A DNA stretch of 64,000 nt from Lepidodermella squamata (GCA_047495785.1 JBLDXI010000021.1:1054001-1118000); one strand, 5' to 3'; shown: positions 1 to 64,000, counted from the first letter of the stretch. Made by a program: numbers and translations. The notes: generated from the sequence alone by a model not told the origin.

Positions 1-913
1 TACCGGTAATATTTCGCGGTCGATTGAATCGAAGTCGACGTAACAGTGTTGTTACATTTCCCAGCTCGTTGCCACGCTTTGAAGGGTAGTAATTGGCTCA
101 AATTCAGGTAGGTTTGAGCTGAATAGTCTTCGAGTTCAATTGCCGAAAAATTGCTGATTAATTCTGAATAATCAGCCTCGAATTCTCCAGTTCCTGTGTG
201 GACTGGCTCGACCATGAAGGCAACAATTGCTAGGCCATCTTGTTTATTCACGCTGTTCTTATAGGATTTATAAGCCTGGTTGTAGTGGACGAATTGAATT
301 TCGAGCGGCGTCGCCCAGTACTCGTCGCCTTGTAGATGCTCGGAGCCGCGCGTGCATGACCCCTCGTTGATCACGTCGCCCCAATGAAAGGCAATGTGGT
401 CGAGGATGTACCACGAATTAAGGGTGCTGCCTGAAATTCGAGGCAAAAGTCGCGTTTCGTTAATTGCATTTGCAGACAAGGTCCACGTTACTGTATAATT
501 TTTTTAAATTTTCAAAAAATTAATTAAAAAATCAAAATTAAAAACCGATTCTCCCATTGTTCTGCAAAACTCCTGGGAACGACCGTGACTCATCCGGGTA
601 GTTGTCGAACCGCAGAGGGTCCTTAACCAGCTTGTCGCTGTATTCCGCATGGGCGGGTGCGAGATAAATTGGCGATTGGTACTTGCCATTGCCGCATAAA
701 GGGTAACTCAAAGGCCACGCACTGATATCTGTAATTCACCAAATTTCGTGAGCGCAATGTAGTGTGATCGTTTATTTTACTTGTATAAGTCCAATGAGGA
801 TCCACTGGTCCGATAACCGTGTTGTTATATTGGCAATTGATCGGAAAAATTAATAAGGACAGAGTAAATAGCAGTGAATCATAGCGCTGATTGATCAGTG
901 TAGAATAAATCAT
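1..913 (-). CDS. CA0: secreted alpha-carbonic anhydrase-related protein (predicted acatalytic); 3' end runs off the window
   Basis: Spliced minus-strand model (exons ~913-780, ~729-546, 490-1): signal peptide, HWTY, C..GKYQSPI, NNGRI, ILDHIAFHWG (His94>Ala), GSEH, EIQFVH (His119>Gln), DGLAIVAF, KYYR. Confidence 0.88.
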
Positions 914-2423
914 TTTAAGGTGGTTTATTTTGAAACAATAATAAATGTTTTGAGGGTATCAGCGAGAGCCAGCAACATGTGTGGCCTTCGGTAACTTTTA
1001 GCGAATGCGCATATTTAAAACGGAAATTGTTAGCCGCGGTGAGTGATGCGGCTCTGAAAACACGTTATTCAGTCATCATCACTCATCACCGAGGTCAACG
1101 CATCAAATTACACTACCCTCGCCCACCGTCAGGCCACAATAGCTATTATCTTTCCTCACTTGGCCAGGTCACTTCCAAGTTGGGGCAAAAAATACGAGAA
1201 CTGCGTGGCTTTCATTGACTGAAAACGATAATTAAAATTGTACTTGCTATATTTCGGCAGCAGAAAACAGCTTTATTCCAGTGCAGTGTGACTCACCAAT
1301 TATTTTCGCTCCAGGTCAGCAGTTCATTATCGATATCATATCGTTATTATTATCGATCATAGCGATGATCGGCCGCTTTCGATAATAAATGCAGTAATAA
1401 ATAAAGAAATGAATTTTCAGAGTGCTTTTAGCGAACGATCGGCTTGTAATATGATTTTTTGAGAATTGCTTCATTAGGAGTAAAAAATCATTGCCTGGTA
1501 TAGACGAAAGTTATTTCAATGTGATGGATAGAAATAGAATGATAGAAAAAACTGCACCTTTATAACACATTTTGCCAGAATTTATCCTATTTTCAGCAGC
1601 ATTTACTGTGTGCTTTTAGTTCAAATGACCAAATGAATCAGTTTTATTTTCGTCGCTAGCTGCACCCGCGCGCTGGGTGCACAGAATTTGCTCGCTACAC
1701 CCTCGGGTGCAGGATTATAGCTAGTTACACCCAGAAGGTGCGCGAAAATAGCTGCGTGCACCCGCATCTGGGTGCGACCATTTTGCTACGTACACCCAAT
1801 ACATTTGATTGGACGGTAATGAAATCACGGGTGCAGAGAGAAAAACCCTTGTCTATTGTGTCTATTCCTCCAAGGAAAAACCGCTACACCCACTTGACCG
1901 CGCGCGGCGGCTAGAGAGCCATTCATTGCGCGCCAAGGAGTTAATAATCTGTCCGGTGCCGCTGATCAATGTCATAAGTTCAAGAGTCGAGGCCTTGAAG
2001 ATATGGCTGAAAGCGCAGGCCGATTTCCAGTGTGCAAACCGAAAGCAACATCAATAGGATTAAGACGGTCGCGAGTTGGGCGCAATACCACCGCCGCTAC
2101 CGTTCAATAACACCACTAATCAATATTCTCGAGCCGGTCTTCAATAACCTATTACCGCCCGGCTTCCTGCCTTGAACTCGTGCACCCATTGCTTGATGTT
2201 CACCTGGAGATCAGTGTTTCCCTCGTGACCCGCAGAATGCACCATGACGGCTATGATTGCACCCGCAGCGCCAGAGTCGGAGCGGAAAAAAACAAAGAAA
2301 TCGTAACCGCCAATCGTCGACTTCAAAGCCGGCTGCTCCACTTCCGGGTGCCCTACTCAGGAGCGTCTGCTTGTTTCCAACTGGGGTGACTGTAGGCAGC
2401 GGGGTCACTTTGACACTTGGACT

Positions 2424-2495
2424 AATTCCTATTCCCTATTCCCTCAATTCCTATACTCTTCATTCCTATTCCTACAATTCCTATTTTCTATTCCT
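2424..2495. repeat. Degenerate (ATTCCT)n micro/minisatellite
   Basis: attcctattccctattccctcaattcctatactcttcattcctattcctacaattcctattttctattcct. Confidence 0.6.
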
Positions 2496-2688
2496 GTAGG
2501 CTTTGACATGCCAAAATAGGGTGACTTTGGCATGGCAAAAATCGAATATGGTAAGGTAAAGACCTCGCGAAAGGAGTACCGTGTTGGATCGCCTGGAGGA
2601 TGGGAAATATAATAATGACATATGATTTTATATTCAATTAGTCGGTTTCGGTTTAGCCGTCACCGAAGTTTCAATTAATATTAATATA

Positions 2689-2873
2689 CCGTATTTTTTC
2701 GAATAAGGGCCGCGGCGACTATTTTCCTGATTTTTTGAAAAAGGCCTAAAAACGCGGCGATTATTCGGGTGCGGTCTTTATTTCGCTTGGTTTTCCGGTA
2801 AAGCTACAATTTTGCGGCGTTTAATCGGGTGCGGCCTTTTGTTGGAATACGGCCCTTATTCGAAAAAATACGG
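2689..2873. mobile_element. Tc2/pogo-like MITE (185 bp)
   Basis: Perfect 24-bp TIR CCGTATTTTTTCGAATAAGGGCCG with TA on both sides (2687-2688, 2874-2875). Confidence 0.85.
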
Positions 2874-3858
2874 TAGAAATTGAAAAAAATGCCGCGACTT
2901 TACATATTATGTCCTCTCCCAAAATGGGTTGTTATGATGCGCATTGTGCAAATTCAGGCTGGCGGCTGGCCTTTCCTTGGGCTATCCAACGGTACCCCAC
3001 TCACTAGGTCTTTACCTTACCATATTCGATTTTTGGCATGCCAAAGTCACCCATTCTGGCAAGTCAAAGTGACCCTATTGTGCAAAGTGCGCTAATAAGT
3101 CACCCCAGGTACGTAATCTCGCTAGCTCGCATTTTACCTTGTTTAATTACTTCCGTACACCTTGCCGCACCGACCTTGGAGGAATAGACAGCCGGCTTTT
3201 TCCTAATTCCTTATTGTTTGTATACAGGGTGTAGCGAGTCAAATCGTCGCACCCACACTAACGCGCGGTATAGGGTGTAGCGAGCAAAGTGGTTGCACCC
3301 TTAGGGTGTAGCTAGCAAATCGGATGCACCCGCGTGTGGGTGCAAATAGCACACTCGTTTTATTTTTCGTCCTCCGTAGACGTGTGATGTTAAGAGAGTA
3401 GAAAAAAGCCTTACCCGTGAGGGTTTAGGGGACGCTTGCTTCAAGTTCAACGAATGAATAATAATAAAAGATTAATAATGAATAAATGCAGAGGGATCGA
3501 CTGAATGTTACAGCAGAGTAAACCATGTCTACTTAAGACATGTAGTCCGCATTATTTGAATTCCACGTAGCTCTTTCTACCTAATACTCACATTAGGTAA
3601 AAAATGACTTTTGGTGATATAAATTGTATCATATGGGGAAAATGTGACCTGTCATTATTAATTCCCCTCCTTCATGTTCCTCTGAGGCACGTCCGCCTCA
3701 GCCGCTCCAGGTGAGGCGGCTGTGTTAATCTTCTTTCAAACCACTTTTCAAGTTCTGTGAATTATGCGGCTTTTGTCGCTTAATCTTCCATGCTGACTGT
3801 TGGTTGTTGGATATGCTTTTAATCAGGTGAGATATTGTTTATTATTAGCACTAATAAT

Positions 3859-5299
3859 ATGACGTCACTTGAGTTTCGCACTCGCGGCAACGAATGCTAC
3901 AGGAAAGCTCAGCAGACCGGACTAGCCCCTTGTATTAAAAAAAGTCGTCTCGAAGAGGCTTTGCGCCTATATCGTCAAGCCGTCAATGCAGCTAAAAGTG
4001 TCGATGAAATTTTATCCGGGGTGAAAATGGGCTTATGCTATCTGAAGCTGGCCGAAAAGCTTCTTGACCATCCTGAAAAGGAGCCGCGATATTTAGTGAA
4101 TGCTGCTCGCGAAGGCGTGTCATGCTTCCTTGACTGCCTTACGCGCGGCAATTCGGCCAAGCCCACCGATTGGATCGACGAAGTTCGCACTCATCTAGCT
4201 CGCTTAATACTCGAAGTAACAGATGCTCTTGACGCTCTGTCCCGCGAATCCAAGATTGCTGGTCTCTTGGAAATAGCCAAGTCATTTGAGCCGTATAGCC
4301 TGCAAGGCTTCAAGTTGGACGCTGCAGCTAACTTCTACTATGAAATCGCGGGTCACATTTTCAAGCAATCGCTAGATCTTCTTAATGATGACGCAGTCGC
4401 CTACGCAAAATGTCTCTCGAAAGTGTTCGACTGTTACTGCCCGATTGAACTAGCTCGTAAATTTTCGGAATCGAAAGAAAAGTCGGACAAGATCGACGAG
4501 CTGTATAGTCAAGTTTACTATCAGCAGTGCATCTGCGAATCGGTCATGGCTCGCTTGAACGCCGACCGATCTCTTGAAGCTTGCCTGCGTGATCACGAAG
4601 AGCTTAATATGGACCTCGTCCACCTTTGCTTGGATGGCTACAAAGATGCGATTGTATTAGCTCGCGAGATTGATGCTGAAAGTGAGGCTATTGCTACGTC
4701 GCGCATAGCTCGAGTGTACAGGCAAATTCTGAAGATGGAAGAGCGCGCCCATGCCTATTACTTGAACGCTGTGCAGCTGGCTAATTCAATGAGCCCGCGC
4801 AAATTTTACAATGAACCGTGGTATGAACAGGCTGTGAATGCTGTCCAGGCTCATCGGGCGAAGAAGGAGAAGGAGGAAGCTGATAAGTATATGAAAGAAC
4901 GCCAGCCTTTCCTTGACGCTCTTAAGGTAGGCTTAGCAATGCTTTTACTGGTTGATTATAATTGATTGATTGATTTTAGGATGAGCTTTCCGCTGTGGAA
5001 ATGGCTGCTATTGGTGGCACGGCTGCTTTGTTGACGTATTTGTACAAAAACCATCCCCCGAAGGGCGGCAAGCAACTTGGCAGTTTGAAACCTGATGATT
5101 TGAAGAAAACGCTCCAGCGCGCTATTCTTCATTATCACCCTGACAAACAGGTATATTATTTATCCATGTTGACATAATTCCTGATTTTCACGAGTTTTTT
5201 TCTGTTTTCTAGGATGCTGAAGATATGAAATGGAAAGTCTTCTGCGAAGAAATCGTCAAGCGCCTTAACTTCGCATACTCATTCATGAAATGCGATTGA
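3859..5299 (+). CDS. TPR-like helical repeat protein with C-terminal J-domain-like HPD motif
   Basis: Exons 3859-4926, 4980-5150, 5213-5299 join in frame (GT-AG). N-terminal TPR-like RGNECYRKA...ALRLYRQA; C-terminal DDLKKTLQRAILHYHPDKQ...EEIVKRLNFAY. Confidence 0.75.
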
Positions 5300-5786
5300 T
5301 CGCCAAATGACTGAGCTTTGACTTACGTATTTATTCAAGGAGCATGATTTCAAGTTTGCAAGCTCTACAAGAGAAAAAGTGCAGCCGCTAGTTTCCGTGC
5401 CATTGATGTTGTCTTTCAGAGCTTTCAATATAATCATGATTGTTCGATCTTGTATCGCTTGAAATGGCTTCAAGTTCGTGTCAGCTGATTGAGCCATCAC
5501 ATTTTCATCAGACAACGAAATAATCTTGACTTGATGTGATTTTTTTGAAAATTCTCTCATATTTTTGCCATCTCGATGTTCACAATTGCTCAACAAATCG
5601 TAATTATCCGGTAAGCTTAAAAAGTACGTCCGGCCGGTCGCAATTTAAGAGATAGACGGACCTCTGCCGGTCGCAAAAATTGACTGTTCCAGAGTTTTCT
5701 TGGAAAATAATCAGGAATTTTTCTACTATAGATCACATAATGCGACGTTTTATTTGACTGATTGTTTCATTTTTATATAATAACTG

Positions 5787-6518
5787 CCTTTCACGGCGGG
5801 AAGGACGATTTCGGAATTTCGACTTTGAAAATTCGCAGAAAATTGAATTTGATGAATTCTTGATCGCCCTTTTTTGAGGAATATTGCTCTTTGATTTTGG
5901 CTACAAGGTTCTGAGACCAGGACACCGTTATCTTGCTTGGTCAGGACATACTAGCAATTTGAAAATAGTCAACCTGCGATTGAAATTTCGATTTTTTTCA
6001 ACTTGAAATTGCATAAGATTCTGATCATTTTTTGATCCAACAAAAAAATACCACCGTGTCCGCCATAGTCTCATTGACTTTTGAAAAAAAATTTCTACTT
6101 GGAAACTAAAATTGACGACGCTATTGAACTTCAATCAAACCGGCCGAATTCTTCCTATCCGCCAGGACCTATACAGGCGGAGTGCGTGATTTTTGTGCTG
6201 CAAAAGCTGCCGCGAGAAAAAACTTGAAAAGCTGAATTCAGATCTGAATGCTGAGCCTCTGAAACTTTTTACTCTGACTGTTTTCGGTGAAATAAGTGGT
6301 AGAGAATCTTAGGGACATTCATGGGAGTAATTTATAATCTAAAATTCCAAAGCTGAAGGCACCTGACACAGAAATTAGGGAGTTCTAAAAATCGAAATCA
6401 GCTGGGCGGATAGGACGATTTCGGCCAGTTTTTGTACCCCCTCCCTTTTCAGATCGGGGGGAAATTTCATTTCTCTATGGCTAGCTATAGAATAATCCTT
6501 TATTCGGCCATGAAAGGG
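5787..6518. mobile_element. Degenerate piggyBac-like non-autonomous element
   Basis: Right end gccatgaaaggg|TTAA; left end cctttcacggc. Internal inverted pair aaaccggccgaattcttcctatccgcc (6137) / ggcggataggacgatttcggccagttt (~6405-6431). Left TTAA not preserved. Confidence 0.4.
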
Positions 6519-7054
6519 TTAATTGAGTCAACTAAAAATTGTATCAATTCACCTGGGATGAAATTCACAGAATAATCCAAGTGCAGTGTTTCGTGTCATC
6601 TTCATGACTGGTCTGCGCTCGATGTTATCAACTTTTTTGTTCTAGTTCGTAAAAAAAATAATAGGTCACGCGTCACGACGCGGGGTCATTAGCGCACGCC
6701 CCAAATTCTGACTGAGATTTTTTCAAGCTGTAACGCATGAAAAGTAACACGACGTACATTACTGGATCCCGCCGATGAAATCGAGTTGTCGAGAAGTCAC
6801 CCATTAGCTATGCAAATGAATGCAAGTCGTTTGACTTGAAAACACTTGGAACACCTAGCTAAACGAGTGCAAAACGACGGGATGAAGTCGATATAATAGA
6901 AAAAAGCCAAGTGAACGCATGGTAATTTTGTTCAGGAGGTCATTTATTCCTTAAACAGGCTGACCATTGCAACCTATTATATCGGAATATTGAATGAAGT
7001 CTAGAAGCTCCGCCAATTTTTCTAATTTTGGCGAATAATTTATTTATTTTGATC

Positions 7055-8325
7055 ATGAGTTCGGGTGTGCGATCACCGCTACTAAAAGTAAAATTTTGAC
7101 TCTATTAAAATAGAATTTTTCTGAGAATTCATTTTTCCAGCTTATATTGATAATAGTCTTGTCAGATGCTGGAGCTGATTACGTTTTTCATTGGACCTAT
7201 ATGGGTAAGTAAAGTCACATCTGACCCATATTCTGACCTAATTTTATTGCTCACTGTTGAAGATTTCTCGCATTGGGAATTGGTCAGCCAAGTTTGCGTT
7301 GATGGGAAGAGGCAATCGCCGATAAACATCGACACCAGCAATGCCGTTGTCGAGGAGAGTCTTCAGTCCGATCGGCTTTTGTTCGATAAATACTCTGGCA
7401 ACTTCGCAGGTGATTACTTCAACAATGGCCACACGGTTCAATTTACGATGAGTTCATCCATCGAGCCGAGCAAGCGGCCTCGCATCAGAGGCGGCGGTCT
7501 CGGCGAGAAAGGCTACATTTTCGAGCAGTTTCATTTACATTGGGGCAACTCAACGACTGGGCGAGACGCGGCGCGGGGGTCTGAACACGCGATAAACGGC
7601 AATTTTGGCCCGGCCGAAATTCATTTCGTCCACTACAATGCGAAGTACGCGTCTTTTGCCGACGCAGGATCGCACGATGACGGCCTGGCTGTTGTTGGAT
7701 TTTTGTTCGAGGTTGTCAATGATACTTGGCTGGTTCGAAAATCTGAAACTGACTACTCGACCGAATCACAACTGGTGCATAATATCATGTTTGAAGGGAA
7801 CAAAAGTAATTTATTGATCGATTTTCTTACTAAATTTTTTAATTGTTTTAATTCGAAAGCAACTGCATCATTCAACTTTGGGAAGCTTATTCCTGAGTCT
7901 GTGCTGGATGGGAAGGATGCATTTTACCGCTACGATGGGTCTCTAACTACACCACCATGTAAGTGCAATCAGATTTCATCTTTCAGCCAAACTAAAAATT
8001 CGATTTTTTAGGCTCTGAAATCGTGACATGGACAGTTTTCGACCGAAGAATCCCAATTTTACCGGCAACTTTGGATGAATTCCGGACATCTAGCATGCTG
8101 GAAATCGACGAAAGTCATAACACTATTGCCGTGCCTATCCTTAACAACTTCAGACCACTGCAGAGCCTGAATCGTCGGACGGTGAAAATCGGCAGATACG
8201 TGCCACGCGAACGAATAAAAAACGCCCAGGGTAGAAGCAGTGCATCGAAATCGGTTGATAGCAAAATTCCAGTACTATCAATCCTAATCTTGACAATTTT
8301 TATGTCATCGCCGTGCGATGAGTGA
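7055..8325 (+). CDS. CA1: alpha-carbonic anhydrase, secreted/GPI-type, predicted fully active
   Basis: MSSGVRSPLLK|LILIIVLSDAGA signal; NNGHTVQ (His64), QFHLHWG, GSEH, EIHFVH, GSLTTPPC, NNFRPLQ; hydrophobic C-terminal tail; 5 exons. Confidence 0.93.
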
Positions 8326-8721
8326 TCCTTGAGCTGTCATTTTTACTTTCAAAATATTACTTAAAATTATTCTCGATAATCCGAATAAAATGTCCGTACA
8401 TTATAGATCTTGAAGAATCCTCTGAGAGTCGTAAATTTTGAGTCCTTCGCGCTAATGATGACGACTATCAAGCCCCCTCAGGCCAGCAATTAAACTATGA
8501 TTAACCCGAAAACGTCTCGGCAATATTGCAGGCATCGACACGCAAAAAATTCGTCAAAAATTCGCTCATTAATATTATTATTATTATTCGTGGTTTCAAA
8601 AGGGCACGTAGGCCGCTAACTTTGAACCAATTGGTACGATATAATTATATTATTGAGTAACAGGAATAATATAGCATATAGCAGAAACAGTAAAAATTTA
8701 ATCTGCGAAAATTAAAATAAA

Positions 8722-10155
8722 ATGACGGTGAGTTTTTCGATTATTTTTATTAATTTTCTAAAATTTAAATGAAATTCCAGTCGATGCGGCTGTTTGAAAT
8801 AACTGCGATTCTTTTCATCTGGAACTTGAACAGCCGTTCTATTGCTGCCCCGGTCGCGTCATCATCGCCTGCTTGGACTTATCTAGGTCTGGATTACTTT
8901 TTCCTGTGAATAACAGACCGTAAATATTTTCCTCATGACATTCCAGACTTCAATCAATGGGGCTCTGTCAACCCGGTTTGCAATGCCGGTAGTCAGCAAT
9001 CACCTGTTAACATAGCTACAACCAGTCTGGTCAAAGACAGCGCCTTGGCTCGCGATAAATTGATGTTCGATCGGTACCAGAGCTCATATAATGGAACCTA
9101 TGTCAACTTGGGCTATACAGTTCAATTCAACATCGACCCATCGATTGAACCTGAGAAGAGACCTAGAATCTACGGTGGCGGTCTAGGAGATGCTGGCTAC
9201 ATTTTCCAACAATTTCATTTTCATTGGGGTAAAAATAGCGAATTTAAGATCGATTTAACCTTAAATCGAATAATTTCAATCAAGGAAATACGAGTGATTG
9301 CAAGGGCGACGCTTGCATAGGCGCCGAGCATTTAATCGATGGAAAATCGGCCCCAGCTGAGATTCATTTCGTCCACTACAACGCGAAATATCCTTCACTT
9401 AACGCCGCTGTTTCGAACAGCGACGGCTTGGCTGTAATTGGATTTCTATTCCAAGTCGAAAGCGATCCGGGCAAGATTAATGTCGATTATGGGGATGAAA
9501 TGCTCTTGATCGCCAACATTAGCTACCAGGGTAGCCAAGGTTAAAGCGTGCGAGATAATATAGACCAATTTTTTAATTTTTTTAAAATTTTTTCCAGTGC
9601 GAAAAGATTTTGATTTCAGTAAATTGATTCCACCGAATGCGATGAAAGGAAACGGAAAGTTTTATCGATACAGCGGCTCCTTGACAACTCCACCTTGTAA
9701 TATTTTTTTTATAATTTTTTCATAATTTTTTATGGGTGTAATTGTTAGGTGCGGAGGTTGTTACTTGGACCGTTTATGAAGAGCGAATTTCGGTTTCAGC
9801 TGCCGCGCTGAATTATTTCTTCATGGCAACCGCTAATAGTTCAATCAGTGGCGCGATTGAGCCAATAATCAACAACTTTCGCCCAGTTCAACCTCTCGGC
9901 AATCGCTACATCCGCGTCAATCTACCCGAAGATCCAGTTACAACGACGAAGCCTATTGATGTAACATCCTCGAAACCGCAGGTTGCTGTGACTACAACAG
10001 CGGCTTCACCTAATAATGCTAATACTACGACGATGGCTCCGACTACGGTCGCCGCGACGGCTGTTACAGCTAAAGGCCTTGCAGCAACCATTTCGAGCTG
10101 TTCAACGGCTGTGATTGCCTGTGGTCTCCTGGCCGTTTTAATTCCTAACTACTAA
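8722..10155 (+). CDS. CA2: alpha-carbonic anhydrase with Thr/Ala-rich stalk and GPI-like tail
   Basis: QFHFHWG, GAEH, EIHFVH, GSLTTPPC intact; His64>Tyr (NLGYTVQ); C-terminal TTT-rich stalk then hydrophobic tail. Confidence 0.92.
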
Positions 10156-10688
10156 CAAGTCCGGGTACAATTTTTACAGACTTTTTCGTTGTGGAAAAAA
10201 TGCGCTTTCGAATATTTATGCGTCGTTTTTTGAACGTATCCCTATAGTCGAGTATATTTTTTGTTATAATCGCAATATTTTATCATTATTCTGCACTGAA
10301 AGGCGCGTTTAAAATACTTTTACTCACAAAAAATGATGGGGTGTGGGAATTTTTGTGCGCAAATGCACCTGTGGGAGCGGCTCATATACCAATGTGTCAC
10401 TCAGTCATCATCACTGATTTTTCAGACTTCGTCACTGCTATTTACCAATTCTGGTGAGAAATTATGTAACGCTGCAAATAAAGTTTTAGTAATCGATGAG
10501 AAATCGTGGTGAAGGTATTCGTTTTGCTGAAGGCTTGTTTTAATTGATACGCGCAGCTGCCAAGGGCGGAACGTCGCCAGGTGAAACAGCGCAGCTGCGC
10601 TAATTAAGGTCGATCGATTGCCGAGTCGTTCGTGTCAACTGGCACCAGTTTTTCCACTGTAAACTTGATAAGCTCGACTGATATTTAG

Positions 10689-11960
10689 ATGCTGCTTCAA
10701 GTCGCGTTTTCGCTCAATTTTCTGTTCCTGTTGTTCGCCGAAGTATCTGGCACGTGGAAATCAACGTTAAGGTGGACTTATGCAGATTTCAAGCAGTGGT
10801 CGCAAATCAGCTCGGTTTGCGCTGTTGGGAAGCAGCAGTCACCCGTAAGGATTGTAACATCCGCCGTGGCGAAGGACGTAGATTTAGCGAAAGATAGGCT
10901 CTATTTCGACCGCTACTCGGCAACTCAAAGCGGGACTTATTGGAACACGGGCCAACTCGTTCAATTTACGATCGATCCATCGGTCAAACCTGAGAAAAGG
11001 CCGCGGATTTACGGCGGTGGTCTCGGCAAAGCTGGCTACATCTTCGAGCTATTCCAGCTGCATTGGGGTGAGAAAAAAATCGTATTAATTAATTTATCTA
11101 ATTTTGAACACCCTAGGAAATTCAACGGATTGTTTGGCATCGCCTTGCACTGGGGCTGATCATGTTATCGATAACCGAACTTACCCGGCTGAGATACATT
11201 TTATCCACTACAACGCGAAATATGGGTCATTTGTCGACGCTGTGAGATACCAAGACGGCTTGGCTATTGTCGCTTTTTTGTTCCAAATTGTCAACAATAC
11301 CAAGCTCATAAATACACATTACAACAATGTCACGTCCGGGGTAGATGAAATACCCTACATAGGGGACAAAGGTAATTATTTTTTAATTTTTTTTATCATT
11401 ATCAATGATTTCGTTTATAGCGAACGCATCTTTCGATTTCGGAGCTTTGATACCACCATCGGCTAAGGATGGCAAAGGAATTTACTATCGATATAATGGC
11501 TCCCTGACTTACCCACCCTGTAACAATTGTTTAAATTTTTTTCTTAAAAAATCAGTAATTTTTTTTTTAAATTTTAGGTGCCGAAATCGTTATGTGGTCG
11601 ATTTTCGACGCTCCAATCGCGATTTCTGCGGCCGTTTTAGATCTACTTCAGGACGCGACTTCAAGATGGCTCGAGGAGGAAACGGGCGATTTGATCGATG
11701 TTTCTATCAGCAACAACAACCGGCCTCTTCAGGACTTGAATAAACGTGTCGTAAAATCGAACCAAATGCCGTCGGCGAAGGAGCTTGAACTGATAGCTAA
11801 ACAGCAAGCATCCGCTCGGCCGCCGACTACAGTCGCCTCAGCCACGCAATTCGCGCCGATTGAGCAGAAAAGCAGCGATAAAACAAGCGCCGTTGTTCAA
11901 GTCAGGGCGCATTTTATTGTCTCGTCATTGTTTATTCTCAGCGGCGTTTTCTTGAAATAA
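10689..11960 (+). CDS. CA3: alpha-CA-related protein (His94>Gln), GPI-like tail
   Basis: Signal peptide; FELFQLHWG, GADH (Glu106>Asp), EIHFIH, GSLTYPPC, NNNRPLQ. Confidence 0.9.
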
Positions 11961-12479
11961 ATTTTTTGTCGGTTTGGTTTAACAAAATTACCACCGCGTG
12001 ACGTTATTAATTTCATCAGATAAGTGACGTAGTTTATTTTGCGCGTTTTTTCTCCTTCGGGTATAATAACAGTAATAATAACAATGCCTATACCTGGTAA
12101 TAACTCCTTCGTATTATGTTTTGAAAAATGTCAACAGTTTTTGCCAACACGAGTTTGATATTAAGGCTGTGCGCCCGGGTGTCTCTCTTCAAATTTCATA
12201 CACCAAAGCATAGGCCGGCGTTACATTTTCCAACCCGGCCACTATGTAAAACAAAGCTCGTTTATCGCATTTATCAGTTGTAAACGTAAATGTTCTTTTA
12301 CAGGGCGAAAAGAAGAGAGAGAAGAAAATTGAATACAAAAAACAGCATTTTAATGACACGCGGCTGATATTTTTTGCGCTCTGAGCGCAGAAAATGGCGT
12401 GGCGTATGACCGCCGTAGTACGTTAAAAGCCGCGACTTGAGCCTCAGTGTAAACAATCGCTGTTATATTGCCGTTGGAA

Positions 12480-13753
12480 ATGAAACTTCTTGTCGGGAAG
12501 GTACCACTTTAAAATTATACCATATTTCAATTATACTGATTCTGTTTCAATCAGTTATTGGCCTCAATTTTGTTGGTTGAGCTTGCGAGAGCTTCTCCAA
12601 CAGGTGGCGCCCAGGGTGCCCCGAAAATCGGAGCGGATAATCCGAACTTCCACTGGAATTACGAAGGTCCGGAAATAGTTTTTCCATCCTAATTATAATT
12701 TTATTTTTATTTTAGACTTCGAAGCATGGAAACAGTCTGCAGCCGTTTGTATGGCCGGCAAGAGGCAATCACCCATCAATATCGCAACGAATGCAACGGT
12801 TGGTGATGATAAACTGGTTAAGGATGCTCTCTTATTCGACGGCTACAACGGCTCAATTAACGGCACATATTTCAACAACGGCCACACCGTTCAATTCTCG
12901 ATTGACCCGCGGATAGCAGCGGATAAACGGCCGAGAATTTACGGCGGCGGCCTCGGCAAGAAGGGTTACATTTTCGAGCAGTTCCACTTTCACTGGGCCA
13001 ACGGCACCGTGCCTGGCTGCGAGCATACGATCGACGGGAAGGGCGCTCCGGCCGAGGTTCATTTCGTGCACTACAACTCTAAGTACACGTCGATCGGCGA
13101 GGCGATTAAACACCCTGATGGCCTGGCTGTTATCGGCCTGTTCTTCGATGAAGTCAAGGACGGAAGTCTTGTCAAGGTTGACTACACAATGACGGCAAAT
13201 CTCATTTCTGCCGTTGATGAGGAGGGCGAAAAAAGTGACTTAGACCTTTATTTATTGCGCAGCCTTAATTGCGATGTTTTTTATTATAGCCGTCGCATCG
13301 TTCGATTTCTCGAAGCTTATTCCAGCAGGTGTGTCTGCAGGCAAGGAAACCTATTACCGGTACGACGGCTCCCTGACCACCCCGCCATGGTAAAATTGTG
13401 TAAAAATCTGATATTTATTTCAATTTAATCCCATCTATAGTGCTGAGGTTGTAACTTGGACAGTTTACGAGACTCATGTTCCAATTTTATCCGCAACAAT
13501 CGATGCCTACCGCAAGGCTAGTATGCATGCCGATCTTAAAGCTTTCAACACAACCAGCGTACCGATCGACCACAACTTCCGCCCGGTTCAGCCTCTGAAT
13601 GGCCGCGTTGTTAAAGCCAACAAGGCCGGTAAGGGCAGTGCGGTGGTTCAAGGACTGACGGCCAAGGCGAAAAATGGTGCCATTTCCGGTTTCGACATCA
13701 GTTATCTTACTTCACTGGCCGTAGCTGTGATTGCTGCTATTCTGAACTTTTAA
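12480..13753 (+). CDS. CA4: alpha-carbonic anhydrase, GPI-like tail, predicted fully active
   Basis: MKLLVGK|LLASILLVELARA signal; NNGHTVQ, QFHFHWA, GCEH, EVHFVH, GSLTTPPC, HNFRPVQ. Confidence 0.93.
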
Positions 13754-14264
13754 AGACGAAAATCGGTTTAATAAATTATTATTTTTTCACCTACCGATCA
13801 AAAAGCTTAACGCAAATCTCAATACCGCTTTGTCCTCGTTAAATTTAACGGCGAATTAAAGAAATAATGTCTTGAAATATTGTCCGGCTTGGTATTGAAT
13901 GAGTCCTAAAAATTGCAGATTAAACCATAACTCGGGACACTGGACGTTGAAAAGGAAATGTATCGAGTCGGTCCATTCACCTGCAATGATTTCCGTTCTG
14001 AAATAATACGCCGAGTCACGCGATATTAAACTGCAAAAATGCGACATTTCGAATCTCACATTGAGTCCCTTTTTGCGTGCGTTTTTTTTTGCTATGGGCC
14101 ACTCTTTGATTTATGCCGCAGTAAAAAAGCGATGAAAAGGGCAGTTGTGCTGAATAGCGGCGCGATCTGGAGACGAAACAGCGTCCGAGAAACGAGAGAT
14201 GTTAATATAAATTTCTTGCAAAGGCGCATTTTTTCGATTTTAACCTGCTTATAGGACGCAAATT

Positions 14265-15555
14265 ATGCATCTGCGACTCGCTTTGGTATGTCTGCGATTA
14301 ATTGCGGCAATATATTGCTGAAGATCAATTTTTTCAGATTTTCCTCGCAATTGAATTTTCTAGTCAAGCCTCAGACTGGAATTACTTAGGTAAACTAATA
14401 TTTTTCCATTCTCACAAAAATAAATTCAATTTTTTTTAGACTTCAATGGCTGGTCACAGGTCAATCAAGTCTGTGGAGCCGGGAACAGGCAATCGCCTAT
14501 AAACATTGAAACTTCGCAAATTGTTGTCGATCAATGGCTAGCCCGCGATCCAGTCGTCTTTCAGTACTTTAGAGTACCTGGTGACTATGCTAACAACGGC
14601 TATACGGTTCAATTCACGATCAATTCGTCAGTCCCGCTAAATCAGCGGCCTAGAATTTACGGCGGCGGGCTTGGATCTAATTTCATTTTCGAACAATTCC
14701 ACTTTCACTGGGGTGAGCAAAAAAATTAACGAGTCAATTTTTTTCAAATTTTTTCAAATTTTTAAAATCTAATTAAATTGCGTAAATTAAATAAATTAAC
14801 AATTTTATTTTTAAGAATTTTAAATTTTATTTTTCTTTAAATTTCAGGTGATAACATGATGGCTTGCCGAGGTGCTGAGCACACAATCGATGGCCGGTCT
14901 GCTCCGGCCGAGGTTCATTTCGTTCACTGGAACGCTAAATATGGATCTTTCTCCGACTCGCTGAAATACCCGGACGGTCTCGCTGTAGTCGGATTCCTCT
15001 TTGAACCTGTCGATTATCACGGCAGTTTGAATACGGATTATTCCTTACCGGCCCAGCTTATTAGCCAGATTTCCCGGCCGGGACAAAAAAGTAATTCAAT
15101 TTTAAATCGCCAAGGGTTATAATAATTTTCATTAAATCCTAGTAATTGCCAATCTTGATCTAAATGCCTTGATCCCTCCTGCCGCCTATCAAGGATCAGG
15201 CGCTTTCTACCGCTATGACGGATCTCTAACAACACCTCCTTGGTATACATTCAGCTATTTTCCCCCTTCGATGATGTTTTGGTACTTTTACAGTGCTGAA
15301 GTTGTGATCTGGACGGTTTTCGACTATCGCGTTCCCATGCTGACGTCGATGCTTAATCAATTTCGAACTGCTGTAGCAAGCGAAACGGCCTATGCTGGTC
15401 GGCAAACGACAATTGTCAACAACTACAGGCCGGTTCAAAGGCTGAACCGGCGCGTTGTTCGAGCCAACCGGTACCCAGATTCGAAGGCATCTCTAGCTCA
15501 AGGAAGCTGCGTCACCGTTGTAGGACTGGCTTTGTTCCTCGCGTTTTTCTCATAA
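14265..15555 (+). CDS. CA5: alpha-carbonic anhydrase, GPI-like tail
   Basis: MHLRLAL|IFLAIEFSSQA signal; NNGYTVQ, QFHFHWG, GAEH, EVHFVH, GSLTTPPC, NNYRPVQ. Confidence 0.92.
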
Positions 15556-15929
15556 AATCTCCTAAATTAGCAAAATAATCATGACGACAAGTAATTGTAA
15601 ATCAAGCTGATAAAAAATTAGAATGTTTTTGAAATTCGAAATTAAAGTAAAAATCTTACCCGTTTTGAATCGATTCGCATTTTTTCTTGCATTTTCTCAC
15701 ACCAATTAACCTATTTGCGAGGACAAGATTAAAAGAGGTGTGTTGACTCACAATTTTTTTTAGTTAAAAAAACAACAACTAAAAGGTGCGGAAAGCGCGC
15801 GCTCAAATGGGCTCTGGGCTCCCTTTCAGTGTGGGCAAATATTTAAACAAAACCAAAAAATGGAACGAGCCTTGGGCGATCTGGAAAGGGCTCACAGCAT
15901 TGAAAGTGGGTACAGCTGTTGGATAAACA

Positions 15930-17160
15930 ATGTTTCGAGGCGTCAATTCGGTAAGGGAGTAAACTTTCAAGGTTAATTTTCAGCAATCATCAATCATTCC
16001 AGATTTTCCTGTTAATTTCTGTGGTATCCGGTCAAACGACTTGGAATTATCTTGGTACCCTATTTAGCGCCGATTTTCTCATTAACCTTTGTTGATATTT
16101 GAACATATGAAGATTTAAATGGCTGGTCGCAGGTTAACCAAGTTTGCGGCTCAGGAAACAGGCAATCACCCATCAATATCGAAACCCCCCGTGTCGTAGT
16201 AGACGGGCAGTTGGCAAAGGATCCCTTCGTCTTCCAATATTTTAGAGTTCCCGGCAACTATGCGAATCTAGGCTTCACCATCCAGTTTACAATCAACGCG
16301 TCTGTGCCAATTGATCAGCGACCTCGAATCTACGGCGGTGGGCTTGGTTCAGATTACATTTTCGAACAATTTCACTTTCATTGGGGTTTGCTGGTTTTTT
16401 CGAATTAATCTAAAAAATCAAATTTTAACTTGAAGGGGACAATCCAAAGGCCTGCCAAGGTGCCGAGCATACAATCAATGGCCGGTCAGCGCCCGCCGAG
16501 GTTCATTTCGTGAATTGGAATTCAAAATACGGCACCTTTGCCGAGTCATTGAAATATCCTGATGGCCTAGCTGTATTAGGATTCCTGTTCGAACCAGTCG
16601 ATGATGCTAGCAAGCTGGACACCAACTACTCGTTACCCGCTCAGCTAGTTGGCCAAATAACCCAACCGGGTCAGAGAGGTAAAGATAAATTCTCAATTCA
16701 TGAGAGAAAAATTCCAAGTTATATTTAATTTCAGTAATGGCAACATTTGAACTGAACAAGTTGATTCCTCCCGTAGCCTATCAAGGATCGGGTGTCTTTT
16801 ATCGCTATGATGGCTCGTTGACTAACCCACCGTGGTATTTTTTCATTAAGATTTGCATCTCTTTTCGGTAATAATTTCATTTAAATGTATAGTGTTGAAG
16901 TGGTTACGTGGACAGTGTACGACTACAGGGTGCCAATTTTGACTGCCATGCTGGCTCAGTTTCAAGCCGCAATGGCCCCCTCGACGGCTAACCCGGGCAA
17001 CAGTAGACAAATGGCATTGATCAACAACTACCGACCGGTTCAAAAGCTGAATCAAAGAATAGTTCGCGCGAATCGCGACCCATCTTCATCTGCCTCGAAA
17101 TTATCGACTTCATCGTTTACAACGGCTATGGGTTTTATCATAATTTTTCGAAGCTTTTGA
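15930..17160 (+). CDS. CA6: alpha-carbonic anhydrase, GPI-like tail
   Basis: NLGFTIQ, QFHFHWG, GAEH, EVHFVN, GSLTNPPC, NNYRPVQ; six GT-AG exons. Confidence 0.9.
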
Positions 17161-17562
17161 ACTTCATTTATCAATGTGCAATATGTTGAAGCTTCAATCA
17201 GAGACAAATTAAGAAAGGCCAAGAAATTAGCTGTTTTTCCGTAGGAACTTTTTGCTGATATTTGTTTAATAAGAAACTGAACGAATAAAAATCGTATTAT
17301 TTTTAAAATTTCTGCACGGTTTCTGAATTTAGTTCAGGACTGGGCTGCTCATCAATATTGATTCATAAAACCAATAGGACATGATTTTCCCGTTTAAACT
17401 GGTTTGCGTGATTACTTTTTCGGCCAGCCCAAAAATGCGACAAAAACTTGAGTAAAATCTCCGATTTTTTCTGAATTATGCTAATTATATGGCACAAATC
17501 GCTTACTTTTTTGCTATTTTTTGCTACTCTGAGAAATATAACCTTACAATTTTTTCCAAAAA

Positions 17563-18802
17563 ATGCTACGCATCTTGCTAACCATTTCATTGGTAGGTTG
17601 AAAATCGAACAATATAAATTTTAATAAGTTTTATTTGTGATTAAATTGAACAGCTGACCTGCGAGGTTTCGTCTCAGGCACCCTGGAGCTACACAGGTTA
17701 TTTTTCGAAAAAAACTGAAGTGAAACTTGCATTATTCTTTATTTTCAGATGCAAATTCCTGGTCTCAGGCCAACCAGGTCTGCGGTTCGGGAAACCGCCA
17801 ATCGCCGATTAACATCGACACGTCTCGAGTTCAAATTGACTGGTTACTATCCGGGGACCCATTGATATTTCAGTACTTCAAAGTTCTGGGCGAATATTCA
17901 AATACTGGTTTTAGCATTCAGTTCACGATTGATTCAACTGTTCCTGTCGATAAAAGACCTCTCATTTACGGAGGCGGTCTTGGGTCAATTTTCATTTTGG
18001 AGCAGTTTCATTTCCACTGGGGTAATTTATCTAAAAAAATTTGAATTATTAATTCATTATTTTTAATTAGGCGACAACCGAACTGCATGCCAGGGTGCGG
18101 AGCATACAATTGACGGCCGATCCGCCCCGGCCGAGGTTCATTTCGTGCACTGGAACGCTAATTACGGGTCATTTCAAAATGCTCTCAACTACACGGATGG
18201 CCTAGCTGTGGTTAGTTTCTTATTCGAGCCAGTTGACCAAACAAATATTCGACTGGAGACTGACTATCCGGCTTTGGCCAATACGTCCAGCTTAATCTCA
18301 CAACCAACTGATAAAAGTTCTGTTTAGTTCTAGGACTAAAATATTTGTTTACTATTCAACTATTTATTAGTTTACCTACTATTGGATTTGAATGCCCTGT
18401 TGCCTCCAGTTGCCAAGCAGGGTACAGGGACCTTTTATCGATATGAAGGATCCCTCTCAACTCCACCGTGGTAAACTTAATTCGCGATTTCCGCAATTTA
18501 AAAAAATCAAAAAATTTTCCAGCGCCGAAGTGGTGACTTGGACTGTTTTCGATAATCGAATACGTATCCCGGCAGAAAGTTTGGATCAATTTCGAAAAGC
18601 CATCGCCAATCCTTCATTTTACGGAGGTCGTTCGTCGAATATTGTCAATAATTACCGGCCGGTTCAAAAGCTGAATCGAAGGTTGGTTCGCGCAAATCGC
18701 TATCCGATGCCCATATCAGCCGGCAAATGCGCCCGGAGTTCAGGACTTCTCGGCAGCATTCAGAACTGGATTCCTAATTTTCTTACAAATATATTTTTCT
18801 AG
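17563..18802 (+). CDS. CA7: secreted alpha-carbonic anhydrase (Thr199>Ser)
   Basis: MLRILLTISL|LTCEVSS signal; QFHFHWG, GAEH, EVHFVH, GSLSTPPC; tail ends NWIPNFLTNIFF. Confidence 0.9.
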
Positions 18803-18813
18803 ATTGCTGGTCC

Positions 18814-18858
18814 TTTACATGATTTTACATGAATTTACATGAATTTAAATGATTTTAT
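18814..18858. repeat. 10-bp tandem repeat in CA7 3' region
   Basis: tttacatgat tttacatgaa tttacatgaa tttaaatgat. Confidence 0.6.
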
Positions 18859-19697
18859 ATTTTATCCATAATTTGGTGGATTATTTTTGGATTTGTGTAC
18901 CTAATTAATTATTTTATTTGTAATAAATTTCAATGGATAGGGCCGAATGAGCGTCTCATTCAATCGGAAAATTATCTAAATTTTCAGAATTTATTTTACC
19001 ATATTTGCTGAAATACAGTAAAAGTCGTGTAAACCGGACTAGCAGCGCGCCAGGCAAAATCGTCCGCTTTAGAGCATATCCGGTCTAAACGACCACCGGA
19101 CTAGGTCCGGCTTAGGAAATCGAGGGAAATCTAGGAGCTGCGATGCTGTGTTCGATGGTATGGATGCTGAACATTTGAAAAGAAAATTCCCGAGCAGTGC
19201 GAAACGTGCCATCTAAAAACCAACGTTTAGCTTGCGAGCAAGGCGCCTAAATCCGTTTTTCGTAATTGCCAAGACGACGAAGCTTTGCTATTCATTCTGG
19301 TACATGTCGTCGTATAAAAACGGCTGTCCACCTCGAGTCTTGATAAACCCTCAGGCATGTCCGGTACGTTGATAGCCCTTACTTCACACCCATTCGATCG
19401 ACTACAACAATTCGCTGATAATGTTTGAATAAAAAAACTTATCTTTGATCAGATGTAATATGAAATATTGAAACATCTTCCGGATGAGCTTCTCATTGAT
19501 TTAGAAAACCATAGTAGGACATGATTTTCCTGCTTTAACTTGTTTGCGAGATTATTTCTTCGGCCAGCCAACAAAATGTGAAGGAACGTGAGTAAAATTT
19601 CCGATTTTCCCTAAATTATGCTAAATATTTGACAAAAATCGCTTGCTTATACAGTTTTTGCCAGTCTGAGATATAGCCTTACAGAATTTCCAAAATC

Positions 19698-20842
19698 ATG
19701 CTGCGCATCTTCCTAACCATTTTATTGGTAGGTTGAAAAATCGAACAATAAAAATGTATACAAAATCATTTGTGACTGAATTGGACAGCTGACCTGCGGA
19801 GTTTTGTCTCAGGCACCTTGGAGCTACACAGGTTATTTTTCGAAAAATTATGATGCAAAATTTGCAGCAACCTTGATTTTCAGATGTAAATTCATGGTCT
19901 CAGGCGAACCAAGTTTGCGGATCGGGCAATCACCAATCGCCTATTAATATCGACACGTCTCGAGTTCAAATTGACTGGTTGCTATCCGGGGATCCATTGA
20001 TATTTCAGTACTTCAAAGTTCTGGGCGAATATTCTAATACTGGTGTCAGCATTCAGTTCACGATTGATTCAACCGTTCCCCTAGCTAAAAGACCTCGCAT
20101 TTACGGAGGCGGTCTTGGATCAACTTTCATTTTGGAACAGTTCCATTTCCACTGGGGTGATTTATCTAAAAAAATTTGAATTTTTGAGGTCTTCTTTAAA
20201 TTTAGGTGATGCCCGAACTGCATGCCAGGGTGCGGAGCATGCAATTAACGGCCGATCCGCCCCGGCCGAGGTCCACTTTGTACACTGGAACGCTAATTAC
20301 GGGTCATTTGAAAATGCCCTCAACTACACGGATGGTCTCTCTGTGGTTAGTTTCTTATTCGAGCCAGTTGACGAAACAAATATTCGACTGGAGACTGACT
20401 ACCCGGCTCTGGCTAATACGTCGAGCTTAGTCTCAAAACCAAATGATAAAAGTTCTGTTTAATTCAAGAGCCAAAATAATTTTTACAGCTTTTATTTTTT
20501 ATTAGTTAACCTTCTATTCGATTTGAACGCACTATTGCCTTCAGTTGCCAAGCAGGGTACAGGGACCTTTTATCGCTATGAAGGATCCCTCTCAACTCCA
20601 CCGTGGTAAATTTGATTCGCCATTTCCGCAATTTCTGAAAAGCACAATTTTTCCAGCGCCGAAGTGGTGCCGAAGTGGAAATTGTCAATAATTACCGGCC
20701 AGTTCAAAAGTTGAATCGACGGTTGGTTCGCGCAAATCGCTCTCCGATGCCGGCATCGGCCGGCAAATGCGGCCAGAGTTCAGGACTTCTCGGCAGCATT
20801 CAGAACTGGATTCCCAACTTTCTTGCAGACTTGTTTTTCTAG
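19698..20842 (+). pseudogene. CA8: recent duplicate of CA7, disrupted in its last exon
   Basis: Near-identical to CA7, but 105 bp of the last exon are replaced by 11 bp (ccgaagtggaa). This frameshifts to TGA at 20712-20714; the ancestral stop is at 20840-20842. Confidence 0.85.
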
Positions 20843-20931
20843 AATTGTGGTCCTTGAATTTATATTTTATTTTATTCATCTGCCACTATTTCGTTTATTA
20901 TGCTACGTTAATTATTACTGGACCTGCTTAA

Positions 20932-21868
20932 CCCTCCAGCGCCCACGGATGCGCGTGTCTATGTGCGCGTATACACGCAATGGCGTTTTTCGGTGATTTG
21001 GCGGGTTTACACGCCGACTTGGACGCGTAAACCCGCTTTTTCCAAAACTCGACGTCTATACCCGCAAGTTGCGAAAAAAATTACTAAGACGTCTCGACAC
21101 GCTAAAGAGGCGTCTTCACACGCAAAAATTGAGGCGCCTAAACACGCCCATATGCTAATTTTATTCATGATTTTGACCAGTTTTATTCGGAAATCGCAGG
21201 AATTTCAACGATCTTCGCTAAAATCAACAATAATCAATCACTCGGCTTGCAAATTAAAAAAAATTCAATTAAAAATGATAAAAATAAATAGTTCAGGTTT
21301 TCATTGATTGGCAAGGTAGCGTGCGATGTCGAAATCAGGCCGCTTGCGCAATCGATTTGATTGTTTTCGGTATTGATAGCCAGCGCTGTATTCAGCAGGT
21401 TCACCTTGTGCTCTTGCGCCAGAAGCCGTGGAGATGCCAGTTGAATTGCCAGAAAAAAATCAGAATATCTCAAAAACTAAATATCGATGAAACTCTGATT
21501 TTTTTCAATGCATTCAGCTCGCGTTTTATAGCTATTTTTGCCCTAGTTAATGTCTTTGGCGTCTTGTGACGCAACATTGTTCGCGTGTGAACACGCACTA
21601 GCTGTGTGACCATTGTGGCGTGTTAAGACGCCAACTTTGCGTGTTAAGACGCACCATAAGCGTGTAAACCAGCGATTAGGCACTTGCCAACTTTGCGTCG
21701 ACAGAGGGCACAGGTGTTTCAGCAAAAAAATTTCGGGGTCGATATTTTTCATCGCAATCATTGTGAAATAAATTATCAGGTGAAAAGAAAAGGCTGACTG
21801 ATAAAATCTGAATTTCTCGGGTATTAAAAGTGAAAAACGCGTGTATACACGCCGTGGGCGCTGGAGGG
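20932..21868. mobile_element. piggyBac-like non-autonomous element (937 bp)
   Basis: TTAA TSD at 20928-20931 and 21869-21872; perfect 17-bp TIR CCCTCCAGCGCCCACGG; absent from the homologous CA7 3' flank. Confidence 0.88.
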
Positions 21869-22309
21869 TTAAAATTTTATTTTAATTGTAATAAATTTCG
21901 CTGGGTAGGGCCGAATGTGTGTCTTATTTGAACTTACAGGTAACATTTGTTCTCAAATTTCAGAAATAATTTACGTGTTACCTGCATCAACTTCTTCACC
22001 GTAGAATTTGAACCGCGGCCGTGACGTTAGGTATTATTGCAGGTAACCCTTATTTTAAACTCAAATTTTGTCCTCAAAAAAACAGAACGCCGCTTTAATG
22101 CATAGCAATTAAAGACGCATTATACTCCAATGATAATGTTCGCAAGTGATATATTCCTTATATTAAAAGGCAGTTTTTTTCGCACTCCCCTGAGTGAAAA
22201 AAATGATGGACGCGGTCAGTGCCGGTACTAATTGGAAATTCTGATGCCCATGTATAGTGGTTGACTCGGCTCATTTGACCTGTTTCGTGGGCGAAAAGCA
22301 AAGGCAATA

Positions 22310-23760
22310 ATGCGCTGCTACTTGGTTTGTAATTTTTTTGAAAGATGAAATTTCCACATATCCACTTTGCGCAGATTTTGCTGCTGATCAAAGCCTCGAC
22401 CCAGGCGCCTTGGAGTTACACAGGTATAATTTCAATTACAGCCTCTTATCAAATTTTATCGATTCGACTAAAGATTTAAACGGCTGGTCCCAGGTGAATC
22501 GAGTATGCGGCGCTGGAAATCGCCAATCGCCCATCAACATCGAAACATCGCGAGTTCTCGTTGACCAGAAACTAGCGAGTGATCCGTTGGTCTTTTGGTA
22601 CTTCAAAGTTAACGGCGAGTTTGTCAACACTGGCTACACCATTCAGTTCAACATCGACACGTCGTTACCAGCCGGCGGCCGGCCGTACATCTCAGGCGGC
22701 GGGCTTGGATCCAACTTCATCCTTGAACAATTCCATTTTCATTGGGGTTGGGTTTGGATTAAGGAAGATTTTTTACCGAATAGCTTTTCCAGGTGACAGC
22801 CCGAATGCTTGCCGCGGCGCTGAGCACACAATTGACGGCAAATCAGCCCCGGCCGAGGTTCATTTCGTTCACTGGAACTCGAAGTACGGCACATTTGCGA
22901 ACGCCCTGCAATACCCTGATGGCCTTGCTGTCATTGGTTTCCTTTTCGACCCTGTTGAGACAAGCCCGACGCCGCTAGATACCGACTACATCTCACTTGC
23001 TAAGTTGATCACCTCCATCCCTCAGCCCGATCAAAAAAGTTGAATTTTTGTGCCGAAAATCTTATTTATTTTCAATATTTACTTCAGCGTATGTCCTGCT
23101 TGATTTGAACGCCTTGTTATCGGCCCAGGCTAAGCAAGGAACAGGTGTTTACTACCGTTATGAAGGTTCCCTTACTACACCCCCTTGGTAAGGATCGTTT
23201 GAAAATATTTCCTATTATTGAAATTAAAAATTTATTGTAGCGCTGAAGTTGTAATTTGGACTGTTTTCGACTACCGCGTTCCTATCCCAACTTCGAGTTT
23301 GAACCAGTTCCGCGATGCGATGGCCAGCGCTGCTGCTTACGGCGGCCGGGAATCGAAAATCGTGAATAATTACCGCCCGGTCCAGAGTGTTAACCAGCGA
23401 ACTGTTCGAGCCAATCGCAACCCGGCGCCGTCGATGAGTGGCTGTTCGAACAACGCTCAGCCTTTTAACTTTGGCGGATTTCCGAGTCTCGGAAACCTGA
23501 GGCAGCCTGCTTCAGATGTTGGCCGATTCGCAAACCTGGGCCGAGCTGTTCCTGCGCTGGGGAACCTTGGGAATCAGGGCCAAGCTGGTTCGGGAGTGGG
23601 GACACTCGGGAACTTGAACCAACTCGGGAATATTGGTAATACTGCTGCTGGATTGAGAAGCCTTGGAAACCAGGCTCAAGGTAGCTCGGGTCAGTCGAAC
23701 TCCGCCGGCACAGGTCTCGGCAATTGGCTGCCCAATTTCTTCAATAACAATTTCTTCTAA
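22310..23760 (+). CDS. CA9: secreted alpha-carbonic anhydrase with Gly/Asn-rich low-complexity tail
   Basis: QFHFHWG, GAEH, EVHFVH, GSLTTPPC; His64>Tyr; ~110-aa tail with LGNL repeats ending [12 protein letters not shown]. Confidence 0.92.
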
Positions 23761-24357
23761 GGAACAAACAAGTTTCCGGGAACTAATTCGTTCTTTGACC
23801 TGATAAAAATGCCGTTTATTTGTTGAATTTTTTACGTTGCTAAGTTTTTGCTTTCCTTGAAATTTAAAATCTTGAAAAAATCATGATTACCGTCAGCGGA
23901 ATATGGGAAAATAGCGCCAAGTAAATATGACATTTTATTCCCGATGCGGACTCAGGTTGTTGGGAACTTTTTTCATTTTCCGGTGCCGCTTAATGCATTC
24001 TTACTTGCTACAAGTTTGACTCATGTTTTCAACTAAATTAAGCCTTTATTTATACCTAAGATATTCCTTTAAATATTCCGCACAAGCAAAAAACGGCTAG
24101 AGCTACATCGTGACGAACAAGTAACGTTATACATGAACGTATCTGATGCCAGTAAGGGTATAGAAAAATTAAAAAATGCCATGACAGGGTGCGGTTTATT
24201 TTTCACGAATTTTGTCTTCACTATTCTTTTGTGAAACCTGGAATAATGAGATTGAACTGAAACGAAGTTTTATCAATTGCAGTAAGATGATTTAATAGGT
24301 AATACCCGGACCGTACTCGAATCGAAACATGATGAACAGTTTGTCAACGCCCGTCGC

Positions 24358-25453
24358 CTACCCGGTTTGGACCCGATTGGCGCGCACTGTACGGCCGCTT
24401 AGAGGGTAATTCAAAGTTCGGCGGGTGTTGATCAAGTCCGCGTCGCCATCACCGTCGAGCCCTTTGAACGACGAAATCGATAGGATGTAGATAGGTCGCC
24501 CGTAGACAAACCACTTGACGCCCTCAGTGCCTGAGAAAAATGGAAACAATTTGCTTTGCAGATCAGAGCAGAAAGTGGCATACATGGTGGGAAGGTCAGC
24601 GAGCCTGTGTATTTGTAATACTTTTCCGAGGACGCCCAATTTGGTAGGAGGGTTCCAAAGTTCAAGCTGAGCGATACGCTTGAATTCGGCTGCCGAACAT
24701 TTTTCAGCTGGCTGAAAACTGGCCGCCATGATACAGCTCCCGAAGCGTCATTACTAGGTTCTGCATTGAACAGGAAAGCCGTCACTGCTATGCCGTCAGC
24801 CTTGCCCTCCGCCACGGCGTAGTTGCTGTACTTGGCGTTGAAGTGCAGGAACTGAACCTCGCCAGCGCCCTGCTTATCATCGATAAAGTGCTCGGATCCG
24901 CACGTTTTGTACTTTTCGCATTTAGTAGCATTTAGATCGCCTGGTGAGAAAATGTATAAAATATAACATCGCTTCAATTCGCCTGTTTTTATACCCCAGT
25001 GGAGAATGAAGCGATCGAAAACGAATGTGCCCTCGTTAATCGTAATTTTAGGCCGGCTGCCTTTGGCCAGGCCTTCATCGGCGACGAACCTGACGTGTTT
25101 GCCAGTGTTTTTGAGTTTCCCAGAGACTTGAACGCCGTAGTTGCCCATTTCGAGCTTAAGGCTAGGCTGGACTGTTGGAGCTGGATCCCGGAGTGTGATA
25201 TTAATCGGCGACTGTTGAGTGCCACTGACACATACCGGACTGACGTAAGCCCAGCCGGGCAGGTCTAAAACAGTAGGCGAAAATTATGAGCATAATTTTA
25301 CTTTCGCTACCCTCGACTTTACCATCGTAGTTCCAGTCTTGGGCAACAGCAGCCGCAGATATCGCCACCGCCCCAAAAATCAGCTAAAAAATAATAAATA
25401 TATCATGGTAAGGAACCGAGCTGCATGGTGAATCCTACCTTTGAGAAGAACAT
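24358..25453 (-). CDS. CA10: secreted alpha-CA-related protein (predicted acatalytic)
   Basis: MFFSK|LIFGAVAISAAAVA signal; FDRFILHWG (His94>Ile), GSEH, EVQFLH (His119>Gln), GSLTFPPC. Confidence 0.9.
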
Positions 25454-26340
25454 TCCTAGATGAAATCTGTTTAATTTGACCGACAATTGCCTTATGGCAG
25501 GCACGTTGCGCCAGCACTTGTCAAGGAAATTGGGTTGCACTTCCTGCCCGCCGACCTTTTTGTTTTTGTTACAGCTAAGGTAGTGAATCTGAAAAAATGA
25601 AGCTGGAAGGTGCGTAATCTTCCGCAAAAAACTGCACAAACGTCGACAAACATCTATAAAAATATCTTAAATGTCAAGTTACCTCACGTGGATAAATTTG
25701 AGGAAGCTAGGAAGATGAGGCTATAAGATGCTCAATAAAGACAATTGAGCACGTTTCTCCGGGCGCATAGTAGTTTAGCATGGCCGCTTGTTGCCGAAAA
25801 TATCTATCCCGGCGGTTTTCGAGTGGATGCAAAATCCACCTTTGTGAGGTGTCGGCTTGGACACTGTTAGATTCTTCATGAAACAAGCTTTCCGTAGACA
25901 TACAAAACGCATACTTTTGATCATGCCATGTCGGAAAAATTAGTTCTAAACTTAAAAGCCTTTTACCTTTTATTCTGATTTTTCTAAGCAATTGAAAATT
26001 GAGCGTTGAAAAGTGTAATGCTTCTGCGGCGATTTTTCAATATTTCTTACAAAGCACGCCGAGTTCGTTGTTTAGCCTTTCTGAACTAATAATTTTAAAT
26101 TCCAAATTCTTCAGTTTCAGACCTGGTTGCTTTCTTTTTCGGCAAGAATGGGGGAATTCAATGTGGCTACTGAATCGTGGGAAATTCTTACCATTTCAGA
26201 TTCCTTTGGAGGCACTGGTGTAACGTCTACTGTTTTGAGCTTGCAGCTAGATTCCTCACCTAAAACTACCCCTTAAAAAACAACTGAGTGCGTTAGGTCA
26301 AATTATTAGTGTGTGCAGTGTGTGCAGTGTGTGCAGCTAA

Positions 26341-26485
26341 TAAGGGAATACTATATGGCAAACCATGGAGAAATTTCAATTCCCCCCTCTCTGTGAGTGA
26401 ACCCCGAGTGAGTTTGGCGCAGCCAAACGAATCGAGGGGTTCCAGAGAGGGGGGAAATTATATTTCTCCATAGAGTATTCCCTTA
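26341..26485. mobile_element. Short hairpin MITE
   Basis: Terminal taagggaatact/agtattccctta plus inner atggagaaatttcaattcccccctctctg/cagagaggggggaaattatatttctccat. Confidence 0.6.
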
Positions 26486-26968
26486 ATGTAAGCCAATAAT
26501 TGAGGAAACTCTTAGAGAATAGAGTCACCTCATAGAGAATAGAGTTACCAGAGATGAAACTCCTATTGGAAACTTGAAGTTTTAATTCTTTTGCCGATTT
26601 CGTAAAATTTCATTATGGCGGATCTTTTTGAAAAACGCGCATACATGTTTACATGTAAAAATGGGTGTTTTTCCACGCGCTATACCCACTATCCCTCATC
26701 ATGGAATTTCGATTTTTTTATTTTAATCGATGGGGATTGGTTTCAACTTCAACCAGTTCAAAGGAATCGGCTGGGAAATGAATGGTTTTGACGCCATAGC
26801 GGTTTTCCCAAAGGTCACTTTTTGGGGGTTCAAAAATGGGTGTTTTCGGCTTGACCCCACGGCCACATCCTTGATCGGACTATCGTTTTCTTTCTGTTAT
26901 ATCTCTATAAAGGGTCAGAGTTTTGGCTGCGATTTTCAGAAATACAAGTTTGGGATGCGCTCTATCAG

Positions 26969-27616
26969 ATGGTATAGGTCTCTCGGAGGGCTTTGGTGTA
27001 TGTAACTCGAGAAATTTTGGCTCAAACTATTAGGCTAACTCGACTCATAAAACCATCACTTCTGAAGGTCTCATGACAATTTAAATTGCACTATTGTATT
27101 CAGCACGGTCGAATTACCTGGGTTTGACACCGATGGGTTAAGAAATCGGCAAACAGTTGTAGGTGACATGGATAGACAAATTATCGTTAAAATTGAATCA
27201 ACTCACTACAGGGTGGCCAAAAAATTCCGCAGAGCGGGAATTCGCTGTGCATCATTTTAAAGAGGAGTTTCACGAAATTGAGGAGTTCAATTGGCAAAAG
27301 AATGCTTGAAATTCTTCAACTTCTTAAAACTCCTCATTAACATGATGCGCAGCGAATTCCCGCTCTGCGGAATTTTTTTAGCCACCCTGTAAAAACTGAA
27401 CATTTTTTGTTTTTTTTTAATTTCTCGCATCTATTCGCGACTGATCATTTGAAAATTAACTTACTAAGGAATTAGACCGTGCTGAATACAATGGTGCAAT
27501 TTAAATTGTCATGAGACCTTCAGAAGTGATGGTTTTATGGGTCGAGTTAGCCTAATAGTTTGAGCCTAAATTTCTCGAGTTATACACCAAAGCCCTCCGA
27601 GAGACATATATACCAT
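26969..27616. repeat. Long near-perfect inverted repeat (~147-bp arms), probably a foldback element
   Basis: 26969-27115 is the reverse complement of 27470-27616 with few mismatches. Confidence 0.85.
27209..27389. mobile_element. Tc1/mariner-like MITE (181 bp) in the loop of the long inverted repeat
   Basis: TA-CAGGGTGGC...GCCACCCTG-TA; almost entirely palindromic. Confidence 0.85.
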
Positions 27617-28039
27617 GAGAAAGGAATAGAAAGTGACCGATTTCAAGTAATCGCCTTCCAAGATTGTCAAAAAATTATTCATTTGAAATAAAGGAGAGGT
27701 TTTTTAATATTTTGTTTCAATTTCGCATCGTGAGTGCGCACTCTGATCCCAAGCCTGATCACTACGTTCTCTGCGATCATGAAACAGATTGCCTCAACAA
27801 TGCAAATTTATTGAGTGCAAATAAACGGCACAGCAACTGAGTGTCCAAATTTCGACCGGCAGCCGAGGTTGGGAAGTGGCCGAAATTAGCGATATTTCTG
27901 CTCTACATTGTGTAAGCTAAGACCGAGGTATGGTTTGTTTTCACGTATTTAATCTTTACTATTCTTTTGTGATACCGGGAATAATAAGATTGAACCGTAG
28001 CGACGTTTTCTCAAACGAATCGAATCAGTGAACAGCTTC

Positions 28040-29147
28040 TCAACACCCGCCGCCTACCCGGTTAGGATCTGGATTGGCGCGCACCGTGCGGCCGCTTAGA
28101 GCGTAGGTCAATGTTCGGCGAGTGTTTATCAAGTCCGCGTCGCCATCGCCCTTGAGCCCCTTGAACGACGAAATCGATAGGATGTAGATAGGTCGCCAGT
28201 AGACAAACCACTTGACGCCCTCGGTGCCTGAGAAAAATGGAAACAATTTGCTTTGCATATCAGAACAAGCATCATAACATACAAGGTGGAAAGGTCAGCG
28301 AGCCTGTGTATTTGTAATACTTTTCCCAAGTCGCCCAATTTGGCAGGAGAGCTCCGAAGTCTAAGCTGAGGGATACGCTGGATTTCGGCTGGCGAACATT
28401 TGTCAGCTGGCTGAAAACTGGGCGCCAAGCAATGGCTCCCGACGCTTCATTATTGGATTCTGCATTTAACAAGAAAGCCGTCGCTGCTATGCCGTCAGCC
28501 TTGCCCTCCGCCTCGGCGTAGTTGCTGTACTTGGCGTTGAAGTGCAGGAACTGAACCTCACCAGCGCCCTGGTTGTCATCGACAAAGTGCTCAGATCCGC
28601 ACGTTTTGTACTTGTCGCATTTAGTAGCTTTAAGATCACCTGATGATAAATTTTTTATAAAAACTGAAATTTTGAATTCGACTAAAATTATCACCCCAGT
28701 GGAGAATGAAGCGATCGAAAACGAATGTGCCCTCGTCTATCGTAATTTTAGGCCGACTGCCTTTGGCCAGGCCTTCATCGGCGACGAACCTAACGTGTTT
28801 GCCAGTGTTTTCAAGTTTCCCGGAAACTTGGACGCCGTAGTTGCCCATTTCGAACTTGAGGCTTGGCTGGACTGTTGGAGCTGGATCTCGAAGTCTTATA
28901 TTAACCGGCGACTGTTGGGTACCGCTGAGACAAACTGGGCTGACATTGGCCCAGCCATTCAGGTCTAAAATAGGTGAAAAATATAAAAATAATACTACTG
29001 TCACTACCCTCGATTGTACCTTTGTAGTTCCAGTCTTGGGCAACGGCGGCTGCAGAAATCGCCACCGCCACAAAAATCAACTAAAGAATAATTATCAAGA
29101 GTGGAGAAACCGAGTTTCATAGGGAATTTTACCTTTGAGAAGAACAT
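28040..29147 (-). CDS. CA11: secreted alpha-CA-related protein, close paralog of CA10
   Basis: FDRFILHWG, GSEH, EVQFLH, GSLTFPPC; exons, introns and flanks closely match CA10. Confidence 0.9.
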
Positions 29148-31209
29148 TCTGGGGTGAAATCTGTTAAAATTGACCGAATATTGCCTTTATATCATGACAG
29201 GCACGGATTAACTTTTCTAATCGGATAATTGCCTCGGCACCTGCCAAGGAAATATGGTTGCATTTTCTGCGCGTCGATCTGTTTTTTTTGTTTCAGTCAA
29301 GGTATTGAATTTGTAAAAATTAAGCTGAAGCTGCGTTATATAATCCGCAAAAACTGCGCAAAAGGCAACAAATATGTGTCACAATAATACCTAAAAAGTC
29401 AAGTTACGTTATACGTGGATTAGGCCGATAACTTTTTGAAGAGGCTATAGGAATCAGAAAATTGAGCACGTTTTTTCAGACCGCATAAACCAGGAGCCAT
29501 CTAGAAAATTCACATAGGCAGGTCAGGCGTGACGTTGGTTTGGCCTATGGCGTTAATGTTTGCATAATTTAAGTAGGATTTTAAGTTTTTCAGTCTCACT
29601 TTCAGGTTACAGCCAGCTTTTATTGCTTGATGTGAAAATTTAGAGCGCGAGTAATTATCAGTTTTTGACGCAGTAGAGCGTGACGCGTGACACAGTAAGT
29701 TACCTTAGGCTCCGGATAACGACGGCTCGTTTATCTTGCCATAATGGGTTACATACAGAGAGATAGCACGGAGATACCTAGTTGTTGAAGGAAATGAGTG
29801 CTCTCTACGTCACCCCATGGCTCTCACGGCCGAAAAATAAAGCACGTTCAGGTATTTCCTATTTCCAATATTGATTTCTCAGCAATTACTTGAGTCTTTG
29901 ATCAAGCATAAAAAATCATATAGATTTCTCGACGGTAATTTCTCGAAATCAGAAAATAGAAAGTAAAAAAACCGAAAAATAATTTAAAATAAGTGACAAA
30001 AAATGCCCACTGATGGATTTGTGGGAGTGTGAAATTGACCATCGACCATCGCACCCGCCATCAAATTTTTGCTTTTCGGCCTCTTTTGACACTGATACCT
30101 GCATGATTTTTTATTTTAGCGCGACATGTTACCCTGAGTTTTCAGAAGTGCAGAACATAATTTTCACTGTCGACTTCCGAGACTTCCAATATCGGAAAAA
30201 TCACTGCTTTGCAAAATCGATTCTTCGAAAAACTCGTATAAACTGACCGCTCGTAATGTACGCGGTTTGGCATGAAAAGTAAAATAAATAAAAATTGAAA
30301 ATAAGGGAAGACTCGAATAAACACGAAAATGATAGTTTGAGGCAGCTGAACCTCAAATTTGGCGCTGGAACCAAAAATTGTCATCTTGGCACAACCCACT
30401 TAGATTGGAAATTTCATCTCCTCCATGAAATAATAGGAAAGAGGTTCAACTTGTTAAATTGACCGAATGTCTTGAAATTTTATTCATCCGAAAAATAAAC
30501 GTGAAAAATGTTGTTATGAAGCAAAATGTGCATTAATAGCTGAGTATGATGGCTCGGTTCATGTTCTTTTTTAAGATCCAAAACGGCTGATTCGATTGTA
30601 CCGCCGAAAGCAAGCAGTTAACTCGTTTAATTCACTGATACTTAATGACGTGCCTAATTTTTTTTTAAAAAAGCAAACAAATGCACCGAAAAATTCAAGC
30701 TTGTGCTTGCTAGCGGAGGTAATCGAGCCAGCAGCGCGTTGGGCACACGCGAAAAAAACGACTCAACTGAGGCTAGTTATAATAGAAGATGTATAAAAAA
30801 TAAGTATACACTCCTGGCAATAATGACTTATTTAGTCAACTCAACGCCGGCGTTGGTAGTTAAATGACAACAAATTAATTGTTATAAGCCAGTGGCTTTG
30901 AGTGGATCCTAATAAACAGATAATTCGGCAGAGCGTAATTTACACCTGGGGGATGAGCGTGAAAAGACGTGACGAATAATGATATAATAATATTGAAGGC
31001 GAGTTCGCTGGGAGATCATTAACCTAACGTGATGATGCCGTCAATTAAAAAGCGCCACCGTCATAACGCGGTGGCCGCCTGGTCGGCATTCTGGCAAATT
31101 TGCAGCTCCCCTTCACTTCATTCGTCAAGACAAGAATCACTCAGCAGCGTTTCATTTTTTTAATTTAGTGATTTTTACTTTTTACTGGTCATCTCTTTCT
31201 CACATTAAA

Positions 31210-32366
31210 ATGGCGGTTATCTTGGTAAAAATTTGCGTGGGAGTTGTCGCGAATATTCACTATTGATTTTATTGCCGACAGACTTTGGCAGCCGTCGTCG
31301 CTTTCGCGGCGTGCGCTAACGCTGGCCCGGCGTGGACTTACCAAGGTAAAATTTTACCTAGTCATAACAATCGCCTATTTCACGGTTCAATGATTCTCTC
31401 TGCAGATATTCAGGGTTGGGCGGATACGGCGGAAATCTGCGGCAGCGGCAAACAGCAGTCGCCCATCGCCATCGCCGGCCGCATCATCAACACCCCGAGC
31501 CTCAAGACCACCTTCATCAAGTACAACGTCGACCTCAGCGGTGACATGACGAACGACGGCCGAAACATTGTCTTCGTCGCCAACGCTTCGATGGCCAAGG
31601 CCGATCGCCCGCAAATCAAGCTGTCCGAGGGTGCTGACAAGTACGCCCTTGACCGCATCGTCTTCCACTGGGGTTTGGCGTGAATTTTTCTAGAATTTTC
31701 TCGAATTAATCCCTCGGATTTTTTATAGGCAACATTTCGCAGTGCCAGGCTAACAAGCCGTGCCTTGGATCTGAGCATCTCGTCGGCGGCAGGCCGAACC
31801 CAGCCGAGGCGCAGCTCATCCACTTCAACCTCAAGTACGACAACGCGAGCGCCGCCGAGTCGAAGAAGGACGGCCTGGCTGCTATCGCCTTCCAGCTGAC
31901 CCTCGTCCGCGGAAAGACGCCCGATGCTGACTGGCTCCAGGCCATGAAGGCCCTGCCCAGCCTCAAGGACGAAGGCTCCACCACCACTGTTAAGCTCAAC
32001 CTCACCACCATGATCCCGAAGTCGGCTGCCAACGGCAAGGGCCGCTTTTTCCGCTACACTGGCTCCCTCACCACCCCATCATGTAAGGATAAATTCCTCA
32101 ATTTCTAGAAAAATCTGATTCATTTTTCGATGTGTAAATCAGGCGCTGAGGGTGTCAAGTGGACCGTTTACGCCGAGCCCGTGGAAATTCTGTCGCTGTC
32201 CAACTTCAACCTGATCACGTCCAAGGATGAGAACAACAAGACATCGAAAGTCGTCAACAACTTCCGCGCAGTTGAGCCGCTCAACGGCCGCCCGATCCGG
32301 TCGAACAAGCCCGGCAACATCGGCGGTGGTCCCGTCATTCCCTTCCCCTTCCTCCTGTTCGGCTAA
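31210..32366 (+). CDS. CA12: secreted alpha-CA-related protein (predicted acatalytic), strongly codon-biased
   Basis: MAVIL|TLAAVVAFAACANA signal; LDRIVFHWG (His94>Val), GSEH, EAQLIH (His119>Gln), GSLTTPSC, NNFRAVE. Confidence 0.92.
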
Positions 32367-33447
32367 GCGGCGCGTGCTGCCTCAGGAATCATAGTTGCGA
32401 CCTGTTTAGGAATTAATCTCTCTCTCTGATTTGTTAACTCTCTATATATTCAAATCGACAACAGTTGTATCAGAAAATAATCTTAAGATCTTCGATGTTG
32501 TCTTATCACTTCACCGTTACACTTCGCCACATGCTCCGTTCATTATTGCGTTCGTTTTAACGTCAACTTCTTATACAAATATAGACTTGTCGAAAAAGAA
32601 AAGAAAAAATCAGTTAAAGCTTGGTTGAATGACTTTTTGAAAGTCTGGAAATGTCTCGACATAGTCATTATGCCCAACACTTTGGCATGAAAAGAATTGA
32701 GAAATTCCGACGCCGAATCCATCGATCTCAACGAGAGATAGTTCAAGCGGGAACCTGCTACCAGCAAAGCTAGAATCACGTTAATAGCTCGTATCCAACA
32801 TATAGTAGTACCGTAAAGCTGGCTCGTGGGAAAGCCTTCGACGGCACTCTTCAAAGCTCTGACGGATGTCGACGAGAAACGAAGGCGCTTCTCAAAAACT
32901 TTTCTTCAAGGCTTGGGGACAATATAGGATCTTAGGGCAATACAAGATATAAGGATAGAGGTGGTGTTGGAGCGGTGTGGGTTGGTTTACACTTGTGGGC
33001 TGGAATGGGCTGTATTGCTGGTTGACCTACTTTCCAACTAATTTTTTCCAATTAGCAAAGCCCAAAATCGAACCAAATTTTACATTTTCTTGCAGGGTGA
33101 CTACAACCCCAGGGTGTCTAAAAGGGGCGCAGGAAAATGGATGATAAACCAGTATCTCGTCGGCTTGTTGGTGGGCTAAGACCTATTTTATGGGTCTGTC
33201 ATCAAACAAACGCTAAAGTGTCATCAAAATCTTGCTTGTCACCGATTTTGCCTGTCACCAAACAGAATGCATTTCTAGGTTGATCTTATCACGCCGATGA
33301 ACGTTTTCTTTGAGAGCGGCTTCCCAGCTATCCCCATTCTCGAGATAATCTCCCAGGTGTGACCCCAGGTGAGGTGACGTGAGCAACTTGACACTGGAAT
33401 TTCTCCTTAGCGGTAAGTGATAAAAATATGGGGTTTTCAGATTATTG

Positions 33448-33824
33448 GGGTCCCCTACAGAGCAGCAGGCTTCAAAGCAAGATAAACTCGAAAAGCGGTG
33501 CAAACGTCGCGCAACAATAAATCGAATTAATTACGATAAAATTCGGCGTAGTTTTCTGAATATGGACTCATCATAACTTTAGTAGTCCGGCTTATGAATT
33601 TTGAAAAAATTTCGAAAAAGGACTTTTTCGACCAAAGTGAGGTCTGAGTCACATTACGGAGTTTTGATGACTTATGTTCCTCAATTTTTGGTGTGAAAAG
33701 CTAGAATAGCTGACCATCATGTTAGTCCATTGGTTGAAAATCAGAGGCTAAGCCTGAGCGCCTGCTGAGAGGACTGTTTAGTGCGTTTTCCCTGCTTTGA
33801 AGCCTGCTGCTCTGTGGGGGACCC
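33448..33824. mobile_element. Non-autonomous DNA transposon with 8-bp TSD and GG termini (Merlin-like)
   Basis: TSD GATTATTG at 33440-33447 and 33825-33832; 32-bp TIR GGGTCCCC(T/C)ACAGAGCAGCAGGCTTCAAAGCA. Confidence 0.85.
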
Positions 33825-35039
33825 GATTATTGCTCCCTAATTGTTTCTCTATCGAAATAACATGTGTCAATAGTGAGCGAAATAAAATATTTTCTCAGAA
33901 GCATGCTGGGATTTTATGCCATGGATGCTGGATATAATAGCACGTTCAATTCGAGTTCGAATTTTGAACTAAAAATCAGAAATTGTTAGCAATCATTGAA
34001 AATGTTCGGAAGAGCAACTGCCCTTTGAGGGAATCAGTTATCTAATAGTAATAAAGCAGATTCGTGACCACAAACACAACTATTAAATGCATGTTTTGTA
34101 CCTGAATTCCTTATGGCCCACATCGACGCTATAATGTCCTTTGCGTGTCAGAGGATTGCTTGACGGGGCTGAAAAAAACTCAGAACACAGTTAGGAGCCG
34201 TTTTTCTCAGTCTGTGGTCATTTTTAATGACCTCAGCAAAAATCTCCTTTTCGTATCTTATCCGTGCCTTTTTATGAACGAACCATTCATTCCCAGTTCC
34301 CAGTAGTTTCATACCAATCAACCTTAAGCCACCTATAAACGTGCGATATAATGTAATTTTTTCTCTCTTCAGTTCCTAGGTAAAGTTTGAAGCGTGGCGC
34401 GGATTATTTGCCGCTGAAGGTAAAACTATACAAACTGACCATATTTCTATATTATAATAAGAGCACTTATTACCGTCCTTTTATAATCCCACATTATTCT
34501 AAACCCCCTCAGACTAATTTTATTTATTTGTAATACAGCAACAAATTGCCATATTGCATAATGAAGGGTTGGTAAATCTAGGGCAGCATCTCTGAAAATT
34601 GATGACAGGTCGCGACCAAAAAAAATTACGTCACCTGACCGCAGATAGCCATCATCAACGTCACCCACGCCTTGCAAGAATTACCCAAACAAGTTATATA
34701 ATTTTATCTCGGTATTAAAGTAATTTTGCTTCGCAGTGTCGCGCGCTTTTTAAGCAATAATTCGAAGTTAGGAACCACCTTTTCCTTTCATCTTTGTCTT
34801 CGCGCAATTAAAATTGCTTATTAATAGAGTGAAAGTGTGAATTGAGCGATCATTTTTTGCGGCGGACGATTCTCTTCAGACGCCGGTAAGAAAGTGCCTC
34901 ATTTTTTGCCGAATTCAAGTGACCTCCGCCCCTCCATTCATGTGTCATGTCCATTTTCGCTTTCTTGACTGGCATTATTTACGAAACCTTATTTATCTGT
35001 CTTATTTGTTATTCATCCCCGATTAGGATCAGGTAAAAC

Positions 35040-36594
35040 ATGATAATCAGCGTAAGTTTTACTGATTTTTCGTTTCAATAAATTAAAAAAAGAAAATTAA
35101 TTTAGGTTATCCTTCCAATTATTGCCTGTCTGCTGCTCGGCGCAAAAGCTGAATGGTTTTATTCAGGTTAATTATTCTAATAAATTCCATATAATTTTTC
35201 ATTGAAATTCTGATTATTTTCCAAGATCTCGATGCCTGGTACGATATAGACGAAAAATGTACGGATGGCATGCACCAATCACCGATTAAAATTGAATCCA
35301 GCCGGGTGGTCTACGCGCCTAATCTTGACAATGATAAACTGAAGTTCGAAAAATACGACCTGGCCTACAGTGGATTCCTAACAAATAGCGGCCGTTCAAT
35401 CTACTTTACTATCGATCCTAATTCAAGAGCAGACCGCCGCCCTAAAATTTCTGGCGGCGGTTTGAACAATCAGAACTTCGTTTTCGAACAATTCATCCTT
35501 CATTGGGGTAAACTTTTTTGAAAAATCAAATTTTGAAATTATTAGTTTTTTATCCCAGGTGCTAATGATTGCGAAGCAACGAACTGTAAAGGCTCTGAAC
35601 ACTCTATTGACAACAAATTCGCCCCGGCTGAAATTCAATTCGTCCATTACAACGCGAAGTACAGGACGTATGGCGAGGCTGCGGAGAGAGACGATGGACT
35701 TGCCGTAGTCGCTTTTCAGTTCGACAATGTCCAGGACCCTAACTTGGTTAAAACCGGCTATAAAGCTATGGCTAAATTGGTGTCGAGAATCGCCGCTCAA
35801 GCATCCAGCTGTGAGTTGATTTTAAAATAAATTGAAATTTAATTGAAATTCGATTTTTTATAGCTGCCGTCGCGTTCGATTTTAGCAAAATTATCCCAAC
35901 ATTCGCAACGGATGGCTCAGGCCGTTACTATCGTTACAATGGGTCATTGACAGCACCGCCTTGTAAATAATTTTTTAGGAGGATTTTTCATAATTTTTTC
36001 AAATTTTTTAAAGGCTCAGAATCCGTCATTTGGTCTGTGTTTGAGCCTCGAATTCCCGTAATGCCCTCTACCCTAGCGGCTCTTAGAGTCGCCCAAACGA
36101 TCGATGAAGAAGGAATGGTTGTCCCGCTGGTCAATAATTACCGCCCAATTCAGTCCCTCAATGATCGTGTAGTTCGCACTAATAAGCGCCTGGTTCAAAT
36201 AAACGCGCCTCAGCCTGCAGTATTGGTTCAAAATACCCCACCCCAACTGCAACAAATTCGACCTTTAGTCGCCATGCAAGCGCCTTCGTTACCCGCCCAG
36301 CCTGTCGCTCCACCCGCCCCGCCGGCTGTATTTCCGTTCATTTTTCAAACGCAACCGCCGCCGCGAACTGTGGCGACTACGGCGGCGCCGTGGAACCCTC
36401 GAAATAACAATAATAACAACATTTTCCAGGAATTCACCGGCAATTCTAACAACAACTTCGGAGTGCCATTTGCTAACAACTTTGGCGTGCCGTCGTTGTT
36501 TGGCAGCAGCAATAACAATAATAACCGCGGGCAGAATAATCAGTTCTTCGGCGGCGGTAACGTGTTCGACGGCTTCCCTAACTGGATGGGATAG
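35040..36594 (+). CDS. CA13: secreted alpha-CA-related protein with Pro/Gln-rich then Asn/Phe/Gly-rich tail
   Basis: FEQFILHWG (His94>Ile), GSEH, EIQFVH (His119>Gln), GSLTAPPC, NNYRPIQ; ~130-aa low-complexity tail. Confidence 0.92.
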
Positions 36595-37037
36595 AAATGA
36601 TAGGAAAAAATAGGAAACTCTAACACGATTAGGGGTCACTGAACTTGGAAATATTACATCAGCTGTGATTTTTCTGCAATTTTTTTGTCGCTTAACCGGT
36701 TTTATTTTGCCTCACTGCCAGGTTTTCTTTTCAGCTTTTAGGAGTGAATGAAAAAATAATAAAAAGTCGTGCCTGGTTTCCCAGAAGGAAAATCATATAT
36801 TGTGTTTTTCCTGAAGTCTTTGTTCGGAAAAAAATCTCAGTTTTTTCGCGCATGAAAAGAAGGGATTAGCGAAGGCGGAGGAAAGGCGGGCGCGTTTTAG
36901 GTGAGAAACGTGTAATAAAAGCTCCCGAGTCTTATAATAATACCCCTTTCTTTTAACGCAAAAAATGGTGCGCTATAAAAGGTCGAAGGAGAGCTAAGTG
37001 CAAAGTCTATAATTTTACTTGCCTAGATTGAGTGAGA

Positions 37038-38222
37038 ATGATTTACGGAAAAATAACCTCGGTAAATTTAATTTCAACTTAAAATTATTCCATTTTTCAT
37101 TTTTATTAATATCAAGTCGATTGTGTTTCTGGCGTCCTTAAATTTGGCTTTGGGACAGAACGACTGGTCTTACAATGGTATTTTTATTATTCAATAAAAT
37201 TAAGTTACGGAATTTTCATTTATTAGACACGGATGCTTGGAGTGCTAATAAGAACTATGCCGTTTGCGGGAATGGTCGCCGTCAGTCGCCGATTCGGATT
37301 TCATCTCGCCAAGCCCTGACCGATCGAACACTGGCTAATGACCCACTTCAATTCTCCAACTACGGCGATCAATTCATGGGAACGTTTTCAAACGAAGGCC
37401 AACTCGTTCGATTCACGCTGGACAGCAAAATTCCGCGGGATAAGCGCCCGCGAATCTACAACGGCGGCTACGGGCAGAACGGCCAAGTTCTGGAGTACAT
37501 CGAATTCCACTGGGGCGTCAATTCGTCGGTAAACCGCGGCTCTGAGCACATTATCGATGGGCGCGGAGCTCCGATGGAGGTTCAGTTTGTTCACTACAAC
37601 GGGCGGTATGAGAGTTACAACGATGCTAGGAAGCTCAATGACGGCCTGGCGATAGTTGCATTCCTATTTGAGCCTATCAACGACACGGACTTCATCGCAA
37701 CCGACTACGCCCAATTCGCCAATGCCATGCCTAAAATCGCTCGTCAAGGCGATAAAGGTCAATTTTTTATATTTTAATAATTTTTTAATATTTTTTTTAA
37801 ATTTAGCTCAAGTCACCATTGATTTTTCAAAGCTTTTGCCGGCGTGGGCTCCACGTGGTGATGGCATTTATTTCCGATATTCCGGATCCCTGACTAGCCC
37901 ACCTTGCTCGGAAATCGTCTCATGGACCGTTTTCCAGCGTCGCATTATGATTTTAGACACAGTCATGGATATCTACTTCCAGCATGTCATGACTAAAACC
38001 TGGGAGGCCAATAAGAGCGCCCTGGCTCCTATGGCTAACAATAACCGGCCCGTGCAGTCGTTGAATGGCCGCCAGGTGAGAACGAACCGCGACATTACGC
38101 CGGCTTACAATCGCGAGGTGGCTCAAGAGGCGCTGAGATTAGCCCGCAACCGAACCCAGCCAGCTAAACCATTCACCTGCTGGGGTGCTTTCTTGTGCCT
38201 GCCTTACCCCGATAGCAACTAA
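37038..38222 (+). CDS. CA14: secreted alpha-CA-related protein (predicted acatalytic)
   Basis: LEYIEFHWG (His94>Glu), GSEH, EVQFVH (His119>Gln), GSLTSPPC, NNNRPVQ; tail KPFTCWGAFLCLPYPDSN. Confidence 0.91.
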
Positions 38223-38472
38223 AAACCGGTGCCTAGATTCCGAAAAAAAACCGGTAGAAAATATTATGTGACACGTGCAATCAATATATCTATAACGCTT
38301 TTTTGTATAACCAATCTGTTCAAAAATAAATACGGAAAAATCCCGGTTGTTATGGTAACGCGTCGCACGGTGCGAGCAAATAATAAAATTTTCGGCGCGC
38401 AATAATTGCGTGTTTACCCAGAAAGGCTAGACGACCCAGATTCCAGTGCGAAATCTTTGCATTACTGAAAAA

Positions 38473-39937
38473 ATGGGAATTTTTCGATTTCTAGTTTTCG
38501 CGTCTATTTTCGGGAAAGTTCTGAGCCAAAATACAACAGTTCGAACGTCGTCGAGCCAAACGTCGACTACAACCGCTTCGATTACTACGACACTTCAAGC
38601 GTTGACTAAAGCTACAAAGTCAAATTTACCTTCTTTCATCAGCCAAGCTCCATGGACCTTTGAAGGCTAGATTTCAGCCTAAAATTAATTAAAATTAACC
38701 TATAATTTTTTTCAGAGGAGAATAGATGGGGTATTATCAATGAAGTCTGCGTCAAAGGCAAACGCCAGAGTCCGATCGCAGTGTCCCTCGAGGATGCTAT
38801 TCCCTCGCAAAAACTGAAGAGCGAATCGTTGATTTTTCGAAGCTACGACACCCGTGTTGCGGGGAAACTAGTGAATACCGGGCGGTCGGTGATGTGGATG
38901 ATTGACCCGAAAACCGTGTTGACTCAAACGACCCCAAGCGTGTCGGGTGGTGGGTTACCGCCAACTGGTAGCGCAGGTTACGCTCTAGGTCAAATCGTTT
39001 TCCACTGGGCTAGTAGCGACATTGAATCTGCTGGACTTGGATCGGAACACGTTGTAGAGTGAGCGATCAAATTATCACATAGTTCAAGGCCTTGAAAAAT
39101 CTATTTAACTCAGGTACAGGGCAGCTCCTTTGGAGGTTCAATTTATTCACTACAGCACGGCCTATAAAAGCATCGAGGACGCCATAAAAAATTTGACTAA
39201 CCCTGACAATCTAGCAGTTCTTGGTAGGCCGTTTCTTATATTAATCTAGAGAATGCAACTCTCTTTTCCAGCATTTTTGTTCCAACCAACCTCTGATGGC
39301 AATTTTACATCAAAGACAAATTATTCGAGCATTATTGAAAGATTAGATGACATTTCCGATCCGTTATCTGCAGGTTTTAATTTTTCTAATTTTTTCAAAT
39401 CGGTTCATTATTTTAAACTGATTTAAGTTGATTTAACAATCGACATGTCTAAGCTTCTGCCGGATTTCGCCAAAAATGGGGTCTACTTTCGCTACGATGG
39501 CTCGCTTACTATTCCGCCGTGCTCTGAAGTCGCGAAATGGACGGTTTTTCGCGACAGAATAACGATACCCGCTTCAGATCTGGAAGAGTTTTGGGATCAA
39601 ATTTGGGCTAGCAGCATTTCATCAACTACCCCTATGACAACTAAAGCAGCGACTGCAGTTACCGGTAACGATGGCGATGATGACGACGATTATTGGTATT
39701 ACCCGGGCACAAAAATGCGATTTTATCGATCACTTCAAAAACGAAACGGGCGCATGGTTTGGACGAATGGTAAATGGCCTGATTTGTCGATAAATTTAGA
39801 TTTTTTAGCCTTTTCACGCAGGTAATGGTTTGGCATCTCCGTCAGGCTCTCATACCTGCGAGCCTGCGTCTTCTAAGATTTTCCTGGCAACAGCCGTCGT
39901 GACTTTTATTCAATTTATTAGGCTTAACGGCAACTGA
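38473..39937 (+). CDS. CA15: alpha-CA-related protein with N-terminal Ser/Thr stalk and GPI-like tail
   Basis: LGQIVFHWA (His94>Val), GSEH, EVQFIH (His119>Gln), GSLTIPPC; first intron needs a GC donor at 38666. Confidence 0.82.
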
Positions 39938-40227
39938 AAGCTGAGTCATGACATTTCAAGTCAGATTGAATCGATGTTCTATGTGTGAAGAAAAAAGATA
40001 ATTAAACCCGCGATCTTGAATAAAACACGACTCAGATAATAGTTTTTTTAGAACATTGCGACTAATTACGCATCATTTTAGGCCCTAAATCCTTTCAATT
40101 ATCCGCCGTGCGCGATTGCGGTACAAACACAGCGCCAAGTTATATTAAAACCTTGAATCGATTAAAACATTCACCCTACAGCACAACCTTCCCCTTTTTT
40201 GCTTGCATCAGCAATTTTCCGCTAAAA

Positions 40228-41729
40228 ATGAAGCTTGAAGTGAGGTTTCTATTTCTTCTGGTAATATCGGGACAGGTCAAAGCTGAGAATACGACATCTT
40301 CGGAAATTTCGTCAAATTTTACGCGAAAATCGGAGATTCCTGAAGTGGCATCGGCTAAATTATCTGTCGAGCCTGTCGGTCAGAGCAATTTTTCGGTAAT
40401 TCAGTTGAATGAAACCCTAGTCAAAAGCCGAGTAGTCGCTAGAACGGCCCAACAATCGAGCAATACTTCAGTCGCCGCCATTCGAGTTAAAGCAGCTGAG
40501 CCATCTGCCGATATGTTAGTTGCTGTTACAACCCAGCAGCCGGTTTCGACCAGTCCGGGGACGACAGTGTCTGCAGCTACGACAACCGCCCCTCCAGCCA
40601 CGACTACAACGCCGAAAATGCAAAATTTGCTAGCCTTACAGTGGTCGTATGCTGAAATGGACAACTGGGGTAGGCTGAGTCCGATTTGCTCGAACGGGCC
40701 GAAACAATCGCCGATTCATCTCGGCCTCGAATACGCGGTCGCCTCGAAAGATTTTTCAATGGATCCGATCGTTTTCAAAAATTACGACGTCAAAGGGTTA
40801 AGTGGGAACTTTACCAACAACGAGCACACAGGTGAGATTTGGCCTTGAAAAAAATTCAATAATTTTTTTGAATTTTTATATAGCAACCTGGACCCTTGAC
40901 CCTAACCAGCAGACTAGCAAAGCTGTCCCAACAATGAGTGGCAGTGGTTACGGGCCTTCGATCTACGTCCTAGACCAGATCACCTTCCATTGGGGTTCAG
41001 ATCGTATCGATGGGTCCTGTAAAGGTTCGGACCATGCCGTCGATTATTCCCCAGCGCCGATGGAAGTTCATTTCATCCACCGGAATACTCGTTACGCAAG
41101 CTATGCCGATTCTGTGTTCAAATACGATGGCCTGGCAATTGTTGGTAGGTCACCCTAAAAAAAATTTCACGGCCCAAATTAATTTTTCTCCAGCCTTTTT
41201 GTTCCAGGCTGTGGAGGATATGCCGATGGGTAACCAATCGACGCTGTTTTACCAGCAATTTTCGAATCGTTTGGAGGAAATTCGCTACCCTAATGCTTCG
41301 ATCTCTTTATCCATTGATATGCAACAACTTTTCCCACCTTTCGCTCTAAATTCGCGAAGTGTATTTTTCCGCTACGACGGATCTTTAACTACCCCACCTT
41401 GTGTGGAATCTGTCTCGTGGACAGTTTTCCAGGAACGGATCCCGATTCAGGCCAGTGTTTTATCAGCTTTTCGCCGTAGTCTATGGATTAAACCACCACC
41501 GGGCGTTCAAAAGCCTTACATTGTCATGGAGAATAATTACCGACCTATACAACCTGCGGGTGACCGATTGATCTGGACAAATGGTAAATTTTGGAAGAAT
41601 ATAAGATTTTTTCTGAATTTTCTTTTTTCAGGCAGAGGATTGGCGACATTATCAGCAGGTAGTGTGAAGGCGTCTTGGATTGCGTTAGCTTCAACGCTAC
41701 TGCTGGCTTCAGTAGTCAGCTCAAATTGA
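40228..41729 (+). CDS. CA16: alpha-CA-related protein with mucin-like N-terminus and GPI-like tail
   Basis: Signal, ~110-aa Ser/Thr-rich region, LDQITFHWG (His94>Thr), GSDH, EVHFIH, GSLTTPPC, NNYRPIQ. Confidence 0.9.
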
Positions 41730-42169
41730 TTTCGAAGCGCAAATTCTCAGCTGTTTATAAATTATTTCTCGAAACATTTGCTGTTTTATTTTATTTGTAA
41801 ATTTCATGCATATTGTTCTACTCTTAATAATATAGCAACTATTTAAAAATTTGTTCTTTATGTGTTTTCGAAAATAAATATATTTTTTGACTGTAATACT
41901 TTGAATTTTTTACTTTTCACGTCTCGTCATCCCAGAAATAGCGGAAATTAATTGCGAGCCTATTGAGATTGAAACCTACTTGAGCTCGCAAAAAATGGCG
42001 CGATAAAGGAAGTTGCGGATCTATGCGCTATTATTCTCACGTAAAAAAACGTGATCGAAGAATTGAAAGGGCTCAATAAAGCGTGAATTTTCTAGGGTAA
42101 AAGCGTAAATTTCTCTTGGAAAAAAACAATTTTCATAATAGCAAATATTTTAGTACACCTGGAATAATA

Positions 42170-43543
42170 ATGCAGCTGCGAAATTTCGTTACAGTAGCCC
42201 TAATAGCCATGTCTTGGCGGGTCGAAGCTCAAGTAGCTCCAGTAGCTACCGCGAAACCTTCTACGTATGACTGGTCTTATGACAGTAAGGACGATTTCAA
42301 TACTTCGAAATTGAAAAAATTTCAAATTTTAGATGCTGATAAATGGCCGGATACGTGCGCGAATGGGGTAAGGAATTGAGTTGCATCAAATTTGAAAATA
42401 AATACTTTATTCCACCATAGGATCGGCAAAGCCCAATAGCTCTGAGTATGGATGATGCTATCACCGCTGATAAATTGAAGAAGGACAAGATTGTTACCAC
42501 AAATTACGACAAACTATTCAACGGTCAGCTGAAAAATACCGGCCAGATGGGTTAGTCCTAATTTGCTTCAAGGAATGATGAGTCGATTTTTTGCGTGACC
42601 TAGTTTCATGGGACATTGACCCTCAGCCTAGCGGGATCGCTCCGTCGATAAGTGGCGGCGGCCTTGGTTCAACGTACATTTTGCAATCTTTCCATTTTCA
42701 CTGGGGATCCGAATTCATCGGCCGGAGTTGTACCGGGGCAGAGCATGTTGTTGAGTACACGTCTTCGCCACTTGAACTTCACGTCATCCACTACAACAGC
42801 AAGTACAGCTCTATGCAGGAGGCGGCTACGAAGTCTGACGGACTGGCGGTGATTGGTAAGATATTATTGAACTGAAGTTCGAAGGAAGAATTTAATCCCG
42901 ATTTTTCCAGGAATTTTATTCAGAGCAGCACCTAACGATATTAATTACCTACGGTACGACCTGACCAATGTGATATCGCGCCTTCCAAACATCCTTTTGC
43001 CTTCAAATTCAAGTAAAAAATTTTCATCTTAGAGGGCGAACTGAAAATCGGAAATTTTGATTATTTTTAAGCTACGATAACGGTGAATTTTACAAAAATT
43101 GTCCCGGACTTGTCAGCGGCAAATTATTTCCGATACGACGGCTCACTAACAACACCGCCATGTAGTGAGGTAAAAATATTTTAAATTCAATAAATAATTT
43201 TATTTGAATTTTAATACTAGGTTGTTACATGGACGGTATTGGCCGATCCTATTGACATTCCGATTGCTCATCTGCAAAGCCTGCGGACGATAACTAGGAA
43301 GGCACCCAATTTGCTGCTTGAAAACACTTATCGAAAGCTACAGCCCAGGAATGGACGCACGATTTGGACAAATAGCGGTAATTAATTTGAATCCACTTGA
43401 CTGCATTTTAATTGAAATTTCAATCATTTCCAGATGACGGCCAAGATCCACCGGCGCCAGTGGCTACCAAGAACGATGCCGGTCATGTTGGACTAAGCAG
43501 TTTCAAAGTTATTTCACTCGTTCTTATTCTTGCCCTTTGTTGA
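42170..43543 (+). CDS. CA17: alpha-carbonic anhydrase, GPI-like tail, Zn triad intact
   Basis: LQSFHFHWG, GAEH, ELHVIH, GSLTTPPCSE; eight short exons join in frame; tail FKVISLVLILALC. Confidence 0.88.
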
Positions 43544-44197
43544 CTTGATAGAGACTTGATTGAGACTTGACAGAGAAAATCTTGACCTTTTGCTTGAAAA
43601 AATTGAATGGATAGCAAATTGAATAGATTAACGATTAACTACATATGAAATGTATGAAATTGAGAATGAGGAAAGCTGTGGGATTTTGGAAGCGGGGAAG
43701 TTGCTTTCGGTAGCCGATTTGAGCGAAAAGCGGCTTAATATTCGAATTTTCGTGTAATAAAAATGTATTTTTACCCGAATGAGGAAACTATTTGAGTGAA
43801 AAAATGTTAGCAAATTATGGAAAATTTGCAAAATTTGCGCGACCTTTATTCTTTTTATAAGCGCTTGCTTTAACATTTTTGCATGCTAGCGATTCAAATT
43901 TTAGCTATTTCGATTTCAAGATTGCTTTGCTTTCTTTTTCAAGTGTTCCATTTTGTAAAGTTGGTCACGATCGTCATAGGCATTTTACTCGGACAAATCT
44001 TGGGAATGGCATAAAAGTCAAGGTCAAAACATTGCCAATCAAGCCTATAGAGTCATTCAAAGAACGGTAAAACATGGGTTTGTAGCCAACGTTACGAAAT
44101 TAAAGCACAACAATTAAAAAACGAATAACAATAAGTCACAGGAAACATGAAAAGATAGGACTTGTCCGGGTTTGTAAATAACGCAACACTTCAAAAT

Positions 44198-47100
44198 TTA
44201 GATAGCAGCCTTCAGCGAAATAGAAGCCATCTTCAAACGCGGTTTTCGATCGTTCTGATCGTTGAGTTGGGGCGCTGCGCTCTTCGCAGCCTTCGAGAGT
44301 TGGATTTCTGTTTCCCGCTGCTTGAGTCGTTCAATGACGACATCACGAGACGAACACTCTTGCTCAGCCACCTCCCTCGCTGTTTTACCGGCGTCGATTT
44401 TCAGGCTAACATCAGCGCGGTAACGTGGTTGAAGCAATAGCTCAACCAAATCGCTGTTACAGTCCAATGCTGCCGTGTGTAGGGCAGTGAAGCCGCCTGT
44501 TGCCTGACGAGCGTTGATTAGAGCGCCTTTTTCCAGCAACAATTTCACCACTTCGTACTGGGATCGCTCAGCAGCCATCAATAGAGGGGTAACTCCCAAG
44601 TTCAGGTCTGGTGTATTAACATCGGCGTGACCTTTTTCGATTAGCAGTCGTATCATTTCAATCGATTTTTTGAACCCAATTGCGATATGTAATGCGGTGC
44701 CTTTAATTCCCACCTCCGGGTAATCACGGTCGTCTCGCCAGTCAATGTCCAATTTGCCGGAATTGAGCAATTTTTCAGTCTTGAGCTGCTCGCCATCAAT
44801 CACCGCTTGGATTAGAGCCCGCCTTTTTGTTTCAATAGCCTGTGTGAGAATTTCGAAAATTTATTAATTATCCTGTAATATACAGCGTGTCCCATAGGTG
44901 ACGCAAACTAAGAAAATACACGGGAAAGGGATCAGAAACCCTAAAATGAGAGGGGGAGTCCTAACGCATGCAAGAAAAATCGTAGAAGAATCTAAAATGC
45001 CATAATTATGGTAATCAAGAATGTCTCTTTTGAATGGGATTAAAAAATCTGAAGAAATTTGATCCAGGTAAAAACCAGGTAAAAACCGAAATTACCGAAC
45101 CAGTTACCATCGGGATTTTCAGGGTTCTCTCCGGTAAATTTTTAATTTTTTTGGTAAAATCTTGGGAAAATGATGGAAGAATCAGTAGACTTGATTTTAA
45201 AAAATAGTTTTAAAAAATTTATAAAATTAAAAATGGTTGCGCAACTTTTGGGACACTCTGTAAGTCATTCCACAACAAATATTTTATCTTGTAATGGAAA
45301 CTTAATGACAATCTTTAATCTTCACTATCTTGGTTAAGAAATCGAGAATTTCGGAAAAATTCAAGTAAAATTAAAAACTGAAAATATCTTACCTCGCAAT
45401 TAGCTAATTTTGGTTTCCACTGTGAGTCATCACCGCACACCGAGATCGCCGAAGTTCCTGGATCCTCAATGAAAAAGTCATATCCATCATTACACGACAC
45501 TTGAACAATATCGCCAGTAGGAACAGCTGAGTTCGGCTGCAATTTATTACCGGAATCCACATAAATTACAGCGCCGTTATCTATATTAGGGACCAAGCAG
45601 GGCTGGGAGTATATAGCACTTCTTTCGTCCTCTGAAACAATTTTTTTAATATTTTAGGTTAAATTTAAAAAAAAAATAAGCAACTTGCCTTCTTTGTAAA
45701 CGCACTCGCCCAGAATAGACCAGGTGCCATTAGGAAGGCAAAGTACAGCATTTATGCCTTCAACTGAGCCTATCATGCAAGTAAAACTAACAACCGTATA
45801 GGCGGGAGCAGCGGGATCCGAAATTGTCGCACCCAGTTCGCCGTTAGCAGGAGTTGGCAAATCGGTAAATAGGCAACCTAATACGCAATAAGTCATGGAG
45901 GATCCAACAGAAATCAATAGAGCTAATACTTTGTTTAGGAGGTTCGAGAATATCCTGTGAGCAGATGCCTCCAATCACCCACTCGCCTTCAGTTGATAAA
46001 TCGATCCCACTAGACCCAACCAAGGTGAATCCATCGTTACACTTGATTTCTCCACTCGCACATGGGTCATCGATTGGGTACTCAATCGCCCCATTTAGGA
46101 CCAATTTCGGTCTTGGAGATGGCACTGAAAATTAAAATCATTTATTAAAATTAATTGAAATTAAGCTTAAAATTGATTATTAAAATTACCCGTGGAATTA
46201 GGGCAAACTACGTCGTAGTTAGAGGCAGCTCTGCAACTGCTCGATTTACCCAATACCTCTTTTACGGCTTCAAGACCAGCCCCATGAGCATATTCCAGTG
46301 GCGTCCGGCCGTTAGCATCATTTTCACTGCAGTTTGCATTGAACTTTCCGATGAGTAGATCAAGCAACCTCGCGCAACCGTTCTCGATCGCAAGCCACAG
46401 AGGGGTTTTTTCGTGAATTTTCCGCGATAATATCTCAGCAACTTGCTGCGGCTTCAAAGCAGACAAAACCGCGTCGACAATTTCAAAATTCGTATCAGAG
46501 CATCGGCCCGCTGGATAATAGTCATCCGAAGGCTGAGCAGCAGACCTCGCCATACTAGATTGGCCATTGTCATCGAAATTGATCGCAAAAGCGACAGGCA
46601 GCTCGCCGTTTTCATTTTCAAGAAGCGACTGGGCCGATTCGATGCGCAGAATTTTCTTCACCATAGCAACGTTTTGCTGCCGGATAGCCTCGTGTAGCGC
46701 CGTGTTCTTGTTGATACAGTTCTTGGTTGTAGCTAGTTCTGGATTCTTTTTTAGCAACATAGACACTGTCGAGTCCGCGCCCTTTGAAATAGCTAGTAAT
46801 AACGGCGTATTACCGCTTTTGTCGCACAAGTCAAGGCCGTCTAACGACCGCTCGGTGGCATTGAAGTATTCAGGGTAGTCGGAATTAACGGCTAGATGAG
46901 CGGCTGTTTCTCCCAGGCTATTACGGGCAGTGACTTCAGCTCTTGCCTTATCGATCAAAAATGTGATGTATTCCAGCGATTTTCTCTCCTGAACAGCTGC
47001 CATTAACGGGGTCATTTGGACAGGGCCGGGGTATGTCCCGATTTGTTGAGAGGCTAAATTGACGTTGTTTGGGATATAGCTGAGCAGACGGCGGAAAGCA

Positions 47101-49389
47101 GCTTCCGAATCGGCAAGATGTAGCGCGGAGTAGCCTCTCTTGTCCAATGCCGTCTTACTAACCTGGAAGAACATTACAAAATAAATTCATTTTTGTTTGC
47201 GATTTAGCTTGCAAATTAGCATGAGGTCATGGCATTCAGCGAATTTGCATACTGCGTGTCAATAAAGAAACAGAGCTCAGAAAAACTAAGATTGTAAATG
47301 AGAATGGGAAGTAGAAAAATTTTCGAAAATGTTAATATTCTTATTTTTTGAAATTGCGAAAATTCTTTAAAATTAAATGAATTTTTCTGAAAATTTGAAT
47401 TCCGATTTTTTAAAATGCCAAATGTGAAGCTCTTTGCAGCTCTTGACAATAGGGATTGCAGAACAGCTTCAAAGAGCTTCAAATTAAGCATTTTCCAAAA
47501 TCAGAATTCAAATTCATTCAATATTAAAGAATTTTAAAATTTTAAAAATGAGAATAGGTATTAACATTTTTTTCGGAAAATTTCGACAATTTTTTTTAAA
47601 TAAATAATTCATCTAGAAGAGTTTCGTGGTAACAATGCAATTTCTTCGCAGATTTTTCAAAAAAAAATTTAAATTATTCAAATCATGCATCATACCATAA
47701 ATCTTCGGCTCAAGAGCAGTTCGGCGAATTTCATGGCGTTATTGGCAACTGCGGTCAGCAACGGCGTTCGATCTTCATTGTCCCTAGCATCGATAATCCC
47801 AGCGTACGAGTAGCCTCGCAACGTATCAACCAAGTCAGCATCAACGTCCCATTTCGCGCCGATTTTGTCGTACTCCGAGTCCGAAAGCATAGCCATGGCA
47901 TGAATAGCATTGCCGCCGTTCGAATCTTTCAACACTTCCAGTTTTGCGCCGTTGTTGAGAAATAACAGAACAATATCCTTCTTGCGTAGATAAGCAGCTA
48001 GATGCAAAGGACTCGCTTTTTCCCGTCTCGTATGATCCGAACTCGTCACATCATTTACGATTCGATACCGACAGAAAATTTTGTTCAGTTCGATCGGATC
48101 CTTTAATTTCGGCATTTTTTCGAGAACTACTTCAACGAACTTTTTGTAGCCTTTTCGAACTGCGTAGCACAGCGGCGTGTCGCCAGTAGCATCTTCCTCA
48201 GTGACACGGAAGGCAGAAAAAATGTTCCTTTCCTTGAGAAAATCAAACTTGTTGAATAGGGCCAAGATATGAGACGTGCTTAGACAAGGCCTTGCGGATC
48301 TTCTTGATATAATTTCAATCGTTTTTCCCGAAGCCAGTTGAGCAGCTCGAATTCTAAAACCGAAATATTAATATTTGAAAAAATAAAAATAAGAGGATTT
48401 CGATAGGAAATAAAGGAATACCCTATGGCTAGAGTAATCCTATTCCTACATGCGCACTATCTGGAGCCACTTTTGGGGTGTTAAAGGGTCATGCCTCTGT
48501 GAAAATATAGCGTAAAAATATTGAAATGAAAAGTCCGCTTTAAAAAATTAATTCAGCCATAGAGAAATTCAATTTCCCAAAGGGAACAAAATTTTACCAT
48601 GCGCATGTAAAAATTTCCTTAATTCCTTTATTTCCAGTACTAATATAGGATAGGGGATATAGATTATAGATCCTCAATTTTTCCTCAATTAATTGCATCT
48701 TTTGTTCAAATCCTTCGACTTTTTGCTAGACGTAAATATGTTAGATTAGCTTACTGTTCTAGAAATTTGGAGACGTTGTGGGCTGCGGCGAGGCTTTCCA
48801 CCGTCACGCCATTGTCATCAGATCGAAAAGGATCCGCCTGGTTTTTCAGTAAAATGCCCAATACATCATCCGCACCCATAAACGTGGATTGAACGGCGTA
48901 AAACAGCGGCGTTTGGCCTTCATGCTGAGCCGCGTCTACGAAGTCCGCCATCGAAAGGCCCTGCTCGGCTGCCATTGCGATCAAACGAGTCGCGACTTCC
49001 TTACTGGCGTAGTAAGCGGCTAGATGCAGCGGTGTTTCGTCGCGAAAATTTCGGTCCGTCAAATTAGCGCCCAAACTGATGGACAAATTCAACACGCCAA
49101 CGCTATTGCGAATGGCTGCGGCATGTATGATGCTGTTGCCACTGGAATTACGAATTTCGGCCAAAAGATTAAGATTGCCATTGAAAACTGAGCGCGCGAT
49201 TTCTTGCATCTTGCTGAGCATATTGTAATCCAGAGCTCTTTGCAGGGGACCTTTCAATTTCGCGAAGAGTTCATCAGGTACTTGCGTTCCATTTTTGAAG
49301 AACCAGCTTTCCTTAGGCGTTATTTTATCGCCATTTTCCGCCGAGCTGGTAATAGCAAATATTAGCAGCAAATGCCAACGCAAGCTCAT
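44198..49389 (-). CDS. Secreted ankyrin-repeat / Sushi (CCP) domain protein, ~1176 aa
   Basis: Exons 49389-48755, 48353-47696, 47162-46190, 46124-45930, 45877-45689, 45631-45393, 44839-44198 total 3531 nt with consistent phases. Signal peptide MSLRWHLLLIFAITSSA; many (G)xTPLHxA ankyrin motifs; three C..C.xG[YF]..G.W..C modules. Confidence 0.8.
44883..45260. mobile_element. Mariner/Tc1-like MITE in the last intron of the ankyrin gene
   Basis: TA-CAGCGTGTCCCATAGGTGACGCAA...TTGCGCAACTTTTGGGACACTCTG-TA. Confidence 0.7.
48406..48635. mobile_element. Degenerate MITE in ankyrin gene intron 1
   Basis: 14-bp inverted termini ggaaataaaggaat/attcctttatttcc and inner tacatgcgca/tgcgcatgta; resembles the 26341 element. 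Confidence 0.4.
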
Positions 49390-50396
49390 GAAAACAAATC
49401 TAAAACATACGAAATATAAAAAAACAGATAGACCGCCATATAGCAGACCGCAAAGAAAGGTGGTACAAAAATGTTACTCATCCAAATTTAATCACCTTCA
49501 TTGACCTTGAATTTTTAGGCCCCCGAAATTTCGACGATTTTATGACCGAAATGTGAAATGTGTGGTGATTGAGATTATTTTTGGGCTGAATTCTGAAAAT
49601 TAATGAATTGAACTGAATGCTTTTCCCGCTGTGACATTTACTAATTAGTTTGACCTTCATCCCACAAACGAGCACGACGAACGCGTGGATCCAATCTGTT
49701 GTCATCAGAGCTGTTACCTTGCGAGAAATTATGTCTTGTACCATTCGTGTACGGCTTAATATTAAGTTAATAACGCCCTCGCAAATAATTTGCTACGTTC
49801 CAGATCGGATCCTGATCTGGAATTTCTCGAACTAGGTCACGTGCTGTCATTTTTAGTATTATTGCGAGCAGAGCTTCGGAAACTGGAGATTAGGAATCAT
49901 AAATCATCAAGCTTGGCTCCCAGTATCAAAATGTACTCAATTCAAGGTACTTTTCAAAATTTGCTTCAATTTCAGAGATGATTGCAACCATTGAACACAT
50001 GCGGCTTCAAAAAATCACTATAGATTTTCTATTTCACCCTGCCCCGTATCGAATTGTGTTATAAATCGGCTGGGAAGTGGCCTGCCGTGCTGAAAACTCA
50101 ACGCGATGATATGGACGACTATGTGGCTGCCTTCGAGGCATGTGGCTTGTCGTTCAACAAGGCTATCTATAACATAGTTATATTCCTTGGTTCGGATAAA
50201 AATTGGCACTAATTATGTTTCTATAAAAGCGACCCATTCACAATTCTTTGAATACTGTTAAAACAAATAACAAATCCAGTCATCAATTTCGCACCAAACA
50301 GTTTCGGATGCGTCAGTTAATTATCTAGCTCGCGTGGATCCAAATGGGGATCAATTGCCAACATCAAATAAATAATTCAAAAAAATATTCAACAAG

Positions 50397-53208
50397 ATGG
50401 AATCTTTTAGCTTCTTCTTTGCTGTTTCTATCGGTAAGTTGGTTTCTATGCAGCATCTCTTTAACCTGTCCCATTCAATCGCAGGGATTGTGTTATGCCT
50501 AGGCTTTGCCATCGAGTCAAAGCCAGCCATTGCAGCTGCGAGGAGGCAGCATAAGCCAGGCCGGTGGCATCGAATTGCAGTCGGCGACAATTCAAATGCC
50601 AACTCGAACGTGAACAAAGTTGACACTCAACTGTATTACTATGCGATCGATGACAGCAGTGAAGAGGTGCCAATGCCGGTACCGTGGTGGATCTACTACC
50701 ACGAGAAATCAACGACTACGCCATCAACATCTTCGACTTCAACATCTACTTCAACATCTACTTCAACAACAACAACAACTACGACGCCCACGACAACGAC
50801 ACAGGTCAATACTTCTACTACGGCAGCACAAGCTGTTCGTAATGGTTTCGTTTGGCGTTTGACTTTTGTTGATTGCAGATCACATGTCAGAATGGAGGAA
50901 CGGCAGTCCAGTCAACTTGCCAATGTACGGCTGCCTATCTCGGAGTTAACTGCGAGTTGGGTGCGTGAGGCAGTAATTATTTTTAGAATTTTTTCAAATT
51001 TTGTACTATGAACCTATCTTTGGCCCTGAAATTGAATCATTCGCGGGCGGGAATCGAACCAGTGACCACTGCCCTTAAACCCGAAATCGATTCCATTGCG
51101 CCACTGCTTCCTCAGAAATGGCAGTTTCGACTGTTGGCTGCGGGCAGTTTTGGCAGTTTTTTTTAATTGCAAGACTCCGCAACCGATCCATTTGCAAATG
51201 AAAAAGTAAAGTTTGGGGAAAAAATAAAAAAAATCATTCGCGGGCGGGAATCGACCACTGCCCCTGCACTCATTTTGGTCATATTTGGAGTGCTCAATGC
51301 TGTTGATATTAGATTCCGGCCTTAGACATAAAATAGGATAGACATTCACGAGAAAAAGGGTGCTACGCCATGGGCGCCAGATGGTCAGCTGATTCATCAG
51401 CGCTTGGAGGAAAAGTATACGAAATATAAGATTCTTTTTTTACTGGTTCCGTGACGGTTTTGATTTTCCCAAGGGTTTGGTTGATGGATCCAGACAAAGG
51501 AAATCACAAGGAACACGCTGATTATTTTTTCGAAATTTTTAAACTTTAAACGAATTTTATCTGGTGTTATCGACTTGAAATGACTTGGCAAAACAGCAGA
51601 AATTTTTTTTTCATCCCTGGCAGCTCAGCGATCCAAGATCGCACCCTGGACAAAACCATGGTTTTCACCTCTTGAAAAAGTTATATAAATTCGGAAATTT
51701 CAGGGCACGAGAGGGAAACCGATTCCAATTTCTGTGCAAATTTTTCCCATGTTACCTTTTTTTTTATTTTTTTTAAATGGCAATAGGTTTAGAAAAATTT
51801 GAGCATTCGTGGGGTAATTTTGGACATCTCATAAGAGAGCTAAACTATAAACTATATAAACTAAACCAAACGGGGCACTGTGATCAGATCCTGGGCTGAA
51901 AATACCCACACGTACCGCACACTTCGTACACTGTTTGTTTTGATGAACTAGGTCCCAACTGTAGGAAAAATATCCAGGGTCCCTCGAAAGCATATGCTCG
52001 AAAGCTTAAAATAGTCCTAATTGAAAAGAGGGAATTTTGGACCGTTTGACAAACATATTGATATTCATATTCCGGTAAACTCTTAAAAAAGTGCGACGCC
52101 ACAAAATAACCACAAAATAGCTGGGGGCCTAGGAAAAATAGGGAGTAAACGTGTAAGGATCTATCTACTTATTCGAGGAAGACTACCATTGCGATAATAA
52201 ATGGAAGATTAATGTGCTAAATAACTAAATTTCAGCCAAATACTTCGTTTCAACTTCGTCGAGCGATTACCGAACCGCAGTAACGCAATGTACGGGTGCA
52301 AAGTCCCGAGGTGCCATCGTGAAGACGGCGCAAGACGTAGAGTCTGCGAGATCGCTCATCAGTGGCGCCAACGAGATGTGGCTCGGGCTAGCCTCCGGAT
52401 TCGTATGGGTAGATGGCACGCAGGTCGGCATGTTGAACAACTTCTGGGCCAATGGCGAACCGAGTGGCGACGGCAGCTGTTAGTTTATCACTGTTTAATA
52501 TTTACACACAAAATGTTGTATGGTTTACGTAAGGTATGGAATTTTTGGGGCCACTTAACGCTATTTCACCCGGCTACAACGACATTCCCTGCAGTGAAGA
52601 GCGCGATTTGGTTTTCTGTCAGGCTAATGATGGCGTAAGCTTTCGATAATTTTCATCATATAGCCACGTAGCACGAGAATGGGATAAGGAAATATCGCAC
52701 CAGCTTGTTTAAATTGTATTTCTTTACCACCTTCTCAGACTAATCTTCAGCTTTTCGAAAATTCTGGCGACTGGGATGCTCATAAAGCCTTCTGCGGGGG
52801 GAAAGGCCTAAGATTGGCTATTCTCGACACGCCGGCTCGATTCAATGACGCATTAAGCAAGCTGAATGCTTACTCAGGTTCCGCATGGGTCTTAGTTCCG
52901 TCGATCGGTGCTCGTCGTCCGGAAGGACTCAACTTTCTGTGGGGCGATAACAGCGTTGTAACGCCTACAAACACAATTCCAGCCTGGGCGTCCGGCCAGC
53001 CGGCCGACGACCCGAGTTTACAATGTGAGTCACATGACTTGATGTGGTAGATCTAAAGATAGGAATTTTGATCTTTTTCATTATCGTGAATATTGCATCA
53101 ATGAATATTTTCGTAATTTCAGGCGTCACCCTGAACAGTGCCGGCCAAATGGCGGTTAGAAAGTGCAGTAGCAGCTACAGTGCGATCTGCGAGCGAACGG
53201 AAATATAG
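50397..53208 (+). CDS. Secreted lectin: signal peptide, Thr/Ser stalk, EGF domain, two C-type lectin domains
   Basis: EGF TCQNGGTAVQSTCQCTAAYLGVNCE (~50879-50960); CTLD1 MWLGL..FVWVDG..FWANGEPSGDGSC..YNDIPC..FC; CTLD2 ..FLWGD..WASGQPADDPSLQC..KCSSSYSAICE; exons join in frame. Confidence 0.83.
51035..51266 (-). mobile_element. tRNA-derived SINE-like fragment(s) in the lectin intron
   Basis: Minus strand has A-box TGGCGCAATGG (51093-51103) and B-box GGTTCGATTCC (51050-51060) at tRNA spacing, without a pairing acceptor stem; a second partial copy lies at ~51232-51266. Confidence 0.55.
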
Positions 53209-54880
53209 GCGACTGCACCAAGCCGACATTTCCAGCTTTTACAAGAGGAACGATTTTCTATTTTCTATATAGACATAAAAGGTTCTTCTAAAAAATCTGA
53301 TGAAATGTTTAACTACACCCCTCTTTAATCTTTATTGAATGATGCATATGATGAACTAATGTATTTCGAAAATAATTGAAATCAGGTAAACAGATTCAAA
53401 ACTGTAATAAAAATTGGATTAGCCACTAGGCAACGCAGTTGCGATTGTTTAACATCTAAAACATCTAAAAAATGAAAATGATCTATCTGAAACATGAAAA
53501 TCTGATTAGCTCGTTTTAGAAACTGACATGGATTTCGCATTGACTGTTCGAAAAAAGCGCTCAAAAGCTTCTACCTAAATTGTTTCTTCATCGATCAAGC
53601 GCGGGCAAAATCGTGTAACTAACGATTGGCGTCAGAATAATAGCAGCAACCGCAGCAACGTGAAACGCTCTTTCAGGGTGGCTATTAATGGACTTTAACC
53701 CGATGGATGCCAAAGTTTGAGGTGAGGTTGGTCACGCTTCCATGCGCATATAGTTACAATTTGGAATTTTTGCGATTAAAACTGATTTATCCATAGAATT
53801 TCAAAGTTCAGCAGAAATATTTTTTAAATATATGTACGAGCAGCCATTCCGTTTAATATTTAATTACTAGTTATATCTAGTAGGTAGTGCTCAGTAACTT
53901 TATATTTTCTGGCAATATCCACGGAAAATTTTGAAACAAAATTATTGGCTCTATGATTTCGGCCAAATCAGCCTTGGAGATCGATTCCGATTCAGACCTA
54001 ACCTCCTCATCCGAAACTTTGTGTGCAGAAAAATCCGCAGTATGGAATTCAGCAAAGAAAAAGCCCGGGAAATCTCGGACGGGAAAGTCTTCTGCGAAGA
54101 AATCCGCGAAGAAACGATCTGTCGAACCGCAGTCAAGTGTTGTAATGAATTCGATGATCATTCGAGCGAGCGATTGATCGACGTATTTGAATAGACCACG
54201 GAGTCCGGTGCGATGAAGCATCGAGTAAAAATCGAACATCGACCCCAGTCAGCTTTGGTCGAGGCCATGGTCGCCCACCAAGCCGCGGCAACGTTACTCG
54301 CTCTGTCAGCTCTCTCGAAGAAGTTTCAGCCGAACCTAGTGCTCAAGCTCTGCCAAACTTGCCGCACCAGTAATATTTATAAAATTGCAATATTGCAAGT
54401 AGTTATTAAATTAGTAATTAAATATTAAATTATAGTTGTAAAAAATTGTCATTTCTGACGAAAACTGGAATTAATTGACGGAAAAAATTAACTCCACTGA
54501 TCAGGTATTAGACATTTTTAAGATTTTTTTCATTCAAATTGGGCTTTCTCAACTACCATCGTCCGACAATTAAGTATTATGTAGCCGAATCAATGTTTTG
54601 ATACTTTATGTGCATTTATTAGCACCTGTAAATTTGTTTTTTCTTTACACACTGAGACTTAATCAGAGGCTGCTATCCAGGCACAGCTCTAATGTTGTTT
54701 GCTTTGCTTAATTTTCGCCAGCTTTACTCTCCATCATATTCCAAACAAGATCACTATCCCAACAGTCAAGAAAACAAGCAACAGGAACTAATTGTTGAAG
54801 AACCCAGCACACTGCTAAAGCAAGGTTAATTTGAGAGTATATAACCAGTTTTGACTATATTTTTGGTATACGTAAAAGTC

Positions 54881-55387
54881 ATGCCTTCGAACGAAAACGT
54901 TAGCACATTCGATCCACTTGACACGCGGCGTTTCTCGGTGTCAGAGCTACGCAATTTTTACGCAAGCCGAGATTCGATTAAGGACGATTCTTCAAATTCA
55001 AACCCGGTATCGATGCGATCCGTGACAGCTCGCCTTCATTCCTCAAACTCAGTGCTACTAGTCGAAAAATGCAACTGCATCATGGCCCTAGGACTGGCAG
55101 GAGGAAAAGCTGACCCGGGCGTTAAAATTACGAATATCGTAACGTCGGAAAGCAACCATGCCGACGGCCATCATTCGCAATATATTGGCGATTGCGAGGC
55201 GCTAGGAATTCCTGATCACCTGCTATCGATGATGACGCAGGCTGTCGAACCAACCCAACATTGTCATTTGATGTACGAACAGGACGGCGCCATGCCTTAC
55301 TACATGACGGCAACTTTTTGCTACCCAGAGCCTCTGTTGAGTTTCGCGCCGAGCCATTTCGACGAGGTGACGCTCGAAATCGAATAA
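54881..55387 (+). CDS. Single-exon hypothetical protein (~168 aa), no recognised family
   Basis: Stop-free ATG-started ORF with protein-like composition, more GC-rich than its flanks. Confidence 0.45.
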   Translation: MPSNENVSTFDPLDTRRFSVSELRNFYASRDSIKDDSSNSNPVSMRSVTARLHSSNSVLLVEKCNCIMALGLAGGKADPGVKITNIVTSESNHADGHHSQYIGDCEALGIPDHLLSMMTQAVEPTQHCHLMYEQDGAMPYYMTATFCYPEPLLSFAPSHFDEVTLEIE

Positions 55388-56495
55388 AAATCGAATCGGA
55401 AATTTTTTGAATATATATTATTTTCATCATCAACCGGTGAGCAATAGAGCCATGCTTTTTTTTAAATAAGAATATATTTCATAATATGACCATTCGTGGG
55501 CAATAATGTTAATTGCTGACCATACTTGGAGTGCGTCAATTTGTTAATTACCGTTTAATTCCTTTAATAATTATGAGCACTCCTGTTAGCCACTCGAGTC
55601 ACATTTTATCGTTCAATTCCCCTGAACGTTTTTATATTCATTGGCAACACCAGATATCCGTTATTTTTTTCGCCCAAGTAATAAAAACGAAGAGGTGTGT
55701 CATCATGTGCGTTTTTTTCAACAGAGGCACTAAAAAATGTGCGAGGCCAATTATTACACTCTCGTCTCGCTGTTTTTACGACCGCACGCGTCGTGATTGG
55801 CAGTGGCAAATCCGCGCTACGTGTGCGCGTAAAAAAAAACACGGCACTGCTGACACCAAAAAAATGACTATAGTAATAACGAACGGAAGCGCGAGTTAAT
55901 GATAATAATTATTTCGGGCAGGCGAGATTAACTAGTCGAAAGTGGCACCAGATTTATGCGAGAAACGTGCCTCACTTTTCAGGCACGTACACCTGCTGCT
56001 GCTGCGAAAACAAAACTCGAGCTTCAAGTTCTGATTTTTCGTAAAAACATGCCGAAGATTTTCGTTATGGAAATGAGAAGATGAGCAGTAAACGTTGAAT
56101 GCAAAAAGGCGATTGATAATAATAATAATAAGCGCGTAAATCCGCCTTAAAGCCTGTGAGATTACGCGCCGATAATTGTTTAACTTTCTACCAGCACTTG
56201 ATTCAATTGAAAACTGCGCACAACAGATGCGTTAATTTATACAAATCGATTGACCTTCATCGCAGCAGCAGCAGCAGCAGCGGCGCAATATCAATCACGC
56301 GACTGTCAACTGCGCGCGCGCGGCTTGTTTGAAGTCGATGCGCGGCTTAACGGAAATAATTGAAATTCGTTTATATTAAATTTAAAAATCGAAAAAATAT
56401 ATTGCACGGTGCTTGATGCGACCGAGTGTTTATAAGAAAGTGGCGCGCGGGCCAATTAGCGCTGTCAAAAACGTTACCACAGGCGCCACACTCCT

Positions 56496-56783
56496 TAATC
56501 CGGGCGAGGCGCCCTCGGCGAGCGAGACGCCCCCGTGCCTAGCCATTACCGCTGCTTGTATCGACAATGACAGGGCGAAAGCGAACGGCATCTTCATTAT
56601 CGGGACTGGTTCGCAAGTGGCGAGGATTAGGCGCCGACGTGATTGCGCTTCTCGCTGTATAGTAGCAATAATAAGAATAAGCGCGCGCGTTTGTTATTAT
56701 TACTATTATTATTATTATTGCTACTTGTTTATTGCGCAGATGCGCCGACCAATCAGCGTGCGCGCACTCGACCTACAGCCAAT
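56496..56783 (+). promoter_or_regulatory. Putative Pitx proximal promoter: twin CCAAT boxes and bicoid-class sites
   Basis: CCAAT at 56749 and 56779 (30 bp apart); TAATCC at 56496 and GGATTA at 56624; CpG-rich context upstream of the ATG at 56908. Confidence 0.45.
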
Positions 56784-56883
56784 GAGTGTGCGAGGCGGAA
56801 AGGCAAGCGGTGAGATTTAGCGTGATTTCGCCGCGAGTTAGCATCAGCTCTAGAAATCCCACCTCAAGCCTTATTTTGAATAG

Positions 56884-59724
<2,841 letters not shown>

Positions 59725-60855
59725 ACAAATTAATTATTCGATCAAGAACTAGAAAAATCGTGTGCCTCTTTCATTTTGGCTTCCATTTATTGAATATTAA
59801 AAGCCATGTTAACAGTTGTCATTTTATCAATCATCAATTGTGTTGGGTTTTTTTTCATGAAAATTGTACCACGTGCAGTATATTATAACCTATTGCTTTT
59901 ATAAAACTATTGAGCACTTGCTTGTCGATATATTCGCGTTTCAATTTTTTCGTGATTTTACTGATGCGTCTTTACCGACTCAACAATCTAGTCCATTCAT
60001 TCGGCCCAGTTGATTTTTTTTTCTCGTTTGGTCGCCGCCTATATATGTAAACGTCATTAATTTTTCTTTAAAAAATTGAAATATCGTTTTAACACTATTA
60101 TTATTACTATTATTCTATCTATTGATGATGTAAAATAATAAAGCTGCGCAAGTGGAGTCACATTCACCGTATAATATTGGAAACAATTGGATCCACATTT
60201 TTATTTGATCGTTGAAAAATGATAAGTGGGGTTTGGCGAAAGTTGCGATAACATTTTGATGCCACTTTCAAGATCAATGGACGAGGAGTCGAACGATATC
60301 AACAAGAGGTTGATAGCGATCATGATCAGAGGTTGCTAAGAAAATGGGCTTCAAAAAGTTTACGGGTGAAAAATGCGCGCTTGACAATTTTTTATTGCAT
60401 CAATTAAAAATGCGTCGCGCAATAAATTCTGATTTTATTTTTTTATGCGCAGTCGAGATTTATTGGGGTAATCTGAGGTGAGGAATCTTGCTAGACATTC
60501 AAACATTTTGATGGAATCAAACTCGTGCTTCCAAATGAACCTAAACGGATGAACATTTTCAGGGACACATTGGGGTACCCCATCTTTTGAGGTGGACGGG
60601 ACAGTTATGAATATTCAAAATCCTCAAGAGCAACTGAGGAATCCAATTATCGTTCCTCTTCAAGTATTCAAACCTTTTGCCAATTTCGTGGAAAATACAG
60701 AAAAAATGCATAAATAAAATGCATAATGCAGTTAAAATTCACTTGTTAACTGTCATTTTATTCTGTATCACTAATTCTCAAAAAATTGCCAAAATTAAAG
60801 AAAAAAGCCATCTATATAAATCTATTAAAATAAGCCGATAAATTGTATAAGCCAT

Positions 60856-63800
60856 TCAATACTGAGAAAAATAAGGAGACGCCTTAAGGTTGACCGATTT
60901 AGCGCTGTACTTAATGTCACTTAAACTCTTTGAGCATAGTGGACTTTTCGGAGTCTTCGCCGCCGCCGCCTGGGTATAGTGCGGAATTTCGATCCGATTC
61001 CGTAGCCCGGATGATAGAACTCGGCCGTAAAGAGGCGGCGGGTGGTCGAGCGAGTCCGATTCAGGGTTATCACTTGACGCACTCGTCATCGGCGCCGAAC
61101 TCATCGTCGAATGTTGACTGGACCCGATTTTAGCGATTGGCAGTGGCTCGGATTGCACCAACGTCTGAGGCGGCATCAGTTGTTCTTTATGGTGGCACGC
61201 TTTATTCGGCGCTTTTGTCGATTTGAAGTTCAAAATCAGTCGACATTGATTGGCCATATGGCGGCCAAATGACAGCGACGAGGCTGCTTTGCTGGCCCGG
61301 CGTTTAATTTTGTAGCAAAATTCGAAAAATGAAAGTGATACACCGATAGCGAGACCGATGACTAGACACGCGAAAACACCTCCAACCTGGCCAATACCCA
61401 GCTGAGCCGTTGAAGTCTTAGAAACATCAGACGCCTCGCATTTCGATTGATTTCCCATTTGTTCGACCGATTTTTCAACCCACCACCGAAGTTTGAGCAA
61501 ATGAAGAAATTGGTCTTCCTGAAGTTTTAGAATAGCGTTGTTTATCTCTTCGCGGTAAGGCGAGCCCCGCGGCAGTCCGACGCCGTAGCCTTTCGAGTCC
61601 AAGAGGCCGCCGACTTGCTGCAAGTCGCAGTCGCGCTGAACTTGATATTCGATCATGGTCGACTCCATCAGAAAGGCGTAACTGCCATCTCGAACTCGTT
61701 TAATACCGTCAGTGGAAGAATTTACGAAAACCGTCGGCTTGGCTGTTATCATATAATTCCACATCTTCTCATAGGTGGGAATTTTCGAATTCTGAAAAAA
61801 ATTCAGAAAAAACGCTTTTAAAATACGGGAAACATTGCGCACAATTGTGTGGGTCTAATTAGCATATGCAAATGAGGTTTCTCCACCTTTTTTTTTTAAA
61901 TAAAGGTGAACTCCTAAATTCTCCAAAATTCACCTGCCGATCAAGATTCCTCGGGCGAAGGCTTGGTGAGTTTTTTCCCATTTTTTGGACGAAAACCAAA
62001 TTTTTATAAAATTAAATAAAAACCGGTATTCCAACTTAACAATTCTGTTTTCAAATTTGAGATATGACTCACTTTGAAAAATATCATAGTCGACCCGCTA
62101 GATCTTGTGCCGTATTTAATATCAGATTGCTTCGCTAGATCTTCAGCCGAGGAAATTTCGGTTTGCAAACGCTCGATGGTCAAAAACGCGGCTAGATTAG
62201 CGGTGTATGAGCTGATAATGATGAGCGTGAAAAACGACCACACGCTGCCGATGATGCGCGTCGAAAAGGCCCGAGGCGCAATGTCACAGCCCTGTTGCAT
62301 GAGAGACGATATCGTGAACCACAGCGAGTTGAATAGCGTGAACTGATTTTCAACTATGGCCGGGTTTGGGTCGTGTGGGCACGCGGCTTTACGCACCCAT
62401 TCGTAGGGCGTCACCCGGGCGACGATGTACAGAATGACGGAGGTGGCGACGTAGGCGCCTAGAACGTAGATCCAAACAGCGGGTTCAAGCGGGTTCATAA
62501 AGCTGAACAAGGTCGGCTTTGTTTGCTTTGGCTTTCGATACAAAATCGATATTCCGAGATTCATATAAGGCGTCGTAAAATCAATCACTTGCTCTCGAAT
62601 GTACTAAATAAATTGAATTTTAAATTTCCAAAAAAATCGTGAATATATCGAAATTTTACAGTGATAGTAAGAGGAGCAATCGCGACATCGGCTTTCTAGT
62701 AATTAAATTAAATTAATAATTATTTCAGAAAATTCTCAATTTTACCTTTGAAAGAAGTTCTCCAATCATGCCGTTCCACCTCATTGCAGTTGGGTCAACT
62801 GGCGCGCCATATTGGCCGTCATCCACCAGTTTCAACTCGTATTTAAAATGTAAAACTTCAGCCAATTTCTCCATCAAATCAACGCAATAGCCTTCAAATC
62901 GCGCATTTCCCTCTAGAATTTGACCCGGCTTCGGTTTTCGGAACATGACAAATGGCTCCTCGACAATTGTTGTGACAATGATTGTCTTGTTGCGAAAAAT
63001 CACGTCCGTGTCTTTGCGAGAAGGCGTTGGAACAGTGGCGTATTTTATGCCGCCGTTGTTCGGCAGCCAATCGGCATACCGTTCGGGGCCGCCGTCTTCC
63101 CGATTGACCCGAGTCACCTGCAGGGCGATTCCAGTTCGCCAGCCTCGTTCGTCAACTATCACAGGACCAGTCATGCCAGATAGATCTTCAGTCTAAACGG
63201 GAAAAAATTAGTTAATTTCAGGAAAATTATTCGGAAAAATCACCGTTCGCATGAAGTTGAGCAAATTTTCACCCAGTGCCTTGTAGTAATCCGAATCTTG
63301 ACGGTCACATATAATTGGACCTTTTTAAAAAAATTACTCAGTGGTAAAAAATTCCATAAAATGCGAACTGGTGTCAATTTTTTGTAAACGAGAAAGGTTC
63401 CCGATCGCGCTAGCCATTGATAGAAATCCATCGAATAAAAACATATCGGCAGCCTATAATTATGAGAATTTTCAATGTGAGTATTGTTAAATTATATAAC
63501 CCACCGTCCAGGTCCGTTTTTGCTTAGTTCTAGTAGCCGTGCTGTACGAAGGCTGAATCTGCGCCTTGGCCAACTTATCTTCAACTGTAGCTATGTTTTT
63601 TGTCTGATTCGCAAGCTGCATGTAGGTTATATTAGCGCCGCCGTACCAAAACGCGGCGTAGTCGATCAGGTTGGCATCGAGCGATGTGAAGAGATAGTGG
63701 AAATAAACGTTCAACATGCTAACTTGTTGAGCTTGTTGCAAGAAATGAGTGATTGTTGCTGCTCGACAATCGATTATAAATCGCGAAACGCCACTTTCAC

Positions 63801-63870
63801 GCAAATCCTTGAGCAACGGCCTGTAATCGACTGATCCGGGTTGAGAAGGCCGCAATTGGCGAAGAAAAAT
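60856..63870 (-). CDS. Ionotropic glutamate receptor, kainate-like (5' part outside the window)
   Basis: FEGYCVDL, IAPLTIT|YIRE.VIDFT.PYMNLGISIL, pore SLWFTISSLMQQGCD, SYTANLAAFLT, GLLDSKGYGVGLPRGSPYRE, M4 helix. Confidence 0.95.
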
Positions 63871-64000
63871 GCTGAAAAATCAGGATAAGCCAAGCTTTTA
63901 AGCTGGATTCAAAATTTACTTATAAATTGGCCCATTCGGCAAGGGTTCAGAAACGTAGGCCTTGCCAGAAGGGGATAAAGCAGCGGCTTGGCTTTCCATC

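What the first reader, a model, noticed from the sequence alone, without database searches (positions are those of the whole stretch)
1..43543. Array of 18 secreted alpha-carbonic anhydrase genes, half of them converted to pseudo-enzymes
Seen: 18 CA loci in 43.5 kb (possibly more left of the window), all with signal peptides. The Zn triad is intact in CA1,2,4,5,6,7,9,17 and in pseudogene CA8. His94 is replaced in CA0(A), 3(Q), 10(I), 11(I), 12(V), 13(I), 14(E), 15(V), 16(T), and His119 is Gln in CA0 and CA10-15. His96 and the scaffold motifs QSP, GxE/DH and GSL[TS]xP are kept wherever visible. Known: loss of these ligands defines acatalytic CARPs, and the CA-like ligand-binding domains of receptor PTPs gamma/zeta also lack Zn ligands. 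Inference: intact, divergent reading frames with many different His94 substitutions suggest the fold has been reused as a family of extracellular binding or structural proteins working next to active enzymes. Candidate roles are cuticle/mucus/mineral matrix, CO2 supply to symbionts, or a gland secretion. This is the best candidate for an undescribed system in the window.
Basis: partly seen in the sequence, partly recalled or inferred. Interest (0 to 1): 0.9.

Follow-up and report, generated by a model that had tools for sequence, protein, structure and literature searches.

The report
Tandem carbonic-anhydrase array, many copies dead
A small invertebrate genome packs 35 neighbouring copies of a secreted CO2-handling enzyme into 80 kb. 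About 40% have lost their zinc site yet are still kept intact by selection, a large new example of enzymes turned to non-enzymatic jobs, though smaller cases are already described.

Summary
Window 1-43543 holds 18 alpha-carbonic-anhydrase (CA) genes with 43-62 nt introns. Nine keep the zinc triad H94/H96/H119; one of these, CA8, is broken by a 94-nt deletion. Nine have lost ligands: CA0 AHQ, CA3 QHH, CA10/11 IHQ, CA12 VHQ, CA13 IHQ, CA14 EHQ, CA15 VHQ, CA16 THH.

The array runs a further 36 kb to the left, giving 35 domains, 14 of them without a full triad. First readers noted that left part on the adjacent window (s1-421981, s1-421994, s1-422087); none was followed up.

The ligand-less copies are not decaying:
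- Their frames are open.
- Omega is 0.13-0.17, against 0.13-0.19 for triad-intact copies.
- CA10/CA11 have dN/dS 0.19 (p = 4e-13).
- CA0, CA15 and CA16 have orthologues, also ligand-less, in syntenic arrays of another species found in metagenomes.

The proposed binding or structural role is untested.

Precedents exist: tandem secreted CA-related proteins (CARPs) in cnidarians, and Daphnia's 25-gene secreted CA radiation. I therefore rate this a new, unusually large variant of a known kind, of moderate interest.

The parts
1..913 (-). CA0. Triad A-H-Q, Arg at position 64, signal peptide MIYSTLINQRYDSLLFTLSLLIF, hydrophobic GPI-like C-terminal tail. The 791-nt main exon runs off the left edge of the window to -300.
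   Evidence: Orthologue M23a (L-H-Q, R64) in a metagenome contig, SH-aLRT 99. AF2 of the large exon gives pLDDT 78.8; best PDB matches are CA XII and CA II.
7055..8325 (+). CA1. Triad HHH with His64, E106 and T199, so fully canonical. Signal peptide and GPI-like tail.
8769..10155 (+). CA2. HHH with Tyr64. Signal peptide, Ser/Thr-rich linker and hydrophobic tail.
10689..11960 (+). CA3. Q-H-H, E106 replaced by D. Sister of CA2. Signal peptide and hydrophobic tail.
12480..13753 (+). CA4. HHH with His64. Signal peptide and GPI-like tail.
14265..15555 (+). CA5. HHH with Tyr64. A 7-codon first exon followed by a signal-peptide exon. GPI-like tail.
15929..17160 (+). CA6. HHH with Phe64. First exon MFRGVNS followed by a signal-peptide exon. 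Hydrophobic tail.
17730..18802 (+). CA7. HHH with Phe64 and Ser199. N-terminus not resolved. Tail ends NWIPNFLTNIFF.
19880..20842 (+). CA8. HHH, but a 94-nt deletion in the last exon removes the strand carrying W209 and shifts the frame if the conserved acceptor is used. Probable pseudogene.
22345..23760 (+). CA9. HHH with Tyr64. Signal peptide [19 protein letters not shown]-terminal tail of about 100 aa rich in Gly, Asn and Leu.
24358..25453 (-). CA10. I-H-Q with Lys64 and Arg92. Signal peptide, no hydrophobic tail, so predicted soluble and secreted.
   Evidence: dN/dS against CA11 is 0.19.
28040..29147 (-). CA11. I-H-Q with Lys64. A recent duplicate of CA10 (88% aa identity, dS 0.36).
31210..32366 (+). 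CA12. V-H-Q with Arg64 and Arg92. Signal peptide. The second intron is re-read by eye as a canonical GT-AG intron at 31673-31728.
35040..36594 (+). CA13. I-H-Q with Arg64. Signal peptide. A C-terminal tail of about 130 aa rich in Pro, Gln and Asn.
37038..38222 (+). CA14. E-H-Q. Signal peptide.
38473..39937 (+). CA15. V-H-Q with Arg64. Signal peptide MGIFRFLVFASIFGKVLS. The last exon, after intron 39770-39821, encodes a GPI-like tail.
   Evidence: Orthologue M24a (V-K-Q), SH-aLRT 94-95.
40228..41729 (+). CA16. T-H-H with His64, E106 replaced by D. Own signal peptide, then about 130 aa of Ser/Thr-rich mucin-like sequence, the CA domain and a GPI-like tail.
   Evidence: Orthologue M24b is V-R-Q, SH-aLRT 99.
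42170..43543 (+). CA17. HHH with Gln64. Signal peptide, seven exons, GPI-like tail. Its syntenic counterpart in the other species (M24c) is K-H-Q.

Best explanation
This is the right-hand 43.5 kb of an 80-kb, lineage-specific tandem radiation of extracellular alpha-carbonic-anhydrase genes. The proteins are predicted to be secreted or GPI-anchored.

About 60% of the domains keep the zinc triad and are probably CO2 hydratases of varying speed. Only CA1, CA4 and three left-flank copies also keep the His64 proton shuttle.

About 40% have lost one to three zinc ligands. The commonest pattern is a hydrophobic or acidic residue at 94, His at 96 and Gln at 119, often with Arg or Lys at 64. These copies very probably cannot hold catalytic zinc.

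They are nevertheless functional genes. They keep open frames, the structural core, the extracellular disulfide and secretion signals. They evolve under purifying selection as strong as that on their active paralogues. At least three of them have ligand-less orthologues in another species.

Shown here: the anatomy, the ligand losses, the selection and the orthology.

Inferred: they act as non-catalytic CA-fold proteins, that is, new and independently arisen secreted CARPs. My preferred mechanism is ligand or partner binding through the remodelled former active-site cavity or the domain surface, in the same extracellular compartment as the active copies. This is by analogy with the neurexin-binding CARPs CA10/CA11 and with the 'acatalytic competitor' idea proposed for cnidarian secreted CARPs.

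The zinc site decays repeatedly and is still decaying. CA16 is T-H-H here and V-R-Q in the other species; CA17 is H-H-H here and K-H-Q there.
For: - Family and anatomy: PF00194 E-values of 1e-24 to 1e-50; 114 exon-level hits in the genome, most of them on C21:1018-1097 kb; 35 spliced models without stops; introns of 43-62 nt at positions shared within subfamilies.
- Ligands.
- Extracellular character: Cys23 and Cys203 in all copies; signal peptides in 16 of 18; hydrophobic C-terminal tails in many.
- One lineage-specific clade that mixes live and dead copies: support 99/97.
- Selection: GY codon-model omega 0.169 and 0.127 for two acatalytic sets, against 0.126 and 0.187 for two catalytic sets. 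CA10-CA11 show 37 non-synonymous differences over 562 sites against 49 synonymous over 170 sites, Fisher p = 4e-13.
- Orthology and synteny in metagenome contigs L023 and L024: CA0/M23a 99, CA16/M24b 99, CA15/M24a 94. The order M24a-M24b-M24c matches CA15-16-17. Between orthologues pS is 0.79-0.92 and pN 0.32-0.42, and aa identity is 44-53%, the same as for the catalytic pair CA1/M16a.
- Fold: the AF2 model of the CA0 exon has pLDDT 78.8 and pTM 0.75; its best PDB matches are CA XII and CA II at TM about 0.6.
- Expression (indirect): run X1 holds 0.50 and 0.21 of the sampled 31-mers of two stretches whose predicted exon-only 31-mer fractions are 0.57 and 0.28. Solving for two compartments gives about 0.9 of exon words and about 0 of non-exon words. 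X2 gives about 1.0 and 0.44.
- Precedent for function in CARPs: PMC4981384, PMC6487704.
Against: - There is no direct evidence of transcription or protein.
- Nothing shows binding, a partner or a tissue.
- Single-ligand losses (CA3 Q-H-H, CA16 T-H-H) might keep weak metal binding and some activity.
- Synonymous sites are saturated for most comparisons, so omega values are rough.
- Gene models come from my own aligner and contain local errors, for example the CA12 intron and the N-termini of CA6-8.
- Signal peptide and GPI calls are heuristic.
- Whether ligand loss happened once or several times is unresolved. The ML tree needs at least 5 changes, but monophyly of all Q119 copies is not rejected (AU p = 0.11).
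Confidence: 0.65

Rival explanations
1. The ligand-poor copies are still enzymes or metal proteins. A reduced or shifted ligand set (Gln, Glu, Asp or Thr with the remaining His) would bind zinc or another metal and support CO2 hydration or another hydrolytic reaction.
For: E106, T199, H96, H107, Y194 and W209 are retained in most ligand-poor copies. CA3 and CA16 have lost only H94. From my own knowledge, engineered CA II variants at position 94 still bind zinc weakly; the fold search returned structures of such variants, 1H4N and 1CVC.
Against: Seven window copies have lost two ligands, with Ile, Val or Ala at position 94, which cannot coordinate a metal. La, Lc and Ld have lost all three. The proton shuttle is replaced by Arg or Lys in most of them. 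The retained residues are also structural.
Confidence: 0.12
2. The dead copies are mainly structural or matrix components, for example of cuticle, egg envelope, glue or mineral matrix. On this view the CA fold is only a stable scaffold and function lies in low-complexity tails and glycosylated linkers.
For: CA13 has a Pro/Gln/Asn-rich tail of about 130 aa. CA16 has a mucin-like Ser/Thr-rich region of about 130 aa. The triad-intact CA9 has a Gly/Asn/Leu-rich tail of about 100 aa. Acatalytic CAs occur in octocoral skeleton proteomes according to the title and search listing of PMC7533068, which I did not read.
Against: Most dead copies (CA0, 3, 10, 11, 12, 14, 15) have no such tail. The CA domain itself is under purifying selection. 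The tails also occur on triad-intact copies.
Confidence: 0.15
3. The His-less copies are pseudogenes on their way out of a birth-and-death array.
For: Tandem arrays do shed copies. CA8 has a 94-nt deletion. Lb is a fragmentary model, and M23d in the other species is degenerate.
Against: The dead copies keep open exons of 341-791 nt although synonymous sites are saturated. Omega is 0.13-0.19. Orthologues are kept in a second species. The only clearly broken window copy, CA8, has an intact triad.
Confidence: 0.03
4. The array is an assembly artefact, that is, a falsely expanded repeat.
For: None beyond the general risk with tandem repeats.
Against: Copies are 34-55% identical in protein and differ in intron pattern and tails. 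An independent run, X2, holds 62-81% of the words. Syntenic arrays exist in another species.
Confidence: 0.01

Closest known systems
Secreted CARPs of cnidarians encoded in tandem with catalytic alpha-CAs (Le Goff et al. 2016, PMC4981384)
   Same: Both are extracellular alpha-CA-fold proteins lacking zinc histidines. In both they arose several times inside the secreted CA clade and sit next to catalytic paralogues. The authors proposed that they act as acatalytic competitors or regulators.
   Different: The cnidarian cases are single genes or pairs per locus. Here 14 of 35 domains in one 80-kb array are affected. The triad pattern differs: cnidarians trend toward R-H-Q, whereas here position 94 is Ala, Ile, Val, Glu, Gln or Thr, with Arg or Lys at 64. 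The phylum is different. Here there is also orthologue conservation across two species.
Daphnia pulex CA6/CA7 radiation (Culver and Morton 2015, PMC4393933)
   Same: Both are lineage-specific tandem arrays of secreted alpha-CAs derived from a GPI-anchored type: 7 and about 16 genes in 32 and 60 kb, 25 in all. Both show switches between GPI-anchored and soluble forms.
   Different: That paper does not report loss of zinc ligands within the radiation. In my tree the present array is not orthologous to the two Daphnia sequences sampled.
Vertebrate CARPs CA VIII, CA X and CA XI (CA10/CA11 are secreted neurexin ligands, PMC6487704)
   Same: Acatalytic through replacement of H94 and/or H119 (Gln at 119 in CA X/XI). 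Conserved by selection. CA X and CA XI are secreted binding proteins.
   Different: The array copies are not orthologues, because they nest within the species-specific array clade. They have no R-H-Q motif. Many are GPI-anchored or carry low-complexity tails.
CA-like N-terminal domains of receptor tyrosine phosphatases gamma and zeta
   Same: An extracellular CA fold without zinc ligands, used for protein binding.
   Different: Here there is no fibronectin, transmembrane or phosphatase part. The genes end within 130 codons or fewer after the CA domain.
Two-domain 'HHH + x-H-Q' CA proteins in public metagenomes (P0256, P0260, P0267, P0275; unnamed)
   Same: A catalytic-type domain is physically coupled to a domain with Val, Ala, Ile or Asn at 94 and Gln at 119. 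The left flank of this array has a comparable fused gene, Lm Q-H-Q plus Ln H-H-H.
   Different: They form a separate clade outside the array. Their organisms are unknown. They are fused in one chain rather than being separate neighbouring genes.

Membership tests
alpha-carbonic anhydrase (Pfam PF00194) | Significant full-domain match to the family profile | tested here: met
   All 18 window loci cover about 250 profile positions after splicing.
alpha-carbonic anhydrase (Pfam PF00194) | Zinc triad His94, His96, His119 | tested here: not met
   Met in CA1, 2, 4-9 and 17. Not met in CA0, 3 and 10-16. Half of the genes therefore belong to the fold family but fail the defining feature of the enzyme.
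alpha-carbonic anhydrase (Pfam PF00194) | Catalytic helpers Glu106 and Thr199, and proton shuttle His64 | tested here: inconclusive
   E106 (Asp in CA3 and CA16) and T199 (Ser in CA7 and CA8) are kept in all 18. His64 is present only in CA1, CA4 and CA16. The others have Tyr, Phe, Val, Gln, Arg or Lys.
alpha-carbonic anhydrase (Pfam PF00194) | CO2 hydration activity and bound zinc | not testable with these tools
   Needs recombinant protein.
Extracellular (secreted or GPI-anchored) alpha-CA subgroup | Signal peptide, the Cys23-Cys203 disulfide pair, and optionally a C-terminal hydrophobic GPI signal | tested here: met
   The Cys pair is present in all 18. Signal-peptide-like N-termini were found in 16 of 18. 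Hydrophobic tails are present in CA0-6 and CA15-17. These calls are heuristic, not from SignalP or a GPI predictor.
CARPs in the broad sense (acatalytic CA-related proteins) | CA fold lacking at least one zinc histidine and kept by selection | tested here: met
Canonical CARP clades VIII, X and XI | Orthology to those clades and the R-H-Q type triad | tested here: not met
   The dead copies nest inside the lineage-specific array clade together with live paralogues, support 99/97. Position 94 is never Arg. No vertebrate CARP sequence was in the tree, so the test is indirect.
Receptor PTP gamma/zeta CA-like domain | CA-like domain followed by fibronectin III, a transmembrane helix and phosphatase domains | tested here: not met
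   Stops follow the CA domains after short tails.
Nacrein-type shell-matrix CAs | Gly-X-Asn repeat domain inserted inside the CA domain | tested here: not met
   The Gly/Asn-rich region of CA9 is C-terminal, not an insert. The organism's mineralisation status is unknown.

The most novel reading that the evidence does not exclude
The x-H-Q copies are not merely inert binders. They would be substrate-trapping relatives of the enzyme. In a cavity that keeps His96, Glu106 and Thr199, has Gln at 119 and has gained Arg or Lys at position 64 in 6 of 8 array copies and in two orthologues, they would hold bicarbonate, carbonate or another anion without turning it over. Together with active neighbours, sometimes fused in one chain, they would form an extracellular enzyme-plus-binder system that buffers, senses or channels inorganic carbon.
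Probability: 0.1. Interest if true: 0.75.

Novelty: new variant of a known kind. Interest (0 to 1): 0.5.

Why it matters
If the inference holds, this locus is one of the largest natural series of enzyme-to-pseudoenzyme conversions in a single gene family at a single locus. Fourteen dead domains sit beside 21 triad-intact ones. Intermediate states are visible: one, two or three ligands lost. Orthologues in a second species have gone further down the same path.

That makes a long-standing question directly testable: how a metalloenzyme fold is re-used after losing its metal, and why secreted CARPs arise again and again.

The locus also provides many natural variants of the CA zinc site for biochemistry.

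It does not reveal a new kind of system. The idea of secreted, tandemly encoded CARPs is already published.

Tried and rejected
- **Read laying.** No reads could be laid at all.
- **Organism identity.**
  - PF00115 (COX1) found nothing in the assembly.
  - A homologue search with the Pitx-type homeobox ORF hit only homeodomains across many phyla.
  - Other agents' notes call the genome 'probably rotifer'; I could not test this.
- **Homologue searches.** Searches with CA1, the CA0 exon and the CA14 exon found nothing above 47% identity. No named close relative exists in the databases.
- **Metagenome neighbour.** The MFS gene next to the metagenomic CA pair is only 39% identical to the genome's best copy, so it gives no synteny information.
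- **Single versus multiple origin of Q119.** The AU test did not decide this (p = 0.11).
- **Complex prediction.** Not tried. Full spliced domains have no contiguous reference, and neighbouring genes alone are not reason enough.
- **Spliced proteins.** They could not be handed to the search or folding tools because they have no reference. Only single exons were used.
- **Aligner artefact.** A GC-AG intron proposed by my aligner in CA12 was rejected after reading the DNA.

Full report
**What is there**

The window is G000:C21:1054001-1118000 of a 121-Mb, 151-contig animal assembly. Its introns are very short, 43-62 nt, and GT-AG.

PF00194 matches occur in ORFs across the first 43.5 kb. A six-frame search with an HMM built from 84 reference alpha-CAs gives 102 exon-level hits between window -36037 and 43376.

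I wrote a spliced profile-to-DNA aligner, tested it on one locus, and modelled every locus. No CA domain needs a stop or a frameshift.

Fifteen further CA domains lie elsewhere in the genome, so it has about 50 in all. All window genes are single-domain. In the left flank, Lo-Lp-Lq, Lm-Ln and Ld-Lc read as multi-domain genes. This agrees with first-reader notes on the adjacent window.

After alignment to the profile, the three zinc positions read as follows:

| Triad (94-96-119) | Copies |
|---|---|
| H-H-H | CA1, 2, 4, 5, 6, 7, 8, 9, 17 |
| A-H-Q | CA0 |
| Q-H-H | CA3 |
| I-H-Q | CA10, 11, 13 |
| V-H-Q | CA12, 15 |
| E-H-Q | CA14 |
| T-H-H | CA16 |

A separate phmmer alignment of the CA14 exon to human CA VI (3FE4) puts Glu opposite His94 and Gln opposite His119.

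In the left flank, La, Lc and Ld have lost all three ligands (E/D-R-Q), Lm is Q-H-Q and Lb is Q-H-H. In total 14 of 35 domains lack a full triad.

Gln28, His107, Glu117, Tyr194, Trp209, Glu106 (Asp in some) and Thr199 are kept almost everywhere. So is the Cys23-Cys203 pair that marks extracellular alpha-CAs.

Only CA1 and CA4 in the window, and Le, Lg and Lh to the left, combine the triad with the His64 proton shuttle.

In the x-H-Q group, position 64 is Arg or Lys in 6 of 8 copies, against 2 of 21 triad-intact copies. This count is descriptive only, because the copies are not independent.

**Gene ends**

N-termini with an ATG and a hydrophobic core were found for 16 of 18 genes, often with a first exon of only 4-7 codons. 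CA7 and CA8 remain unresolved.

Hydrophobic, GPI-like C-terminal tails follow CA0-6 and CA15-17. CA10-14 lack one and look soluble.

Three genes carry long low-complexity regions:
- CA9 has a Gly/Asn/Leu-rich tail of about 100 aa.
- CA13 has a Pro/Gln/Asn-rich tail of about 130 aa.
- CA16 has a Ser/Thr-rich stretch of about 130 aa between its signal peptide and the CA domain.

CA8 has a 94-nt deletion in the last exon relative to CA7.

My aligner had hidden that lesion by choosing another acceptor. I therefore checked the dead copies for the same kind of trick:
- Their intron positions are shared within subfamilies, and their exons are long open stretches of 341-791 nt.
- The one odd GC-AG intron, in CA12, resolves on reading the DNA into a canonical 56-nt GT-AG intron at the position used by CA10.

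**Are the dead copies alive as genes?**

The array, three dispersed copies (C30a, C38a, C74a) and some metagenome proteins form one clade with 99/97 support. Dead and live copies are interleaved within it.

Most paralogue pairs are 34-55% identical with saturated synonymous sites. The duplications are therefore old, and an unconstrained frame would long since have collected stops.

- The young dead pair CA10/CA11 has dN/dS 0.19 at dS 0.36: 37 non-synonymous differences over 562 sites against 49 synonymous over 170, Fisher p = 4e-13.
- A GY codon model gives omega 0.169 and 0.127 for two acatalytic sets, and 0.126 and 0.187 for two catalytic sets.
- The AF2 model of the large CA0 exon is a confident CA fold: pLDDT 78.8, with best PDB matches CA XII and CA II.

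**A second species**

An exhaustive HMMER search of 1.84 billion representatives with the CA14 exon found nothing above 47% identity. It did lead to metagenome contigs of a related, unnamed animal (ENA ERZ23486764 and ERZ27332993).

- L023 carries five CA genes and L024 carries three.
- M23a (L-H-Q, Arg64) is the orthologue of CA0 (support 99).
- M24b (V-R-Q) is the orthologue of CA16 (support 99).
- M24a (V-K-Q) is the orthologue of CA15 (support 94).
- M24c (K-H-Q) groups with CA17.
- M24a-b-c lie in the same order and orientation as CA15-16-17.
- Between orthologues, pS is 0.79-0.92 and pN 0.32-0.42. Protein identity is 44-53%, the same as for the catalytic pair CA1/M16a.

So ligand-less copies have been kept through a long divergence. 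The zinc site is also still being lost: CA16 and CA17 are less decayed here than their counterparts there.

On the ML tree at least five changes of triad state are needed. A single origin of Gln119 is not rejected (AU p = 0.11).

**Expression**

Two run look-ups remain as evidence:

| Stretch | X1 ('RNA?' guess) | X2 | Predicted fraction of 31-mers wholly in exons |
|---|---|---|---|
| 35000-43600 | 0.50 | 0.81 | 0.57 |
| 24300-32400 | 0.21 | 0.62 | 0.28 |

A two-compartment solution gives X1 about 0.9 of exon words and about 0 of non-exon words. For X2 it gives about 1.0 and 0.44. This is what a transcriptome covering most of CA10-CA17 would look like. It rests on two data points and my own gene models, so I count it as suggestive only.

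**Comparison with what is known**

- Polyphyletic secreted CARPs encoded in tandem with catalytic CAs, and the idea that they are acatalytic competitors, are published for cnidarians (PMC4981384).
- Acatalytic secreted CAs are reported in calcareous sponges (PMC4265532).
- A tandem radiation of 25 secreted CAs is described in Daphnia (PMC4393933).
- Decapods have about nine CARPs (PMC13367328).
- CA10 and CA11 are secreted neurexin ligands (PMC6487704).
- Public metagenomes also hold two-domain proteins with an H-H-H domain followed by a V/A/I/N-H-Q domain. They form a clade separate from this array.

The kind of thing is therefore known. New here are the lineage (no close named relative in three large searches), the scale (14 dead of 35 at one locus), the triad pattern (never Arg at 94, basic residue at 64), and the orthologue evidence for long-term retention.

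**Verdict**

I rate it a new variant of a known kind, with interest 0.5.

Noticed in passing
L002-L005 (C21:1017955-1053514, window -36046 to -486): The array continues for 17 more CA domains left of the window. It includes multi-domain genes: Lo-Lp-Lq (three H-H-H domains in one open frame or with linker introns), Lm (Q-H-Q) fused to Ln (H-H-H), and Ld (E-R-Q) fused to Lc (D-R-Q). La, Lc and Ld have lost all three zinc ligands and Thr199.
   Followed up: partly
L024:2181-6259 and L023:2189-10039 (ENA metagenome contigs): A related unnamed animal has syntenic CA arrays. M24a-b-c (V-K-Q, V-R-Q, K-H-Q) match CA15-16-17 in order and orientation. L023 has a CA0 orthologue next to H-H-H copies and one degenerate copy, M23d.
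   Followed up: yes
P0256, P0260, P0267, P0275 (JGI/Logan contigs of about 2-3 kb): These are two-domain CA proteins from unknown organisms, with an H-H-H first domain and an x-H-Q second domain. The dead second domains form their own well-supported clade, an independent case of an enzyme coupled to a pseudoenzyme.
   Followed up: partly
window 3835-4965 (+): A 376-codon ORF encoding a helical-looking protein with no Pfam match sits inside the array, between CA0 and CA1.
   Followed up: no
window, segment between G98 and G104 of many copies (e.g. CA10 24939-24901, CA12 31729-31770): Many array members carry a short Cys-x(3-6)-Cys insertion just after the H-x-H-W-G motif, possibly an extra disulfide loop at the rim of the cavity. 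Examples are CA2, 3, 10-13 and, with one Cys, CA5-9 and CA16-17.
   Followed up: no
window 18700-18802, 20745-20842, 23650-23760: CA7, CA8 and CA9 share a C-terminal ending N-W-[IL]-P-N-F-[LF] followed by F-F and the stop, instead of the GPI-like tail of their sisters CA5 and CA6.
   Followed up: no
window 44198-49389 (-): Several ankyrin-repeat ORFs lie on the minus strand (Pfam Ank families, E down to 1e-25). Another first-reader note calls this a secreted ankyrin protein with Sushi modules.
   Followed up: no
window 56908-58014 (+): A Pitx-type homeobox ORF of 368 codons lies in the most GC-rich part of the window (0.507). Only its homeodomain has database relatives, which shows how isolated this lineage is.
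   Followed up: partly
window 60856-63174 (-): Exons of an ionotropic glutamate receptor (Lig_chan E = 1e-42; Lig_chan-Glu_bd E = 8e-24).
   Followed up: no
G000:C13:392950-407738 and C26:44986-45975: Outside the array the genome has three more ligand-poor CA domains: C13a D-H-Q, C13b F-K-Q and C26a H-H-Q. The first two group with cytosolic-type copies and C26a with a mite sequence. They look like conventional CARPs.
   Followed up: partly
   Followed up: no
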